Source of the DNA: Styela clava
Lineage: Eukaryota
NCBI RefSeq assembly: GCF_964204865.1
Contig: NC_135258.1
Span: 14,074,001 to 14,138,000, forward strand
Length of the DNA stretch: 64,000 bases
Direction: 5' to 3'
The position numbers were made by a program, and so were the translations under genes. Numbering within the stretch: the first letter of the stretch is position 1; each line of letters begins with the position of its first letter. This document shows, one piece after another, positions 1 through 64,000 of this stretch. Below the pieces are notes generated by a model. It worked only from the letters and a program-made list of their open reading frames with translations, was not told where the DNA came from and ran no database searches.

Positions 1-80
1 CGGGTGTTTTAAACCCAATATAATTTCTGAAATTTTCAAATTTGGCCCCCCCCCAAAATTTTAGGCTGGCTACGCCACTG
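1..80. mobile_element. Right end of a hAT-type element, cut by the window edge
   Basis: Ends in GGCTGGCTACGCCACTG (reverse complement CAGTGGCGTAGCCAGCC), a typical hAT TIR, preceded by a C-run. The other end is outside the window. Confidence 0.55.
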
Positions 81-2043
81 CTCCGCTGTTCTCCTCTGAA
101 CCTAATGACGATTTACTTTAAACCAGTTTCGTATCAGTAACCTTCGATGCATCAAACAGAAAAAATTTAAAGCTTGTTCCAGTTGTGGTTCGTTATTTTT
201 TACCTGATGTTGGTGTGAAGATAAAACTATTAGAATTCAAATCTTTACCCAGGGAAACCGCCAAAACTTTTACTGAATACTTGCTCTCTGTTCTCGGAAA
301 AGTTGTTGGATTCTGGGCGGATAACTGCAGCACCAACTTTGGAGGCGTGAAAGACGAAAAACAAATAATGCTTTTTTTCAAACTAAAAGAAATATAACCG
401 GTATAGATTGTGCGGCTCATGTAGTTCAACACTGCACTGCGATGCCCTTTCCAACATGCAGTAGATACTTTGCCTGTTTGTGTTGTTGTCAGAATGTATG
501 ATTATTTTTACATTCACACTGTCCGAGTAACAGAGCAGAAACCATTCTGCGATTTTGTTGATATTGAATATCAACGGCTATTACAGCATGGCAACACTCG
601 GTTTCTCCCTTTATTACCTGCTTTGCAGAGGATTACGGAAATGTTTGAAAGCTTGATAAGTTATTCAAATTCTCAAGAAGGATGTCCTACTCTTATGCTT
701 AAATGTTCCAACGTACGAACTTCACTTGAAATTTGTCCTTTGCCAGCTCACCTACTTCAGCAAAATTATTTTAATTTTGGAAAAAGATAATAGTAATGCC
801 TTAGATCAGGGGTCGGCAACCTACGCCCCCCGGGCCGGATCCGGCCCGCAGAGTATTATAATCCGGCTCGTGACGCTTCACTGAATTATAGTAACAAAAC
901 AGCCGTTTTGACGATTATATTTTTTGAACTAAATCATATTATAACCTTACAAGTATATAATTCACAATTACTTGTTTAATGAGCCTTTAATTTAATTATA
1001 ATTAGACAAATGGCAACAAAACGCAGAAAAGTTGATGCTAAGTGCAAATTCAATGGCGCTGAAAATATTCAAATGGAATTTTTTGAGATGCAATGAAGAA
1101 AAAAATCTACATTCTATTCGAGCTTTCTAAAAATATGTGCGGCCCGCCAATGACTCGCAACCCTTAATTTTGGCCCGCGATCGACAAAAGGTTGCCGATC
1201 CCTGTCGTAGATGTCAAAGGTGAAGCTAAATTTGAAAGAAAAAGGGTAAAGTCTGTTAATTCCGTCGCAATCGCTTGTACTTCTGAAATCCTTGGAACGC
1301 TCTAGCGAAATCGACGTCATGTTTGCAATTTTTACGAGAAATGTCTATCGTAGCTGCATGAGGAAGCCTACAATGCTGTCAGGCCAAACATATGGACAAA
1401 TTTGAAGGGTGAAATAAACTGGACTGAAGTGATTGGTCTTCAAAATTGATAAATGATATATATGTTTGGTTGGCTAGTCAGATTTTGAATAGCGATGCAC
1501 TTTTTGACAAATACTGATGATATTTATCTGAGCATGGTTCAAATGCAATTTGGCTTACTTTGCCGGTTGAAATTAAGTGGACAGAGATGTTGAACGTTTT
1601 TTCTAACAGAAATATTAGCATTCCGAATTTGCAGAAACTCGTAGATTTTGTTTGCCGGAACATCGGCATCTGTTGAACGGATTCCTCCTTAGTTAAATAT
1701 TTTTGATCCGAAAGCAGGTTCAGAATGCCAGAAGAATATATAAAAGCACTCGTGACATGCAAATTTAATGGTGATGTCTCTTGTTATCAGTATTATGAAA
1801 AAATCAGAACATGAATTTTTGAGAAGGGTTTCATCTGCGGACAATACTTTTGGTCTAAATAAATAATACTCGTACAAACTATTTTTTTGTGTTTTTCCTA
1901 ATTCAATGATCAGTAGAGATTTACAGCCGTATATACCCTTAATGACATGGTAGGCGTTTCAATATTACAAAGACTGGCAATCGACCGAATGTTTGCCAAA
2001 TCGCACCGTCCCTGTTTTTTGTTTCAGATTTATGGTAAGCCTA
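81..2043 (+). mobile_element. Degenerate hAT (Blackjack-like) transposon with a pseudogenised transposase
   Basis: Frameshifted pieces in hAT order: FVSVTFDASNRKNLKLVPVVVRYF (first catalytic D), ADNCSTNFGG (second D), CAAH (CxxH), HGNTRFL, and GTSASVERI near 1660-1683 (catalytic E). Ends in TATGGTAAGCCTA at 2031-2043, resembling the TAGGGTNACCATA terminus. Interrupted by a MITE at 807-1204. Confidence 0.75.
807..1204 (+). mobile_element. hAT Charlie/Buster-type MITE, copy 1
   Basis: TIRs CAGGGGTCGGCAACC...GGTTGCCGATCCCTG. Degenerate 8-bp TSD CCTTAGAT/TCGTAGAT. Same family as 9993-10439 and 60896-61349. Confidence 0.9.
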
Positions 2044-2240
2044 ATTACTAACCCCCAAATGTACCCCATTTCATGTTGAAATCATCAAAACAAAGTTAAT
2101 ATTTCAATTGAGGTGAAAATAACTAGAGAGCGCATAGGAGCAAAAATTTTGTGCCGAATTGAAGGTCGCGGCGGCCATCTTGGTACGCGCGACTTTCTGC
2201 TTGCGGATGTAGTAAGTAGGTTGGATTTGCCGTGTCAGTG

Positions 2241-2705
2241 GTGCAAAATGTATCGTTCTGCGCGTTGTAGTGGATTTTCACGCTATTGTTGGTGGTTTAG
2301 CCATTAACATGGAAACGGATAACACAAAACGTGTATGCACATGAGTTGAAGAATCAAGTTTTGAAAGTCAGATGGATACGGTGCCGTACCGTTAGAATTT
2401 ATATATGTGATTCGGTATAGATACCGGTGGTAATACCATGACACCTAATATACGGAAGCATGTTCTGTAAATTAAGTCGGCTGAAATGCACGGTTTTGTC
2501 AGATTGCTGACATACCGGTACCGTACCGTATTATTCGCTGACTAGGTTGTGCTTGATTCTGATGTGTTTATACATAATGCAATGGCAGTCTAGGTCTGAA
2601 TCAATTAACAAGCTCAAATTGGAATCTGTTGAATAGCCATTATTTGTTATGACTGATTTTGCTTTTCATTTAAAAATAAATTTTACCAGAGAAACAACAT
2701 TCACC
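2241..2705 (+). repeat. Dispersed repeat, inverted partner of 7878-8373
   Basis: Several blocks are near-exact reverse complements of 7878-8373, e.g. GGATTTTCACGCTATTGTTG, GGATAACACAAAACGTGTATGCA, TACCATGACACCTA, ACTAGGTT..GATTCTGATG, TTACCAGAGA.ACAACATTCA. Confidence 0.8.
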
Positions 2706-2963
2706 TTCAAATTTAAATTATTAGATGGTTCTTGTTGTTTAGTAGGTAATCGCTCTTCTGTTTATCAAGCCTACAGTATCAAATGATTCGAAATTTTCAG
2801 AGGAAAAGATTGTTATTGTCGCTAGAAGGCTATTACTTTTACTTAAACAGAGAAAATACAACAAATCCCAATTTAGGATTTACGTATCAAAATATGTTGA
2901 TAGCAAAAATTCAGTTTTGATATCATATTCATGATTATATCGCATAAAAACAAGTAGGAGGTT

Positions 2964-3221
2964 GGATAGGATTTACATATTTATCCCGGGGGAGAGGAAA
3001 GCCGATAAGACGTCTTATCCATATGGCGAACCACGGCCTCTCGTCCGGTTACCATTCCAAGTCGGGTGTGGGATAACCGACCAGCGGTTACGTGAACCAC
3101 CCAACGACGGCGAGGAGTCCGGCAATGCTCTCGCACATAACCATCTCTGCATGGGCTTCGAACCTGCGAACCCACGCAAAGTAATTAGAGGTGCGGTGGC
3201 GAGCGTATTCCTAACGCTTAG
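2964..3221 (-). mobile_element. tRNA-derived SINE (5' truncated)
   Basis: Minus strand has a Pol III B-box-like GGTTCGAAGCC (3154-3164), a GC-rich core and a simple-repeat tail (ATCCTATCC). A diverged second copy lies at about 60526-60662. Confidence 0.7.
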
Positions 3222-3234
3222 TAGTTGTGAGCAT

Positions 3235-3526
3235 AACGCCACTGCATTAAAAATCATTATCCCCTTCGTCTCTGCTTACATATGTGGACATGGGTTTTCT
3301 ACACTTGTTCAAATTAATACGAAAACAAGGAGTACAAGATCACATGAGATAAATAAGTACATGTACGATATTTTTGTTGAGTGGCAGCTAATTTAAATGT
3401 CGTCTGAATAGCACTATGCTATTTTATTCTAATGTTTTTTTTTCCGGTTTGAAAATTTTGCGGGTTCGCAGATACTTCAGAGCAGCATAGGGGGTCCCCC
3501 AGTACATAGAGGTTGAGAACCCACTG
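3235..3526 (+). mobile_element. 3' remnant of a hAT Charlie/Buster element
   Basis: Encodes ALKIIIPFVSAYICGHGFSTLVQINTKTR, matching the Charlie C-terminal motif LxPFxxTYLCExGFS. Ends in TIR-like AGGTTGAGAACCCACTG. Confidence 0.75.
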
Positions 3527-4098
3527 GTTTAGTTATTTTGCACTTTGAAGTTTCATCAGTAGCCCATAATATTGCTATATATTACGGCATTATTTTTTAC
3601 TACCTAACACCTTTTGCATTATGTTTGAAAACCTCTTAAACACCTGTATCGTTTCACATTTCAGTTCACCACTTCACGCAATCCCCAAGCTTGGAAGCTG
3701 ATATTCCAAATGAAGTTGAAACTTGTGAACAGAAATATATTTCCCATATCATCCATGACCATTCTTACAGCTGCGGTACAAGTCTTCACAGGTTTTTTGA
3801 AAAATTGAAAATAAAAACAGAACAACCGGAGACTATCAGGAAAAAGCTGGAAGTTCCCAAGCAAAAGTCCGAGCGCCTGTAAATAATACTTCAAAACAAC
3901 AGTGTTATAAAATCAATACAAGAAAGAAATTTAATCTCCACTAGATGTGAAGAACTTCTAGGCTGCAGTCCTTCTCACCTGCACCTTCGGCAATTTTTAA
4001 GCAAATCCTTGATGCAACCACCCACAAAAAATACCTTCCTGAATTGAAAGCATTTTCCCTTAATTTTAACTTTCATTCTGCTAATTCCTACCTATTTG

Positions 4099-6520
4099 CA
4101 GTGGCGGCGCGTCAATAGGGCCAACCGGGGCACGTCCCGGTTGTTTTTCGGTATAATAAAAAATATTCGAAAAATACCTCAATATCGGTTGCACAGACTG
4201 TCTACACTAGCCATATTCTCCCGACATGGTTCATTTTTCGCTCGCAAAGCCTTCTCCGAACGTCGACGGGGCGACGCCGATTTTGCCCCGGTGGCTCATT
4301 GTATATCGTATTCTCGCTTTTATCTTCCACTCACCGCGTTTGTCTCGTTTGTTTTCTGTTTCTTTTACTAAATCATCGGGGCTAGCCCCGAAATTATGAC
4401 GACACAATGCCGACGTTTCTTACAACAACGTGTTGACATATTCACGCATTCGTTCTCGTTCCTTGGTTGCTTGAAAAGTTGATAGTTTCCTCGCCTTCGT
4501 TTTTGTCGTTTGTTTCGCTATTTGAATCAGTTAGAGACCTTTAGTCCATTTGCTTTCGATTTTTCACGTTCCTTTTGACTCCTCACTTCTACCCGGCTTC
4601 GCATTTATTAGCCTTAGACCTCATAATGAATAAGGTTGACACACTACTTCGCACTCCGTTTTCGCAGCTGCCGCTGGAACAAAAATTAGAGGTACAACGT
4701 CTTGGGACTTATCGACCAAAAAATTGTTCACTGGTACAATCCCATGACGGAGGAAAGCGTCGGCGTACATTCTGCGCAGAAACTTGGTATAAAATACACG
4801 AATGGTTGTGTTACAGCAAGGACAAAAATGCACTTTTTTGTTTTTATTGCCTACTTTTTACTACCGCCCGTGACTCACGTTGGTGTAAATTTGGTTTTAG
4901 AGATCTTAAACATCTTTCCGAGCGTGCCAGGGATCATCAATCTTCTATGGAGCATCTGGACAATGCAGTAAAATACCGAACATTCGGAAATTTTAATATT
5001 GAAGCACAGTTGGAAGAAGGACGCGCGGTTTCTATTCGTCGGCACAACCAAAACGTCGAGAAAAACCGCCATGTTCTCGGTCGATTGATAGGGCTGGCTC
5101 TTCTAATAGAGGGGTATTTTAGATATGGTGGAATACACCGCATCCCTAGATACAGTATTGAGAGATCATCTTGATGCCGCAACTGTTTCGAAAGGGTTGT
5201 GCACCAACACGTTGGAACTTCCAATCACGCGTGGTGCAGGGCGTGTCCGAAATTAGGTCTGAGCTCATTCATTGAGTGTTTCAATGGCATTCAGAGCTCT
5301 CTGGTTTGGGACGAACGCTCTGTGAGGGAGGCGGCAGGTCTAAAGCGTATGCTAGAAGATGGTAAGTTTTCATTTTTTCTCGCTTTTTTCTCCACAATAT
5401 TCTATCACGTGGATATATTATACGGCGCATTGCAGTCAAGGCTAATGGATGGAGCGTCTGTGCAGTCGTGTATTTCAGACTTCTGCGATGCTGTATCTCG
5501 TATCCGGGAAACAATAAAATACGACGACACATGGAGTGCTTCTTTACGCCGCGGGCAAACAACGCAGCGTTTGATTTTGTTTGCAAAGGAATGCTGTGAC
5601 ATTCTGGTGAATCAAATAGGCGATCGTCTGCGCACTGAACACCTTGCCGCGTTCTCTTTGATGAACCCCAAAAATTTTTCAAAATTTGCACGTCAATTTC
5701 CCATCCATTTGTTGGCTACTGTCTCCAAATTTTACCCCATGATAAACGTGGGTAAATTTGAAAATGAATTGCGATGTATATACACCAATCAAACTTTTTT
5801 GAACATCACATGCGCGCTCTATGAGTTCCTCATAGATAACAAACTACCTTTGCGGCGTCTGCAAAATTTCTGGACATCATTTTGACGACGCCTATTTCTT
5901 CCGCCGACGCAGAGCGAACATTCAGCACGCTGAAGCGTATTAAAACGTATCTCAGAAACACAATGAAGCAAGATAGATTAAATTCCTTGGCTGTTTTATC
6001 TATTCACAGAGACGTTATTTCTGGGATGCATGACTTTAATCAGCGCGTTATTGAGCATTTTGCTTCCAAGAAACCGCGGCGTGTTGCATATATGTTCAAG
6101 CAGTAGAAGTCTAGCAGCATATATATCTATGAGTGAGCGACGCATGTCCTTATCTTTGCATTACCTTTCCTTTCTTCATAGTAACGTTTTAAACCTTATT
6201 TTAGGTTTTGTCTGCTTTCCCGAAGTTTCTGTTAATATGTCATTGTATTTTTCTGGGTAAATATTGCCTTTCCTTTTGAAAGAGGTTTCAAAATAAACTA
6301 AGTCTATATTTATTAAACCCTTGACCTGGACCGGTTTTGAAGACACTTTCTTATCGTTAAAAATTGTCGCTTTTGCCGATTGGTTGTTACCGATGGAATG
6401 GTTTTTATACTCATAAAATGATGGGAGAACTTACAGCGCTCATCCTGTCCCCGTAGATGGGGGTGACTTGGACCCGCAGTAGCTTGCCCCGGTTGTCAAA
6501 ATGACCACGCGCCGCCACTG
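4099..6520 (+). mobile_element. hAT transposon (Tip100/ZMYM1-like transposase), internally deleted
   Basis: Perfect 14-bp TIRs CAGTGGCGGCGCGT/ACGCGCCGCCACTG and a perfect 8-bp TSD CCTATTTG (4091-4098, 6521-6528). Confidence 0.95.
4626..6106 (+). pseudogene. Frameshifted hAT transposase (TTF-type zinc finger to hATC dimerisation domain)
   Basis: WLCYS..LFCFYCLLF..W..GF.DLKHL..H..S.EH zinc finger and a C-terminal TTPISSADAERTFSTLKRIKTYLRNTMKQDRLNSLAVLSIH. Split over three ORFs and much shorter than a full hAT transposase. Confidence 0.85.
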
Positions 6521-6646
6521 CCTATTTGTAAGGCATACATTTAATCTAGCTTATATCCTCCTCCCATGTCAAATTTGACACTTGTATTCCGAAATTTCAG
6601 CAGAGCCTGGGTTTACTGAGCTTTCATTTAATGCCTATAAGCATAT

Positions 6647-7210
6647 TTGCTTATTTCTCTTTTTACACGTCCTTATAAATTTCAATTTTGCATATTTTTA
6701 GTATGCCATCTTTGCTTATTTCTCTTTTTACACTTCCATATGAATTTCAATTTTGCATATTTTTAGTATGCCATTTTTGATTATTTCTCTTTTTACACTT
6801 CCATATGAATTTCAATTTTGCATATTTTTAGTATGCCATTTTTACTTATTTTTCCTATTACACGTCCCTATAAATTACAATTTCGCATATTTTTAGTATG
6901 CCATTTTTGCTTATATCTCTTTTTACACGTCCCTGTAAATTTGAATTTTGCATATTTTTAGTATGCCATCTTTGCTTATTTCTCTTTTTACACGTCCCTA
7001 TGAATTTCAATTTTACATATTTTTAGTATGCCATTTTTACTTATTTCTCCTATAACACGTCCCTATAAATTACAATATCGCATATTTTTAGTATGCCATT
7101 TTTGCTTTTTTCTCTTTTTACACGTCCCTGTAAATTAGAATTTTGCATATTTTTATTATGCCACATTTGCCTATTGCTCTTTCTACACGTCCCTATAAAT
7201 TTCAATTTTG
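6647..7210. repeat. 65-bp tandem repeat (minisatellite), about 8.7 copies
   Basis: Unit GCATATTTTTAGTATGCCATTTTTGCTTATTTCTCTTTTTACACGTCCCTATAAATTTCAATTTT starts at 6690, 6755, 6820, 6885, 6950, 7015, 7080 and 7145, with a partial unit before. Confidence 0.95.
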
Positions 7211-7877
7211 AGCATTTCAGCTGTCACGCTGCACAACTGGCAGCATGAGAAAATAGACCTTTAAACCACTATCAAAAATCAATCAAATTCGATATCTTAC
7301 GTATTACTAAATTGAATATCTACTTAATTCTGTTTTTGCTAGATTTCACTATTGAACAGGACCTTAATTTAGAATATCCCTATTTTTATCAATTATTTAA
7401 TAGTCTATTGCTGATTATGGAGTCGAAATAAACTTATACTTATAATGAATTTGAAAAATCGGTCTAATTTGGCGGTTCAGGATTCTATATTACTCTCCTG
7501 ATTGATTCACTAGGACAGTCCTTTAGATTTATGGATTTTAGACTTGAATCTTCTTATTCTAATATTGTCTGCTGTAAGAAAACCCGGTGTATCTCAAATA
7601 GAACGAGAGCTTGCAAACTTTTTATAAGTTTTAATTGCATTACAAATTTTACAAAAAATAAACAAAATGCAGAAATGAAATGGCTGTGTATTGAAACTAG
7701 TAGAAAAGCTGGTTATTTGAAGAAACTGGAGGAGAGAACACCGAATTGAGAACACTTCAGGAGTAGGCAGCAACAAATGACTTGATTCACTTCACACTTT
7801 CACCTAGTAGTTAAAATATTAAAGTTGGAGGTAAAATGGCTTGCTAGATGGCTTACTGGTATTTTGCTTTCACATGG

Positions 7878-8373
7878 ATGAATGTTGTATCTCTGGTAAC
7901 ATTTAACAGTTAATCAACAGTTTCCAATTTGGGCTTGTTCATTGATTCAAACCTAGACGGACATGGCATTAGGTATCAGGGTATAGACCCATCAGAATCG
8001 AGCAAAACCTAGTTAGCGAAGCATCATTAGCTATTGCAGTATTGAGATATATTAGGTACGATATTTCAATAATCTTTCAAAACCGTTTATTTCAGCCAAC
8101 TTAATGGACAGAACGTGGTTCCATATAGTAGGTGTCATGGTATTACAACCATTATCTCTACCGATCACATATAAATTTTACTTGTATTTCACAAGCTAGA
8201 CCAAATACGACACCGTACCCACCTGGCTTCCAAAACCTGATTCTTCAACCTCTATGCATACACGTTTTGTGTTATCCTTTCCCAAGTTAATGGCTAAACC
8301 AACAACAATAGCGTGAAAATCCATTTCAACGCGCAGAACGATGAATTTCCTCAAATTATCTTACATTTTGCAC
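7878..8373 (-). repeat. Dispersed repeat, inverted partner of 2241-2705
   Basis: Reverse-complement similarity to 2241-2705, with indels. Confidence 0.8.
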
Positions 8374-9992
8374 GTCAATTTTTGTTAAGACAATTTTCGA
8401 ATTTATTTTACATAACATGGATGTGATAGACTTTTTATAAAAATTAAAGGTAATTTTTAAAGGTAGATGAGGTACCTCAAACAACGAACATTAAAGTCTA
8501 ACAAAAGATGACAATGTGTATGTTCGTAAAAATGATATTGAAGAAAGTTATGCAAGAACAGAAAATTTCAAATGTCCAGTAGTTGCAGAAAAACTCATTT
8601 ACCAACAAAATCATTGCAGAATTTGTGGCACCATCTCTTGCATCCATCACATTCGATTTACAAAAATATTCACATTTTACTTACAAACCAACTAAAACTG
8701 TATTCACAAGAAAGAATGTGCCAACTTGCCCAAAGTGTCACCATCATGGGCAGTCTTGCCATTACAGCCTACACAAAAAGAGCATTGAGATGAGAATCAT
8801 TTATTTCGACGCACAAATCTTCAAAGTTTTTAGACTTAAAATACGTACCTGTCATCTCGTTGTTTCAGTTTGTAAAAGGTAATTCAGTTTCTAAACATAT
8901 AGGTCGCGAGACGAGGCCGTCGTTTATTTTTCAGTTTCGTAGCGCACATAAAGGAATTACCTGAAAATGATTTTAAAATGTTCCTTAGAAATTTAGTAAC
9001 AAATATTGCCTTGTTCCCACTTCCAAAAGTTGCACGTTTTACGAAAAAGGCGCTTTTACTACAATATATATGTGTTACCATCTGACCTAAATTCTCTGCT
9101 TTTACGGTATCATGGGCCAATGAACGCAGACTTCTGCATGACGTAACAATTGATTGGTCAGCTGTAGGTGGATCCCCGTGGTCGGATGAATATCAGATGT
9201 ACTACTGCTCGCTTTTGCGTTGAGTTGAGTAGCCTTTCCATAGTCTTTTTTAGTTAATATTAGTCAATAAACACTTGTATCTTCTTACCATAAATAGCAA
9301 TTTTAGTTAAGCACTAGCCCATAAAACGTCGTTAAATAGGTAGACTACGGTAACTCCATGGAAGGCTAGACCTAGAAAATATGTCACAAACAACGATATT
9401 TTCTTGCTTGTATGAAAGATGATTAATTTAATGACGATTCTTGACAATTCAGCAGACTTATACTACTATATAGGCTACGGCATATTTGATTCAGAAGATA
9501 ATGGCTATTTCTGTAATGCACGTTTGTGTGAAAAAGAGGGGAAAATAATCAATTTTACTCATCTCAGTTGGTCTAAATTCATAGAGCCGACAAGAACCTG
9601 GGAAGCAATGATAAGTTATGCCTGAGTTGAAAGAAAGTAGCATTGGAAACGATTGAGAGATGAGAAATCAAGTTGTAGACCGACAGTTGATGTTTTAAAA
9701 TATAGTCTATATAGACCATAGGGCATTTCAGACTGTGTTATTTTGAAATTCAGTGTAGACTGTAGATATAGTCTAGTATGCAAACACTGCAGGACTGTAG
9801 TACATCCAATGAGCCAAGCTCATTGAGTACATCAGATAATATGCATTATGTATGAAAAGTATTAGTCGGTATTTAGTGGTATTTTACACTCCTGTTGTTC
9901 CAAATATGATTTTCTTCTTCATTTTAGATACTGTACTACAAAAGAAAATGACATTGTTTCACCAATCCAGCCTAACGCAGGCTCTAATGACT

Positions 9993-10439
9993 AAGGGGTC
10001 GGCAACCTTTTTTATCGCTCGCGGGCCAAAATTAAAGGTTGCAAGTCATTGGTGGGCTGCACATATTTTTAGAAAGTTAAAAACCGAATGGATGGCCGAT
10101 GAATCACACTTTTTCACACAGATCAGAAGTTAAATTTTGAGCAGCACGCGAAGACTAACTATTAGAGTATTTTCTGCACCATTAAACCATTTTCACTTAG
10201 CATCAACTCTTCTGCGTTTTGTTGTCATTTGTCCAATTATATTTAAATTATAGGCTCATTAAACGCGTGATTGTGAATTATATACTGGTTAGGTTATAAT
10301 ATAATTTTGACTGCACGTGTCCCAAAATAAATTTTGTTAAAGAATATAATTGTCATAACAGCTGTTTTGTTACCATAATTCAGTGGAGCGTCGCGGGCCG
10401 GATTATATTGCTCCGCGGGCCGTAGGTTGCCGACCCCTG
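9993..10439 (-). mobile_element. hAT Charlie/Buster-type MITE, copy 2 (inverted)
   Basis: AGGGGTCGGCAACC...GGTTGCCGACCCCTG. The body is the reverse complement of copies 1 and 3. No clean TSD. Confidence 0.85.
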
Positions 10440-10499
10440 CGTCTAATCCCTGCTGCTATCAGCGCTATAAAATGAATCGAACAAGAAGTCTTGAAGCGG

Positions 10500-10885
10500 A
10501 AAGGTATATGAAAAACATAACATTTGCAAACTGCTTAGATGGGCTATTCATAATGAAATACTTTGACACTTTTCGGCAATTGAAACTGCCCATCAACATG
10601 ATGTTGGAAAACTTCATTGAGTTTTTTAATTCATTTTTCTTTTCTCAACTATGAAGATCTTTTGAGGTTAACAAGGCGATAATAAATAAAACTGAGGAAT
10701 TTGTTTGTGTACTGTATGGAAAGGATATGAAGAATGTAAATGATACCACGGCACGTCCTTTTAACACTGGCAAACATATGGATTATACTCTTCCACTCAA
10801 CAATGATTCACTAAAGAGCATGTTCTGAGGGCAAATTACCAGGCAGGACTTCATCACTGTTGCCTACAACCACGGCCAAACTGAA
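10500..10885 (+). pseudogene. Academ-like (XPG-type domain) DNA transposon protein fragment
   Basis: Translates, with a stop and a frameshift, to FSQL*RSF...TEEFVCVLYGKDMKNVND...TLPLNNDSLK/EHVLRANYQAG. This resembles the ExFVCxLYG...LPPxxDxLxxHxxRAxYQA motif I associate with AcademX proteins; the family call is from memory. Confidence 0.5.
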
Positions 10886-12274
10886 ACAAGCTTGTACCAC
10901 AACTCAGTCAAAATTTAGTTGGACAAAGTGAGTTGCTGAGAGGGCGCTGTCTATAAACAGAGGTAAAACAGAGTCCTTTATTTTTCTTATACCACCATAC
11001 TGGTTTTGACTGAAAATCTTGAATTTAATTGGGGTTGGCAAGTTTCCTCATATTGATTTTACAAAATATCTGAATTATAGCATCGTATATTGGGTTATCT
11101 GATTTATAGGTAAGCTAATGTGTATTATTCTTAGCAACTGCGTTGCTTCATAATATTGACTTTTTGCTGACTGGGCACAGCTGCTGTCCTGAATATAGAA
11201 CACTAAATTACAGTCAATACCGTTATACAATACAGCAAAAAATATTTATTTAAGCAAAATGGCAGCATCGGTTTAAATTCCCATATATTGATTATTTAGC
11301 ACATAGTATACTATTTCGACAATAAAGCTATATGATCACTGATGTTATGCCTAACCGGCATTTCAAAGACAAAGCAGCTATAGTTACGACTTTGCAGAAA
11401 TGTTTTAGTCAGTGCATTGGACTTTCTAGCAACTAAGTGCAAAAAACATTAGAAAAATACATACTCCTCTATTATAAACTTCTGAAAAGGCACTCAGGCT
11501 TTGAAAAATTCAAGAAAGTATAATTACAGAAAGATAAATTCAGAAAAACCTCAGTCCCGGCCGACAAATTTGCAATTTCGGTACAGTGTACAAAAATATT
11601 TAACCAAGCCTCTGATTATAAAATATCGTGTTTAAAATTCAAAACACACACATTCTACAGATAAAAATTAAACTGTAATGAAGCACTAAAGTAGTATGCT
11701 TATTCCCAACGTATTAGTTCTTTTGGTGGAAGAAACAAAATATGTTATTTATGATTATATATGTCAGTGTTCGGCAAAGACAACAGAAGTCAATGAGGTT
11801 GGGGGATGGTTGGTCAGGACTTCCATTTTAAGACATGATCTGGTACGCATTATTGGATGATTCCATTTTGACTTTATCTTCCCCGGAGCTTTTCCAGAAG
11901 ACAGGGAACGATAATTTGGTAACAGCCCAGACAGGGCGGTTGCGTATTCTGGAGTGCAAAAGGAAGAATAAAAATTTAACAACAATATCACCAAAATACT
12001 TCAAAGTTTCTATATAACAATATAAATACTTTTATTGTCCCCCAATTGCGTTTTTACACTCCATACTATTCAACCGCCCCGTTTCCCCAGGGTTTTAATA
12101 TTCGCCTGTGGCGCGTGCCAAATTAAGATAGAGGCTATATAAACTCAAAATCAGACCAATAAGATATGTTAGGCGAGTTATAATTCTCACAAAACGAAGT
12201 TAGGTGCTAAGTGTGTTTCAATAGTTCCTCTGTGGCATGTTTTGCTTTTGTTTGCCACAGGATAAATTGTATTT

Positions 12275-15200
12275 TCACATAACGTTGTAACGGTTGCTGT
12301 CGCTCGTTTGTAGATCTATGGTGTCTTCTTTTGATTTCCAAAACTGAGGGAAAGAATACTTGAGAAGCGAGGGCGAGTTCCGTCTAACCCTGTATCGAGG
12401 CGGTTGAAAATACAAGAGCCCAATTAACTTATATAATTATCAACTAATATAATTATTGATAGTAATAATACTTACGTTACAAATACAACAACGCCGATTA
12501 CAATGATGAGGACTAAAACAACGATGATTATTGCAGCGATCGCACCACTGCTCAATCCCTTGTTTTCTTGCTTGGCAGTTCCACCGACATTTTCCACGTT
12601 TTTGTCTAAACGCGACAGTTAATAATATTAATTTAATGCACCTGGGTACAATAACATATGCGTGAATATATGTACACACTGTATATATATTTTAAAAAAT
12701 AATGAACTAGCGAGGTCATGCAAAAGCAAAACATGCATTGGAACATATAAAGCCGTTGTTTTTTTCGTTGTTTTTGTGAGGCGGTGTGCGGGGTTATTGT
12801 GTCTGCAGAAAATGGTGTAAGCTCTCCCATGATATTTACCAGTTGAGGCAGGCTTCGTAAGTGCAGTTGTATCGGGCGACTTGTCATTTTTCAGCGTAGT
12901 CGTTGTGAGTTTAGTTGTAGTGGTGGATTTTGCAGTGGGCTTTGGTGTCGTAGTGGTCGTTTGTTGGGAGGTTGTGGCCTTCGTAGATGAGGTTGTCGCA
13001 GCAGGTGTTGTTGTAGTGGTAGTTGTTGTAGTGGTAGTTGTTGTTACCGGAGTCGTAGTAGTGGTGGTAGTCGTTGGTGTTGTTGTTGTAGGAGTGGTAG
13101 TAGACGATGTTGTAGTAGCTGTTACAACGTGTACAACACAGAGAATCATGCGCAAGGAATGTCGAAAAATAATAGCAATGAATAAAATACGTCAAACAAA
13201 ATTCCGAATTTGTTTAAGGTATATTTCAAATGACGGCAAGGGTATTAATATTAAAACAATATAGAATTTTGAAAAATAAATGAAAACTTCCATGATTTTC
13301 TGTGTTGGAACGTTGATAAATTGAGCATGCAAGAAGACACCAATGAAATGAAAACCACACCACATGCCGTCATTTGATTTGTGTTCATTGTGAATAAAAT
13401 TACTATTAGTAAAACAACTACATGTTTCCACACGACAATCTTTACAAACCACCGAATATTTGGATAAAACATTAAAGTCAACACACCAGTCGTTGTTGTT
13501 GAACGCGTGGTTACTTTTGTGGACGTTGTCTGTGTGGCGGTGGTTGTCCTTTTCGTAGTGGAGGCGGGTGTAGAAGTTTTTGTGGTTGTTGATGTTCCTT
13601 CTATTGGTTTCAACAAATTTGATGAATGCATTAATGTTTCGTTGAACACGTTTAGAAGTTGGTGTTTTCGTATTGATAATAGCCCCCATTCAACCCAGCA
13701 TATTTAAAAGTATCTATAAAGGGTCTCAATCCCTCTAACGGTCGACATTAAGCAGCCGCACTTCAATTATATATATTGAAGTTTGTTGATGGAATGCGAA
13801 GTTTGTAATGAAAGGAATGAAGTATGAACAAGCTATGGGAACATAAATTGTGTTAAACTTAAAAAAATAAAATACGACAAAAATGATAAATATCTAAGCT
13901 TCGAGATTCTATCGGGACATTGTATATTGACAACCATGCGTAAAAATCAAAAACCCAATCTCACACTGTACGCAATCAACCATAACAATATGACAACAAA
14001 CTGTTTGTTAGGTGTGGGTGGAAGAACTTACTCGTTGTTGATGACGTGGCCGCGGGAGGTGGCCTGCAATCTGAGTTATGCGTCATTCTGCTATTCCATT
14101 TGAGACTCTTTTCGCATACAACCTCATATACAGGCTCAGTTTTGTAAGATCCCGTACTGTCGCTTACCCAAACGACATACCCTTCAGTGATACAAGTGAC
14201 GTTGAAAACAGAGCCCATCCGATTTCGGCATGTAGGTTCGCTTCGCCTCATTCCTGGCCTGGCGTTGGGAACCGGTGGACATTGGTTGTCTGTTTGGAAA
14301 ATAATAAGCAATAATTTTTTGATATATTGTTTCAGTGCGCTAGTCTATTTTGTTTTCATTATGATATACCTTTTACATTGACGGTAAATCGACAGTACCC
14401 CACGTTTCCACTTTTGTCTCTGGCGGTATAGCTAAATGTCTGTATTCCTGCCGCTAATGAAGCCGGGGATCTCATAGTTGGTACCTGAATATCCAAGTCG
14501 CTGACAGCTGCAAAGAAATTAGGAGATTATATATAACAACTGATGAAATTGAATCATGAAAAAATACTGCGAGTATCAAACTCACCTGTTTTGTCGTCTT
14601 TCCATGTTGGTGTCGTCCACGAATAGCTGGCTGTTGAAGCACATGATGGAAGTGAAATTTCTGCATCGTCTGGACAGTTTTGTGCAACAGGAGGGCTGAT
14701 ATCTGCGAAATGACAAAACCAGTAAGTCAAACAAATTCTGACACGTTTGAACACGCTTTATAAGAAAACAATACTGCTCTTGTTCTAAATAACTGGATCA
14801 GATATGGCTATGAGCAGGGGCACAAACAAAATATGGCCATACAAGGTTTATTACCCCAACTATGGAAACTGTAATTAGACTACTTACCAACATCCGCTTT
14901 TCCGGCGTCATCTATACAAATGTTTCCTAGCGCGAGTTTGCCGTCCCGGCATAAACACTTTTTGTCTGTATCTGAAATCGCTACACACATTTCTCTACAG
15001 TAATCACCATCGCACGGATTATTTTGTGGTTCTGCAATGTAGCGAGTTATATTTATTACATTCTACTCCACACGTAGCTAAATTTAATTTTATTAAAAAT
15101 GGCCGAATGAGTCTGGAATCGTGGATTGTAATATGGTTAAACGAAGGTTTTGTAGCCCTACATTGATGTTTTAATTTTTACTATAGGCCCTACCGTAAAA

Positions 15201-18200
15201 TAAAACTATTTGTTGTATACAGACCAATCAATTGTTTGAAATTTTTGATAACAACTCATTGTAATCAACAACTGCTTTTAAAATTCAACAAAGATTGCTT
15301 ATTGGTGTAAATTCAGAAATAACATAGGAACCCATAAATTTAATAGGCGACGCTCCGGCATTCTCTATTTCGAGTCCAGTATTCGCCAAAGCATTTGATT
15401 CAAATTAAGTCTGTCATCACCCACTACTAAAGACCGCATTTGGCCTCCTCGTGCTGAGTGAAAACATTATTCATTTATACAATGTTGCTTACTGATGAAT
15501 TTCGCATAAAAACTGTTGCTGTATATAGAGAGTGTTGTAACTCGGAAAAATTCTGCTGGTCCATAGGGTGCCATTGAAGGTGCTCCTTCAGTAAGATTAA
15601 ACCTCTCGAGACGACTACTCTTTCCGTCCACGACGTAGGCCATGCCTTGATGTATTTTCAAACTAAAAAATAGATTTTTGCGTGATGTTGCTAGAAAGCT
15701 CATCAAAAGTCCTTTGGTTTACTCTGTAAAATTAATTCTCAAATTGTACCGGCGCAAAAGATTGCTCTTACCGAGAAAAATTGAAACAATTTTTTTATTA
15801 TCATGTCAGCCCGAAAACAAAGCTTCCCTATCAATCATTATATCGAGAGGAACGTTGCTGTGGTACCTTTGTATATATATATACGGGGAGAGTGTGACAA
15901 GACGTTAGAAATTCGGAAGAAAACAGAGACATGTTATTGCGGTAGGAATCCTTTTGAATAGTATCTTTGAAATACTTTTGTATTACATATTATTAAATCT
16001 AGGTTTACATATTATTAAATCGAACCCCATATATATACGAACACATAATTTGACAACAGTATCTACTTTTTTGCAATATAATAAATTTGTTCCAAGATTA
16101 GTAACAACGTTCAATCAGCTTGCATTTGCGATGTGTTGAAAATTCATTCTAGATCAAAATTTAAAAGGTAACTTACTCGATTATGTAGGGGCTGATCCTA
16201 GTGATATAAGCTGAAATATCATATTGTTTGTATTTCTTCTGCTTGGGTGACGTGTCGTTAATTTTCAATAATGCTAAGAGGTCAAGTTCGTATATAATGG
16301 CGCTCTTAGCTTCAGCCACATACAAAAGATCCGCTGGAAATGACAAATATCCGATATTTAAAATTATGTATCAACCACAACTGCCTGGTAACAATGTTGA
16401 GGCAGATAGACTGATGCGAAGTTAAGAAATGAATTATTCGGAATAAATGTAGCAGATTATAAAATTTTATGTGTGGCTCTGGTAGGCTACTACACATTTT
16501 ATTCACGCAATTGTCGATTGAAAATATAGATAGCCCTTCTCGTTAAAAATATACATACTTTTGTAATCGATTGTAATAGCATGAGGCCAATTAAGCTTAT
16601 CCAACACAATTTCTTTTCCACTTCCATCGTATCTACAACGCAATACCTGGCCTTCTCCTTCTTTGGAGAATGTATCCGTCCAGTAGATATATCTGCAAAA
16701 AAGTATAAGATTGAACTACTTGCCCGTTAATCCACAGTGTATAAGGTGAACAGCAAAGAAAATCAACACAGAACGTTTATAAAACTTACTTGTATTTTAT
16801 ATCTTGTGTTATCATTCTTATGCTTGTGGTGTTGCTCTTTCCTGGTTCGGGCTTAACGATTGTTCTACTAGAGGTGCCGTCTTTATTGGACACAATGATC
16901 GTGTCTCTTTCATTGTCAGCGTAAAATAGGTTACCGGTTTGCGGGTCTACAATCATGCTGTTGGCTGTAATGTGGGGTATATTAGTATTTATCATTTACT
17001 CTCTCGAATCCCCGAATCGAACTCAACAATACCAAGGTATTTAAGTGAGAGAGAAATAAAGTATGTTTGAGGACTATCAGCCATCTTAAAAATGTATCAA
17101 ATATAACCAGGTAGAGAAAGGCCTAGTGGTTGCAAAAATGTACCACGGAATGTCATATTTCATCACTGCCAATATTTACTTGAATCCAATAAAGAATCAT
17201 CTTAAATTATTTTTGATTATATAGTTTAAGCACGAAGAGATTCAAGAATATTTTTTTTGTCGAATCATACCATAAGAAGAAGCTATTTGCGTGTATCGAC
17301 TTCCATCTACTGATGCTCTGCTGACAGTTGATTTTTTCTTGTCTGACCAGTACAGATACTTTGAGTTAAGGTCGACGGCGACGGTTACTGCTTTCCATTT
17401 GTGACCTTAACGAAAATGATTTTGTTAATGCTACTTCTCGAAGCCGTGCCTGAGGTTGCATGAAATTTGACGTTTCTCGGGTTAGATTCAATAAAACAAC
17501 AACTTTCTTCCTTCTTAAAACAACATTTTATGTGTCCGATTATATTCATTAGACAACCTACCGAGTGGAACAATGCTGTATTGCAGAGTTGCGTTGTTTG
17601 TAGAATCTGTGATTGGTATTTGGAATACTTTTCCTTGTCCCGCATCGGCGACAAGCAAGTAGTCATCTTCCACAAGAACTGTAAAAAACTGCATTAGTGA
17701 GAAATGATCTTTTGGAAACAGATAGCTCTTTAAAGGATAATTTAATGAACTTACGTGGTTGGCATTTCTGCGTCACAGGATTCAAATGGTATCCGAGTGA
17801 GCATGCACATGATCTCGTGGCGTTAATTCTTGGGAGACAAAGATGTCCACAATCGCTTCCTCCACATTCCCCTGAAGAAGGTTCTGAAAAAAAATGGGAA
17901 TAAAAAGCAGCTAAACGACCAGAGCCAACTGATGTCTAATAAATTGTCGTGAACGTTTCTCGAAGCACCTTATATTAGTTACTCGGTTCGAACAACAACT
18001 GTAACCAAACTCATACCTGTGTCAAGCGAAAATTCTTCATTGTGACTAAAAACTGCAATTCCTCTGGGCTTTCCGCTCAATGTGTAACGGAAAACTTGCT
18101 TTCTTCTCTTAGTTATTATCCAGACTGAATAGAATCGTGCACCTGTCATGCTGTACCTTGCATGGACATCGGAGACGTAGAGATAGTCCTGAAAAATAAC

Positions 18201-21200
18201 AAAAAATGACATAAGACATAACGTACTAAAGGTTTAAAAATCTGAAGCGAGATTGTTTTTTCAACAGTCTGCGGGACTATAAATAAAATTACCATGTACG
18301 CTGCGACACCCCAGAAAATTGAACCTCCTCTGTAGTGATGTTGAGTTTTGTTAGTTCCATCTAGAAGAGAGCTCATCACCATACCTCCATAGCCAGTGAA
18401 GTCCGTCCAGTAAAGCCTGTGCATCGTTAATTTTTAATTAATTATTATCCACGAAAAACTAACATTTTAATATAGAGAAAAAAATTTTTTATTGCATTAG
18501 TTTATAAGAGTATAACTGAGTATGTTTTACTGCAATGTGATAATGCTGTTAAAATTCTGTAATTGAAATTGAGCAGACCTTTATCAGACAGCGAAAAAAA
18601 AAATGGATAAACAGATTATATTATAAACAATAATATTATTCCGTAAACTCGAGAAAAACTGACCAAGTGGTGAAACGCGTGATAAACAAAATTCTTTCTT
18701 GGCCGCTAATCTCTCAACGGTTACGGGCCTCAGAACAATAGCTTCATATAAACAATAAGATTATTCAAGATGAAGACTTGATATAAAAACACGAACTGAA
18801 AATCAGTTAACCATATTTTGTGATCGTGAAATATTTTGAAAGGATATCAAACTGTTTCCGTATTCCCGTGCATCCCGTATTACAAAAGTAATTCTTGAAC
18901 GTGAATAACAGTTTGTATTTTTAAGATAAAAACACACGCTATCAGGTCACGTAGCGATTACTTAATATTCGGCGGCTGACGGAATAAAAAGTCACATGAT
19001 TTTATTTAAATTTTATCTCAAGTGCACTAAGTTTACTTCCGCTAATTCCTGCCACATAAATTGCAATCGAATAACCAGGTATCCGACTACTTTCATTGTA
19101 AATGAATGTTTTGAAAACCAAGATGTGGAACTGCGCATTCTGCATTGTGATATAGAGGGAGTTTTAGTTATAATCGTCGAATAGTTAAAAGTTTAGTTAG
19201 CAAAACTGTCTGGTAGTAGGGAAAGTAATAGTCAGAAATGACATGATGCTGTTGAAAACCAAAAACACACGCTTATGTTACGATTAGTTTCAAGATATGA
19301 CGAAGAAAGTTTCGCTTCATTTTGCGGAAAACCACTTTTCGAATGAGTTTTATTGATTCTCAAAGTTTTATCTCTCAATTTTACCAAAAATATACACTTA
19401 TGCTTCGATTAGTTTTAAGACATGACGAAGAAAGTTTCGCTTTATTTTGCGAGAAACGACTTTTCGAATGAGTTTTACTGATTCTCAAAGTTTTATCCTA
19501 AATTTACAATGACATTCTACACATAATGATTCCTCGGACGCGCGGTCAAAACGTTCTAACAATAGCAAGCGGTTGAATGTGAGCAAGTGAATTACTTGAA
19601 ACAAAACACATTTCTCTGCATAATATGTCCTATGATTTTTCCCAAGCTAAAATCATAGCATACCTGTCATCTGTGTAATCAATGGTGATTCCAGTCACGT
19701 CGAAAACGTTTGGAAACTTGAAAAGAGTTTTCGGACTTTTTCCTGCCAAGTCTGTGACGATGATTTTAGATCCTAATGCTTTATATGTGGAAAATATCAA
19801 CAGTCTGAAAAAAATATTATTGAAACTTTTCAATAATTCTGATGATATAAAAACTTGGAATTGCCAAGAGTTTTGACAAAACAATTGATCAGTCCATTGA
19901 AAAATTGAAGCGATTTTGCCACAATAGAAATTTTATAGACATGTATGTAACTTTCAAACGATTTAAGAATAATTATACCTGTTTTCAGGTAGTGATAACT
20001 ATCTGACTACATTGGTACAACCCCTCGGGCGTGTTTTAAATTCATTTCGAAAGTTTAGTATCGACGCCCTTCGGTCTATAAGCTAGTATTATTTAGCAGA
20101 TTTCAGATAAACTTTTTACAAAGCAGCACTACAACAATGAAACATACCGTTTTACTGAATGTACTGCAAGCCCATATGCTGGATCTGGAGCTGTCCTGTA
20201 AACCGGGGTGTAATAGTTAAATGTGTTTTCCGCAGCCATTACCCATTTAAACTCGGAATCCGTCCAATATAAATTATCTGTTTTCCAATCATAAGCTATA
20301 CATTCAACTCCATGTGCCATTCCTTCGAAATATCTCTCGCCCTTTTTCTCTGTCATACTCCACACACCAATGTATTCAGACCTAAAGTATTTGAAAAAAC
20401 AAATGAGGTCGTGACTTTACAAACATTTGCTGCCGCACTTATGAAGGCCTTTTACGCGATAATCAATGCTAAATACTTTTGTACATTAATATGATTAGCA
20501 CAAGTATATGATATGTTATGTCCTCCCAAACGAGTTTTTTTCGTTATCGTTTTTTTATCCTGAATTTCATCTAGAAACCAAATATTTCTCTCTCTAAGGC
20601 GGATATTGTAGCAAGTACGTGTCTTTGAATGTGTCAAATTGCCTTGACACACATCCATGCTTTTACTTTTTTGTATATATACCTGTAGTCTGTAAAATAT
20701 AATCTTTTTTTATTGTAATCTGCTGCAAGTGCCCAGTACTCTGTCATTGAACGGTTTGACCCGGTGAGAACAGTAACATTGAAAGATCCACCATTATCGG
20801 TCTCCTGCTTGACAATCTCAGGATCGGCCTAAATTTATTGAAGCGTTAAATTGACGTCTATTTAGTATAGTTCAATAAATGCAATAAAAGTTCATTCAAA
20901 TAAACTTTGCATTACGCACCTGAACACGTAATAAGTGGGTACTTTCGGATGCGGCATCATAATTTGTCCAGATAACAAGTGAATCATCGGCTGTAAAATA
21001 TATGAAGAAATTTTATATCGTATTTTGAAAAATAGTTAATGAAAACCAACACGAAACATGCTAATTTATGGCATCAACAAATAATTGATATGTTCCTAAT
21101 TAAGTGCTGATATTTTTAACACAATTTTACAGTGTTAGATAATACGAGCCGAAATGTCGAATTCAAAATTGAAGTAAAGTGAAATAAAAAGAATAAAGAA

Positions 21201-24200
21201 ACACAATAAATTATTGTGTCTGTCCCCACAATATTAAAAGTCATATCAAAAAATTGTGTTCAAGAAACATTAAAGAAAACATTATAAATAAACAGATAAG
21301 ACATTGCCAATAAAAATAAATTTACTCCACTTTGTTCTAGATTTACGTCTTTCTTATTCATATTCTACGTATGAAATAGGATCGAAAGAGTTTATGAAGT
21401 AATGTTTAATAAACAGAAAAATATAATCTACAATAGCTTACGGCATTTTGAAATATTGCAATATTCCCATCGAGTTTTGTTATTTATAGTGTAGCACCAT
21501 GTTCCTCTCAAATCGTTATCTGGATTTCTAAAAGAAAAATTCAAGGATTAATTCCAAGCAATTAAAATCTTCATTATTCGGTTAATTTATCTGATGGGAT
21601 ACTTTTAGAAATCTCTACATTTTATAGTGTTAGAATAGTTCAATAGCCACACTTCCACAGAGTTTTAATCAAACTTAAGGCATTTGCTTTTTTCCTTCCT
21701 CAATCATAACTTTATTTAAACAATAATAATTTTGAGAAATATTTGCTTACGATGTCACCGAAACTGTATTATTAACACGGAATTTATATATTTCATAATA
21801 TTACAATGTATCTATTACCTAAACTGTTATTATTTGAAAGACAATAGGATCATGTGACGAACTAAAGCGATTCTGATTCCCGTGTATTTTCTGATATGAA
21901 TTACGTACGTTATTGTTTATGCCAAAATATAAAAATAGAATCTTTGTATTCAGATTTTTTTCCGATTTAGCGTACTTCTACATCAGCATATTTTGCCCGT
22001 TCCGTTATTGAAATAATCTTTCGGGACAAGTACACAATAAGACGACCCATTCATTACTCACAAAATGCTGATATATTTTTAGATAGATAGATATCAACTT
22101 TCTGTCCGTATATCTCAGCTTTTCAAGGTTTATGAAATTCTGCAATACTTATATTATTTTTCTCTGAAACAATTCACGTCTATATTCAACAATCAACATT
22201 CAATTATCAATCTTAAAATACTGAAAAGTGGTATGGGAGGATAATATATACATTTATTTCTTTGTTTATTCTGTATGATAATTCAATACTATATGACTTC
22301 AAAAACGGGGGTTAGGCATTGTTTTCATAGTTTATGTAGCTATTGTATATTAGGGTCTAATAATAAAGCGATATAGTTACCTGCAATAATTGTGGTGTCC
22401 ACCATCTTTCGGCACGTGTTTTGGTTTGTGTGGCTTATCAGTATCCCATCGCTGACACGTCGTTCCGGAACCTGTCACATCTCGCGTCCCTCTGTACCAT
22501 GTACTTGGGCCGTCGATGCAATCATCTAAGCACAAAAATCAGAGATAGCTTTAATATGGGGATGACGCTGTCCATGGGCGTTTATGCGCAAATAAATCGA
22601 ATATATCGCTTAGAATTCGAAATTTTGTCACACTTGTTCAGGTTCGCCATATCATTTACTTCGTAAGTTTAATATTAATAAAAGCGCTTTGTTTCGTTTC
22701 CAGTTTTATTTTTTAGAATTCATTGAGTACTTTTATATACGTCATTTTTGGGTTACCATGATGCTTCATCGATTGACATCATAATAAAACAAATCATATA
22801 ATCATATAAAAATCAATCATAATAAAACAATTACAAATAAATTGAAAATTTGTTTTCTTACTATTTGTATTCAATTAAAAAAAAAATTATTAAATCAGGT
22901 CAATTCAATCAAAAAATACTAATTGTACTTTCTTATTATATATATGTTGTTCATATTCTGAAGTTTAGATCACTTATAGCTTTGCACGTAACAAATCTGT
23001 ATAACATATTCTCATTGAACAGAAATTAGTTGATGGTATTCGTTATCTCCAATCTTTCGCGTAAGCTATAAATGTTGGCCATAATATTATTGTTAATAAC
23101 GTAATTAATGATTGACGATACTTAATCCATTAGTATTTATTATGGGCCAAAGGTCGATGACGAGTTAGCGATTTGTTGTAGAAAGTATCAATTAGTTTAT
23201 TGAAAGATAGAGTGCTCGCGCTATATTAACGATAAAAAGAACATTCGATAAAACTCCCATTTAGTGACATCAGCGAAACCAAAATGGTATGTTCGATAAT
23301 ACATAGTTCATATACGGGATAATTCATAGGGTTTTTAGGTAGCCAAGTTTCAACAAAGTGAAATCAAATTGCAATATGCTTTGCTCGCAGTTGCCGCTCT
23401 CGCTCGAATCCGTATGGAGAATTAAGAAACATCATTAGTCGATTCATACTTATAATCATCAGACGCAATATTCTCCGAATTTCGAATATGATTTTCGTGA
23501 TACTGTTAAATTATTAATTTCATTATTGAATCATAAAGACGAGAAATATTGTGATAAATACCATATAAGTGACTTGCAATTATTTTCAAAGTTAATTTAT
23601 AAGGAACGAAGAGCCGCGGGCTATGACAGAATTTCAGGAAATGGACATTTTTGGATTAAAACTTCAGGAAGCGCATTCACGCTTTCCATATATGATCTGT
23701 TAAATACTCTTCACTCAATTTTTAATTTTTTATATTGTTGTCTGGAATAATTCTTATTATACTTTGTTTTGTTCACTTGATTCCTACAGGTGTCGAAATA
23801 AGAGTTTTCAAAAACTTTTTTTTAGTTTTATCAGCGATAACTCAAAAAGCACAAATTTATGGAATTGTTACGAAATCTCGAAAAAAATGTCCAAAGACAA
23901 TAAAAAAAATGGTCGAAATGCGATAGTTTAATCTTTTTTGCAATCTTTCATCGTCGATGGTGGGAAAATTGCCTTTCTATATATATAATGTATACGATTA
24001 CAATAAGTAAAACGATAAGTTGAATTGCCAAATTAATTGTTCATTATAGATCATATGAAAATCTGCAAAATCGTTGATAACATTTGTTGAATTTATTCCA
24101 AATTGTGTTAGAAAATAATCACTGATTATGGCTTCTTTTCATTACAAAATAATATTTACAATGCTCAAAGGTGACTTCGTATCTTTTCGTGACTTTAACC

Positions 24201-24955
24201 CTGTTATTTTGCTTTATTTATTTAACATTAAATCACGAATCTAAGCAAATTTTTGTAAAAATATCAAGAGTTAGTGTGGCGACAACACGGACGTAAAATT
24301 CGGAACATGAAAGATAGTTATTTGTTGCATATCTCTTGTCACGGAATTTGCTGGTTTGCCCCGCGGGCTATCACTGTGAGAGTTAGAATAAGGTTTCATT
24401 TATGTCTCGTTGGCAGGTAATTTTGGAATTTTGTCGACCAGACATCTAGTATATTGTACTTAAACATGCGTCATGCCAACACGTCATCGCATCAGCAGAC
24501 CCCAAATTGCGTCCAACTGAATATTTTCACACTTGAAAACATCAAAATTGATAAACGGTTTATCTTCACTTGTAAAATATTATGTCATAAAGCCAGCTTA
24601 TAAAATGTATAATCTCGACAATATGCCACGATCTACTAAAGAAATGACGCGATATCGCGGGGTAAATTTCGAAAATCTTGGTAGTTTCGAAGAAATTTAT
24701 GAAAAGAGCATTCTCGAATACGCATTGTTGTTGGGACATTCTCGATTCTTTGCACACAAATTACAGAATCGTATGCGAAGTTAATAATTTTACATTTTCT
24801 GTCACAAATTTAGGTAATGTACATAATAAAATTATAAGTTATGCAGAAAAACATTTCAAGTGATTACCTGTTGACGTTGTTGTAGAACCCTGTACCCGCA
24901 CGCACGCCACGCAAAGGATGAGCAACGTGGCACCAATTACATAACGGTGATCCAT
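12275..24955 (-). CDS. Gene A: type I membrane protein SP-kringle-(YWTD propeller-EGF)x2-HYR-sushi-mucin-TM-short tail, 1172 aa, LRP-like ectodomain
   Basis: 24 GT-AG exons in frame (3519 nt): 24868-24955 (MDHRYVIGATLLILCVACVRVQG signal); 22381-22525, 21442-21527 (kringle, CQRWD..HNYCRNPDND..WCYT..RWEYC); 20920-20990, 20683-20828, 20148-20381, 19664-19804, 18293-18416, 18017-18188 (propeller 1); 17755-17883 (EGF); 17562-17678, 17271-17405, 16790-16964, 16559-16692, 16177-16333, 15493-15662 (propeller 2); 14888-15031 (EGF); 14586-14702, 14370-14507 (HYR, DISPPVAQNCP...YTARDKSGNVGYCRFTVNV); 14032-14289 (sushi); 13487-13600, 12840-13118 (Thr-rich); 12476-12605 (TM, GAIAAIIIVVLVLIIVIGVVVFV); 12275-12389 (tail, ...SNRYNVM*). 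Confidence 0.9.
12900..13118 (-). repeat. Coding (ACN)n low-complexity tract encoding a poly-Thr mucin stalk
   Basis: Plus strand is rich in GTT/GTA/GTG triplets; the minus frame reads TTTPTTTTPTTTTTTTTPVTTTT... Confidence 0.9.
19280..19498. repeat. Direct duplication (about 95 bp, two copies) in gene A intron 7
   Basis: CGATTAGTTT.AAGA.ATGACGAAGAAAGTTTCGCTT.ATTTTGCG...ACTTTTCGAATGAGTTTTA.TGATTCTCAAAGTTTTATC occurs at about 19281 and 19407. Confidence 0.8.
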
Positions 24956-27900
24956 TCCGCTGCGAAGCTCGAAGAATTTCAATAATTTTTATTTTCTGTT
25001 GCTCGCTTAGATCACACTCGAAGAAAATCAAATTTTGATAGTATATATTTTTTATCGCTTACAGCTGTGCGTGCTGGCGTATATTCTAGAAATACAATCT
25101 AAAATTGCTGTAGCTATTAAACAATAAAATTGTTAGGTTGCAATATCGAATCTATTTCACACATCAGTATTTCATATTTAAGTAAGCTAAAATACATATA
25201 TATATTATAAATTTAAAATCTCCATCAATTATCAATAAGTTAACAGCATTACTATAACACAAACCTGCACATTCCAACTAAAGTGTTATATACACACGCT
25301 GATAAATAAGAAAAAGACGATTGTTCGCGTCATGGACTTTCATATAGTTTTACGCCTGGGGCGGTGTAACCTACACACGAATTTGAGTCTTAGTGAATTA
25401 AAACTAACGCGAAAAAATCATTGCAGTTTGAGATAATTACCAGTATTCAGGAATCGGTATAACTTTCTTTTCGTATCAATTACCGATTATTATTATCATA
25501 GATTAAAACACAATGGAAATCATTTCGATTCTGCGATAAATTGATTTGTTTTAGAAATAATTCGGAATATCACTAGTGATTAACTGAATAATGCCTCAAT
25601 CAAGGCGTTGTCGTCGGACCCGTAAGAAGTCTCGCGAGCGTTCTCAGACGAGAGTCACCAAGTGCTAATCACTAATCACTGCTAAATACATAAGTAACAA
25701 ATGCAATGGCAATGTTACTGGAGATATTTTGAAATCATTGCAGACCAATAACAGCTACCTTATTCCAAATCCAAAGCTATTTATGTATACCAAGCATATA
25801 AGTTAAAATTGGTTTTTACTAGTCCCTGTCATTAGTGTAAAAACAATTACGCACTTGGTGTGAATATGAGCAATTTTTTAATTTTTCTTCGCTCTTTTGT
25901 GCCAATTGTATAGTATCAAACCTAAGAAAAAAATGACGTTGTTTAAGGTTACTCCCTACTGTTTGTAATATTTATAGCAATTCAATGATATCTCCTGCCA
26001 ATAAAAGCAGTTCCTGACCCTCATTGTAACTCTCATCAATCTTATTAACAATCGGACAGTCTTGACTACTGATTCGAGGTTATAACTTTGCTTGGAATGA
26101 ATGAATGAACAGACAAATAAATATATTGTGAACCGATCTAAATTATATACGGTATCTCATTATCGTGGTTATCAAGAGCGATTCATCAATACAATTTTTT
26201 ATGTCCAGTCAAGTTGGTAATAACTTAACATACACAGATTTTATTTTGATTCCTTGATACTGTTTGAACTTATTTTGTGTCATAGCGCTGTTATTTTTAA
26301 TCGAACTACAGATAAAATACAATTCCAATTTACAAATGCTGTTGTTGTTTTTTATATTTTGTCTGACGAGGATTTCGTATAAGATACTTAACAAACTGAA
26401 ACAAAAATTAAATTTTCAATAAGAAACAAGTCTATTTGTTGTTTATACGTGGGATCATGATTTAGCAGTACTAAAGATCTCAAAAATCACCCTCTTCGAA
26501 AACGTTTTTTGACTGATTCAGCGATTCTGTTCTACAACGACTTAACATGATTATATGTTTTAGATCCGCCAAGTTCGTTGTATACCATAATTAAAATTTT
26601 CTTGGTTTTAAGGAGGTGTTTACAAACTTCCCACAAGAGCATAATGTCGCTGTTTGGAGAACTTATACTGAAAATGATTTAGCATAAAACCTATGTTTCA
26701 TTACACCTTTATGTTTTTGTCATCTATTACGAACAAATAAATGTGGATATGATGATATGATCCCCTCCGTGACGTCATCAAGTTCAAGAGTCCAAGAGAT
26801 TCCGTCCGCGACACAGTATTAATTTGTCAAAGCGCAAAGTTAAAAACAAAGTTTTTTATAATTCGTCATTAAACCTTGCGTTGTTGCTGACGCAGAGAAC
26901 GAAGTATTTGTTTACGTCGTTTGCAGACCTCGCGAAGTTTCCGTGATTCGTGTCGTGATAAATTGTTTCCCGGAAGCAATATATATTTGCCAAAATGTCC
27001 CTGTTACTTATTCTATGTGTTGACCCAAGTAAAAATAATCCTTACATTTCCCTTGGCATTCTAATTTTAATTTCCTTGTCATGGTGAATAACCAAATGTG
27101 TAATCAACGTTTTCGTTTCTAATGATGAACAACTGTAGAGATAGGACTTCTTCTGATTTTTTTTCTGTCGAAATGTTCTTATCTTTGCTTATTTTACTTA
27201 TTTACTGTAACGGATTTCGTTGCGTTCAATTTAACAACTCGTTTCGTCACAATTAGAATATTTTTTTTTAAATTTAATACTCAATTGACTGTACAAAATT
27301 TACTACAATATAACCATTAAAAATGCGAATTTTGGAGTGAACAGAATAAATTAAACGACACCATTGCACGCAGAAAAATTTTCAAAAAATGAATGAATAC
27401 TTCCGACTGTATACAGTGGTTTTAGGCAAAAATCGAAATCTTATATCACTTTAAATCGAGGAGATTATGTTGTTTCAAGTGCTTCATAGTGCGTGAGACA
27501 TTGAAATAGTGACAATTACGTACTCGCGTGAAATAGGAAATAAAAGAAATTTATGACACCCGCAATTAAACATGAACATGAGTGAATTATTTGAAGTGAT
27601 GATGACTCTTAGTAGCGAGTTTAACGAAGATTTTCATTACCGGTAATTTATTTTCTTCTTATATTAAACCGGACATGACACATCAAACCGAAAATTGATA
27701 ACCACTCAGGACATTTTCGTAATTAAGTAGAGGCGTGTATAAAAAATGGGCGTGTACAATGTCGTTTCAAACTAGAAAACTCATGCAATCGAAGTTTGAC
27801 GTCATGTCCGGATCGATTTTAAGTTATCACGTCAATTTAGTTAACGATAGAGAATATTGAAGATGGATAAGACAATCAATACGAATTTTATTTTAGTCTG

Positions 27901-30900
27901 TTTTATTATCTAACTGTATGCAGCAAAACACCAACTACGTTCTTAAAATAGAACATACAACGATGAATAACGTTATACTATCTGCCTAATTGACTCATAA
28001 GAATAGTCACAAACGGAATTCTCAAGAGCGTTTATGAGTTGCGTTAACTTGTATCAGCCTGGCTTATACATGGATAAGATACAATTTCAGTTACTCACGA
28101 TTATATTACTTCTTCTAATTCCACACACTAATGGATGGCAGCTCTCGTTCTAAATCACCCTTTTAACTGATTTTTATCTGATGTACATATACGTATATAG
28201 GATACTGACCATATAGAAATTACTACTATTTTTTTCTTCATTTTTTTCTCGATTTAGATTTTTTTCTTCTACGATTGCTCACAAGATATTCTCATATCAC
28301 GGACATAAATTAGAATAAAAATAACGAAAAATCGTTCTATTAAGTTTAACCACAAATAAAATTTATAAAATATTGAATTATTAACACAATTGCAACCAGC
28401 GAAGCGTCATTTTATGTTACCAAAATTTCGCAATAAATAAGCCATTAAGACACCTTATTAAGAAAAGTTTATTTTATTGCATGGACCATGATTTAAATTT
28501 ACGAAAACGCTTCAACTGTTCAATGCTTCCATGAAAAGTCAATTTAATTTTTACCGGAAAACAAGTCCTCTCGCATTTAAACGAATAATAGCGCTTAAAA
28601 ATCTTTGTTTTTAAACTCCGAATAAATCATATTGCTGTATTTATCCTTTCTGATAATTTTTTATTTTTCTTGAAATTTAAAATTCCACTGACATTTTTAC
28701 TAAGATAAACATTTCCTCTTTTAAATCGTCATCACGAAAACGTGCACGTTTAAAAATAGTCAAAGCTTCTTATGCTTTTATGATGTAAATCTGTTTGTGA
28801 AATTGTATATAACAGAGGTTATGTTTTTTTAAACTGTTTGGTATGCATATCGGGAGTTTAAGAGTATTTTTATCAGAATCCCATGCTTTCTTGAAAATAG
28901 ATCATGAATTCAATTTTTACAAAATTTTACTCCGTAAATTTTAGTTTTCGCATGTGGTTCTTGAGGCAACTTTTAATTATTTAATGAGTAGTGTGTGGTA
29001 GTTACTTAGTACTTAAAGTGTGTTCAAATTCAATTTAGAAATATTTTTACTCTTAACTTACAATTAAAGTTGTTCTTGCGATTATTGCATTCTTTTATTA
29101 TCACGTGGGATATCATCAGTGACCAATATGAATTTTACGACAAATATCTTTTTTATTCAATTCAAAGCATCCAACTCTTTTGGTGAACCTACTATTTTAT
29201 TCCAAACAAGATACCATCACATTTGAGGATGCCACCTAAACTGGCGTTAATTTAAATCTTTTGAAGAGAAATAATGAACGTTTGAATGACAGAACAGGCG
29301 CTTCGGTTTTATAAACATATTTCACAATGATACTATGGCCTATTTATCACATTGATCAAACTACATGCTAGCGTTGTAGCTTTACCAGGCCAAGTTATTT
29401 ACTTCAACTCTGGATTTAGGTATGCTGTATTGAAAATTAGAGTTGATTGTGCCTGGACGCTTTTATAAAGACTTTTTTTGAAATATCTAGAATAAAAGTC
29501 AACAACATATAGTACTATTATATATAGTGATCCTCTAAACAGTGAATGTTTGTTTACAACTTTCCAGTCCTAGTGTCATCCGTACCACTCGATTTTTCAC
29601 GTAGTATACATGGCGTTAGATCGCAACATTGCGTGTAGGCACTTGACTACCAGTTCAATATAGTTGGTGAAGATCCAAAAACTTATTTGTGAATTGAATT
29701 TGGCATGCTGATTAATACTAACTATTTTCGATTCGTCATGAACCGAGTCGTACCAAGGAAACTTTTTGGAAGATTCAATGTTCGCTTTCAATTTATTGAT
29801 AAGATGACCGCCTCAAATTCAAATATATAACACGATTGTAGTTAGGTTCGCTTGAAATAAAAGTTTTATACAATAATAAATAAAGATTAGCTATGGATCA
29901 AATTCGCCGTTTGCTAATTATTAAATACTACCATATGTGCTGCTGAATTCTTCTATTATTACCCGCTATCTTGCTATCATTACAGATTGTCAAGTGACTA
30001 ATTTTTACGAACAAATTAAAATTATGTAAAAACATGTTTCATACTGACTTAAAATTAAATCACAATACCAACTAGTTATAATCTATCGTGCCTTCTTAAA
30101 ATTTACCAGGTGCCACTTATATATATAGCGTGAATCCACATCAACCTAGTACTATAGCGTGAGTTTCACCGCTGCATTTTCCATATTTAATGGACATTAC
30201 TTATTTCTATCTATTTAATTTATCACGGATCTAATCTAAGGAGGCAAACCTCAGGCTGTATATCTATGGGTAGGCCACATTATGGTGGTAGACCTCACGC
30301 TATAAGTACCATTTACTACACTTTTGACCATGACACAAACTGATGCATACAATAGGATTTGTAGGCGCAAACAGGATACTTCTTTATGTCGTTAGAGGCA
30401 ACTAAACATAAATCGCTTTCATGTTGCAACAGGTGAATCACCGAATTTGCTCAATATTAGAACAGCGTTCAATATTTCTTACACATTTTCTCATTGTCTG
30501 AAATATTCTTTAAATTTATCTAATCGATTCCAAAACAAACTGGATGCACGTTTTCAAACAATACAAAAATACTTCAAGAATTCCCAATTTTGGGCGACAG
30601 TACGTCATGATATCTTACATAAATTTGACACTATTACGTCACTCTTTTGGAAAATGCAGTATTTATAATAGCTACTCTGTGTACTTAAAAGCAAATCAAA
30701 CCTATTTCCACTTCAAACTTAGAAACATTATCGAATTTAAGCGGTTAGTCCACTTTCTAACAGTGTCATCTTCCATATATTCTTATATTCCCACAAAATA
30801 ATTTATAATTCCGCCGAGTATATCTCAACACTGCCGATTATTATAAAGTAGGCTTATTCTTGGAACTAGGTCGGTAGTGTGTATACATACACGTTGCAAT

Positions 30901-33900
30901 ATTTATAAGTATAGACACAACAAAACAAACCAGACGTGGTTCTCATTTTGTAATGCAAACGCGCCAGACTGCAGAAGAAAATGAAATTTTGTTATTGCTC
31001 AATATTAAGGTCTAATCTAATCAATTGAATGTTGCGAACATTGAAAGTATCGCTAATTAAAAATTTCCTGAAGAGAAAAGTTCTTTAACATTTCAAGATG
31101 ATTGAACTATACTTATCCTTCAGCAATTAAGTATTAAATGATCCGATAGCGAAGACAATTTATAGGTTTAGGCCCTTTGTAAAAAAGCTAAACCAAAGTC
31201 AAAATTAAGTTTCGGTGAAAGAATAGAAAAATGAAACTTCATCATTGTGTCAAATTTAGAACCTTAGTAGATATAATAGGTGGAGATTCTGTTTGAGAAA
31301 AAAAAGAATAAATAATAGATTCTATATAACCATATCACATGTCAAAAATGGATGAAAATCCATTGTAAATCACCAACTTAATTATAAATAAAAGCGCATA
31401 TTAGGCTAAGTGAGGTAACGCTTGGCGTTAAAATTTGTACATATCCTGAGAAACTATACACTGCATGCTTGGGATCTGTTCAAACGAATAATTTTAGTAT
31501 TTATAGCATTTGTCGAGACAAAAATTATTCCAATAATTAGCGCACTTCCTGGATTTTTTTACGCGACAAGTTGGCAACATTCGAATGAAAAATGCGCATG
31601 CAACCAGTCAATGGGAACTTTCTAATGACCCATCATGTGTTGAATAGAGGAATCGGTCTGTAACGTATCTAGACATTCTGGCTATTAAATTTAAATTGAA
31701 TCTTTTAAGTTGCATTGTTGCCTTTATGGTTCGCACTCAGAGTGGTGAACGTAAAATTACGTTTTATCGTTGTTGATAAAACCATTTGACAATGGCATCG
31801 TCATGAATATTACATAGTGTAAAGTTATTCGATTTTCTCTAGGGCTACGATTTTAATCTCACGCATATACCATTTCAAAAAATCTAGACCTATCAAATAA
31901 TACTGCAAAAATCGAATAGTCCGTGTATGGTTGGGACATGTGCCACTGGTTTTTGACTATAAAATAAATGGTCGTACCAATATACCCCGAGAAAGGTATA
32001 GTTGAAATTATATTACGCGTACATCTTTATTAACCTGGAACGAGAGATACCCATACAGCACATGCTTTTGTTACCCTGACGGTCGTCATTTTACTATTTC
32101 AAATGAAAAGACATTAACTAAACTTGTCCTTTCCTAGAATTTACTCTGTAGTCCTTTTATAAAAGTTGACTCCAGTTTCTGTATATACGATATATAAACA
32201 TAATAAACAAACAATGGTATCAGACACAACGGCACTCGGTGGCACGATCTAAATTGAATCATAAATTAAAAAGCAACAAAATAGTACCCATAGGGGAGGC
32301 ATTGTTTATTTTGTACAAAATATAGGAGGCCATCGAATGTCAGTTCTAAGCGAGCGACAACATCAATTTTTATGGCAAAAACCAGCCTTTCCCAGCAGAA
32401 ACAAAGGTTGCACAAAGCACATACATAAGTTCTATAATGCCGTCGTTCGATTTATATTTGGTAAAAAGCCTTCCATTGCCTAACGGTACAGGCACACCAG
32501 CTTTTATATTATGCATTTGAGATTTACACAGTCATTGGGTGCATAATATTACAAACGACCTTGCACTCTATTTTAGCCTTTATTAAGCTAAGCTGTCAGG
32601 AGATAAGAACTTAAATATAGATTAAACTATCAAAAGCATAAATTTGCTTACAAAACGCGGAAAAACGTGACATTTTCAAATCTTACAATCAGTTCATTTC
32701 TAAACCAGCTCTGACGCGTTCCTCATTGTTTATCGACAAATGTGTCGTCATCTATAAACGTCAATAGTCCGCCTAATCCGGTCCAAACAAAAAGAAAAAT
32801 AGATTCCTAATTAAGGAGTAATTTGTACTATAATTAGCGATAGCCGATTAATATAAATACAAACTATCTTGGTCGGAAACTTTGATTCAAGTGGGAAAAA
32901 TTTCTCGAGTTTTTGATTTTTCAATTCGTACGATTACTGACAGAAATTTAAAGATGCAATTTTTGTTTCATTTTCCATAAATATATCACACTGCGTTCTG
33001 TTATTAACCGAACCGTTTTTAATCAGTACTGCTACAAAAACAGTGATTTATTTCGATATTTTGAAGAAAAACAATACAAAATACAATCTTACAATTTAAT
33101 TGAACAAATGAATATTATTATTTTTATCAGTATGCGTAATGCGCAATGCTACTTCACGAATCTAAGCCTTTCTTATTTTAGAATCTAAAATTCAGCAACA
33201 TTACGAAAAAATATCAAACTAATTATTTTTTTAACATTACGCTATTCTAAACAGTTTCGCTTCCTAGCATAACGCTATGGCGCACATCCAATTATTGTTA
33301 TAATTAATTGAACGAACAATAAATAGGTCATTCAAATTCAAAGCTTGAGATTCGAATTTCGACTCCATAAAAGTGTCAGAAATTAGTGACTTGTTTATGT
33401 AGGCTATGCCCAAACGCGACACAATAATGCCGTGATTTGATCGGACTCGATTCATCCATATAGCACAACATTTTATAATTTCTGTTACCTTATTTCTTGT
33501 TCAAGTTTTACGTTAGGTTTGTGTACTCTTTGGGTATCGATTCTTAAAATTCGTTCTTGGGAATTTTCCATTGAGTTCATGTTCGAGTTCACGAGGAACA
33601 CTGAAACGAGTAGCAAGAATTTTATATATAAAGTGATGTAATCGAAATACGTAGCAGATTAAATTTGAGGTCACTGATTATCACAAATGGTTGTTTTGAG
33701 CAAATGTATACTCTGTTGTGAAGTAGAGATGCATTAATGGTATATGTAGAAACCTTTACTTTGGACGTGGGGAAACTTCATCGCTGAAATATGTTGTAAT
33801 TGTAACTTTACTTATTGGAATATTACCATGTTAGAGAAATTTATCCAATTATAGAAAAAAAAAATCGATTCATCGTTTCGTGTGTTCTTGAAATATTGAA

Positions 33901-36900
33901 CACGCAGCTCGAGTCGGTGAAGCCAAATGAGTCCATTTAAAAACTTTTGGATAAATGTAACACAATAAATTATGTATATTATCAACAAAAAAGGTTTCCA
34001 TTTTTTGACAATTGCTACCTGATACGAATGCTTAGTGTTTATACTCATATCGTAGCAACGTGCGAAGTCCTATTCCAGAATAATACACAAAGTGCGTTAT
34101 TTATGCGCTTGTCTCTCATAAGAACTTAGGTTTTGTATGCGTTTATGAGTTTTATAATTTCAATTCACATCATGTGTGCTCTATTAGTGAGAAGTCCTTT
34201 TTATTGTAAAATAAAAATATTTCATTCTGAGAACATAACTTGGACTCGATAAATCCCAATGGAATAAACACAAAATCCTATATGTTTCGCATAAGTAACT
34301 TGTTACACCTCTGGAAACGAATGAATATAAATTGTGACGTGTAAAATAAACAACTCAAAGTTGTTAAACATCAATTGTTATCAGCAATGACGATCAATAA
34401 AGTTATTCCCGTCGATCATACCTCGGGGCAACATACTCAACTTACTCCGTTGAATATGGAACCACATTATGGTGTAATTTCGTAGCATTTACTTGCTCGA
34501 CGAAACCAGTAAGGCGACACATCCTAAGATGCTAAGATCAGATTATTTACAGCATTCAATTGTTCAATAATTGTTTTCGCACGAGTATGTATATTGTTCA
34601 CATCACAAATAATATGTGTATATTTATAAATAAAGTGTTTAAATTATATTTAATTGCCAAGCATTTTCATATATATAACCCTCCATCTGTAATCATTCTA
34701 AATACGAACACTTTGCATATTTTACTTTCACTTACATGGTTACCTAACAATATAGTATGTATAAAACACTTTTATATGGGCTATAGAACAATATATATCT
34801 CAATCCAATTACCGTCGAGAATAAATTGATATACAAATTAAATATCGACATGACGTCATCATTTACTAGTTGGTTCAGCGTTGGCGAAAGTAATATGGAT
34901 ATATTATCTGCAATATTTATAATGCTTCTTTAATTTACAGCACCTGATCAATGTTCTTTAACCCATGGCTAATATTTAGATTGTCCACAATAGCATTTTC
35001 ATATTTGTTTTTGCATGTCCCAGTCTGCGACCGGCGAAGCGCATTAAATATGTCATTCACCTGTTTGAATGCACTCTTTGGATTCTGAAAAAAATAAATT
35101 GATAAATATTTTATCATGGTTGCTATTTTAGTATTCAGGCAAAATTCATCCGCGTATAATTTCGTAAACGATCATAGTAAATGACGCTGTGTTTTGTTTT
35201 TGAGATCACGAAGATATTTTGTGCAATTACGCCATGTTTGTGTAAATGAATGTTGAATATTCCAGATGATTTAGTAATCCAAATGATCAAACTTAGAAAA
35301 AAAAATCTCTTTTGATTGAGCAAACATTGAAATTTTTTTGCATATTTTTCATTTCCCTAATGAAGTATTTAAAAGGGGGTGTTTTGGTGGAAAATACGCA
35401 TGCACCAATATTATCCATATATGCTTTTTTTTTCGATGAATGAACCAGGTTTCAGGCAGCCATTGTCTAACGTGAACTTGGGGTTTTTACCCAATTCCCA
35501 AATGGGTTCAAATTTTTTGTCAAACTTTTTTCATGTTAATCAATGAATAAATATTCTAAAAATGATACAGCAATGTAATATAACACAGAGGCATCAAGCC
35601 CGATGATGTATAATATGCGATAATTTTGTATAAAATCGCTCGTGTGATTGTTTGTGGATGTTTATTTTCTATTTCATAGAAAACTAATTAAACCAACTAA
35701 ATGCCATCAAAATGAAAGTAATGTAATGTTTTACTCTTTAATGCATAGTTGTGTGGCGTTATCGAATAATCGCCTCGGGGTTTGTATGGCATTTTATCGC
35801 AAATTAACAACTATAAATATCTATCTATAACTTTTTATAACGCTCGTACTTGGTATATCACGAAATTGTCATTAGAAGAAAACATGAAAACTGTCCAGCA
35901 CACACCAAATGACAATTTTATTGCGTTTTTTGCATTAGCCTCTCGTTTAATTCAAAACAAAAGTTTATTAATTATTGTCGCTTTATAGCGAAATTTTATA
36001 CATCATTCCATCTAATTTGTTAGAATTATCTTCTGTCAAATGTAATTTGGCAATCGTCAAATTAAAATCTTCGTAGATCCCGTTTCCACGATTGTATTTG
36101 TCCTGTTTTCCAATTCAATTTTTATTTTGACCTTTCAACCAATCGTAAGACTTGGGTGTACCGTGTATTACACGATAGGGCATCTTCAGCACATAATATT
36201 TTTTCCATACCACCGTGCGGTGTATTTTCAATCCAGAAGAATTTTATATTGTAGATTATCGGTTTTATTCTATATAAGGATGGTATAAATATGTAAGTCA
36301 AATATCCTTGGATTATTTTAAAGATAGCTGAAGAAGGGCTTTAAAAATTGTGAAACCTATAATTCTAATCTGCGAATTGCAATGCTCGAATACATAATTA
36401 TTTATGCTTCAATTTTTGAAAGGCTTGTTTGTAAATTATGGCTTCGTTGACGTTGTCCGCCTCACATGACCTTGATCTCGTGACAGCCATGTTACCAAAA
36501 ATAAAACATAATTTTGATGTATAGACTTTACGTAATCAGGTTTCGATATTGTGCATTATATATTCACTAATTTAAAATAAGAATGTACTGAGTCCCAATG
36601 TCCGACCAACTGTTGGAAATCTTTTCTGCCAATATCGACTAAGTTTTTCACACAGTATCTCATGTCCAGGGCCTCTGATAACTTTTTGCTTCTGAAAGTA
36701 TAATTCCATTTTGTCTCAGAGCAAATGAGAAAAACAACGTATAAGTTGAGTGAAATTAGGCATTTTTTTCTTGTAGATTTTAAATGCTGATGGTAAAATG
36801 TTCGAATAAAAGTTAATTATCAATCGTTATTATAAAAAAAAAGTGTTTTAGTGACACAATTAGCGTGGGCACTAATCTGATTAACTCCACTTTTTAGCAT

Positions 36901-39900
36901 GTGATGTTTTGTATTCGAAGAATTGATGTAAATACAACCCGGATATAAAATGCCTGTGGCTGAGATTGCGTCTCTCTAGCGATAATTTAAAATCAGTATG
37001 TTCACTTTTAACTGCGCAAAAAAATAAATGTAATTGCACAACAATTCATAACACACATTTACTAAATATTTAGAGTTACAATTGATCCGTACTGTATCAC
37101 ATATTATTTATTTATTATATAACTATAAATATACATTAGCATATAAAAAGTGCATGCTTTTTCAGGAGGTTATAATTTTCTGTTGAGTTGTGTTCTGTTA
37201 AATTGGTTTAGCTTACACTGGTCATTTTCAAGGTCACTGTGTCAGTTATGACCAACAACACGACTATGTTTCATTGTTTTCGATTGTATCGAACGGATGT
37301 GTTCACAATGACGCATCATTTTGTTCCAAATAAACGTTGTTATTATGTATATGATTTTTGATGTTGTCTTACAAAATAAATTCTTACATAAATGAACTTC
37401 TATGAAGTTGGTTGTAGTATGTTAATATTTATGAAACGTAATACCAGGTGCAGTCATGTAAGTTTTTGTAATAAGTCGGATATTTTCTTCCTCCTTCCGA
37501 AGATTATGTTTACGTGTTTTGACAATTGCATTTAATCGACACCGATTTAAAAAATGGTTAAAATTGAAGTATGTAAATATTGTAATAACTCTGTCGGAAC
37601 ATAACTACAAGACGTTGACTACAGACAACTTTAGCGCCACAGTGCTCCCAGCTTAGGTCTCAAGCAGTAATCTGCATTTCCATGGCTCACATGTTGCAAG
37701 ATTGTCGTATTACATAGAAAAAGGTTACTTGATCCTATAGCAGCGAATAATTTGTATTCAATTTTCTCAATCAATGAATTGCGCTTCATAAAATAAAATT
37801 TCATACTTTTACTACTACGACAATGACAAATATATCTATAAATAATTCAGGCTAGTGTCCATTGAATCTACGCCATTGAAAATAGCCAATTGCTCAATAG
37901 AAAATGGTTACTTCCTGTTAAAGGTGGGGAATCACGCAAACATTTTTGTAGCAAATTTGATTCTATATAATTTATCAAGATTTTTGGCGTTTACCGTTTG
38001 CATAAAATGGACTTCGTTTGCGAGACTCGTATTTTTAAAAGTCGACCCTGCCGAAATTGAACGCAAATTAGTATGTCCCGTTGATGACGTAGTGGTGAGA
38101 ACTAGTCGGCGAAACTTTGCATTAGGTCAAAGGCAATTATAGCATTCTGTGTACTCATTTTGAACCATGTGCTAGTTCTATTGGGCGGCGCATTTGGAGG
38201 AAGCTTTTGTGATTTAAATCAATACCAATATCTTTAAATAATATTATTGCATTATGAGAAATTGCAGTAAACTCAACTAATCGAGGTCAAGACGTACTCG
38301 AGTTCTGTGCCGCACCTTTCGCTGCAATATATTTTCTAGTGAAAAAGCGCATACCAGGCCATTTTTTGTCTCAAATGATCTAGATTTTATAATTCATGTG
38401 TGTTTACTCTGCTTATCTGATCCTATAACTAGTCTTTTTATTATATTTTCGGTATATATAAACTAACTGACTGTACCGGTATATGCGCGAACACTACCGT
38501 AACGTATGGAATGTGTAGTTGGTGGTTACAGCAGATTTCACAGGGATGGATCTGTCTTGAAGCAAAAAAAAGAAGGAGAAAATTATGGATAAAATTTTCG
38601 CAAGTAACTATTTCTGATGTCTCTCCATGGAACTAAAAGAAGACCTCTGAGTCGAAGGATCGTTTCACCCTTAAAATTATGTTGGGATCCATGCAAACTT
38701 CTACCCACAGCTCGAAACAACAATACTTCACGCAGTTATTCAAATCAGTTTTTATTTATTTTTAGCATTTTATTACAAGTTTTTATCATATGTAATTCAT
38801 TCATGCCAATAAATGTGTTGTCACGAATCTCCATTAGTTGATCGATAACAGCTGGACTGTGTTGTTAATAGCAGAGTGCACTGGAAAACGAAGTATACAA
38901 ATTAAATTGATAGAACTGACATAAAAAAAAGGATAATATCACCAGACAGCTTAGTAAGGTTCAACATACAAAAGTGTTTTGTTGCATAATAATGTGAAAT
39001 GAATATAAAAAAAACTGGGACATTATTGGGATTCTACGTTTATCTGGTACCGGTAGTAGACTTTTGGTAAATGTACAAATTGGCGATTTGAATTGGTTCA
39101 TACAAAAGTGTGACTGGGTATCATCATGCTTTGACTAAATATTTTATTAAACAGTCGATAAACGAAATAAAGGGTAAATACTTACTCTAGAATCAGTTCT
39201 TCAAAGCCTCCTAACGTACCGGATCATTACATAAAACGCCGTGGCTTGATCCCATCACATTCAGAACTTCTTATGTATTAGCATTTATGCTTAACAATAC
39301 ATTATTGTTTCAATCTTTATTAAACTAAGCGATGAGAAACTAGATTTAAACGCCAAAAACAGAGGTTGAACACCTTACCCGCCAATGGCGAGGGAGCTAC
39401 TTTCTGAAATGAGTTCTCACTACTACGTCATCAAAGGCCGTTTCCGAACCTGGGTCGATTTTCTTTGAAGCGGTTTTTAAAAATTCATAAGTAGAAAACT
39501 AAGTCCACTTTATGCAAGCGGTGAACGTTAAAAATCTTAAAAAAAATATATAGAATCAAATTTTCCACAAAAATGTTTGCGCAATAACCCACCTTTAATG
39601 TCGACGACACTGATTCAGAGTTATAAATATAAGAAGCCACTATGGGACTAGGCAGCACATTGGAGCCTGTAAGGTCGACGGGTTCTCTAGTCTTTGTCTG
39701 GTATTAGACCCACCATTTTATTTTTAAACGCAAGCGACAATATCTCGCCAAAGAACCAAAAGTTCTGGACAATTCACGGAGTCAGAGATCTTGTTTTTTT
39801 TCCGAAACCTGATTTTCAGATGACATCGAATCTATTGGAACATTATCTAAAATAAAAATATTTGTTAGATTTGATATTGTCTGCCTTAATTTGGATATTT

Positions 39901-39921
39901 ACATTTCTTTATTGTTTAGAG

Positions 39922-41126
39922 CAGGGGTCACCAACCCGTTGTCCGTGGGCAACAAGTCGCCTGCGACGACCACATGAGTCGCCCGCATGACTGTTCCAAA
40001 ATAAGCATAATAACGGCGCTTATAAGTAAGCTACATCAATTAATTTTTGTCACGCTATTCTTGTATAAACCGCAATTATGTCTGTATGTGGGAACTGACA
40101 CTATGGTAATTATTATTATTGTAACGATCATCCTGCTTAGTATTTGACCTCAGTAATGTGACGGGTCATTCAATACTCTCCCAATTATGACATCACAGAT
40201 GTCACCTTCCACGAACCCGCGTTTTTTCTTGTCCGTTTATTTGGGAAGCAGCAATAATACAGTTAATAATTTCAAAGAAAAATGACAGAAAACCGAAAGG
40301 AAACCTACCATTTTCACGATGAGTGGGGGATGAATTTTTCTTTACCACCTTGCGTATGTCTAATTTGCGGGGCGATTATAGTAACGACAAAGAGGAGAGA
40401 TATTTCACATCTTGTCACTATCCATTGGTCAGCGCAGTAAGGGCAGAAAAAGCTCGCCTTTTAAATCAAACAGCAATCCTATTTCACGAGACCAGTGTTT
40501 GGTTCAAGCTATCTTTGTGAATCAACATTTTTTGACATGAAATTCACCAGGAACTAAACACGGACCACGCCTCACTGATGAAAATCTGCAAGACTCGCTC
40601 AGAGTTACAGTGTCAAGTTACACGCCGGAGTACAACACACTGGTGGAGAAGCATTAGACCAAATTTGTTTGATTTTAGTTTTCTCCTTGTTTAAAACAAG
40701 ATATTCCTAATTAGTTAAATGTGTTTGTAAATTTAACATTTAACAGTACAGCTGTTAAGTTCATTTTATCTTAGGCTTATGCAGGGTGTTTGTAAAAACG
40801 CAGGTACATTGTGAACCTGTGGTGTGGTTTTCGAGGATATTATTGTAGTGATAACTTTGAAAAACAATCAGTTTGAAAATGGATAGTGATTTGTTTGCTA
40901 CGTTGAGATGATAATCGTTTGCTACGTTGAGATGATAATCGTTTGATTTCCTGAAGAATCCTAAAGTTTATCAGTGTTTTTACTCGACTAAATACCAGTA
41001 ATTATCAATAATTGAAGCTTAATCGAGCGAATTGACTTTTTTGGAATTGTGCATTGAACTGGTAGCCCTCGGCTCAATCTGTACTCAGAAAGTATCCCTC
41101 GACTTCGAAAAGGTTGGTGACCCCTG
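39922..41126 (+). mobile_element. Non-autonomous hAT (Charlie/Buster) element
   Basis: TIRs CAGGGGTCACCAACC/GGTTGGTGACCCCTG and a perfect 8-bp TSD GTTTAGAG. Internal remnant MTENRKETYHFHDEW...EFFFT of a Charlie-type transposase N-terminus. Confidence 0.92.
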
Positions 41127-41155
41127 GTTTAGAGATTGCAGGGAACTGTTGTGAC

Positions 41156-41356
41156 CAACGTTCCCTCTAAGAGCTTGCTTAGTTGCGCGAAACAGAAGGC
41201 CATGTGAGCTCCAAAGAAAAGGTCTGCGCGGAAAATTAGAAAAAATAGAAAAGAACACAACATTTTAAACGAACAATGAATTGTCAATACTTATGCAGTG
41301 CGCGGCAGAACAAAAGTACTGCGCGAGGATTCTCGGCCAGTTTAGAGGGAACGTTG
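41156..41356. mobile_element. 201-bp hAT MITE
   Basis: 15-bp TIRs CAACGTTCCCTCTAA/TTAGAGGGAACGTTG and a perfect 8-bp TSD GTTGTGAC. Confidence 0.92.
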
Positions 41357-41499
41357 GTTGTGACATATTTTGCTTGTTTTTAAAACTTCTCATTTATCTC
41401 ATTATTTACGTTCTATCCACCTATTTTCAACGTTTTTTGAATAACATACTCTCGCCTTACTATCTGTATTTGTAGCTTATTGTTGGCTAGTTATTTTTG

Positions 41500-41560
41500 A
41501 GGTGGGGCGCGAGACAAATTCTAAAAACGGGGCGCGGATTGAAAAGTTTGAGAACAACTG
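41500..41560. mobile_element. Orphan hAT MITE right end
   Basis: GGGGCGCG subterminal repeats followed by AAAGTTTGAGAACAACTG, a TIR-like end. No matching left end found. Confidence 0.45.
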
Positions 41561-42795
41561 ATCTAATGTAATAGTGCTGGATAATGAACAGAAAAGCAAA
41601 GAGAGTTTACATCCGTATTTATAAATAAGAACCACTCACAGGTACACGAGGGTAGTTTATTTATCGCGTTCACATACCAATTATTATGTAGTATAAAATA
41701 TTGTGGAAATAAGTAACTCAAAACCTATAATCTGAAGTGAATCAAATATCAAGAAGGGGGATTTTTAAGTCTGTGTCACATATTTTAAAACTAACCAAAA
41801 GTTTATTCATTTTATTTTAGTCTATCATATACCCTCGGGTTGGGATTTCCAACATATAGTCCGAATATGAGATTAAATACTTTTTTGTTTCAAAGTCCAG
41901 AATTGGTATCAGTATATTTTATTTATCTATATACTTAACAAATCGTGACTGGATAATTGCTGATGTAAAGTTAAGGTGATTTTACACTACGATAGTACTA
42001 TGCCGGGAAATAAAACAAACGAGCACACTAAATTAACCCAAGGTTATTTTGCTTTCGACGGAATGGCTTCCGCCACATAGAATTTTGCAAAGAACAAAAC
42101 TCTCTAGCTCCATGACGTAGATTATTATTATACATTTCTAATATTTCGTGTAATCCAAGACGGCAGGCGTCGCGTCAATGTCCATTTTACATGAAGACAT
42201 TATTTAAGCCTACACCACAAAATTACAATGATATATATATATAGTTATTGAGAAACTACGTATAGTACACTACGTAAACTTAGTACGCGTAACTACCGAA
42301 AGAATCGCGTATAATTGATAATATCAAATATCTAAAACAACCTTGATTTGCGAAGAGATTCTACCAAAATGACAAAGAATAGACTTATGGTAGTTATCAT
42401 TGGTTTATTCCAACGACTGGACAAACAATTTTGCAAATAGGAAAAAACGTTACCAAGTAAAACACAAACTGTAACAAGACATAACCCTATTTACATAACT
42501 ATATATTTTTCTCATACCTGGGGATTTTAAATGAATAGATCTTGATAGATTAAAATTTATAATGGTTAGGTCAGATTTATTCTGTAACATTTTTATAATT
42601 ACAGCTTCAATCTTCATATTTTTATGTTCTTATCTGCTCGATATATACACTCATCAATATTAAATATACTCGACAGTAAAGTCCACCTCATATTTATCTC
42701 TGTGTTGTCTGATATTTAATAAAACTCATGATTTGTTCCTAGTCTTATGGTAGTCATTGCATTCAATCGTGCATTCCAGGACAAGTTTATAATTG

Positions 42796-45700
42796 TTACA
42801 TCACTACCCAAATTGCAAGAAATGTAATATATGAATATAATAAAAAATTCCTGTATACGGCATTATGTATTGATCCATTGCAGAAGTCTTTGCTGCAGCA
42901 TTTAAAGTTTGTTTCTTTTCTGTTGGCAATGTTTCTGCAATCCATACTTTTCATGCAATCCATTTTTACCTAAGCGTGATTAAAAGATGAATTTATTCGT
43001 TCATTTTTAATATAGAAAAGCCCTCGGAATCAATTATTAAGTTTTACCTAAAAAGTTATTTTCATCATGCAAATCAAGAAAACGACTCATGTGCTTCATA
43101 GACAGATTTACAGATTAGCCCAAAAAGAATGATACCTAAAAATGGAACATATACAATTTTCAAGGCAATATGGCAATATTAGTTACTTGGATGACAAGTT
43201 TAGTCCTTGAGCACGTGAAGTATAATTTAATAATAATTTTATTTTGACCTGCTTCTTTACATTGTATTACTTTTATACTCATTAAAAAAACTAAAATTCC
43301 ATGAAAACCTACCATATTGTCCTCCTTATATTTTGCACATGACCAAGAATCACTTTGTCTGAATGTGTCAGACGTATCAGAGTATGAATTGGTCTGAGAA
43401 CAGATTTTGTACTGATTGAGTGCAATACATTCTTCCTCTGTAGACCTCCCTCCGCATACCACGCAACGTAGTTTTGAGTTTGGATAAACAAATCGTCTTT
43501 TACTCTGCAATGTAAGAAAATCCTTCTAGTAAAGTCCTATTAAATACCAACTATTACATTTTCAAACCATACTGTGGGGTCCTAAAAGTCGGGGGCTTAT
43601 TTCATGTGTATATTCATTAGGTGGCATTAACACATATCGTTTTAAACACCTAAAAATAATTTTAGGAACGTAACCTCGCATATGTGAATTCGTGTGTATG
43701 TGACAGTGGTTCGGTGTGTGATATGCAAACACAGCCTCTTTGAAACGTGAATCTGTGTGAACGTATCTCATGCTAATCCACTGTATCTAAATATTGTATA
43801 TACAGAGTGTCTCATCATAGAGCGCTCATTTCCTCAGGCAACATAGTGTGGATACCTAGTAATATTTAGGTATTGTTTGCATTTTTCAACAACCCACAGA
43901 ATGATTAACCCAAAAAATGAGGAGCAAAATTGCTGATTGGCAAGAAGCTTGCGAATCAGTAAAGCAAACTTAGCGCCTCTTCAACAAAGAATTTGGAATT
44001 TATTCAACTTTGAATATTTTTCTCAGAGCGTCCGCTCCTAGGTCTTCCTGATCTTTGTGCATCAACTACAGATCCAGATTCCATGAATTTTTGATGAATT
44101 GCGTAACTCTTCGTCGTAAAAAGGCCGAATGCCGCCTTACTGTTTTATATGCTTCTTGCCAAACAGCAATTTTTCACTTAATTGTTTGGGTTAATCTCCT
44201 TGACATTCTGTGGGTTGTTGAAAAATGCAAACAGTACCTAAATTTTACTAGTTATCCATACTATGTTTCCGGAAAAAAAGAACACTCTATGATGAGTACC
44301 GGAAAAGCGAATTAAAATTAAAAGTGTTTACAGAACATTTGCAATAGAATAAAACAAATGTCTGGATAATTGTATCTACTTTTAGACTTAGGGTTCGGTT
44401 TGACTGGTATTGAGAAGGAGTTTGCAGTAATTTTGATTGACAAGAATTGCAAAACAATGACATCATTTCTTTATTACCTCAGTGAGAATGAAGGGTAGTC
44501 AATAAATGTCAACTATTGCCCGTCGTATCTAAATTAAAAAATAACTGGTCGAATAAAATGAATTCAATAATTAAATTTCGATTACTTACTTTAGTGCTAA
44601 GCAATGGAGTTAAAGTATGTGCGTAATTTGTTGGTCTGACTCCTCCAATATCTAAAGGCTTGATGTTCCTCGAAAACGTTGTGTTGCCAGCCCAGTTGAG
44701 TGCGACACATAATTTGTTTCTACAAACTGGTGCATCTCCAGGACAAGCACTTAAATTTAAAAACATAAATTGGTAAATGTACGCTGAATAGAAATAAGGC
44801 ATTATAACCTAATTTGTTTTTGACGAACAAATGACAAATTGCGGAAGTGGCGAACAGTAGCAGTAGATAATATTTAAGGGCATACATAATATTAGAATGA
44901 GAAATGTAAATCCACCCAAACCATTCTAATGCCTATATATGATTTTGTGTTTGTCATTATTTCATAAAGATATTAGCTATACCGGCCATGACATTAAATA
45001 ATACGAAGTAGACGATGACGATCAAAGTTACGCTCACAATAAGTTTTGACAAACAAGTGGTTTCAAGCTGTGACCGCATGGCAACAATAATATACAAAAG
45101 CGTGTAACGTTGTAGTTAGATTCTGACATTTTTCTGAAAACACTTATCTCATAAAAAGATAGCATGCAGTAAGGATTGAAGATTCTCGTTGGATGCGTTT
45201 GCTCAAAGATCTCAGTATTGAACATGTTTCAATTGTTTGTATGAGAGATATAAACCTGTCATTATCTCTGCAGTTCAAATATTCTACCAACAATTTAGGC
45301 AACAGTACCAATTCGTTGGCGTAGTTACCGAATTAGCTTCGATCGAGTCGTGTGTCAGCAGTCGACACAAGATAATTGAATTAGCGTCATTTCAGCCCTC
45401 AGTAAGCTAATAAAACCTTGTCTACAAGCTTTGTATGAGGAAGAAATTGATCGTGTACCAGAAATTTCCTTCTAGTCAATCCGGAAAATTTAATAAAAAT
45501 CCTTCATTATTTCGTTATCTTTAATTCAAGTTTTTATTCGTGGAGGAAACGGCAGGTACCTGCACCAATTTCCATACTGGTATGGGCGTCGAGGTTTTCT
45601 GGAAAACAAAGGCTTCACGTTCCCTGCTGGTCCGTATTTGCAGACGACCATGCTTGGTCTAAAATAAATATCTGATCCAACTCGAACATTATTTTTGCAT

Positions 45701-47128
45701 TTCGTCTTTCCACATCCAATCGCATGTGTGGTATCCCAAACTAACTGAGAATAAAGTATCAATATTGAAGTGCAATAAAGATAGTACTTGGTAAATGATA
45801 AAGTACTTGCAATGAAAAATGTAAATATATTTGTTTGTATTTTTTCTGACATCGGCATATATATTAAATGGAATCTAATAAAGACGATATATTTTAATTT
45901 TCAATATTATTTCAAATGTTGTCGAAATTTAAAAGTTTAACTATATAATCCAATGTGTAACATTTGAAAGAAAATTCTATTCAGTTATGGATTGACAATT
46001 CTGGCGCTTGTGGATGGATATAAAGTTTGAAATTTTGCATATACCCATATCTACTTTATCTGTAATACTTAGACGTATGTCATAATGTATTTCTCACTTC
46101 TTTTTATTTTGATGCAATTCGTACCTGTGTGTAACGTCCACATATTTTATTGGGGAAGCAAAAATTGGTTGAGTAATCATAATTGTTTCGTTCTCTGAAC
46201 CAATCCGCCACTGCCATGGTAACATCTTAATAAATAAAATAAATATTAATATTATTTATTCAGTTTTGCATATCAAATATAGTATCAACCAAAAATACGC
46301 TCCGTAATCACAGACGCGCTTGTGTGTTACAGTATAATATGCTTATTTATAGATTTAAACTAACTGTAGAACAATTTCAGTTCGAAACATCGTCATACAC
46401 CTTCACAATAAAAAAATATGATTCATGAACATTATTATTCACGGAGAAATATATACAATCGCTTACTTCTTAGCTCTTGATTAGTGATGAATATGTTTTC
46501 TCCGATAAGCCCATAGGGTTCAAAATTGTATCGGTTGCTCGGCGCATAAATACACTTATCAACGTATGATTGAGCTTGATCAGCCAGATCTGGGTCCCAA
46601 CTGAGCATCCGTAGATTTGATCCATTTGGTGACACCTGTATAAACATGCCAGAATATTTTGAATGTCGATGCTTGCGATTACAAGCTGTGATATATATAT
46701 TATATTATGATGAACGATTATGGCGATGTGGATATTTTATTTACTATTTATTTTATTTTTATTCAGTATCTGAAATAGTCCTGGTAATTTGCACTTGCAT
46801 GTAAATTTCCAACACCTCGGCAAGGATAAACTGACAAAACTTTAATGAAGTATGCTTCGAAGCATTTGAGAATAGCATTATTAGATCTACAACAATAGTT
46901 ATACGTAAGTAACAAGATAGTAGGAATAGCCTATATGACTTTGTCTTTCTTAATCCCTCCAAACCACTTTCGAAAACAATATACCTTTGTCCGATAGTAA
47001 TTGTGCACCCTGAGCATATTGACTACTTCATCTTTTATAATCTGGCTGGATGAGATATCGACCGAATATACTAATATTAAAAAAATATTAAATACTTTAA
47101 ACTTAGAAATTGCACAAATACGTTTCAT
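42796..47128 (-). CDS. Gene B: CAP (CRISP/GLIPR-like) domain fused to a Ly6/uPAR three-finger domain, with GPI-type signal, 374 aa
   Basis: 7 in-frame GT-AG exons (1125 nt): 46985-47128 (signal, HNYYR); 46467-46635 (NLRMLSWDPDLA..GENIF); 46125-46225 (WFRE..CGRYTQ); 45560-45744 (LVWDTTHAIGCG..VCKYGPAGN..PY..G.WC); 44590-44749 (hinge SACP..C.NKLC); 43313-43504 and 42796-42969 (LRCVVC..C..C..C..C..C..CCSKDFCN, then GS and hydrophobic FLLYSYITFLAIWVVM*). Confidence 0.88.
43803..44297. mobile_element. Foldback MITE with about 150-bp imperfect inverted arms in gene B intron 5
   Basis: CTCATCATAGAG..TAGGTATTGTTTGCATTTTTCAACAACCCACAGAATG..TTGGCAAGAAGC is mirrored by GCTTCTTGCCAA..CATTCTGTGGGTTGTTGAAAAATGCAAACAGTACCTA..CTCTATGATGAG. 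The left end TA|CAG is Tc1/mariner-like. Confidence 0.8.
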
Positions 47129-47565
47129 GCCGTCTTCTCTATTAGTTAAATAGCTTTATCAACCCAAAGAAACGACGTATGGAAGTTCATTCCGCTAACG
47201 TTCGCTCGATAAACTAATGACGTGTGATCCCTTTTTCTGCATCACAGACAATTTAAAATAAAATAAAACAAAAAAGCTTTAAAATGGCCAGATTAAAATG
47301 TATGGTTTGACCAAATGTTGTATATGTCACAAAATAAATCTTGATCGATTACGGGATATTTAGTTGTCGTTTATTTGTTAAATTTAAGTCGCGAAAATTT
47401 ATGAAATATCATCAGATTTTCTGCATAATTGAGTACGGATATACCAAAACAACGACTTCACTCTCATATGCCACAAGAAGCGCTAAAGAGCAAGTAACAA
47501 AACAGGTATGTACGGAAAAGCGTGCGCGGTAAATATTAGCATTTAGTGTCTTAATGTTTTTCTTA

Positions 47566-47804
47566 TTGGACACGTAGTGGACATAACGATCGTTTCAATA
47601 TTATGTTGTTGTTGTTGTTCTTTGACACGTTTTTAAAAAGTCGCTTTTCTCTTCGAATACTGGACCAATTGCTTTGAAATTTTCAGTGGTTAAAGATAAA
47701 ATTTTTCTCCAGAAGGCTATAACTTTTTTTTCGCTATGACATCATCAAAATTATTGCCATTGGGTGGCGCTACGTGTCCATATATTTGAGCATAGCTCTC
47801 TTGT
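47566..47804 (-). mobile_element. Interspersed repeat, possibly a Helentron-type non-autonomous element
   Basis: Close reverse complement of 53202-53443. GGACACG/CGTGTCC subterminal inverted motifs and an AAC microsatellite. Confidence 0.65.
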
Positions 47805-50756
47805 ATTTATATTATCTGGACTACCTGGTTACAAGATGGTTTACATAACCCCTGGTTGGTTCTGGCTTCCTCCGGCATTCAAGTCGATTCTTTCGTACTG
47901 GTAAATGTATATAGGCCTACCTCTAACTCTCACCTAGGGTGCCACTGAACTCTTCTCAGTTTTCTGCTCTGTATTTCTACGAGAGTCGTACAGGAGTTGA
48001 GTTTTGTAGCGCAGTCGGAGTTTGGCGTATTTCGTGTTAGCTGCTGGTGTTTGTCACGCGCGGGAACTTTTACAAGACAATTAAATTCTGTATTTAATCA
48101 GTTTAAATGTACTCATTGCAAACTACGGGCACAATCAACGCTGAATTTTCTTGATGTTACTTTAATGTTATCGTTCCAACTGTATTTTGTGGTGTTGCAG
48201 TACATTTTTAGTTCAGTATACATTCATCAAATGGTTTACGAGATCTATGGCAACAAGTATTGTTTAGTTCATATTTGTTGGTCCATGTATATATTGAAAG
48301 AGTTTTTATAAAATATATAATCATTAATATTACTGTTCGTTGTTTGATTTCTCGTGCTACTCCTGGTAGTTTGCATTTGCGTTGTTTTGATTTGGTTTTA
48401 TAGCCAGCATGTTGTAGTGCAGTATTTTGCTTAGAATTATATTGAATTTTAAATAGTTACGATAAGTAAACAGTTGTTCGTAACTATTCAAAGGAAATGG
48501 AAATCGAAAAAAAAAACATCAGATTTAAAAACGGCAACTATAGACAGACTGGGAAAGCAGGTATGTTACAATGGTGGTTACAAAGAAATTTGTGGAATTA
48601 CATCAATCACTGATAACAAATTTTACAAAATCATTTCATCATATATTCCAGACTTAATCAGTTTTGGTCAGGCACATATAGCGTGGAGTTTTCGGAAAAT
48701 TTCGAATCTATCTGCTTTGTTGAATGGAACAGATTTTTCCAAGACAAATTTGAAGATGACGTAAATTTATACTCAGCAGTTGCTTCTTCCTATACATAGG
48801 AAAATATGACATGTTTTTCGCGGGGATGTCGCATGGTCCGTCTTGTCGTAGAGATATATATATGTATGAAACAGTAGAAAGTTTTTTCCGATCTTCCTGT
48901 TCTTCTCATATTACGTCTCAAATTCAGAAATTAGGACTTCAAAAATGACCGCCTCGCAAATGGTTTTGCTGACATACTCTTTCTCATCGCCTGTAACATG
49001 TTATCAGTTTTCGTAGTTTAATCATCTCATTACAGGTATTTATTGTTCGTGATCTAACACAGGCGCTTTTCCATCTTTCCTGGAAAAGAATCTCAGTCGA
49101 AAACCTATGAACTTCATACGTCATCGAGTTTGCGGTATACTGTTGAATCGAACTATGATGTTAATAATGTACTTTATGTCTCACTAAAATTTGATCATGT
49201 ATTCACCAAACCACGGGTTGTTTTTGTCTGGATGGCGTGTATGTCATTAAACACGTTTATGGTGAAATCACCGAAGTCGCATTAAAAACACAAAATGTCA
49301 AAATAGGTTGAAAGGCTGAATATGTTCAGTTGGTTCTGAAAACTCTTTTGGCATAATCTGTTTTGAAATCATTAAATAAATAAAAATATTTTTTTCACTT
49401 ATTCGATAATCGGGCTCTTTCTTTTAAAAACGTTTTGCTTATTGAATTTATCCCAAAAAATCACATTCTAAATTTACACATGATGATTATGTTCAGAAAA
49501 TATACTTGATTCGTATTTTCATCTAGTTATAAATATAGGCGATTCGTATTGTCAGCGTTATGTCATAGCTGCTTTATTTTTCGTAATGTTATGTCTGTAT
49601 TTGTGAAAATTGACTTGGTGGTCATGGCAATATTACGATAAATTCTGGAGTTTCTAGAAAACAACACGGGATTCGAAAGTATGACGAATCACACATATCA
49701 CAGTTAGGAATAATAACATGAATGACATTGGACATTTTGACAACGTATTCCCGAATACTTCGGGTGTTCATGAAGCTTGCGCTCTGAAATTATCTATATT
49801 TATTTTCATATTTTGTCGTGTGGTATAGTTCTCAAGCTAATAATCGCCTCTACTTAGTTTGTTCGTGTTTTTTATCAATGTTTACGAGTTTGCGGTGAAA
49901 CTTGTATTGAATAACGGTTTTACCTGGTAAAGCGAAGTCTAAGATTTCTCGTGTGCCTAATCCGTATTATATGCGAAATTGTGTATAAAGTTTTCTGAGG
50001 AATGTAAATACAGGACAGCAAAACCGCCCCGGAATAGAGATAATGTCAAGATAACGATCACCGTTTTTGGTATTTTGTACGACAAATATTGACGCTATAT
50101 AATACTCGTTTAAAAGTCGTTATACTATACATGACACCATAATTGCGAAATTTGCATTCATATTAGTACACGTAAAGCGGTGTAAGATTATCGACTCCCA
50201 AACAAAACAAATAACTAGATGAATCGACGGCTAAAACAAAAGTCGAAATCACTAACAATTGTTTACGGATTATTCCAACGCACTCCATCTGAATAACAGA
50301 CTATTATCAGCAAAAAAACTTACATAGTTCATAAAATGGTATAATCTATAGACATATTCGTCACGTCTATTTGTAAAAATTTCCTCACGATTGACGAAGA
50401 AAGCGTAATGTTAATATTATTAAAGAATCCCTTTTTCGCATATATATCGCTAATCATTGATGAAAATTAAATTCAGTTTTACATTAGAGGTAACGATATA
50501 TGTATTCAACCCATAATACTGGTTTGACGTCATTTTAATTTATGTATTGAAACAAAAATAAAATAATAACTATGAAAGAAAATAATAATATCAATAACAA
50601 CAATAATATTGGTAATATAATTCCAATGACTACACAGTTGCGATATTGAAAAAATAAAGTAATATCCGACAAAAATTGTCTGACGGATTAAATCTAAATA
50701 TAATTCTAAATCACTGAAATTTGAATTTTTCGTTAAGATCCATTTGCTTCTGCCTT

Positions 50757-53700
50757 TTATATGCAACTTGCTTTCTTCTTTGATAACGCCAAGCACGAAG
50801 ACTTGCATTTCTTTCGCAAGCACGGATTTGGAAGACGTTCTAAATAAAAATAAAATAGTTATATAAAATATTATAAATGAGGCATATGAAGGTGGCATAG
50901 GTAAAATAGTTGCGATTTTATTATATTAAAATCTTTTGCATGTCACGCCATATTACTTGATACATACCACACTCTCTGTTAGGTCATGAATCAACTGACT
51001 TTCAAACGTGTATATGTATTATAATACATATCATGTTTTAGGGAAATATAGCCTATAATGTGTTATATATACTCACTGATATATTTTCTGGTAAATGATC
51101 TACTGTAGACAGACAAGCTGGACGCTTTAAAGAAAACTGAAGGCCCAAAGTTGACCAAAGCCTTTGGCCCAGTCGCGCCAAGTTTGTATCGCAAAAGATG
51201 TAATTTCCTTTCATCAGAAATATAAGCGAATCCTCTATGAACTTTCAATCTAAAATTTGAAAAGTTATATTGTAACTTCTAATACAATGTACCATTATAT
51301 TCATGTAAAAGATAAAAAAAAAAATTACTTTGTCAAAAAGTATTTCTCTGAATATAAATAGTCCATGAGGTCGTTCCGTTTGTATTTTTTAAGTGGAACT
51401 GGTGCAATGAGTTTCATCAAAGGAATTTCGTATATAGAACCGTCTTTGGAATCCATCACGTATAGCTTGTTTCCTAAACAAAAAAGTGTTATTTGTATGC
51501 GGTCTTGTACTAATTCTGAAGGTAAATCCGATTATAATAAACATAAAAATATTCGTACTTTCATAATCGATGTCGATTCCATATGGTAAGTTAAGATTAT
51601 CGAGCACAACTTGCTTTCCACTTCCATCAAATCTGCAGCGAATTACTTTACCTGATCCCTGTTCTCCCATGGTGTCGGTCCAGTAAATCATTCTGAAAAA
51701 AACTAAATGTTTATCTTAAGGAACAAAGCCCTATATTTTTTTATATTTTTGCATAATTCGAAATATTACATTTGTAACTGACATATTTTCATTGTTTATG
51801 ATTATTGAATTACAATGAATTACACTTTCTATGAAATAATTGTGCTATCTGTATATATACCGGTATATGAAATTTGCTATTGGAAAAGATGTTTTAAATA
51901 TACATTAAAAACATTGTGACGTACTTTTGTTTGGAATCTACCGCAAGCGCTTTCACGTCTGAGTTCGTTTCTTTATTTTCAACGATAACTTTTTTGTTTT
52001 TCCCATATCTATTCATAAAGGCAATATCGTTGTTCTCATTAACATAAAAGATGTCTTTTGTGACAGGATCCAACTTTATATCTTTCACTGTAAATCAGAG
52101 AAATAAATCCGTAGAAGTTTAGAATCGGAAAAAAACATATAAAACGATTCAAGAAAATTCATGCAATAGCCTACTTACCTTTTCCCGTTACTGAAGATCC
52201 TAGAGGTTTAGCATCTTTATTAAGTAACGCAAATCTAACTCTTCCCATTTTGAAGTCCGATGTATCAGAATCATACATATAAACCGTGCCGGTGGAAACA
52301 TCTGTGGTCATGGTGCTGATATGGTTTGTTTTACCTAAAAATTGAAAAAAATATGTCAAAAAAACTATTTTTTTTGGATAAAATATTATTAAAGCAAGGT
52401 ATAAAATAGAACACTTCAACTCACCGAAATGAACAACACTGAACTCTCCTTTTGAAGATAAAGGAATCTGATATACTTCACCCGAGGCATCGTCGAGTGC
52501 CAGCAAATATTCATCATTGACAATATCTGAAAGCAGTTTGTAAAATCGTCAGCGCCTCGAATAACAATTTTAATACATTTTTCGCCTTCAGCCTTTGGCG
52601 CATGTTTATCAAGACCAATATAGAGAAACTAATCCACAAATACAGCTGTGTATGTTATGTGTCAAAACAACACAAAATAAACAAGAAAGGCAGCTCTTCT
52701 GTTGTTGAACTAGGAAATAAGTATTGACTTACTTGGAACACATTTTCCAGTTTTCGGTTGCAATTTATAACCTGGAGAACACACGCATTTGAAACCTTTT
52801 TGATTTGGAAGACAAATGCCACCACACGTTTTCTCGCATATGTTCGATTCCAAAGTTCCTGAAACAATAGACGCCATACAAATTTATATGAAGAATTTTA
52901 ATTAAATAAAATAACAATTTAATTAAAACAAAGGTGCGTTTCTCGTAATCATAGACACGAAGGCTAAATCGAAGTATAACGGACATGCAATCTGTCACAG
53001 TAGACTACCGAAACCGTCACAAGGCGCCTTAAATTCCTTAATGACGTCATTACACACAAAAAACGAATTTCATAGAAATTTTTGAAATAAATAAATATAA
53101 TAGCCATCTAACGAAAAATACAATCTCTAACCACTAAAAATGCCAAAGCAATTGGTCCAGTACTTGATGAGAAAAGAGATTTTTTCATAACAATACGAAG
53201 AACAAGTGAGCTATGCTCAAATATATGGACACGTAGCGCCACCCAATGGCAATAATTTTGATGACGTCATAGCGAAAAAAAAGTAATAGCCTTCTGGAGA
53301 AAAATTTTGTCTTTAACCACTGAAAATTTCAAAGCAATTGGTCCAGTATTCGAAAAAAAAGCGATTTTTTTAAAAATGGAGACAAATAATAACAATAACA
53401 ACATAATATTGAAACGATCGTTATGTCCACTAAACGTGTCCAAAAATACCAACAAGAACAACGACAACATAATAACAAAACTTTCCAAATGTACATTTCG
53501 TGTCCAAAAATTGGTTGACGTATATCATTAATGTCCGCGTGCGGTTTGGATACGACTGTCACAATATAATTCTGTCTGAAAAGTAGTTGCTATGGTATAC
53601 GTATTCAATTTGTATGTAGGCCTGCCTGCATACCTTCTAGTAATTATTCATGCATGGCAAGCTCCGAACTAACAATTACAAACGTAAGTTATAGATTTTA

Positions 53701-56700
53701 GTTTTTTCTCAGCTCGTGACTTATTTTTAGATACCGATGGAAATTCGATTTAATATTACTCTTTTATTCCAACAGAAATGTCTAAAAATAATGCATCGAT
53801 CAAAACGAATTTATCTTACTTTCTGGTGAACTCTTATCTGCTAATATAGCAATCCCATGCGGTAAATCCGGTCTGCTAAATGTGAAGATTTGATTTGTTC
53901 CTTTCCTCAAAATTTGAACATGATAACGAATGTAATCAAAATAATTGTATCGTTTTTGAGAATCAGAAACATATATGTAATCCTGAAACACAGAAAATAT
54001 AATAAATATAATTTAAATCCTTAATATCAGATTTAAGGATTGTTCAAAATGTTCCGTATCCTATATCCTCACTTGAAAAAAGCTACTTGGTTAGCCTTGT
54101 GATTTGGAAAGATATTACAAAGTTGCAAGCAGCAAGATTTTTTTTTCATCATTTCTACGTGAATATCTGATTTATTCCAAGTTCGATTTTGGACGATGTA
54201 TAGATGTAAAACACAAATATCATAAAATCATACTTCGTGGACGGCTATATCCCGAAGTTCGGAAGATTTTTGGAAGTAATGTTCTGTTTTATCGGATCCA
54301 TCGAAACGACAACTGAGAATCTTGCTTGCGTAACCGAGATAATCTGTCCAGTAAATTCTGTAGAAAAGCATAAGCATGTATAATAGATGCGAGGCATAAC
54401 ATGGGCACATAGCATGAAATGTGCAAGTTATTCTGTACCGTTCGTCATCAGCTGCAAGTCCCGTAACTTCGATAACATCCGGGTATCTAAATAGAACTTT
54501 CGCATCTTTTCCAGCTAAATCAGTCATGATAATTTGTGTGTCGAAAACCTTTGAATCTTTTCTGACGTAAGTTGAAAACACCAATTTCCTTTTAAAAAGT
54601 ATATTGCGTTAAATATTCATAATGAAACAATAATTATGGTTTAGGATTTAGCTCATTGACGTGTACAGCATAGGTATGAGCGGGTTCATAAGATATGCCT
54701 GAAGCGTTATTATCATACGAGACAATTCTGTTAAGAAATATAATCTTGTGTGGCATGACAATGTTCATATGATATCTTGCAAAAGTTTATGTAAACTTGC
54801 TTCTCACCTATGTTTTTGTAAAACCGCTATAGCCTGTGGCTTATAAGGTTCTGTGTTGTATATGGGAAATTGAGCTTTAAAATCCTTATCGGCAACCCAC
54901 ACTGATTTTGTTTTGCAATCTGTCCAGTAAAAATTTTTGGTAACATAATCCTGTGCTATAGAGTGTATGTCACCCACTTTTCCTTGCAAGTGACGTTCGA
55001 TTGCCGAACTTTTGACATCCATGATACCAAAGTAGTTATCTCTGAAAAACGAAAAAGGAATATCAGCGACGTTTTTTTTTTATACTTTTTATCTCAGTGG
55101 CAGGATCTCGCTTGTGATAGTGATTCGTGTAATTCTATCCAAACGTTGGAAATAACCAAGCAATAAATGAAATTTTTATCTATTTTTTATTATTCTCGTG
55201 TACATTTAAAGATAGCATTTATAACAGAAAAGAGCGATGGCGAACAATAAGAAATTTCCTATGAAGCTTTGTATAAGAAAATAAGGGAGAAAGATCAAGA
55301 TTAGTAAAGGTTATGATTACAAAGCAAATAATATAATAGACTTCATTGCCAAGACGGTATGTAGACAGAAATAAATGCCTGGTACAAAATGCTTCAGGCG
55401 TTTTGATAGATCTTATGAAATGAACCAAAATTATTTTGTAATTTATACGTATTTTGTGAATAAGTACATTAAATGGGTTATTAGACTCACTTCAAGTCTG
55501 TGAAAAAGATTTTTTCTCCTTTCTCATCCGTTTCTACTGCCTTGAAAATAGAATTTTTGTGAACTTCAACGTGCATTCCACCTGCCGGTACGTTGTTTTG
55601 TGATGAATATTCTGGATCAGCCTACAGATTCAAAATTAGAAAAATATTAGAAAAAAAGATATGACGTGAAAAATATATAGGATATAATTTCCATTTGAAA
55701 CTTCCATTTTATTTTTTTTCAGTCTATTAAATAACTACAGTTTTTCGGTAATTTCAAATTTTTGACAAATGTTCATTTCTGATGAACTGTCGATATGGCT
55801 ACCTAAAGAACTTGAAACTCGCAACTTTTAGTTTTTTTTTAAGTTATCCACCAACCTTTGCATGATCAAATATAGAACTGTTTTGTTTCGCGTTGTATCC
55901 TGCCCATACTACTAAAACTTTGCTTTCTGTAAAATTAAAGTGAAGACTATTTAGTAGAGACATCATAAGTAAAAAATTGTATGAATATTTTCCTTTCCAT
56001 CAATGTTAAAAAAATCATATCAGTTTGATTCATCTTATAATAGGACCAGTTTGAAACCTGATTGAAACGGAGATCACGGCCACGTTGTGTAGCGCCACCC
56101 ACACGTAAAAACACTTCATATTGATATGCGTCAGGTCTAGACGAAGCATTTCATAATGAATCCTGTACTTGAAACGTTTTATGACTGAACGGTGATATTT
56201 GTAAGTAGTAATGGGAATCGCAATACAATAACTTACCGCATTTAGGAAGGTCACAGTATTCCCATCTAACAGCAGGATCGGTGGTGTAACACCAAGTGCC
56301 TCTAGGATCTCTGTCTGGATTTCTGAATTTATTGTTCAAATATTATTAGCTTACATTACTAAATATTGCACTAGAAAAACGGGAAGAGCTTTTATTATAA
56401 AGTTATTATTTCGTCATTTATGTTTAATAAATTATGCGTAACTACGTGGTCTAATTCACGCATAAATTCAAATACTTTTAGCGACGCCCTACGTCACCAT
56501 ACGTAAAGCCCGGTACCGAGAAACATTTGAAGTTGTGCGCATTTCCGGTAAAAAATATTCCTTGGCCTTTCCGTCTATAATGACCTCAGTTAGTTTTATA
56601 AAGGTGCTATGTAATTTAGTTTTGATACTAAATTAAAATCAAATACTTATAATTTAGATACCTGCAATAATTATGATCACCACCATCTTGCGGGATTTTC

Positions 56701-57047
56701 TTCACCTTATGAGGAAAACCAGTGTCCCATCTTTGACAAGTATGGCCAAGTTTTGTCAATGATCGTTTTCCAGTATACAAATAACTTGCACCGCTTATGC
56801 ATTCTGAAATTATATTTTTATTTGGTTAATTTTGAAAACCTTGAACAAATCATGCAAGCAGTGTCTATTTAATGATATTGTTTAGAATATTAATACTCGT
56901 TTTCTATCCATTAGAATGAAATGATTTAATTTTCCTAATATTAGTTTAGTATAAGTAGAATTGCATGAAAACTAACATACCTTTATCTGATTGACAATAA
57001 CCAATGGAGAGAATTATTGCAATTACGGTCAGTCGTAAAGTTTCCAT
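50757..57047 (-). CDS. Gene C: secreted paralog of gene A, SP-kringle-YWTD propeller-EGF-YWTD propeller-truncated EGF, 749 aa
   Basis: 17 in-frame GT-AG exons (2250 nt): 56981-57047 (METLRLTVIAIILSIGYCQS signal); 56662-56803, 56237-56322 (kringle); 55856-55926, 55491-55621, 54808-55041, 54439-54588, 54234-54357, 53820-53982 (propeller 1); 52733-52858 (EGF); 52425-52526, 52179-52334, 51925-52087, 51559-51692, 51329-51473, 51077-51249 (propeller 2); 50757-50839 (KRLPNPCLRKKCKSSCLALSKKKASCI*). Confidence 0.87.
53020..53510 (+). mobile_element. Nested copies of the same interspersed repeat in gene C intron 9
   Basis: Core ACAAGTGAGCTATGCTCAAATATATGGACACG...CGTGTCCAA (53202-53443) is flanked by an older related copy (AAAGCAATTGGTCCAGTA at about 53146, CGTGTCCAA at about 53500). 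Confidence 0.65.
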
Positions 57048-60000
57048 CGTCGTTTACTGTTAGTATTTTCAATAAATTAAAATATATATATATGTATTTC
57101 ACTTCGAAAAAAATATGCTGCACAATAAAAATAACTATAATGGTTAAAAAATGATTCAGTTAACAATACGTTAACTGAAATTTTAAATCAATTACGACTA
57201 GAACTTCTCTTTTTAGAACAAAATTTATTTATAAATTAGCGATTAAAAATAATTATTTCAATAAAAACGATATCAAAACGGAATCATTCTAAATCTAATA
57301 TTTCATTCAATATAAAAACTTGAAAATGCTATGTTGGACTGCTTCATTTCAAAGCTATAGTAAGCTTTATAGTATTACAACTTATAGAGAAAGTTAACGC
57401 TGCAAAAAAACTTCAAGTCCTTGACCTCTCAATTGCAACAAATCGCTTATTCTGGCCTCCGGTCCTAGTCTACATGCTTATAAATACTGCGCTAAGAAAT
57501 GTCACTCCCGGCGGCATCTTTTTTTCGGATATGATATCATCAATATCATGATATGACGCGTAATAGAAATATTGCCGTACTATGGACAGCGGATTTGACT
57601 GGTAGTAAATAAAATCCCCAAGTATGCACGTGTACCGGAATAGGAACACAAATGAAACATGAAATTTTTAATATACATACGTATAAGGCGGGTCCGTAAT
57701 GGCTGCTACTTATTATATACTAATGGTGAGCCTACCTAAATACCTAATTAGTTTATAATTTTTCATTTCGCTTATCTCCGAGTATATACTTTTTTGCGAT
57801 CTTAACTAATCTAAAACTGTTAATTTATAGCTATGCCTCTGTGAATGCAATGATTCAAAATTGAATTCAAATAAATGATTCCGATTGAATTCAATATGCC
57901 CTTTTTTTATACATTTTATACCCTTTTTACATACTATACATCTATTCCTAAAACTGTAATATATTTAAATCACATGTATATATATTGAAGTTACTTGACA
58001 ATGATTTATTATTATATATAAATACCAATATACTTTTGTATAATGTTTTCCTGTTCAATCCTTGCCCAAAGTGATATTTAAACCATCATCCAATTGCCAC
58101 GATCCCATCATCTTGATATCATTCGATCACATCAATGGCCATAATTTAGAATTGATGATTATATCTTTATGACTGTTTAATTATGGATGATTGTTGTCTT
58201 ATGACCAATCTTACTCCACAATTTCATGAAATTATATGTATTTTACAGAAGAGATAAGATTAAATAAATAAATTAATCACCAAATTGAAGGAAATTGATT
58301 TATGGTCAATATGTAGTCCTTGATAAACCTTTCGTTATCATCACTAGCAACAAACTTTTCAACGGAAAGCGTGAAAGGTCACGATGTGAAAGTTCCACGT
58401 TTTAATTAACAAGTTCAATTACCCTATATGGAATAGAATCTATTTTAAGAAGATGATAATTTCATAATAAATCGTGTTTTGACATAGCAAATATGCCGTG
58501 CGGTTACAATACATTTAGTATATATTGATTTTCATATTTTTTCCCGAAATGATGTAAACACAATTATTTTAGTCACATATATACGGTTTCAACTGCATAT
58601 TAAGGATTGATTCATACAAAACGAACTGATATGCATCATGTTCATTGCGTATTCATGAAATGTTGTTTCGATGAAAGTTCTCGATTTTGGGTATGAAAAA
58701 TATGGAATTTTATTTTGACCGTATTCGGATTTACATATACGATCTATCTTTTGTAGTGACTGGAATATTCTATTATCATTCAATTATATGTAAACAAGGA
58801 AAAACTCAATATTTTCATGAAATGAGAGCGATAACTAAGCTCAATACTACGATCAAAACTTCCAAATACGGTCATTGATTGTATACGAATCAAAACTGTT
58901 TATCTGCTTCTGTTTGACTCAAACTGGTCATTGTAGATGCCAAATTAGATAGTGTCGAATGACCATCAGCAGTATTACTTATTTGAAACCCATTAGTAAT
59001 TTTCGTTTTCAGATTTCCATTGTCCTATAAATGAATTCTATTTATTTTATTGAATTTGTGGTAATACATAGTACAACAACCAATTTATTGAACTATATGT
59101 CATTTGAATTTTTGAAAAAAAAGCTCCCCGAACGTAAGTGAAAGAAATTTTGCTGTGAAGTCAATCAGTTGTCAAGTAGTCAATGTTGCTGTCAAACCGG
59201 CATACTACGATAGACTCTGTAACAATGTTGCTGTGAATCGACTTTTTATTAAGAATGCGCTGATATAACATGGCTAGAGACCCGAACTCAAGAATAATTG
59301 AATGAAAAACTGCAAATTATATGTTTTTCTGAAAGACACTATAGTCTTACATAAAGATTTTGAAATAAAAACACCACAAAATCAAAACGAATCAATACCG
59401 GTTGTATTTAAGATACTAGCATAACGGACGTGAACAGAATTAAAATCATTTCATCACAAAACAGGAAAATATACCCAACAACAAGATTCTCAGACGCATT
59501 AAGCACTTCCCTGAAAGCTAAGCTGTCGTTTCGTTTACGAAACACGGGAGAAAGGTGACAACACCTTGATGTCGTTCATGTTTCGGCCAAAATAGGATTG
59601 GAAATATGCGTATTTTCCCACAGAAACCCATAGTGGCAATACAAGATCGTAAATATATTTAGTTAAATTCTCCCGCATGCCTCATTTTTTGTAGAGATAT
59701 AGTTACATAGAAAGCAAACCCTGAAACTATCGATTTTGTCACAAATTTACCACAATTGTTCATCGCGTAATTACGAATATGAGTCGTAAAATATACCTGT
59801 CTAAACTTGTTTCAAAAATTCTAGAAATTCAAGATTTTTTTTGAACAAATTAATTTTGTCTCATTTTTTTCAAATTTGTGACAATGACACTTCAAAATTA
59901 CACGTTGAATACTGGAATCAATACCAGTATTCATCGTTGAAAAATTGTTGAGGTAAGTCAAAGCAAAATTGACACTGTGTGGGAAAATACCAAAACAATA

Positions 60001-60525
60001 TAAAAAAAAGTATTTCGCTAAACGTACGTCACACATTTTGAAAACATTCCAAACGCTATCGACACGGGCGTTTAGAAAGAGAAACGTTAATTTCCATAAA
60101 CAATGTCGTCAATAGCGTAATTTGATTAACTTATAAATACTAACATCTAATCACGTAAACTTTCAATTACACGGAATTCATATAAATGCAATAGGAAAAT
60201 CCCCAAAATAGTGTTTGCCGAGGCGGAATTACGGGTCATACACAAGTCCAAAACACCCGCCTACCTCACTGTCTTAATTAAGAAAACACTTTGGAAAGAA
60301 TTGTTAAATTCATTACACGAAAATTTTGAGATTACACATTTCATAGTGTAGTTGAGAGGTTTTCACCGCTTTGCCTAATTGGGGACACTTCGTTTTGAGG
60401 ATTTTTTTTACTGATTAGGAATAACGTCGAATGAATTGTTCCGAATATGTGCTACAATTTTGCACACTTATTCATGGTGTCTATTTATGTATTTACTCGA
60501 AAATTGGCGACAGTTAGTTCATCAT

Positions 60526-60662
60526 GCTAAGCATAGAAACATGTTTGCCATTGCGCTTCTAATCACCATGCCGTCGCTTGCAGGTCCGAATCTCATTGTA
60601 TGTTTGGACTCGCCGTCGCAGGGTGGTTTCGTACCCCCTGGCCGATTACGGCTTCCTCCACC
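60526..60662 (+). mobile_element. Diverged SINE fragment (family of 2964-3221)
   Basis: Shares GCTAAGC..GCAGGT.CGAA..GGACTC..CGCCGTCG..GGGTGGTT..CTGG.CG.TTA with the minus-strand SINE. Confidence 0.55.
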
Positions 60663-60895
60663 CAGGAAAACAGTGGGGATGTTTTCAGATCATACCCGCA
60701 GTTGCCAGATCAGTAGAAGAATTGTAGAAAGCAAAATTCGAAAAACTAGAAATCGTGACCATCGATTTATATCAACAAGATTATTGATGGTTGGTTACAT
60801 AGCCGGATACAAGGTGTGTGCAATGCAATTTAATATTTGCAGTTAAAATTTTTAAAACCAATCCTCAAAAACACGCATTTCTGGGGGCATTACGT

Positions 60896-61349
60896 CAGGG
60901 GTCCGCAACCTACGACCCGCGGGCCGGATCCGGCCCGCGGAGAACTATAATACGGCCCGCACGCTTCACTAAATTATGGTAACAAAACATCCGTTTTGAC
61001 GAATATATCCTTTAGACTAAATTATATTATAACCTAACAACTATATATTTCACAATTACTCGTTTAATGAGCATATAATGTAATTATAATTAAGCAAATG
61101 GCAACAAAACGCAGGAAAGTTGATGCTAAGTGCAAAGGGTTTAATGGCGCTGAAAATATTCAAATGAAATTTTATGAGATGCAATGAGGAAATAAATCTA
61201 TATTCTATTCGAGAGATGTATCACTGCTTGATTTGATTATAAAAATTATCATCCGTTCGGTTTTTCAACTTTCTATAAATATGCGCGGCACGCCAATGAC
61301 TTGCAACCTTAATTTGGGCCCGCGAGCGACAAAAGGTTGCCGACCCCTG
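60896..61349 (+). mobile_element. hAT Charlie/Buster-type MITE, copy 3
   Basis: TIRs CAGGGGTCCGCAACC/GGTTGCCGACCCCTG and a perfect 8-bp TSD CATTACGT. Confidence 0.95.
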
Positions 61350-61573
61350 CATTACGTAGTTTACGCTATTGTCTCAATGGTGCAAATAGGAGAATCTTGT
61401 TGAGTATGTATAATCAATTTTATTTCCAGAATACAGTAGAACTTAATAGTATATTTATCAAGTGTCACAATAATCCCCTACACATCATCATAGCCCCCAC
61501 AGCAATACAAAAAAATGTTAAGTTGGAAAGAAAAATTAATTACAAATAATATATGGTACAGGGTGTTTTAAAG

Positions 61574-61776
61574 GGTGACCGTACATTTGAACCCACGTGC
61601 ATGTGAACCCATGTGTATATTCGCGGGTTCAATCTATATGCGGGTGCTAAACCCATGGGTTAGGGTTAGTATGGGTTCAAATATCCGTAAAACAACAAAA
61701 ATTTTCATAGGTGCAATAGTCTGCAGGTGCAATCGTCGTGGGTTCAAATGTACGTGGGTTCAAATGTAATGGAACC
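61574..61776. mobile_element. MITE with a 9-bp TSD (Mutator-like) containing GGGTTAGGGTTAG
   Basis: Perfect TSD GTTTTAAAG (61565-61573, 61777-61785). Inverted arms TACATTTGAACCCACGT/ACGTGGGTTCAAATGTA built from a repeated subunit. Confidence 0.85.
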
Positions 61777-61866
61777 GTTTTAAAGAGATGGATGATCTGC
61801 AACGAGTTTAGTTAATGTTTCGTCAGGTGCAATTCAGAAACTAAACAATAGAGCAATGCTCTAATA

Positions 61867-62276
61867 CAGCGTTTCCCAAACTATTTCGACCACGGAACAC
61901 TTACACTTTTTATCTCGCCTCGCGGAACACCAAAAAAATGAAAGGATGGAAGAATGAAAGTAATGAAGCGGTTCCCAATGGGTTCTCGAGGCGAGTTGCC
62001 AAATGCACCGCAAAAAATGACAGAATTGTGTTGAACATACCTAAAATATGATTGAATATTTGACGTATTGCATTTATTATAAATGATTTATCGTTTCTTA
62101 ATGTAAATGATGTGTATATGAATCAATTCATTCATTTTGCCATTCTATGTCGTTTACTTTCCATTACGTAGTGTTTACCTCTGATCAGCTTCACGTTCCA
62201 TAGATCGCCATGGCGACCATTTTAGACGTATTTTTGACACTTCGATGACGCGGAACACAGTTTGGGAAACGCGCCT
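61867..62276. mobile_element. hAT MITE
   Basis: CAGCGTTTCCCAAACT...AGTTTGGGAAACGC, CGGAACAC subterminal repeats, TSD CTCTAATA on both sides (right end slightly ragged). Confidence 0.8.
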
Positions 62277-62280
62277 CTCT

Positions 62281-62530
62281 AATATATGGACACAATGACC
62301 AAAAAGAAGTAATATTGGTGATCTTTTACTGTCGGTTCAGTCTTCCCAACTTCGACTGACCACCAATCGCTCACATGATACGAAATAAATGAAAGTAATA
62401 GCCTGCTGGCGACAACAACAATCTTTTCCCACTGAAAATTTGAAAGCAATTATTCCAGTAATCAAAAAGTTGAAAGAGATTATTTCACGATAACAACAAC
62501 AACGAGAATACCAAAAATAACAACAAAACA
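62281..62530 (+). repeat. Older copy of the 47566/53202 repeat family
   Basis: AATATATGGACAC...CCACTGAAAATTT.AAAGCAATT.TCCAGTA...(AAC)n. An inverted CGTGTCCATATATTTGAGC also occurs at about 62832. Confidence 0.55.
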
Positions 62531-64000
62531 AGTTTCGCGATAATTCTGACTTTTCGCGAATGCGCTATCGCCACTTCCGGGATTTTTGCCTATTTCTGTA
62601 TCTCTTTCGGCCCGTATTTGAGAATCGCTGTACCGGAAAATCAGTCTCTATATACGACGACATAAAATAAGGACGCAGGTTATCAGCGGACTTGATATTT
62701 CATCCAAATTCGAACCAAAAACGGGGAATATTTATTATTTCACGCTTGGCCGCTTATGTCGCTCTTGTCCCCCGATCATTGTAGCAAACTCGGGGTTCTG
62801 AGAATTTATAGTACCAATACCGAGCGAATTTCGTGTCCATATATTTGAGCGTTGCTTCTTATTAATCATTAATACAACTGTTATTCTTATGTGAAAGAAA
62901 ATATATTATCGCCCAGGATGTCTCATGTGATTAGTGGACACATGAGTGATTTTGTACTTGTTGTTCACCATAATTAATATTACCTTGGCATAACCTATCA
63001 TGTGCACTCGAAGTCAGGTCATTGTAACATGAATCATTGTGTGAGAAAATATGACGACATATATTGCTCATCATCGTGTGTCGGATGACGTATTCATCTA
63101 CTGGATGATGACGGAGGAAATCCGTCGTATACAGTGAATAAATAAGTCATTTTAGTTGGGGGAAATCTTATTGCTTGTTACGTAAAAGTTAGATAAACAA
63201 TAGTACAGTATATATATGTGCAAATCCGGCTGCTGACTCGTGGAAACTACCGGAGTACTTTCGAAGAAAAAGGCGTTAAATCGTGGCAAACATCTGGTAT
63301 GTTCGTTATTCCATATGATATATACTTATGAAAAAATCTTATTCCAATAAAACGATAGTTGTAAACAGTAGGAACCCTAAGGCAACCGATGGAATGCTTG
63401 TTTGCTCGGCAGGCCACTTGACGCATTTTAGATTGGGCAACTTTTACAGCAGTTGAGGAAATTCATCGATAATCAAGATGACGTTATCATCTGGCACTTG
63501 AGTTGATAGTATTTGGAATTAATACATTTATGATACTTGAAAATATGTAATTTTAGAAATTAATTGCGTCGTCGTGATTTATCCATTTGAAAAGGCAACG
63601 ACTTGTGAGTGGGTATGATGTGCTCCCACAAGATGTGATTGTAAAAATTCTCTCTGGCATTCTAATGTCAATATAAGCAACCTAATCTGTGGTTATCACT
63701 AATCTAATAGCCAATAAAAATGATGAAACTACCGTGTTTTGCCGAATTTCAATTTTCTTTCGAAAATAACACTACAGCTTATTTTAAGAGGATGTCTTTT
63801 ATTTTCATTTATTAAAAAGGAAATTACAAAGTATGGTATTACGAGATTTTCAAATATACAAAATATGAAAACCGATATCCATTTACTCATAAATAAAATA
63901 ACACGTTTCTATGTAAAAAACAAAAGTGCTGAACTTAGACTATTAATCATTTAAAACGTGTAGGAGAGATTTCTTACCATCGACTAGGCCAAAAAAATTC

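Follow-up and report, generated by a model that had tools for sequence, protein, structure and literature searches.

Among described receptors, LRP5, LRP6 and LRP4 come closest to the two genes reported here, as they too contain two consecutive six-bladed YWTD propellers with an EGF module after each; the propellers of LRP4, LRP5 and LRP6 are ligand-binding modules. Soluble forms of LRP1, ApoER2 and VLDLR, which arise from shedding or alternative splicing, provide ligand-binding ectodomains alongside the membrane receptor. Kringles 1 and 4 of plasminogen (K1 and K4) contain the elements NPDxD, W, Y/F and R-W/Y together with basic residues, which form the lysine-binding pocket. Kremen1 and Kremen2 are single-pass receptors with an N-terminal kringle, followed by WSC and CUB domains and lacking propellers; in vertebrates, this kringle receptor works with the LRP6 propellers and Dkk (PMC5014086).

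The window analysed (the whole stretch of 64,000 nucleotides from Styela clava, contig NC_135258.1, positions 14,074,001 to 14,138,000) carries two paralogs on its minus strand, hereafter denoted A (24955-11828) and C (57047-50757). Gene models were rebuilt by joining stop-free segments at GT..AG sites such that the reading frame stays continuous; single exons, or public proteins identical to the models, served as homology search queries, and joined models were compared only in scripts. A crosses the membrane once, and C is soluble and paralogous to the first 750 residues of A; each opens with a signal peptide, followed by a kringle of plasminogen type and then by two units of YWTD propeller plus EGF. 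The features of A are as follows.

11828-24955, minus strand: gene A (RefSeq LOC120340152), a type I membrane receptor encoded by 24 exons and one alternative last exon, with isoforms of 1,041-1,172 aa
24868-24955, minus strand: exon 1, start codon and signal peptide, matching the RefSeq N-terminus
21442-22525, minus strand: exons 2-3 (22525-22381 and 21527-21442), kringle by Pfam
18017-20990, minus strand: exons 4-9, first YWTD propeller, from the PDB match of exon 6 and ortholog identity
17755-17883, minus strand: exon 10, EGF 1 with six cysteines (Pfam FXa_inhibition E 8e-6, below the curated cut-off)
15493-17678, minus strand: exons 11-16, second YWTD propeller, from Pfam Ldl_recept_b
14888-15031, minus strand: exon 17, complete EGF 2 with six cysteines, from the family alignment and Pfam EGF_LRP2
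14370-14702, minus strand: exons 18-19 (14702-14586 and 14507-14370), HYR domain by Pfam
14032-14289, minus strand: exon 20, sushi/CCP-like module, from its predicted fold and a Cys/Trp pattern conserved in the family
12840-13600, minus strand: mucin-stalk exons 21 (13600-13487, optional) and 22 (13118-12840, predicted), with Thr/Ser/Pro-rich translation
12476-12605, minus strand: exon 23, transmembrane span, in all RefSeq isoforms
12275-12389, minus strand: tail exon 1, with an FP.FWK.KED motif and ending YNVM-COOH (isoforms P0275 and P0276)
11828-11948, minus strand: tail exon 2, with an FP.FWK..ED motif and ending YQIMS-COOH (isoforms P0164, P0274 and P0277)

In exons 1-21 and 23-24 the A model is the same as the LOC120340152 isoforms of RefSeq, and it differs from isoforms P0274-P0277 only in optional mucin exons and in the choice of tail; the predicted exon 22 is absent from the RefSeq isoforms compared. 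Exon 1 is unique among upstream ATG exons in having both a hydrophobic core and a donor of phase 1. The kringle is matched by Pfam in both exon halves (E 3.4e-7 and 1.3e-8) and in the whole protein (P0164, E 1.2e-18), exon 6 matches the PDB propellers of LRP2, LRP4 and LRP6 by sequence (E 3.9e-10), and Ldl_recept_b is found in exon 14 (E 0.0023) and in P0164 (E 1.1e-7), while the EGF_LRP2 match of exon 17 (E 3.3e-4) lies below the curated cut-off. An earlier, sequence-only reading had A continue through HYR, sushi and mucin segments into a membrane span and tail. The HYR domain (P0164 residues 789-873, E 1.1e-9; exon 19 alone, E 5.6e-6), the membrane span (a hydrophobic 19-mer of Kyte-Doolittle mean 2.4) and the tail are borne out, whereas the sushi module stands as a prediction at the fold level only: exon 20 has no match in Pfam or the PDB by sequence even at E 10, and the top Foldseek matches of its AlphaFold model (pLDDT 81), to CCP modules of MASP, C1r/C1s, PAPP-A, CR2 and factor H, are weak (E 0.016-0.7). 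We refer to this module as sushi-like. Nor does A end at 12275, where that reading had placed its limit, as the second alternative tail exon lies beyond it (acceptor 11948, stop 11830-11828). The two tail exons are paralogous and are mutually exclusive in the isoforms; the tails are 32-37 residues long, and each combines an FP.FWK..ED motif with a Y-x-x-hydrophobic motif at or adjoining the C-terminus, which from its sequence may serve as an internalisation or sorting signal.

The corresponding features of C are given below.

50370-57047, minus strand: gene C (RefSeq LOC120339058), encoding a secreted protein of 749 aa in 17 exons
56981-57047, minus strand: exon 1, start codon and signal peptide, matching P0151
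56237-56803, minus strand: exons 2-3 (56803-56662 and 56322-56237), kringle (Pfam Kringle on P0096, E 4.7e-20)
53820-55926, minus strand: exons 4-9, first YWTD propeller (exon 7 at 54588-54439), from RNA joints and AlphaFold/Foldseek
52733-52858, minus strand: exon 10, EGF 1, from joints in RNA contigs and Pfam FXa_inhibition
51077-52526, minus strand: exons 11-16, second YWTD propeller, with six of six joints in RNA contigs and an AlphaFold model
50370-50839, minus strand: exon 17, first four cysteines of EGF 2, basic C-terminus, stop codon TAA at 50759-50757 and 3' UTR

With exon 7 starting at 54588, the C model agrees with RefSeq XP_077971965.1 (P0151, 749 aa) at every residue. The Pfam FXa_inhibition match on C (P0096; E 0.0019) lies below the curated cut-off, as does that of Ldl_recept_b (18.4 bits) below its cut-off. 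C had been described as stopping after the second propeller; in fact it runs on into EGF 2 and ends one residue past the fourth cysteine, at the position of the fifth. It has neither a membrane span nor a hydrophobic C-terminus. The AlphaFold model of C has a pLDDT of 89, with values of 88-94 for the cut-short EGF 2. C has a pI of 9.1, 12 Lys/Arg in its last 35 residues and a single N-glycosylation sequon, compared with a pI of 7.2 for the part of A that matches C and 11 sequons in the whole of A, a contrast which fits a different site of action.

The rebuilt gene models agree with the sequence-only reading that A and C are same-strand paralogs, with 16 introns equal in position and phase and five exons equal in length; the coding regions, thought to lie about 26 kb apart, are separated by 25.8 kb (from the A start codon at 24955 to the C stop codon). 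All 16 common introns fall in identical columns of the A/C protein alignment and have phases 1,2,1,0,2,2,2,0,1,1,1,1,2,1,2,1 in each gene, for which the chance of agreement by phase alone is approximately (1/3)^16; exons 3, 4, 6, 8 and 14 are 86, 71, 234, 124 and 134 nt in both. The proteins are 38% identical over 730 aligned residues, and C, along nearly all of its length, is 37% identical to the A isoform P0164. The two genes are tandem duplicates of old date, in a family known only from tunicates.

C is transcribed, and RNA confirms its 3' end and its model from exon 5/6 onward: every joint from there through exon 17 is present in spliced RNA contigs (four runs, three studies), including 54808/54588, 54439/54357 and 54234/53982 in the first propeller, and C spliced RNA is abundant in the contigs of the three studies. 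Contigs of exon 17 in four runs extend without a break from 50839 to 50519-50370, and depth drops to approximately zero below 50300, such that the transcript ends, unspliced, some 330-390 nt past the stop codon. In the RNA contigs of these four runs no joint leaves exon 17 toward downstream exons, transmembrane exons included, and tblastn of the interval between C and A (25.0-50.8 kb, E up to 50) gave only chance-level matches to HYR, sushi, transmembrane or tail sequences. Since the last exon is unspliced through the stop codon, C is a secreted protein and not an unfinished model; likewise, since HYR, transmembrane and tail remnants are absent downstream, it is not merely missing the annotation of later exons.

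Synonymous positions have become saturated between the two genes (differences at 72 of 110 four-fold sites, and an NG86 estimate that fails; dN is 0.62), so that dN/dS is not computable and within-species variants in RNA contigs were used instead. Ten coding variants were seen in C, seven of them silent and three conservative, against a random expectation of 79% replacement; between two assemblies, C shows no excess of amino-acid differences (3 of 749, compared with 7 of 1,081 in A). C is thus under purifying selection and is selectively maintained, rather than evolving neutrally. A truncated, decaying and functionless duplicate might be suspected from a stop inside an EGF module, at the fifth-cysteine position, and from the faster evolution of C relative to A. 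However, the frame of 749 codons has remained open at 38% identity and with saturated silent sites, in keeping with the initial view that the frames are intact and C no recent pseudogene; the variants are mostly silent, spliced RNA is plentiful in three studies, the cut-short EGF is modelled with high pLDDT, and two other proteins, P0042 (a transcript contig from a different species) and Clavelina P0200, end at the same point. This explanation is close to refuted, and we give it almost no weight.

The AlphaFold model of C finds its best Foldseek matches in LRP4 (8s9p, E 2.7e-34) and in LRP6 E1E2/E3E4 (approximately 1e-33), and it also matches LRP2 (E approximately 1e-32 to 1e-34 across LRP4, LRP6 and LRP2). 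The order of YWTD propeller then EGF, a feature of the LDL-receptor family, is present. Nonetheless, identity to LRP4/5/6 is 15-18%, there are two propellers and not four, both proteins have an N-terminal kringle, and A has in addition the HYR domain, sushi-like module and mucin stalk. LDL-A repeats (PF00057) have no match in A (P0164), C (P0096) or any of the 15 family members scanned, and neither NPxY nor PPP[ST]P occurs in the two A tails, as read directly from their sequences. Because these repeats and tail motifs, two features that define the LDL-receptor family, are absent, database names such as 'LRP2-like', 'LRP4-like' and 'LRP6-like' are misleading.

With its kringle and propellers in one chain, A could be seen as a fused 'Kremen plus LRP' co-receptor for Wnt/Dickkopf, with C as the soluble antagonist, a view for which one may cite the vertebrate partnership of Kremen with LRP6 propellers and Dkk (PMC5014086), the superposition of the C propeller pair on LRP6 E1E2/E3E4, and one borderline Dickkopf_N match elsewhere in the genome. 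Set against this are the identity of only 15-18% to LRP6, the Pfam scans of A and C, in which WSC and CUB were not found, and a tail devoid of PPPSP and NPxY; moreover, an ordinary protein of LRP5/6 type seems to be present in tunicates (Ciona savignyi P0236, with propeller and EGF domains only). We consider such a co-receptor very improbable. The genome does contain WSC domains, and the borderline Dickkopf_N, elsewhere; nothing ties them to this locus.

Full-length relatives of the pair are confined to tunicates (Ciona, Phallusia, Clavelina and Oikopleura). They include Ciona LOC100179640, Phallusia CAB3263510 and Clavelina XP_076815261, among others, and bear only automatic 'LRP-like' names. 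The family could not be assigned a name from the sequence, and this holds: homology and literature searches matched no characterised family, and a full-text literature search found no paper describing a kringle/double-propeller family. Oikopleura proteins with kringle or Ldl_recept_b domains are mentioned in PMC9643190 only as BLAST hits to coagulation-factor domains. All full-length members have the kringle, which in A and C is single and follows an N-terminal signal peptide. A shares 52-53% identity with Ciona P0193 and 47% with each of Clavelina P0194 and Phallusia P0195 (coverage 83-100%), whilst C, along nearly all of its length, is 39-40% identical to P0042. The HYR domain, sushi-like module, Ser/Thr-rich stalk, membrane span and motif-bearing tail are all present in A; C lacks everything past the fourth cysteine (Cys4) of EGF 2 and is a truncated family member, as are the other short secreted forms, P0042 and Clavelina P0200 and P0152.

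Trees place A and C inside the tunicate family. The C clade, whose members are known from Styela and two further transcript sources only, sits on long branches; it adjoins Styela A in a 19-row tree (SH-aLRT 96), and a 28-row tree leaves its placement unresolved. In AU tests of groups named after the tree had been seen, neither a single clade of all Cys4-truncated forms (p 0.52) nor a clade of Styela A with the C clade (p 0.71, with better likelihood) is rejected. Clavelina P0200 has 11 of 71 residues derived in the C clade, no more than membrane-bound paralogs have. From these tests and counts, one origin of the Cys4 truncation is unsupported, and convergent origin of the truncated forms is at least as likely.

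Conservation is distributed unevenly over the domains. Propeller 1 is the best-conserved part of the receptor lineage, with 61-69% identity among A and its orthologs in Ciona, Clavelina and Phallusia, which span different ascidian orders; between A and C it is 35% identical, and of the positions invariant in A-type propeller 1, 41-59% are kept across the short forms and 47% in C. The kringle, in contrast, is 60% identical between A and C, and the short forms retain 84-88% of its A-invariant positions. Aligned to plasminogen K1 and K4, it retains NPDxD, W, Y and RW.Y, with the pocket residues present and basic residues at PH-R-P-R. A differs from plasminogen in having a single kringle, no protease domain and a receptor context, and lysine binding by A and C is putative. 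The conserved kringle suggests, at the level of sequence, some ligand shared by A and C.

The sequence-only reading had proposed a receptor/soluble-decoy pair. Its outline stands, A being in the membrane and C its soluble paralog, but a simple decoy is at odds with the identity of only 35% in propeller 1. As a pure decoy, C would bind the ligand of A with the propeller and kringle surfaces that A itself uses, and so titrate it away, and it is indeed secreted and expressed, with the same domain order as A and a conserved kringle, in a family where soluble paralogs arose repeatedly. Nevertheless, half of the A-invariant propeller-1 positions are changed in C and in P0042, the C clade lies on long branches, and A and C differ strongly in charge and glycosylation; we judge a pure decoy unlikely. 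The propeller-1 divergence also means that C may have left the pathway of A altogether and become a neofunctionalised humoral or matrix protein, such as an opsonin, a component of clot or tunic, or a factor bound to polyanions. In line with this are the fast evolution of both propellers (C and P0042 are 37-38% identical in propellers 1 and 2, well below the values for A-type propeller 1), the basic tail and high pI, and the narrow known range of the C clade. On the other hand, C keeps the kringle and structural core as in A, the two genes are still neighbours, and no result points to one particular alternative function. Such an unlinked role is possible, and we hold it as a serious though minority reading.

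The reading we favour, and consider somewhat probable, is that A and secreted C act as a tandem pair in which C modulates A through a shared kringle ligand class and diverged propellers. A would present its signal-peptide-led ectodomain (kringle, two YWTD propeller-EGF units, HYR and sushi-like modules) on a predicted O-glycosylated stalk above the membrane span and tail, and C, an expressed and anchorless copy of the kringle and two-propeller part, would be a soluble binding protein in the extracellular pathway of A. The two would have in common the class of ligand bound by the kringle, which is conserved and of lysine-pocket type. As its propellers would have diverged in specificity, C may modulate access to A through competition or bridging instead of copying A as a pure decoy. 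C differs from soluble LRP1, ApoER2 and VLDLR in being a separate, old gene with divergent propellers.

Tunicates are the sister group of vertebrates and their closest invertebrate relatives, and many tunicate surface receptors are, to our knowledge, mosaics that have no vertebrate counterpart or known ligand. Conservation of the tail motifs extends over 28 tunicate sequences; tail type 1 is also found in Ciona P0193 and Clavelina P0194, and type 2 in Ciona P0282 and Phallusia P0195. A conserved ectodomain, two conserved alternative tails and multiply arisen soluble relatives point to an undescribed ligand system, for which the A/C pair offers a clean and testable case. A broader proposal is of a tunicate-specific capture or signalling system, with uptake by the tyrosine motif, a tail switch predating the Styela-Ciona split, and Cys4-cut soluble regulators; soluble forms cut after Cys4 of EGF 2 would then have been selected repeatedly, or kept since the ascidian ancestor. 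We regard this broader proposal as doubtful at present. The family is an orphan built from familiar modules, is of moderate interest and does not represent a new principle. Further afield, kringle-less tunicate relatives (Clavelina 'LRP1B-like' P0162, and P0044) have two propellers, HYR, a membrane span and an FW.R..D tail motif, and the coral 'LRP6-like' proteins P0264 and P0227, which are larger and without a kringle, contain YWTD, HYR and Sushi domains by precomputed Pfam at 21-23% identity.

All-against-all comparison of stop-free segments gave ten collinear pairs of similar segments, every one on the minus strand, linking 15.5-22.5 kb with 51.1-56.8 kb. Gene models were built by chaining stop-free segments through frame-keeping GT..AG sites. 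Domain and homology searches used single exons, or public protein identifiers identical to the models; the joined models themselves were compared in scripts only. The two genes are:

24955-12275 plus an alternative last exon 11948-11828, minus strand: gene A (LOC120340152), 24 exons plus the alternative last exon
57047 to the stop codon TAA at 50759-50757, minus strand: gene C (LOC120339058), 17 exons

The same-strand paralogy proposed for A and C is borne out by the rebuilt models and their protein alignment (38% identity), in which the 16 shared introns occupy identical columns with the same phases (1,2,1,0,2,2,2,0,1,1,1,1,2,1,2,1), and exons 3, 4, 6, 8 and 14 have equal lengths in both genes (86, 71, 234, 124 and 134 nt). 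With the exon 7 acceptor at 54588, the C model is exactly RefSeq XP_077971965.1 (749 aa), and the A model agrees with the LOC120340152 RefSeq isoforms wherever the two overlap. The window is AT-rich, with G+C at 31-39% in most parts, and contains no runs of N.

Pfam Kringle matches each half of the kringle, reaching E-values of 1e-18 to 5e-20 with full-length proteins. The propellers are divergent, with Ldl_recept_b above the cut-off in A and just under it in C; exon 6 matches LRP2, LRP4 and LRP6 in the PDB, and the AlphaFold model of C (pLDDT 89, pTM 0.85) aligns structurally with the tandem propeller-EGF pairs of LRP4, LRP6 and LRP2 (E ~1e-32 to 1e-34). The HYR domain of A is a clear Pfam match (E 1.1e-9). 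The following exon, read earlier as a sushi module, has no sequence match in Pfam or PDB searches, but it is conserved within the family and its predicted fold (pLDDT 81) has weak best structural matches that are nearly all CCP modules; the assignment thus stands on predicted fold and not on sequence. Two Thr-rich exons (exon 22 predicted), a membrane span and a short tail follow. Pfam domain scans of A and C revealed no LDL-A repeat, WSC or CUB domain.

The evidence says that C really is short and secreted. Nine RNA runs contain about one quarter to one third of the words sampled from the 6 kb at 50400-56400, the share expected for exons alone. In RNA contigs from four of these runs (three studies) all joints from exon 6 to exon 17 are present, with CT..AC ends that correspond to GT..AG on the minus strand, and a loose contig end at 55041 continues into exon 5. 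No joint interrupts the last exon between 50839 and 50519-50370, a stretch that includes the stop codon, and depth then falls to about zero; a check of the 3′ end in the four runs thus supports the short model, with no joint to membrane-span exons. Together with this unspliced end, the lack of a hydrophobic C-terminus in C and of remnants of A's later exons downstream of it leads us to this view. The sequence-only reading, which had C stopping after the second propeller, was right as to the short form, but the exact end lies within EGF 2, one residue past its fourth cysteine (Cys4); the resulting half-EGF is predicted with pLDDT 88-94. C transcripts stop about 3 kb short of the stretch at 42796-47128 between the two genes.

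The C frame is also maintained. The RNA contigs differ from the window at ten coding positions; seven of the changes are silent and three are conservative (His/Tyr, Asp/Glu, Val/Ile), where random change would give 79% replacements (binomial probability of three or fewer in ten ~0.001). Between two public assemblies, 3 of 749 residues differ in C and 7 of 1,081 in A. Silent sites between A and C are saturated, with dN at 0.62 overall and 0.35 in the kringle; since a 749-codon frame has stayed open over this divergence, C cannot be neutral. This agrees with the earlier view that the intact frames argue against a recent pseudogene.

Searching the whole library with exon 6 gave 158 matches, and among the best 150 of these a kringle is present in only a handful. 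All named family members are tunicate, the remainder being transcript contigs. Non-tunicate matches cover one part only, either the kringle (plasminogen, HGF) or the propellers (LRP4/5/6, 21-28% identity).

Family members in other tunicates
Ciona intestinalis: LOC100179640, 52-53% identical to A
Phallusia: two family proteins
Clavelina lepadiformis: at least seven family genes on one chromosome-size contig of 24,617,235 bp (24.6 Mb)
Oikopleura dioica: a family member

In the Styela genome, family propeller exons occur in A and C only. The Clavelina set comprises the proteins P0194, P0012, P0200, P0201, P0203, P0011 and P0162; the LOC numbers of three of the genes differ by at most six, suggesting a tandem cluster with the short form P0200 among its members. 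Database names are all automatic ('LRP2-like', 'LRP4-like', 'LRP6-like', 'vitellogenin receptor-like', 'uncharacterized') and our full-text literature searches found no description of a kringle/double-propeller family, in line with the earlier failure to place the pair in a named family. The sole Dickkopf_N match in the genome (G000:C2:14917642-14917776, plus strand) is borderline: its 25.3 bits barely exceed the cut-off of 25 (E 0.008).

Trees were quick searches. In a 28-row tree, A clusters with Ciona P0193, Phallusia P0195 and Clavelina P0194 (SH-aLRT 87); identity within this set is 61-69% in propeller 1, 67-68% in the kringle and 44-45% in propeller 2. The two last exons of A, 12389-12275 and 11948-11828, are mutually paralogous and mutually exclusive in RefSeq isoforms; the second lies outside the interval of the sequence-only reading. 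Both tail types also occur in Ciona isoforms, and the second in P0195, so by sequence comparison the tail switch predates the Styela-Ciona split. Both retain FP.FWK..ED and a Tyr-x-x-Met/Leu/Ile/Phe at or beside the C-terminus; among the sequences fetched, the FWK motif is confined to 28, all tunicate. Tyrosine sorting signals of endocytic and lysosomal membrane proteins classically take this form, a Y-x-x-hydrophobic motif at the C-terminal end of a short tail, and on this basis A may be an internalising receptor.

C clusters with two transcript-derived proteins, the complete 760-aa P0042 and the fragment P0127, with support of 100 and long branches; P0042 reaches the same end point as C, beyond which it has further, basic residues. 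An end one residue past Cys4 recurs in Clavelina P0200 (759 aa, with two independent annotations in agreement), and Clavelina P0152 (810 aa), which arose by recent duplication of the Clavelina A orthologue, ends after a complete EGF 2. AU tests rejected neither a single group of Cys4-truncated forms (p 0.52) nor descent of the C clade from A within the Styela lineage (p 0.71, with the better likelihood), and P0200 shows no excess of residues derived in the C clade. Under either origin of the Cys4 forms, soluble kringle and two-propeller proteins arose at least twice and were kept.

The proposal of a receptor and soluble decoy survives in part: C is a secreted paralogue of a receptor, and short forms retain 84-88% of the kringle positions invariant among A-type receptors, including the lysine-pocket residues of plasminogen kringles 1 and 4. 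A plain decoy for A's ligand would be expected to keep the receptor's binding face, but propeller 1 retains just 41-59% of its invariant positions. Charge and glycosylation differ as well: C has a basic pI of 9.1, its last 35 residues contain 12 Lys/Arg without any acidic residue, and it carries one N-glycosylation sequon, against pI 7.2 for the corresponding part of A and 11 sequons in the whole of A. Given these differences we do not favour a plain decoy; the sequences fit better with a soluble protein that would share the kringle's partner, with propellers of their own specificity. C may also have a function independent of A.

Several repeats lie in and around the genes. A short element at 53111-53528, inside C intron 9, has further copies at 47555-47901 (inverted) and 62340-62564. 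Over it the RNA contig depth is in the thousands, loose ends are numerous and joints irregular: a transcribed, dispersed repeat outside the C mRNA. In A intron 7 a 125-bp unit is present twice in tandem (19258-19505), and a 65-bp unit forms a tandem array at 6642-7210 (8.8 copies, 88% matches). A repeat of about 500-700 bp occurs at 660-1344, 9840-10472 (inverted) and 60803-61373, the first two, inverted relative to each other, being separated by about 9 kb; it could be a mobile element or the ends of one.

Follow-up and report, generated by a model that had tools for sequence, protein, structure and literature searches.

The window analysed is a stretch of 64,000 nucleotides of Styela clava DNA (contig NC_135258.1) and holds two tandem paralogues on the minus strand, referred to below as gene 1 and gene 2. 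Gene 1 was laid out as 24 exons between 24955 and 12275, with AG/GT at every border and a total of 3519 nt, corresponding to 1172 codons and a stop, the length given for the model in the preliminary description. All introns between modules are of phase 1. The gene is the Styela clava RefSeq gene LOC120340152 or a near-identical allele, and it is expressed; RefSeq isoforms P0178 and P0188–P0192 align with the window in 14 pieces (88–100% identity). The modules are arranged in the order signal peptide, kringle, two YWTD propeller-EGF units, HYR, CCP-like module, stalk, transmembrane (TM) helix and tail. The product is a type I membrane glycoprotein with a tail of approximately 37–39 residues and a Thr-rich stalk of variable length. 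Full-length domain and fold analyses were run on the database proteins P0178 and P0003 rather than on the joined exons of the window.

The 5' part of gene 1 is defined by spliced RNA contigs from 4/4 runs in three studies, which connect the 5'UTR with the exons of the signal peptide, the kringle and propeller 1. Exon 1 (24868..25115, minus strand) carries the 5'UTR and signal peptide, with the ATG at 24955 and RNA contigs extending to 25115. Its GT-AG joint to the kringle, 24868/22525, is present in 4/4 runs, and is followed by the joints 22381/21527, 21442/20990, 20920/20828, 20683/20381 and 20148/19804. The same contigs continue past the last of these into the exon encoding LYWTDFTGYG, and of the 3166 nt of one contig, 2083 lie beyond 19663; contig depth is unsuited to ranking expression. 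From exon 8 onward the junctions, as well as the choice between the alternative last exons 24a and 24b, are based on automatic RefSeq models and orthologues. Intronless transcript contigs of 3.5–4.2 kb coding for more than 1000 residues carry the kringle in 4/4 cases and HYR in two (the cluster of P0198, and P0205), and a TM segment is present in the transcript-contig proteins inspected (P0152, P0184, P0198 and P0205).

It is extremely improbable that the gene model is an artefact that takes in exons of a neighbouring gene, either those of the kringle or those from HYR to TM. The reliance on RefSeq models and orthologues rather than reads from exon 8 onward would leave room for such an error, as would the absence of exon 22 from all six RefSeq isoforms seen, but the RNA joints are exact for exons 1–7, the introns flanking HYR are only 78–185 nt long and all in phase, and both the RefSeq isoforms and independent transcript contigs from other species run from kringle through TM in one frame. 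The artefact is largely refuted by these data already, a merged gene model being rejected on the strength of the RNA joints, and the proposal of one transcript encoding one chain is upheld.

The two propellers are encoded by exons 4–9 and 11–16, all on the minus strand. Exons 4–9 (18017..20990; single spans 20990–20920, 20828–20683, 20381–20148, 19804–19664, 18416–18293 and 18188–18017) contain in their open stretches the six blade motifs LVIWTN, LYFTD, LYWTD, LIFST, LYWTD and LYVSD; RNA joints cover exons 4–7 and a loose contig end the start of exon 8. Exons 11–16 (15493..17678; single spans 17678–17562, 17405–17271, 16964–16790, 16692–16559, 16333–16177 and 15662–15493) contain LLVAD, LYWSD, LFYAD, IYWTD, LYVAE and AYVVD, with predicted splice sites that are consistent with P0178. 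Each propeller is followed by an EGF module with six Cys, in exon 10 (17755..17883; FXa_inhibition, 5.2e-05) and exon 17 (14888..15031; EGF_LRP2, 6.6e-04), so that all twelve blade motifs and both EGFs of the preliminary description were located. Pfam was run exon by exon on 20 open stretches and returned only weak Ldl_recept_b matches on two propeller-2 exons (1.2e-03 and 5.6e-03), with no Ldl_recept_b match on the propeller-1 exons. Exon-wise profiles did not suffice for propeller 1 or the sushi exon, and for these P0178 and structure models were used.

In full-length P0178, Ldl_recept_b scores 32.7 bits against a cut-off of 21. Residues 178–643 of the homologue P0003 are colinear with LRP6 P1E1P2 (1.9e-23). 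The full-length AF2 model is that of P0003, which the tree places in a different paralogue group from gene 1; it has 24 strands in each propeller and matches LRP6 E1E2 and E3E4 at approximately 1e-41, with propeller identity to LRP6 of about 20%. In both fold and sequence the head is best matched by LRP6 and LRP2, in support of an LRP-like double propeller. The likeness to the LRP5/LRP6 ectodomain comprises two EGF-capped six-blade YWTD propellers, the best match in sequence and fold, and type I membrane topology. Gene 1 differs from LRP5/6 in having two propellers instead of four, in the low identity, in the addition of an N-terminal kringle and of HYR, CCP-like module and mucin stalk after the propellers, and in a short tail that lacks PPPSPxS.

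LDL-A repeats, a further difference from LRP5/6, had already been reported missing, and this was borne out: no Ldl_recept_a was matched at E ≤ 0.1 in P0178 or the homologues scanned, a regular expression for the LDL-A signature gave 0 matches in the gene, and RNA over 19600–25400 revealed no additional exons. Automatic labels are of the kind that had been predicted, gene 1 and its kin being named LRP2-, LRP4- or LRP6-like (the earlier RefSeq name of LOC120340152 was "LRP2-like"). The names "vitellogenin receptor-like" and "LRP2-like", together with the YWTD-EGF modules, could suggest a receptor for lipoprotein or yolk uptake of the LDLR, VLDLR or vitellogenin-receptor kind, but such names are similarity labels only, neither the gene nor any family member scanned has LDL-A, and the family tails differ from those of the LDLR core in lacking NPxY. 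We consider this function very improbable; the missing LDL-A repeats were the ground on which it was rejected. A protein-atlas search returned only generic YWTD clusters with scores of at most 0.78. One look-alike from the atlas, Drosophila cueball (0.76, a lead only), likewise combines YWTD and EGF on a membrane protein without LDL-A, but has no kringle, HYR or CCP.

The kringle is split between exon 2 (22381..22525, minus strand; Pfam Kringle profile positions 1–52, 5.8e-08), which has RNA joints on either side, and exon 3 (21442..21527, minus strand; profile positions 52–79, 6.4e-10), which encodes RNPDNDLRGTWCYT...RWEYC and is followed in the spliced RNA immediately by propeller exon 4. 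Its presence is confirmed by 67.6 bits in P0178 against a cut-off of 34.3, and the six conserved Cys are found. Alignment of this segment to K1 and K4 of plasminogen shows that both Asp, the Trp, the Tyr and the Arg-Trp are kept; the Asp-x-Asp and the aromatics are presumably the residues that make the lysine pocket. Among solved structures its best relatives are found in plasminogen K1, HGF, prothrombin, apo(a) and ROR. With the kringles of plasminogen, HGF and apolipoprotein(a) it shares six Cys and the NYCRNPD-x-D...WCYT...RWEYC core with both Asp and the aromatics, and it differs from these proteins in being a single kringle, membrane-anchored, with no protease or PAN module. The kringle of the P0003 AF2 model has low confidence (pLDDT 44–65). 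In Botryllus, a kringle protein is reported to mark hyaline amoebocytes (PMC13635237).

The preliminary description had called this module Kremen-like, and here it has to be amended. Gene 1 resembles Kremen1/2 in its single N-terminal kringle, type I membrane topology and short tail, but its kringle is nearer to plasminogen/HGF, and P0178 has neither WSC nor CUB at E ≤ 0.1. The 60 matches listed do not include any Kremen chain. The same genome holds a separate gene in which a kringle is followed by WSC (C1:3.502 Mb), and the kringle of that gene is absent from the 11 own-genome matches to the gene 1 kringle exon. Descent of the kringle from Kremen was rejected on the basis of the best relatives among the matches listed and of these own-genome matches.

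The HYR module is encoded by exons 18–19 (14370..14702, minus strand; 14702–14586 and 14507–14370), with per-exon Pfam values of 0.013 and 5.5e-06 and, in P0178, 38.9 bits over residues 789–873 against a cut-off of 21.7. Exon 20 (14032..14289, minus strand) encodes the module described earlier as a sushi domain, with five Cys and one Trp, and also the first part of the Thr-rich stalk that follows it. The module is at most CCP-like in fold and is missed by the profile: the exon matches 0 Pfam families at E ≤ 1, and Pfam Sushi is not found in P0178 (at E ≤ 0.1), P0003 or P0012. When exon 20 was modelled with AF2 (pLDDT 80.8), the best match was a CCP of MASP-1 with a Z-score of only 7.2 and an rmsd of 3.3 over 70 residues, and nearly all of the 50 structures listed are CCP-bearing chains; CCP modules also head the Foldseek matches, with weak E-values (≥ 0.017). 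Residues C3, C20, C32, C58, W64 and C74 are invariant in 9/9 aligned rows, and the five Cys are one above the count of a CCP. HYR and sushi occur together in SVEP1 and SRPX/SRPX2. In these proteins and in the coral "LRP6-like" proteins P0234 and P0271 a CCP-type module comes directly after HYR, the place taken in gene 1 by the CCP-like module, and the coral proteins also have YWTD propellers in the same chain as HYR and Sushi (precomputed Pfam). The coral proteins lack a kringle. The CCP-like module of gene 1 differs in going unrecognised by the Pfam Sushi profile and in its fifth Cys.

Two mucin cassettes of phase 1-1 follow, in exon 21 (13487..13600, minus strand; 38 codons) and in the predicted exon 22 (12840..13118, minus strand; 93 codons). 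They contribute 37 and 92 in-frame residues with T+S+P fractions of 0.73 and 0.76, giving a stalk of approximately 130 residues. The RefSeq isoforms differ in the stalk by exactly exon 21, which is left out of those of 1043 and 1041 aa; exon 22 is supported by an open frame, by AG/GT in phase and by long Thr-rich stalks in orthologues. Exon 23 (12476..12605, minus strand) encodes a juxtamembrane segment and the TM helix, the latter seen in the homologue model, so that HYR, Thr-rich sequence and TM helix are all present as first described. The tail is encoded either by exon 24a (12275..12389, minus strand; ...FPQFWKSKED...RYNVM and stop), used in P0189 and P0190, or by exon 24b (11828..11948, minus strand; ...FPVFWKSSGED...AYQIMS and stop), used in P0178, P0188, P0191 and P0192. 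The RefSeq isoforms with this alternative last exon, which lies beyond the interval first described, extend the gene to at least 11828.

A YxxΦ motif within six residues of the C-terminus was found in 15/21 TM-bearing family rows; the six tails without it include that of Oikopleura, a partial protein, and those of both members of the kringle-less clade. In 12 of the 21 tails acidic residues come after W[KRN], and PPP[ST]P or NPxY is present in none. C-terminal GYxxΦ sorting signals are carried by LAMP-1, LAMP-2 and CD63, which are unrelated to gene 1 and resemble it in the sequence of the tail motif, a short tail ending in YxxΦ at or near the C-terminus. YxxΦ is only four residues long, a point of caution for reading it as an uptake signal.

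The same architecture is present in Ciona, Phallusia, Clavelina and Oikopleura, in at least three old paralogue groups. The family rows are the top 20 of 96 matches, those named being from Styela, Ciona, Clavelina, Phallusia and Oikopleura, and no non-tunicate protein with both kringle and YWTD is among the matches. P0178 is 47–53% identical to Ciona LOC100179640 and Phallusia CAB3263507 over 83–100% of the length, with shared module order and tail motifs. In a quick tree of 18 family and 4 outgroup rows, hand-picked with the other matches left out and with SH-aLRT support only, the tunicate clade and the kringle clade each receive 100 and at least three subgroups are resolved; gene 1 clusters with a Ciona protein of 1164 aa and Phallusia b (SH-aLRT 89). 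Gene 1 belongs to a multigene family that has so far turned up only in tunicates, with many lineage-specific paralogues that include kringle-less and secreted forms. Gene 2 (50757..57047, minus strand) encodes a signal peptide, kringle, two propellers, EGF1 and a truncated EGF2, and was compared with Styela clava XP_039263035.1 (749 aa), to which its pieces are 77–100% identical (14/17 at 93% or more); as it lacks HYR, CCP, stalk and TM, its product is predicted to be secreted. Whether the architecture was already widespread and described can be answered in part: it is widespread in tunicates and automatically annotated, and the literature searches found no description of it.

The preliminary description had offered two functions, a Wnt/Dkk-pathway modulator and a scavenger or recognition receptor. 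In the former, one chain would take on the work of Kremen together with that of an LRP5/6 half, and would bind Dickkopf, Wnt or SOST-like ligands and clear or sequester them. The colinearity with LRP6 P1E1P2, the closest structures (LRP6 E1E2 and E3E4, including Dkk1 and SOST complexes), the kringle in the same chain, and a weak Dickkopf_N match in the genome (25.3 bits against a cut-off of 25) all fit, and an endocytic tail would suit ligand clearance. The plasminogen/HGF-like kringle with no Kremen among the matches listed, the lack of WSC and CUB, the separate Kringle-WSC gene, the propeller identity of only about 20%, and the number of lineage-specific paralogues with kringle-less or secreted forms, unusual for a core signalling part, speak against it, and the absence of PPP[ST]P or NPxY from 21 tails makes a Wnt/Dkk role less likely. 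We regard it as improbable. A fraction less probable again is a tunicate invention fusing both halves of the vertebrate Dkk-Kremen-LRP6 clearance complex, in which Dickkopf-, Wnt- or SOST-like ligands would be captured jointly by kringle and LRP6-like propellers and removed by endocytosis through YxxΦ, with the secreted paralogue as a soluble antagonist.

The scavenger or recognition alternative fits the conserved C-terminal YxxΦ better, and a receptor for cargo uptake or recognition is more likely than a Wnt receptor. The YxxΦ in 15/21 tails leads us to infer an endocytic or recognition receptor, and we tentatively suggest that gene 1 encodes a recognition receptor of the cell surface that undergoes endocytosis. 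Its ligand-binding head would be the LRP-type double propeller with the kringle, in which the Asp-x-Asp and aromatics of lysine-binding kringles are kept, and HYR with the CCP-like module may provide a second recognition surface. Alternative splicing of the two phase 1-1 mucin cassettes would set the distance from head to membrane, and the C-terminal YxxΦ together with the FP-x-FWK-acidic motif may connect the protein with clathrin adaptors. Gene 2, with its predicted secreted product, could supply a soluble decoy or opsonin for the same ligands.

A rather unlikely, still credible, alternative is a surface mucin, or an adhesion or matrix receptor through which cells such as those of the epidermis or haemocytes are attached to the tunic or to extracellular matrix. 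In that case matrix binding by the propellers would resemble that of nidogen, and the tail motifs would have a role in sorting or in contact with the cytoskeleton and not in ligand uptake. HYR, CCP and mucin stalks are common in adhesion proteins, corals also join YWTD, HYR and Sushi (P0234, P0271 and P0272; precomputed Pfam), and a secreted paralogue exists. The terminal YxxΦ is, however, more typical of trafficking signals, and no matrix-type domain (laminin G, FN3 or VWA) was found in P0178.

The family to which gene 1 belongs is old, being present in Oikopleura and three ascidian orders with several paralogue groups in membrane and secreted forms. The family is unstudied and sits under misleading LRP2/4/6-like labels, which calls for caution with "LRP6" gene counts in tunicate Wnt studies; by itself the finding opens no long-standing question. 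It offers a clean example of phase-1 exon shuffling, and the membrane receptor and its soluble paralogue form a testable pair. In vertebrates, YWTD-EGF receptors have a central part in the uptake of lipoprotein, in Wnt signalling and in the formation of synapses. Tunicates, the sister group of vertebrates, appear to have built on the same propeller pair a receptor family of their own, in which LDL-A was lost and the gains were a plasminogen-type kringle, HYR, a CCP-like module and a mucin stalk open to alternative splicing.

The minus strand from 24955 to 12275, within a window of about 33% G+C and without N runs, holds a series of short open stretches that, when translated, read as the modules of the preliminary description: a kringle, two YWTD propeller-EGF units, HYR and sushi-like modules, a Thr-rich stalk and a transmembrane (TM) helix. 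An in-frame GT-AG pair was found by splice-site scan at all 23 junctions of this gene (gene 1), with two acceptors set by alignment to a homologue. The resulting 24 exons, bordered by AG/GT throughout, total 3519 nt, or 1172 codons plus a stop, in exact agreement with the length proposed earlier. Introns are in phase 1 at all module borders (signal/kringle, kringle/propeller 1, propeller/EGF, EGF/propeller 2, EGF/HYR, HYR/CCP, CCP/stalk, stalk/stalk and stalk/TM). Phase-1 introns at module borders are a classic signature of exon shuffling.

Exon 6 (77 aa) was used as a phmmer query against 1.84 billion representatives, and 158 matches were returned at E ≤ 0.001. A word-based search with a Phallusia homologue (P0003) recovered Styela clava XP_039264367.1 (P0178), first labelled 'LRP2-like isoform X3' and now 'uncharacterized protein LOC120340152', which corresponds to the window in 14 pieces of 88–100% identity. 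A tandem paralogue at 57047..50757 on the minus strand (gene 2) matches S. clava XP_039263035.1 ('LRP4-like', 749 aa) at 77–100% per piece, with at least 93% in 14 of 17. Plain LRP-like automatic labels had been forecast, and gene 1 and its kin are indeed publicly annotated as LRP-like or 'uncharacterized'. Full-length analyses took database proteins from the searches as input, not the joined exons of the window.

Between the two genes lies a separate minus-strand gene (42800–47155), in whose translations are seen its own signal peptide, CAP/SCP-like motifs at about 45.5–47.1 kb and a Cys-rich exon at 43.2–43.5 kb. On the plus strand, 4545–6103 holds long open frames of 209, 236 and 88 aa, the last part of which, in translation, resembles the dimerisation region at the C-terminus of hAT transposases; G+C here is 0.435 versus about 0.33 in the surroundings.

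RNA from four runs of three studies was mapped to positions 19600–25400. Spliced contigs were obtained in all four runs, with CT..AC ends equivalent to GT..AG on the minus strand and joints at 24868|22525, 22381|21527, 21442|20990, 20920|20828, 20683|20381 and 20148|19804. Two contigs, of 2523 and 3166 nt, span the 5'UTR (25115 and 25104) to 19663, beyond which both continue with LYWTDFTGYG, the start of exon 8; the longer extends 2083 nt past 19663. The signal peptide, kringle and propeller 1 of gene 1 are therefore encoded by a single mRNA, which removes one half of the earlier concern that the kringle exons or the HYR-TM exons might belong to a separate transcript. For the 3' half, joining is predicted from intron structure, RefSeq isoforms and transcripts or proteins of relatives. 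The introns flanking the HYR exons are short (78–185 nt) and all in phase, and the RefSeq isoforms, like the Phallusia proteins, run from kringle to TM helix in one chain. Four intronless transcript contigs (3.5–4.2 kb) each encode a protein of over 1000 aa. All four have Kringle, and two have HYR (P0198's cluster and P0205); the TM helix is present in the contigs inspected (P0152, P0184, P0198 and P0205).

P0178's cluster comprises six isoforms, with lengths of 1041, 1043, 1079 and 1081 aa, whose sole stalk difference is the inclusion or omission of the 38-codon mucin exon 21 (13487–13600). The 93-codon exon 22 (12840–13118) is open, in phase and Thr-rich; it is absent from all six RefSeq isoforms and is used by no transcript examined. 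Both exons are phase 1-1 mucin cassettes, and the stalk exons consist of 73–76% Thr, Ser and Pro. The tail is encoded by two similar, mutually exclusive exons, 24a (12389..12275, ending ...RYNVM) and 24b (11948..11828, ending ...AYQIMS), the latter of which extends gene 1 below the start coordinate first assigned to it. Through these cassettes and alternative tail exons, splicing in the RefSeq isoforms varies both the stalk length and the tail.

P0178 matches the Kringle profile at residues 32–106 (67.6 bits, cut-off 34.3), HYR at residues 789–873 (38.9 bits, cut-off 21.7) and Ldl_recept_b (32.7 bits, cut-off 21). Sushi and Ldl_recept_a have no match at E ≤ 0.1, the latter in keeping with the reported absence of LDL-A repeats. 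The sushi assignment finds partial support. It has no Pfam profile match; an AF2 model of exon 20 (pLDDT 80.8) returned almost exclusively CCP modules, at weak Foldseek E-values of at least 0.017, and in VIA a MASP-1 CCP (Z 7.2, 70 residues superposed at rmsd 3.3). Across nine aligned rows of this CCP-like module, five Cys and a single Trp do not vary. In the AF2 model of P0003 (16-row alignment, mean pLDDT 73) the propellers are well defined (pLDDT 80–93), with 24 strands each, fitting six four-stranded blades; the kringle is poor (pLDDT 44–65), the stalk is disordered and a TM helix is present. The highest Foldseek matches to this model were LRP6 E3E4, LRP6 E1E2, LRP4 and LRP2 (approximately 1e-41 to 1e-37), and P0003 residues 178–643 are colinear by sequence with LRP6 P1E1P2 (1.9e-23).

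A Kremen-like kringle on LRP-like propellers had suggested a modulator of the Wnt/Dkk pathway, a reading with which a marginal Dickkopf_N match in the genome (25.3 bits) is consistent, but which several observations make less likely. No Kremen chain occurs among the 60 matches listed for the family sequence and kringle, neither WSC nor CUB is found in P0178, and a separate S. clava gene at C1:3502273-3503150 (3.502 Mb), minus strand, has the Kremen-type order of a two-exon kringle followed by a WSC exon. The gene 1 kringle exon has 11 relatives in its own genome, the nearest being gene 2 (60%), and the kringle of the Kremen-type gene does not figure in this set. The LRP5/6 tail motifs are absent from the family tails, and the family has many lineage-specific paralogues, both of which speak against a pathway modulator. 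At the exon level the genome contains at least 107 Kringle matches, with dense clusters at C9:2.15-2.34 Mb, C16:4.10-4.16 Mb and C5:23.82-23.83 Mb, indicating a large kringle expansion.

Twenty family rows top the 96 matches to P0178, and those with species come from Styela, Ciona (LOC100179640, 1164 aa), Clavelina (many), Phallusia (two) and Oikopleura dioica; family members span the deepest tunicate split. Kringle and Ldl_recept_b occur together in 10 rows (precomputed Pfam for the P0178 matches), and all eight with species are tunicates. A kringle HMM built from the family matched 12 of the 173 proteins from the phmmer step; LRP-like proteins from outside the tunicates, such as those of amphioxus and hemichordates, were not among the 12. 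A quick tree of 18 family rows and four hand-picked outgroups, with SH-aLRT support only, recovered a tunicate clade (100) whose first split separates a kringle-less pair from a kringle clade (100 for the pair's sister clade). Within the latter, gene 1 groups with Ciona 1164, Phallusia b and four Clavelina genes (89); Phallusia a falls in a second group (99), and gene 2, predicted to be secreted, pairs with one relative (100). We regard the gene 1 family as a branch of YWTD-EGF receptors that is so far confined to tunicates and has a novel order of modules.

Three coral proteins named LRP6-like (P0234, P0271 and P0272, from Oculina and Pocillopora) combine Ldl_recept_b, HYR and Sushi in precomputed Pfam, so that YWTD paired with HYR-sushi occurs outside tunicates as well, and what is peculiar to tunicates is the kringle. 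A further unusual kringle mosaic is an oyster protein (P0221, Saccostrea echinata), matched through its kringle only, which also has LRR, 7TM receptor and LDL-A parts.

Exon-6-like sequence occurs at seven places in the Styela genome. These include two double-propeller-like genes of greater divergence, situated immediately upstream of the window on the minus strand (C10:14038000-14055000), with 27–43% identity to P0178 in exon-6-, exon-14- and exon-16-like pieces; genome-wide Pfam Kringle matches include none near them. Counted with genes 1 and 2, the tandem array has four or more members.

No description of the architecture, locus names or accession was found in the openly searchable full-text literature. 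The novelty lies in the module order, the gene and its kin being already known from public annotation. A Botryllus atlas includes a 'Kringle-domain containing protein' among its markers, for hyaline amoebocytes (PMC13635237).

As LDL-A repeats are lacking, the gene 1 propellers cannot act as those of LDLR do in the release of LA-bound cargo by acid. The propellers of LRP5/6, LRP4 and nidogen themselves act as a binding platform, and by analogy those of gene 1 more likely do the same. The kringle's best alignments are to plasminogen K1 and K4. It retains the two Asp residues of the D-x-D pair as well as the Trp, the Tyr and the Arg-Trp, which we take to be the lysine-pocket residues; a putative lysine-binding function is therefore plausible.

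Most informative as to how the protein works is its tail. YxxΦ lies within six residues of the C-terminus in 15 of the 21 TM-bearing family rows, long-branch members included, and (F/L)W(K/R) followed by acidic residues is found in 12 of these 21 tails; NPxY and PPP[ST]P occur in none of them. Both motifs are retained by Styela exons 24a and 24b. The sorting signals of LAMP and CD63 have the same form, a short tail with YxxΦ at its very C-terminus. From this conserved tail we tentatively infer, at a little under even confidence, that gene 1 encodes a recognition receptor that would cycle through endosomes, in which variable splicing of the stalk would set the height of the head, and for whose ligands the predicted secreted product of gene 2 may compete, or which it may present.

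What the first reader, a model, noticed from the sequence alone, without database searches (positions are those of the whole stretch)
42796..47128. CAP/CRISP domain fused to a GPI-anchored Ly6/uPAR three-finger domain
Seen: after a full CAP domain and Cys hinge, two further in-frame exons (the last absent from the ORF track) encode a 10-Cys domain running LRCVVC...CCSKDFCN, then GS and a hydrophobic C-terminus. Established: CCxxDxCN plus a GPI signal is the Ly6/uPAR (CD59, Bouncer, SPACA4) signature. Usual CAP C-terminal partners are ICR/ShK, LCCL, C-type lectin, EGF or a TM/GPI tail. Ascidian Urabin is a GPI-anchored sperm CRISP-family protein that binds the vitelline coat, and fish Bouncer is an egg Ly6 protein for sperm recognition. 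Inference: this fusion, which I do not recognise, is a candidate cell-surface gamete-recognition or immune molecule.
Basis: partly seen in the sequence, partly recalled or inferred. Interest (0 to 1): 0.8.

Follow-up and report, generated by a model that had tools for sequence, protein, structure and literature searches.

The report
Sea-squirt CAP gene with Ly6 tail
A sea-squirt gene appears to join a CAP (CRISP-like) domain to a lipid-anchored three-finger Ly6 domain, a combination I could not find described, but no RNA evidence yet shows the two halves are made as one protein.

Summary
On the minus strand, 47128..42796, seven exons with canonical GT..AG introns and matching phases give one 374-codon frame. 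It reads signal peptide, CAP domain, 4-Cys hinge, about 50-residue linker, 10-Cys Ly6/uPAR-like (LU) domain, then Asn-Gly-Ser and a hydrophobic tail.

CAP is supported by Pfam on exon 2 and by PDB hits. LU identity is moderately supported, and only exon by exon:
- Exon 7 is 39% identical to the terminal exon of a stand-alone GPI-type Ly6 gene of the same genome.
- Exon 6 is the best match in the window to an HMM of this genome's LU first-half exons.
- Pfam's own LU models stay below threshold.

One gene is the best reading. Intron 5 holds no leader exon and is of ordinary size.

Limits: no exon was covered in four RNA-like runs, and no relative of exon 6 turned up in 1.84 billion proteins. My paper searches found no CAP-LU architecture. 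Orthology to ascidian Urabin, and any function, are untested. The spliced protein was never joined, searched or folded.

Verdict: a probable new domain combination, of moderate interest.

The parts
46985..47128 (-). Exon 1: ATG, signal-peptide-like leader (about the first 22-28 codons) and the start of the CAP domain with the HNYYR motif
   Evidence: ATG at 47128, phase-0 donor AAG|GTATAT. The highest 11-residue hydropathy window is 2.43, starting at residue 15. The cleavage site is my reading; no predictor was run.
46467..46635 (-). Exon 2: CAP domain, with a GENI motif and an NGS sequon
   Evidence: PF00188 CAP, E 4.4e-5, 24.7 bits against a cut-off of 21.1; all 10 PDB hits at E<=1 are CAP proteins; the own-genome PF00188 scan hits this exon (C10:14120495-14120623).
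46125..46225 (-). Exon 3: CAP domain, ending in GRYTQ. The junction codon with exon 2 is AAT (Asn).
   Evidence: for boundaries and phases; aligns over 33 of 33 residues at 51.5% identity to the matching exon of a paralogue (L014).
45560..45744 (-). Exon 4: end of the CAP domain (LVWD..., VVCKYGPAGN) and the first hinge Cys
   Evidence: PF00188 E 0.084, 14.2 bits, below the cut-off; all 9 PDB hits are CAP proteins; 14 paralogous exons in the genome, the best at 48% identity.
44590..44749 (-). Exon 5: the other three hinge Cys (44707-44748), then a Cys-free linker with an NTT sequon. It ends in a strong phase-0 donor AAA|GTAAGT.
   Evidence: single copy in the genome; no Pfam family, so no Crisp/ICR domain.
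43505..44589 (-). Intron 5 (1085 nt). It contains a roughly 486-nt MITE-like element with inverted arms at 43811-43965 and 44134-44296, and no leader-like exon.
   Evidence: One search shows the inverted repeats (93 nt at 88% and 63 nt at 81% complementary). One search found 0 ATG-initiated hydrophobic exons with a GT donor; contigs from the RNA-like runs lie only on this repeat.
43313..43504 (-). Exon 6 (phase 0 to 0): 11 linker residues, then the LU first half (43471..43313) with Cys 1-5, starting LRCVVC
   Evidence: 15.1 bits against an HMM of 16 LU first-half exons, reached by 1 of 2000 shuffles; top of 1593 window stretches, E 0.005; the exon family's profile hits SLURP1, CD177, LYPD6, Lynx1, candoxin and GPIHBP1 in the PDB; single copy.
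42799..42969 (-). Exon 7: the LU second half with Cys 6-10 (42969..42877, ending CCSKDFCN), candidate omega site N-G-S (42871-42879), an 8-residue spacer and a 16-residue hydrophobic tail
   Evidence: 21 of 54 residues identical (39%), pairwise E 2e-9, to the terminal exon of a GPI-type Ly6 gene (L037); genome-wide E 0.0036 and 0.0117; weak CD59 and Activin_recp hits; the nearest named Atlas clusters are all in the LU clan. One search gives the hydropathy.
42796..42798 (-). Stop codon TAA
42715..42720 (-). ATTAAA, a candidate polyadenylation signal 76 nt after the stop
   Evidence: This is a motif only; 9 such hexamers occur in the 2.3 kb scanned.

Best explanation
I read this as one seven-exon gene of an ascidian. 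Earlier notes of this scan name the species as Styela clava; I did not verify that.

The predicted protein has this order:
- a cleavable signal peptide
- a complete CAP/PR-1 domain
- the 4-Cys hinge seen in CRISP-type CAPs
- a linker of about 50 residues with no Cys
- a 10-Cys Ly6/uPAR (three-finger) domain encoded by two exons
- a GPI-attachment signal (omega site around the Asn-Gly-Ser that follows the last Cys, a short polar spacer, a hydrophobic tail)

Expected mechanism, inferred rather than shown:
- The leader takes the protein into the ER.
- Disulfides form: 5 in the LU domain and 2 in the hinge.
- GPI transamidase replaces the tail with a lipid anchor.
- The LU domain then sits next to the membrane and holds the CAP domain out on a flexible linker, probably in raft-type membrane.

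Origin: the two LU exons look like exons 2 and 3 of an ordinary GPI-anchored Ly6 gene. They have lost their own leader exon and are attached through a phase-0 intron behind a CAP gene.

The most likely role is cell-surface recognition or adhesion. My best single guess, at about 0.3, is a gamete-surface binder of the Urabin kind.
For: What is shown:
- 6 of 6 introns are canonical, the phases are consistent and the frame runs 374 codons without a stop.
- The exon-5 donor (AAA|GTAAGT) and the exon-6 acceptor (pyrimidine-rich ...TTGCAG|A) are both phase 0.
- Intron 5 is 1085 nt, of which about 486 nt is a MITE, so it is intron-sized rather than intergenic.
- It holds 0 candidate leader exons, so the LU exons have no signal peptide of their own.
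- CAP: exon 2 passes the Pfam cut-off. All 19 PDB hits of exons 2 and 4 are CAP proteins. The HNYYR, GENI, GRYTQ-LVW and VVCKYGPAGN motifs are present.
- LU second half: exon 7 matches terminal exons of GPI-type Ly6 genes of the same genome. Those genes split the domain at the same place, after Cys 5.
- LU first half: exon 6 fits the genome's LU first-half HMM, with 1 of 2000 shuffles reaching its score, and it ranks first of 1593 window stretches.
- The profile of that exon family finds 8 LU or three-finger proteins among its 9 PDB hits.
- The C-terminal tail is hydrophobic.
Against: - No RNA support. None of the 11 listed runs holds the stretch as RNA. In the 4 RNA-like runs laid, only 4 of 30 bins had depth, all on the intronic repeat and none on an exon.
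- No protein in 1.84 billion representatives matches exon 6, not even a copy from this genome. Public gene models therefore probably do not include it.
- PF00021 did not report the locus among its 17 genome hits. No LU Pfam model reaches its cut-off on either exon.
- Exons 6 and 7 alone give no relevant PDB hit, and the second-half profile gives none.
- Without the two rows that exon 7 itself had found, exon 7 is not distinguishable from its shuffles (217 of 2000 reach its score).
- The Cys4-Cys5 spacing is 20 residues. The other LU first halves of this genome have a Cys 6 residues after Cys 4, a nearly invariant column.
- Reading through the exon-5 donor gives a stop after 26 codons, with an AATAAA 34 nt later. 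A CAP-only product is therefore possible.
- No orthologue or second CAP-LU gene was found.
Confidence: 0.6

Rival explanations
1. There are two units. The CAP gene ends with exon 5, giving a secreted CAP-plus-hinge protein that terminates in the retained intron or elsewhere. Exons 6 and 7 are a leaderless remnant of a Ly6 gene that landed downstream and is not translated.
For: No RNA covers any exon, so the exon 5-6 junction is unproven. Read-through of the exon-5 donor stops after 26 codons, with an AATAAA nearby. No database protein contains exon 6. The phase match alone has a 1 in 3 chance.
Against: Both LU exons are intact: 10 Cys, no stop, flanked by good splice sites, and ending in a proper stop. 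Exon 5 ends in a consensus GTAAGT donor. A remnant without a leader would be expected to decay, yet exon 7 still aligns over 54 residues, tail included, with a functional-looking Ly6 exon. AATAAA-type hexamers are frequent in this AT-rich DNA, 9 in 2.3 kb.
Confidence: 0.2
2. The locus makes several products by alternative processing. These would be the GPI-anchored CAP-LU form, a secreted CAP-only form by intronic polyadenylation after exon 5, and possibly a small Ly6-only form by splicing exon 1 (phase-0 donor) directly to exon 6 (phase-0 acceptor).
For: The phases allow exon 1 to exon 6 splicing, and exon 6 is a symmetric 0-0 exon. A stop and an AATAAA follow the exon-5 donor.
Against: This is purely combinatorial, with no read evidence of any isoform. 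An exon 1 to exon 6 product would carry about 20 residues of a truncated CAP helix.
Confidence: 0.1
3. The whole locus is a silent or recently dead gene, an unexpressed duplicate with no function.
For: No expression was seen in 4 of 4 runs laid. No matching protein is in the collections.
Against: All seven exons are open, with intact splice sites, CAP motifs and all Cys. The gene is single copy and only 35-48% identical to its nearest paralogues, so it is old and would have decayed if dead. The published S. clava transcriptomes I read about are embryonic and larval stages, with no mention of testis. A gonad-specific gene would therefore be missed. The identity of the coded runs is unknown.
Confidence: 0.1

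Closest known systems
Ascidian Urabin (HrUrabin, CiUrabin): GPI-anchored CRISP-family sperm proteins that bind the vitelline-coat proteins VC70 / VC57
   Same: Both are ascidian proteins with a signal peptide, a PR/CAP domain and a C-terminal GPI-attachment signal. The predicted mature size here (about 320 residues plus N-glycans) is close to the 40 kDa reported for CiUrabin. Source: passages of the reviews PMC9265791 and PMC8849226.
   Different: Those reviews describe only a PR domain and a GPI site and mention no three-finger domain. I could not obtain a Urabin sequence: the primary paper is not held and the length window of the protein search excludes full-length proteins. Orthology is therefore untested. 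Expression of this gene is unknown.
Vertebrate and venom CRISPs (CAP + hinge + ICR/Crisp domain)
   Same: The CAP domain is followed by a 4-Cys hinge. The best PDB matches for exons 2 and 4 include stecrisp, triflin, natrin and pseudecin.
   Different: There is no Crisp/ICR domain; exon 5 has no Pfam hit. After the hinge come a linker, an LU domain and a GPI signal. The CAP1-type motif reads GRYTQ, with Arg where many CAPs have His (that comparison is recalled, not tested).
GPI-anchored mammalian sperm CAP proteins (GLIPR1L1; macaque MAK248)
   Same: A CAP domain held on the cell surface by a GPI anchor, as in the sperm proteins of PMC6824042 (passages and reference list only).
   Different: As far as I recall, those proteins have no LU domain between the CAP domain and the anchor.
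Single-domain GPI-anchored Ly6/uPAR proteins (CD59, PSCA, Lynx1, Bouncer/SPACA4, and this genome's own Ly6 genes, for example at C13:13.43 Mb)
   Same: A 10-Cys pattern starting LxCxxC and ending CCxxxxCN, with the omega site right after CN and a hydrophobic tail. The domain is split over two exons after Cys 5. Exon 7 is 39% identical to L037's terminal exon.
   Different: A whole CAP domain, hinge and linker stand in place of a bare signal peptide. There is a 20-residue Ser/Thr/Asp-rich stretch between Cys 4 and Cys 5. Pfam LU models were not reached exon by exon.
LU-domain chimeras catalogued in invertebrates (LU with Kunitz, C1q, fibrinogen-like, Ig, MAM, thioredoxin, permease, 7TM or kinase domains)
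   Same: An LU domain combined with an unrelated extracellular module, confined to a single lineage (PMC13719153, Results read in full).
   Different: CAP is not among the partners listed. That survey covered no tunicates, and its supplements were not seen.

Membership tests
CAP / SCP / PR-1 superfamily (PF00188) | Profile match above the curated cut-off | tested here: met
   Exon 2 alone scores 24.7 bits against a cut-off of 21.1 (E 4.4e-5). Exon 4 adds 14.2 bits at the C-terminal end of the model. The own-genome PF00188 scan also hits exon 2.
CAP / SCP / PR-1 superfamily (PF00188) | The four CAP signature motifs (patterns recalled from PROSITE and the literature) | tested here: met
   Read in the exon translations: HNYYR in e1, GENI in e2, GRYTQ|LVWD across e3/e4, VVCKYGPAGN in e4. 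There is one deviation, K where I recall N/Q/R/H/S. The patterns are from memory.
CRISP subfamily proper | C-terminal ICR / Crisp domain (PF08562) after the hinge | tested here: not met
   The 4-Cys hinge is present (end of e4 plus start of e5). Exons 5, 6 and 7 give no Crisp-domain hit at E<=1.
Ly6/uPAR (LU, three-finger) family | Profile match to an LU-clan Pfam model above its cut-off | tested here: inconclusive
   Only half-domains could be tested. For exon 7, CD59 scores 15.3 bits (cut-off 33.9) and Activin_recp 16.5 bits (cut-off 20.9). Exon 6 gives none. The genome scan with PF00021 did not list the locus. The joined domain was not searched, by rule.
Ly6/uPAR (LU, three-finger) family | 8-10 Cys with N-terminal LxCxxC and C-terminal CCxxxxCN | tested here: met
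   There are 10 Cys, from LRCVVC to CCSKDFCN. The spacing after Cys 5 (x12, x5, x12, CC, x4, CN) is in the usual range. The Cys4-Cys5 gap of 20 residues is unusual.
Ly6/uPAR (LU, three-finger) family | Homology to bona fide LU genes | tested here: met
   Exon 7 against L037's terminal exon: 39% over 54 aa, pairwise E 2e-9; genome-wide E 0.0036. Exon 6 against the first-half HMM: 1 of 2000 shuffles reach its score, and it ranks first in the window at E 0.005. That exon family hits SLURP1, CD177, LYPD6, Lynx1 and others in the PDB. Weak point: the exon-7 signal depends on two rows.
Ly6/uPAR (LU, three-finger) family | Three-finger fold with the canonical disulfide map | not testable with these tools
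The domain is split by intron 6.
GPI-anchored proteins | Small omega, omega+1 and omega+2 residues, a polar spacer, a C-terminal hydrophobic tail and an N-terminal signal peptide | tested here: inconclusive
   Read in the sequence: N-G-S after the last Cys, an 8-residue spacer, and a 16-residue tail of mean hydropathy 2.07. The leader has an 11-residue window of 2.43. No GPI or signal-peptide predictor was available.
Urabin (ascidian sperm GPI-anchored CRISP-like proteins) | Sequence orthology to HrUrabin or CiUrabin | not tested
   No Urabin sequence could be fetched.
Urabin (ascidian sperm GPI-anchored CRISP-like proteins) | Testis-specific expression, sperm-surface location, binding to the VC70/VC57 egg-coat protein | not testable with these tools
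   No RNA run covers the gene. The rest needs bench work.

The most novel reading that the evidence does not exclude
Ascidian Urabin-type sperm adhesins would be CAP-LU chimeras. On this reading, what the literature calls the 'GPI-anchor region' of Urabin is a cryptic three-finger domain, and this gene is the Styela member of that group. One molecule would then combine the two protein families that vertebrates use separately at fertilization: CRISP/GLIPR1L1 on one side, and Bouncer/SPACA4/TEX101-type Ly6 proteins on the other.
Probability: 0.15. Interest if true: 0.75.

Novelty: new variant of a known kind. Interest (0 to 1): 0.45.

Why it matters
CAP proteins and Ly6/uPAR proteins are both recurrent players in sperm-egg recognition and in innate defence, but as separate molecules.

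A natural protein that tethers a CAP domain to the membrane through a three-finger domain would be a new way of building a surface receptor from two well-studied modules.

It would also give a concrete example of exon shuffling through a phase-0 intron in a chordate close to vertebrates.

It makes one question directly testable: does the poorly described C-terminal part of the ascidian sperm adhesin Urabin hide an LU domain?

If the two halves turn out not to be co-transcribed, the locus is simply a CAP gene next to a Ly6 relic and is of little interest.

Tried and rejected
Homology searches that gave nothing:
- Exon 6 against 1.84 billion representative proteins gave only an unrelated 1092-aa repeat protein, P0001. 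This used the single job of that tool. An exon-4 query might have reached full-length CAP orthologues instead.
- The search for homologous proteins found no candidate sharing words, both with the exon-4 stretch (length window 68-217 aa) and with exon 7 (31-100 aa). By the tool's length rule this says nothing about proteins of about 374 aa.
- Metagenome scans with exons 4 and 6 found no relative.
- An exact look-up of five ATG-started ORFs of the locus found none in the collection.
- ESM Atlas with exon 6 gave only sub-threshold, unrelated clusters at 0.84.
- PDB searches with exon 6, exon 7 and the second-half profile gave nothing relevant.

RNA evidence:
- The look-up of sequencing runs listed 11 runs. 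Four hold the DNA, all from one study, and none holds it as RNA.
- Read laying on X5, X6, X9 and X7 put contigs only on the intronic repeat.

A second CAP-LU gene in the genome:
- No paralogue lies in the window.
- In the 20 fetched loci (about 160 kb) I found no multi-Cys exon ending CC..CN with a tail. The loci cover the nearest CAP paralogues (C17, C8, C9, C4, C3, C5, C6) and some others (C1, C18).
- By reading the tables, none of the 17 PF00021 hits lies near any of the 49 PF00188 hits. That scan also missed this locus, so its sensitivity is limited.

Rejected:
- A stretch at 38632..38444 outranked exon 7 against the second-half HMM (E 0.021). On reading it lacks the Cys pattern and the final C-N, so I take it as chance.
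- The Pfam DUF4057 hit of exon 6 (17.8 bits against a cut-off of 23) was taken as noise.

Literature:
- Search listings were seen. Two were wasted on 'CRISPR' and 'neurabin' matches.
- Zero papers hold both PF00188 and PF00021. Zero hold CRISP, Ly6 and Ciona together. Three hold 'CAP domain' and 'Ly6', none of them relevant.
- Supplements were closed. Those of PMC13719153 list all LU proteins found and might bear on the novelty claim.

Left out by rule: the spliced protein was never joined, typed, searched or folded. There is therefore no AlphaFold model, no whole-domain Pfam score and no full-length homology search.

Full report
**What is there.** The gene lies on the minus strand. Reading the three minus-strand frames and the boundaries gives seven exons:
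- e1 47128..46985
- e2 46635..46467
- e3 46225..46125
- e4 45744..45560
- e5 44749..44590
- e6 43504..43313
- e7 42969..42796, stop included

All 6 of 6 introns begin GT and end AG. Their lengths are 349, 241, 380, 810, 1085 and 343 nt. The phases fit (0, 1, 0, 2, 0, 0) and the frame has 374 codons.

**CAP half.**
- Exon 2 alone passes Pfam's CAP model: PF00188, E 4.4e-5, 24.7 bits against a cut-off of 21.1.
- Exon 4 matches the C-terminal end of the same model below the cut-off (E 0.084). Exons 1, 3 and 5 give nothing.
- Against PDB sequences, all 10 hits of exon 2 and all 9 hits of exon 4 (E<=1) are CAP proteins: Brugia VAL, snake CRISPs, insect venom allergens and GLIPR1.
- The motifs HNYYR, GENI, GRYTQ-LVWD and VVCKYGPAGN are readable in the exon translations. 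That these are the CAP signatures is recalled, not computed.
- The last Cys of exon 4 plus three Cys at the start of exon 5 form the 4-Cys hinge seen in CRISPs.
- After the hinge comes a Cys-free stretch of about 50 residues, made of the rest of exon 5 and the first 11 residues of exon 6.
- No Crisp/ICR domain follows.

**LU half.**
- Exons 6 and 7 carry five Cys each. The pattern is C-x2-C-x8-C-x8-C-x20-C-x12-C-x5-C-x12-CC-x4-CN, starting LRCVVC and ending CCSKDFCN.
- Then come G-S, eight mostly polar residues and a 16-residue tail of mean hydropathy 2.07.
- Pfam support is weak on half-domains. Exon 7 gives CD59 (E 0.017) and Activin_recp (E 0.018), both three-finger families and both under their cut-offs. 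Exon 6 gives nothing relevant.
- A genome-wide PF00021 scan lists 17 places but not this one.
- Exons 6 and 7 alone find no LU chain in the PDB.

**Support from the genome's own Ly6 genes.**
- Exon 7 finds, besides itself, three exons elsewhere in the 377-Mb assembly, at E 0.0036, 0.0117 and 0.093.
- The best two are terminal exons ending CC....CN plus a hydrophobic tail. One of them is preceded by an exon that begins NCYQCN, so it belongs to an ordinary two-exon LU domain split after Cys 5, as here.
- Pairwise, exon 7 is 39% identical over 54 residues to that exon, tail included (E 2e-9).
- For exon 6 I built an HMM from 16 LU first-half exons of this genome, located with PF00021 and by reading. 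Several begin LQCVVC, with the same x2, x8, x8 spacing.
- Exon 6, which was not in that model, scores 15.1 bits. One of 2000 shuffles reaches this.
- Among all 1593 stop-free stretches of at least 25 aa in the window, the exon-6 stretch ranks first, at E 0.005.
- A profile of 11 such exons plus exon 6 finds 9 PDB sequences, 8 of them LU or three-finger proteins: SLURP1 at E 0.0011, CD177, LYPD6, Lynx1, candoxin and GPIHBP1.
- The ESM Atlas places exon 7 nearest to QVR, PSCA, CD59 and Ly6 clusters at 0.84-0.90, which counts as a lead only.

**Results against the LU reading.**
- The exon-7 HMM signal (10.8 bits, 3 of 2000 shuffles) vanishes when the two rows that exon 7 had itself found are removed (2.3 bits, 217 of 2000).
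- The second-half profile finds nothing in the PDB.
- The Atlas gives nothing for exon 6.
- Exon 6 lacks the Cys that is nearly invariant 6 residues after Cys 4 in the other first halves. It has instead a 20-residue Ser/Thr/Asp-rich stretch before its fifth Cys.

I conclude that the LU assignment is probable but not proven. The fold itself could not be tested.

**One gene or two.** In favour of one gene:
- Exon 5 ends in a consensus donor (AAA|GTAAGT) and exon 6 begins after a pyrimidine-rich TTGCAG acceptor. Both are phase 0.
- Intron 5 is 1085 nt, of which about 486 nt is a MITE-like element with inverted arms at 43811-43965 and 44134-44296. The gap is therefore intron-sized.
- A scan of intron 5 for an ATG-started hydrophobic exon with a GT donor in any phase found none. 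The LU exons thus have no leader except exon 1 of the CAP gene.
- Both halves are intact and single copy.

Against one gene:
- There is no transcript evidence at all. Of 11 runs listed, 4 hold the DNA (one study) and none holds it as RNA.
- In the 4 RNA-like runs I laid, contigs lie only on the intronic repeat (4 of 30 bins) and on no exon.
- The published S. clava transcriptomes I read about are embryonic and larval (passages). An adult or gonad gene could be missed, but I do not know what the coded runs are.
- Exon 6 has no match, not even a copy from this genome, among 1.84 billion representative proteins. Public gene models probably omit it.
- Read-through of the exon-5 donor would stop after 26 codons, with an AATAAA 34 nt later. 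A secreted CAP-only product cannot be excluded.

I put the single-gene CAP-LU-GPI model at 0.6.

**Relatives.**
- The window holds no paralogue.
- The genome has at least 49 CAP-model hits in several clusters. The nearest relatives of exon 4 are 35-48% identical: four tandem genes on C17, plus genes on C8, C9, C4, C3, C5 and C6.
- In the 20 loci (about 160 kb) I could fetch around these and other CAP genes, I found no LU-type terminal exon. The rest could not be fetched.
- Cross-species evidence could not be reached. The word-based protein search sees only proteins up to 1.75 times an exon-sized query and found no candidates. Metagenome scans were blank, as were exact look-ups.

**Comparison with what is known.**
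- Earlier notes of this scan name the genome as the ascidian Styela clava (unchecked). The assembly size of 377 Mb lies between the published 340-Mb assembly and the 407-Mb k-mer estimate.
- Ascidian sperm carry GPI-anchored CRISP-family proteins: HrUrabin, and CiUrabin at 40 kDa, which is testis-specific and sits on the sperm head. They bind the egg-coat proteins VC70 and VC57.
- The two reviews I read in passages describe these proteins only as a PR domain plus a GPI-attachment site. The primary paper is not held.
- The present gene has the same outline and a similar predicted size, plus a recognisable LU domain. Whether it is the Styela Urabin, and whether Urabins themselves contain this domain, is open.
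- A 2026 survey of LU architectures in 387 invertebrate genomes lists Kunitz, C1q, fibrinogen-like, Ig, MAM, thioredoxin, permease, 7TM and kinase partners, but no CAP. It included no tunicate (Results read in full; supplements closed).
- No paper in the library holds PF00188 with PF00021, or CRISP with Ly6 and Ciona. The three that hold 'CAP domain' and 'Ly6' are irrelevant. InterPro could not be consulted.

**Verdict.** The locus is most simply a single gene for a GPI-anchored CAP protein whose membrane-proximal module is a three-finger domain captured from a Ly6 gene. Both modules are ordinary and the combination appears undescribed, which makes this a new variant of a known kind. Missing RNA and missing orthologues keep confidence and interest moderate. 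Any function, whether sperm-egg coat binding like Urabin or immune recognition, is inference by analogy.

Noticed in passing
window 43811-44296 (intron 5): A MITE-like element of about 486 nt with long inverted arms (93 nt at 88% and 63 nt at 81% complementary). It is the only part of the locus covered by contigs of the four RNA-like runs, at 90-95% likeness, so it belongs to a repeat family present in many transcripts or in DNA carry-over. An internal ORF piece reads like a mariner-type transposase remnant; that is my reading only.
   Followed up: partly
window about 51390-55080, minus strand: Several stop-free stretches carry YWTD-type motifs (for example ...IYWTD...RFDGS...). They look like exons of an LDL-receptor class B beta-propeller gene, the upstream neighbour of the CAP-LU gene on the same strand. 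They may belong with the LRP-like mosaic receptor noted earlier at 12275-24955, or be a second such gene.
   Followed up: no
G000 C17:12.100-12.127 Mb (L006-L008): Four tandem CAP genes, the nearest paralogues of this gene (43-48% identity over exon 4). They have an acidic N-terminal extension exon and a separate hinge exon (PYKKGKGC..C..C..LC). The C-terminal end was not resolved and no LU exon was seen.
   Followed up: partly
G000 C13:13434127-13434762 (L037 4127-4762): A stand-alone two-exon LU gene with 12 Cys and a GPI-type tail. Its terminal exon is the closest relative of exon 7 in the genome (39% identity). Its leader exon was not identified.
   Followed up: partly
window 44470-44511: Read-through of the exon-5 donor reaches a stop after 26 codons, and an AATAAA follows 34 nt later. 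This is a possible intronic polyadenylation site that would give a secreted CAP-only isoform. It may equally be chance in AT-rich DNA.
   Followed up: no
window 38444-38632, minus strand: This stretch scored slightly better than exon 7 against the LU second-half HMM (E 0.021). On reading it has only C..CC and no closing C-N or further Cys, so I take it as a chance hit.
   Followed up: yes
window 46125-46139 / 45736-45744 (GRYTQ | LVW): The CAP1-type motif has Arg where many CAP proteins have the His of the conserved His/Glu tetrad (recalled). If so, the putative metal-binding site of this CAP domain may be altered.
   Followed up: no
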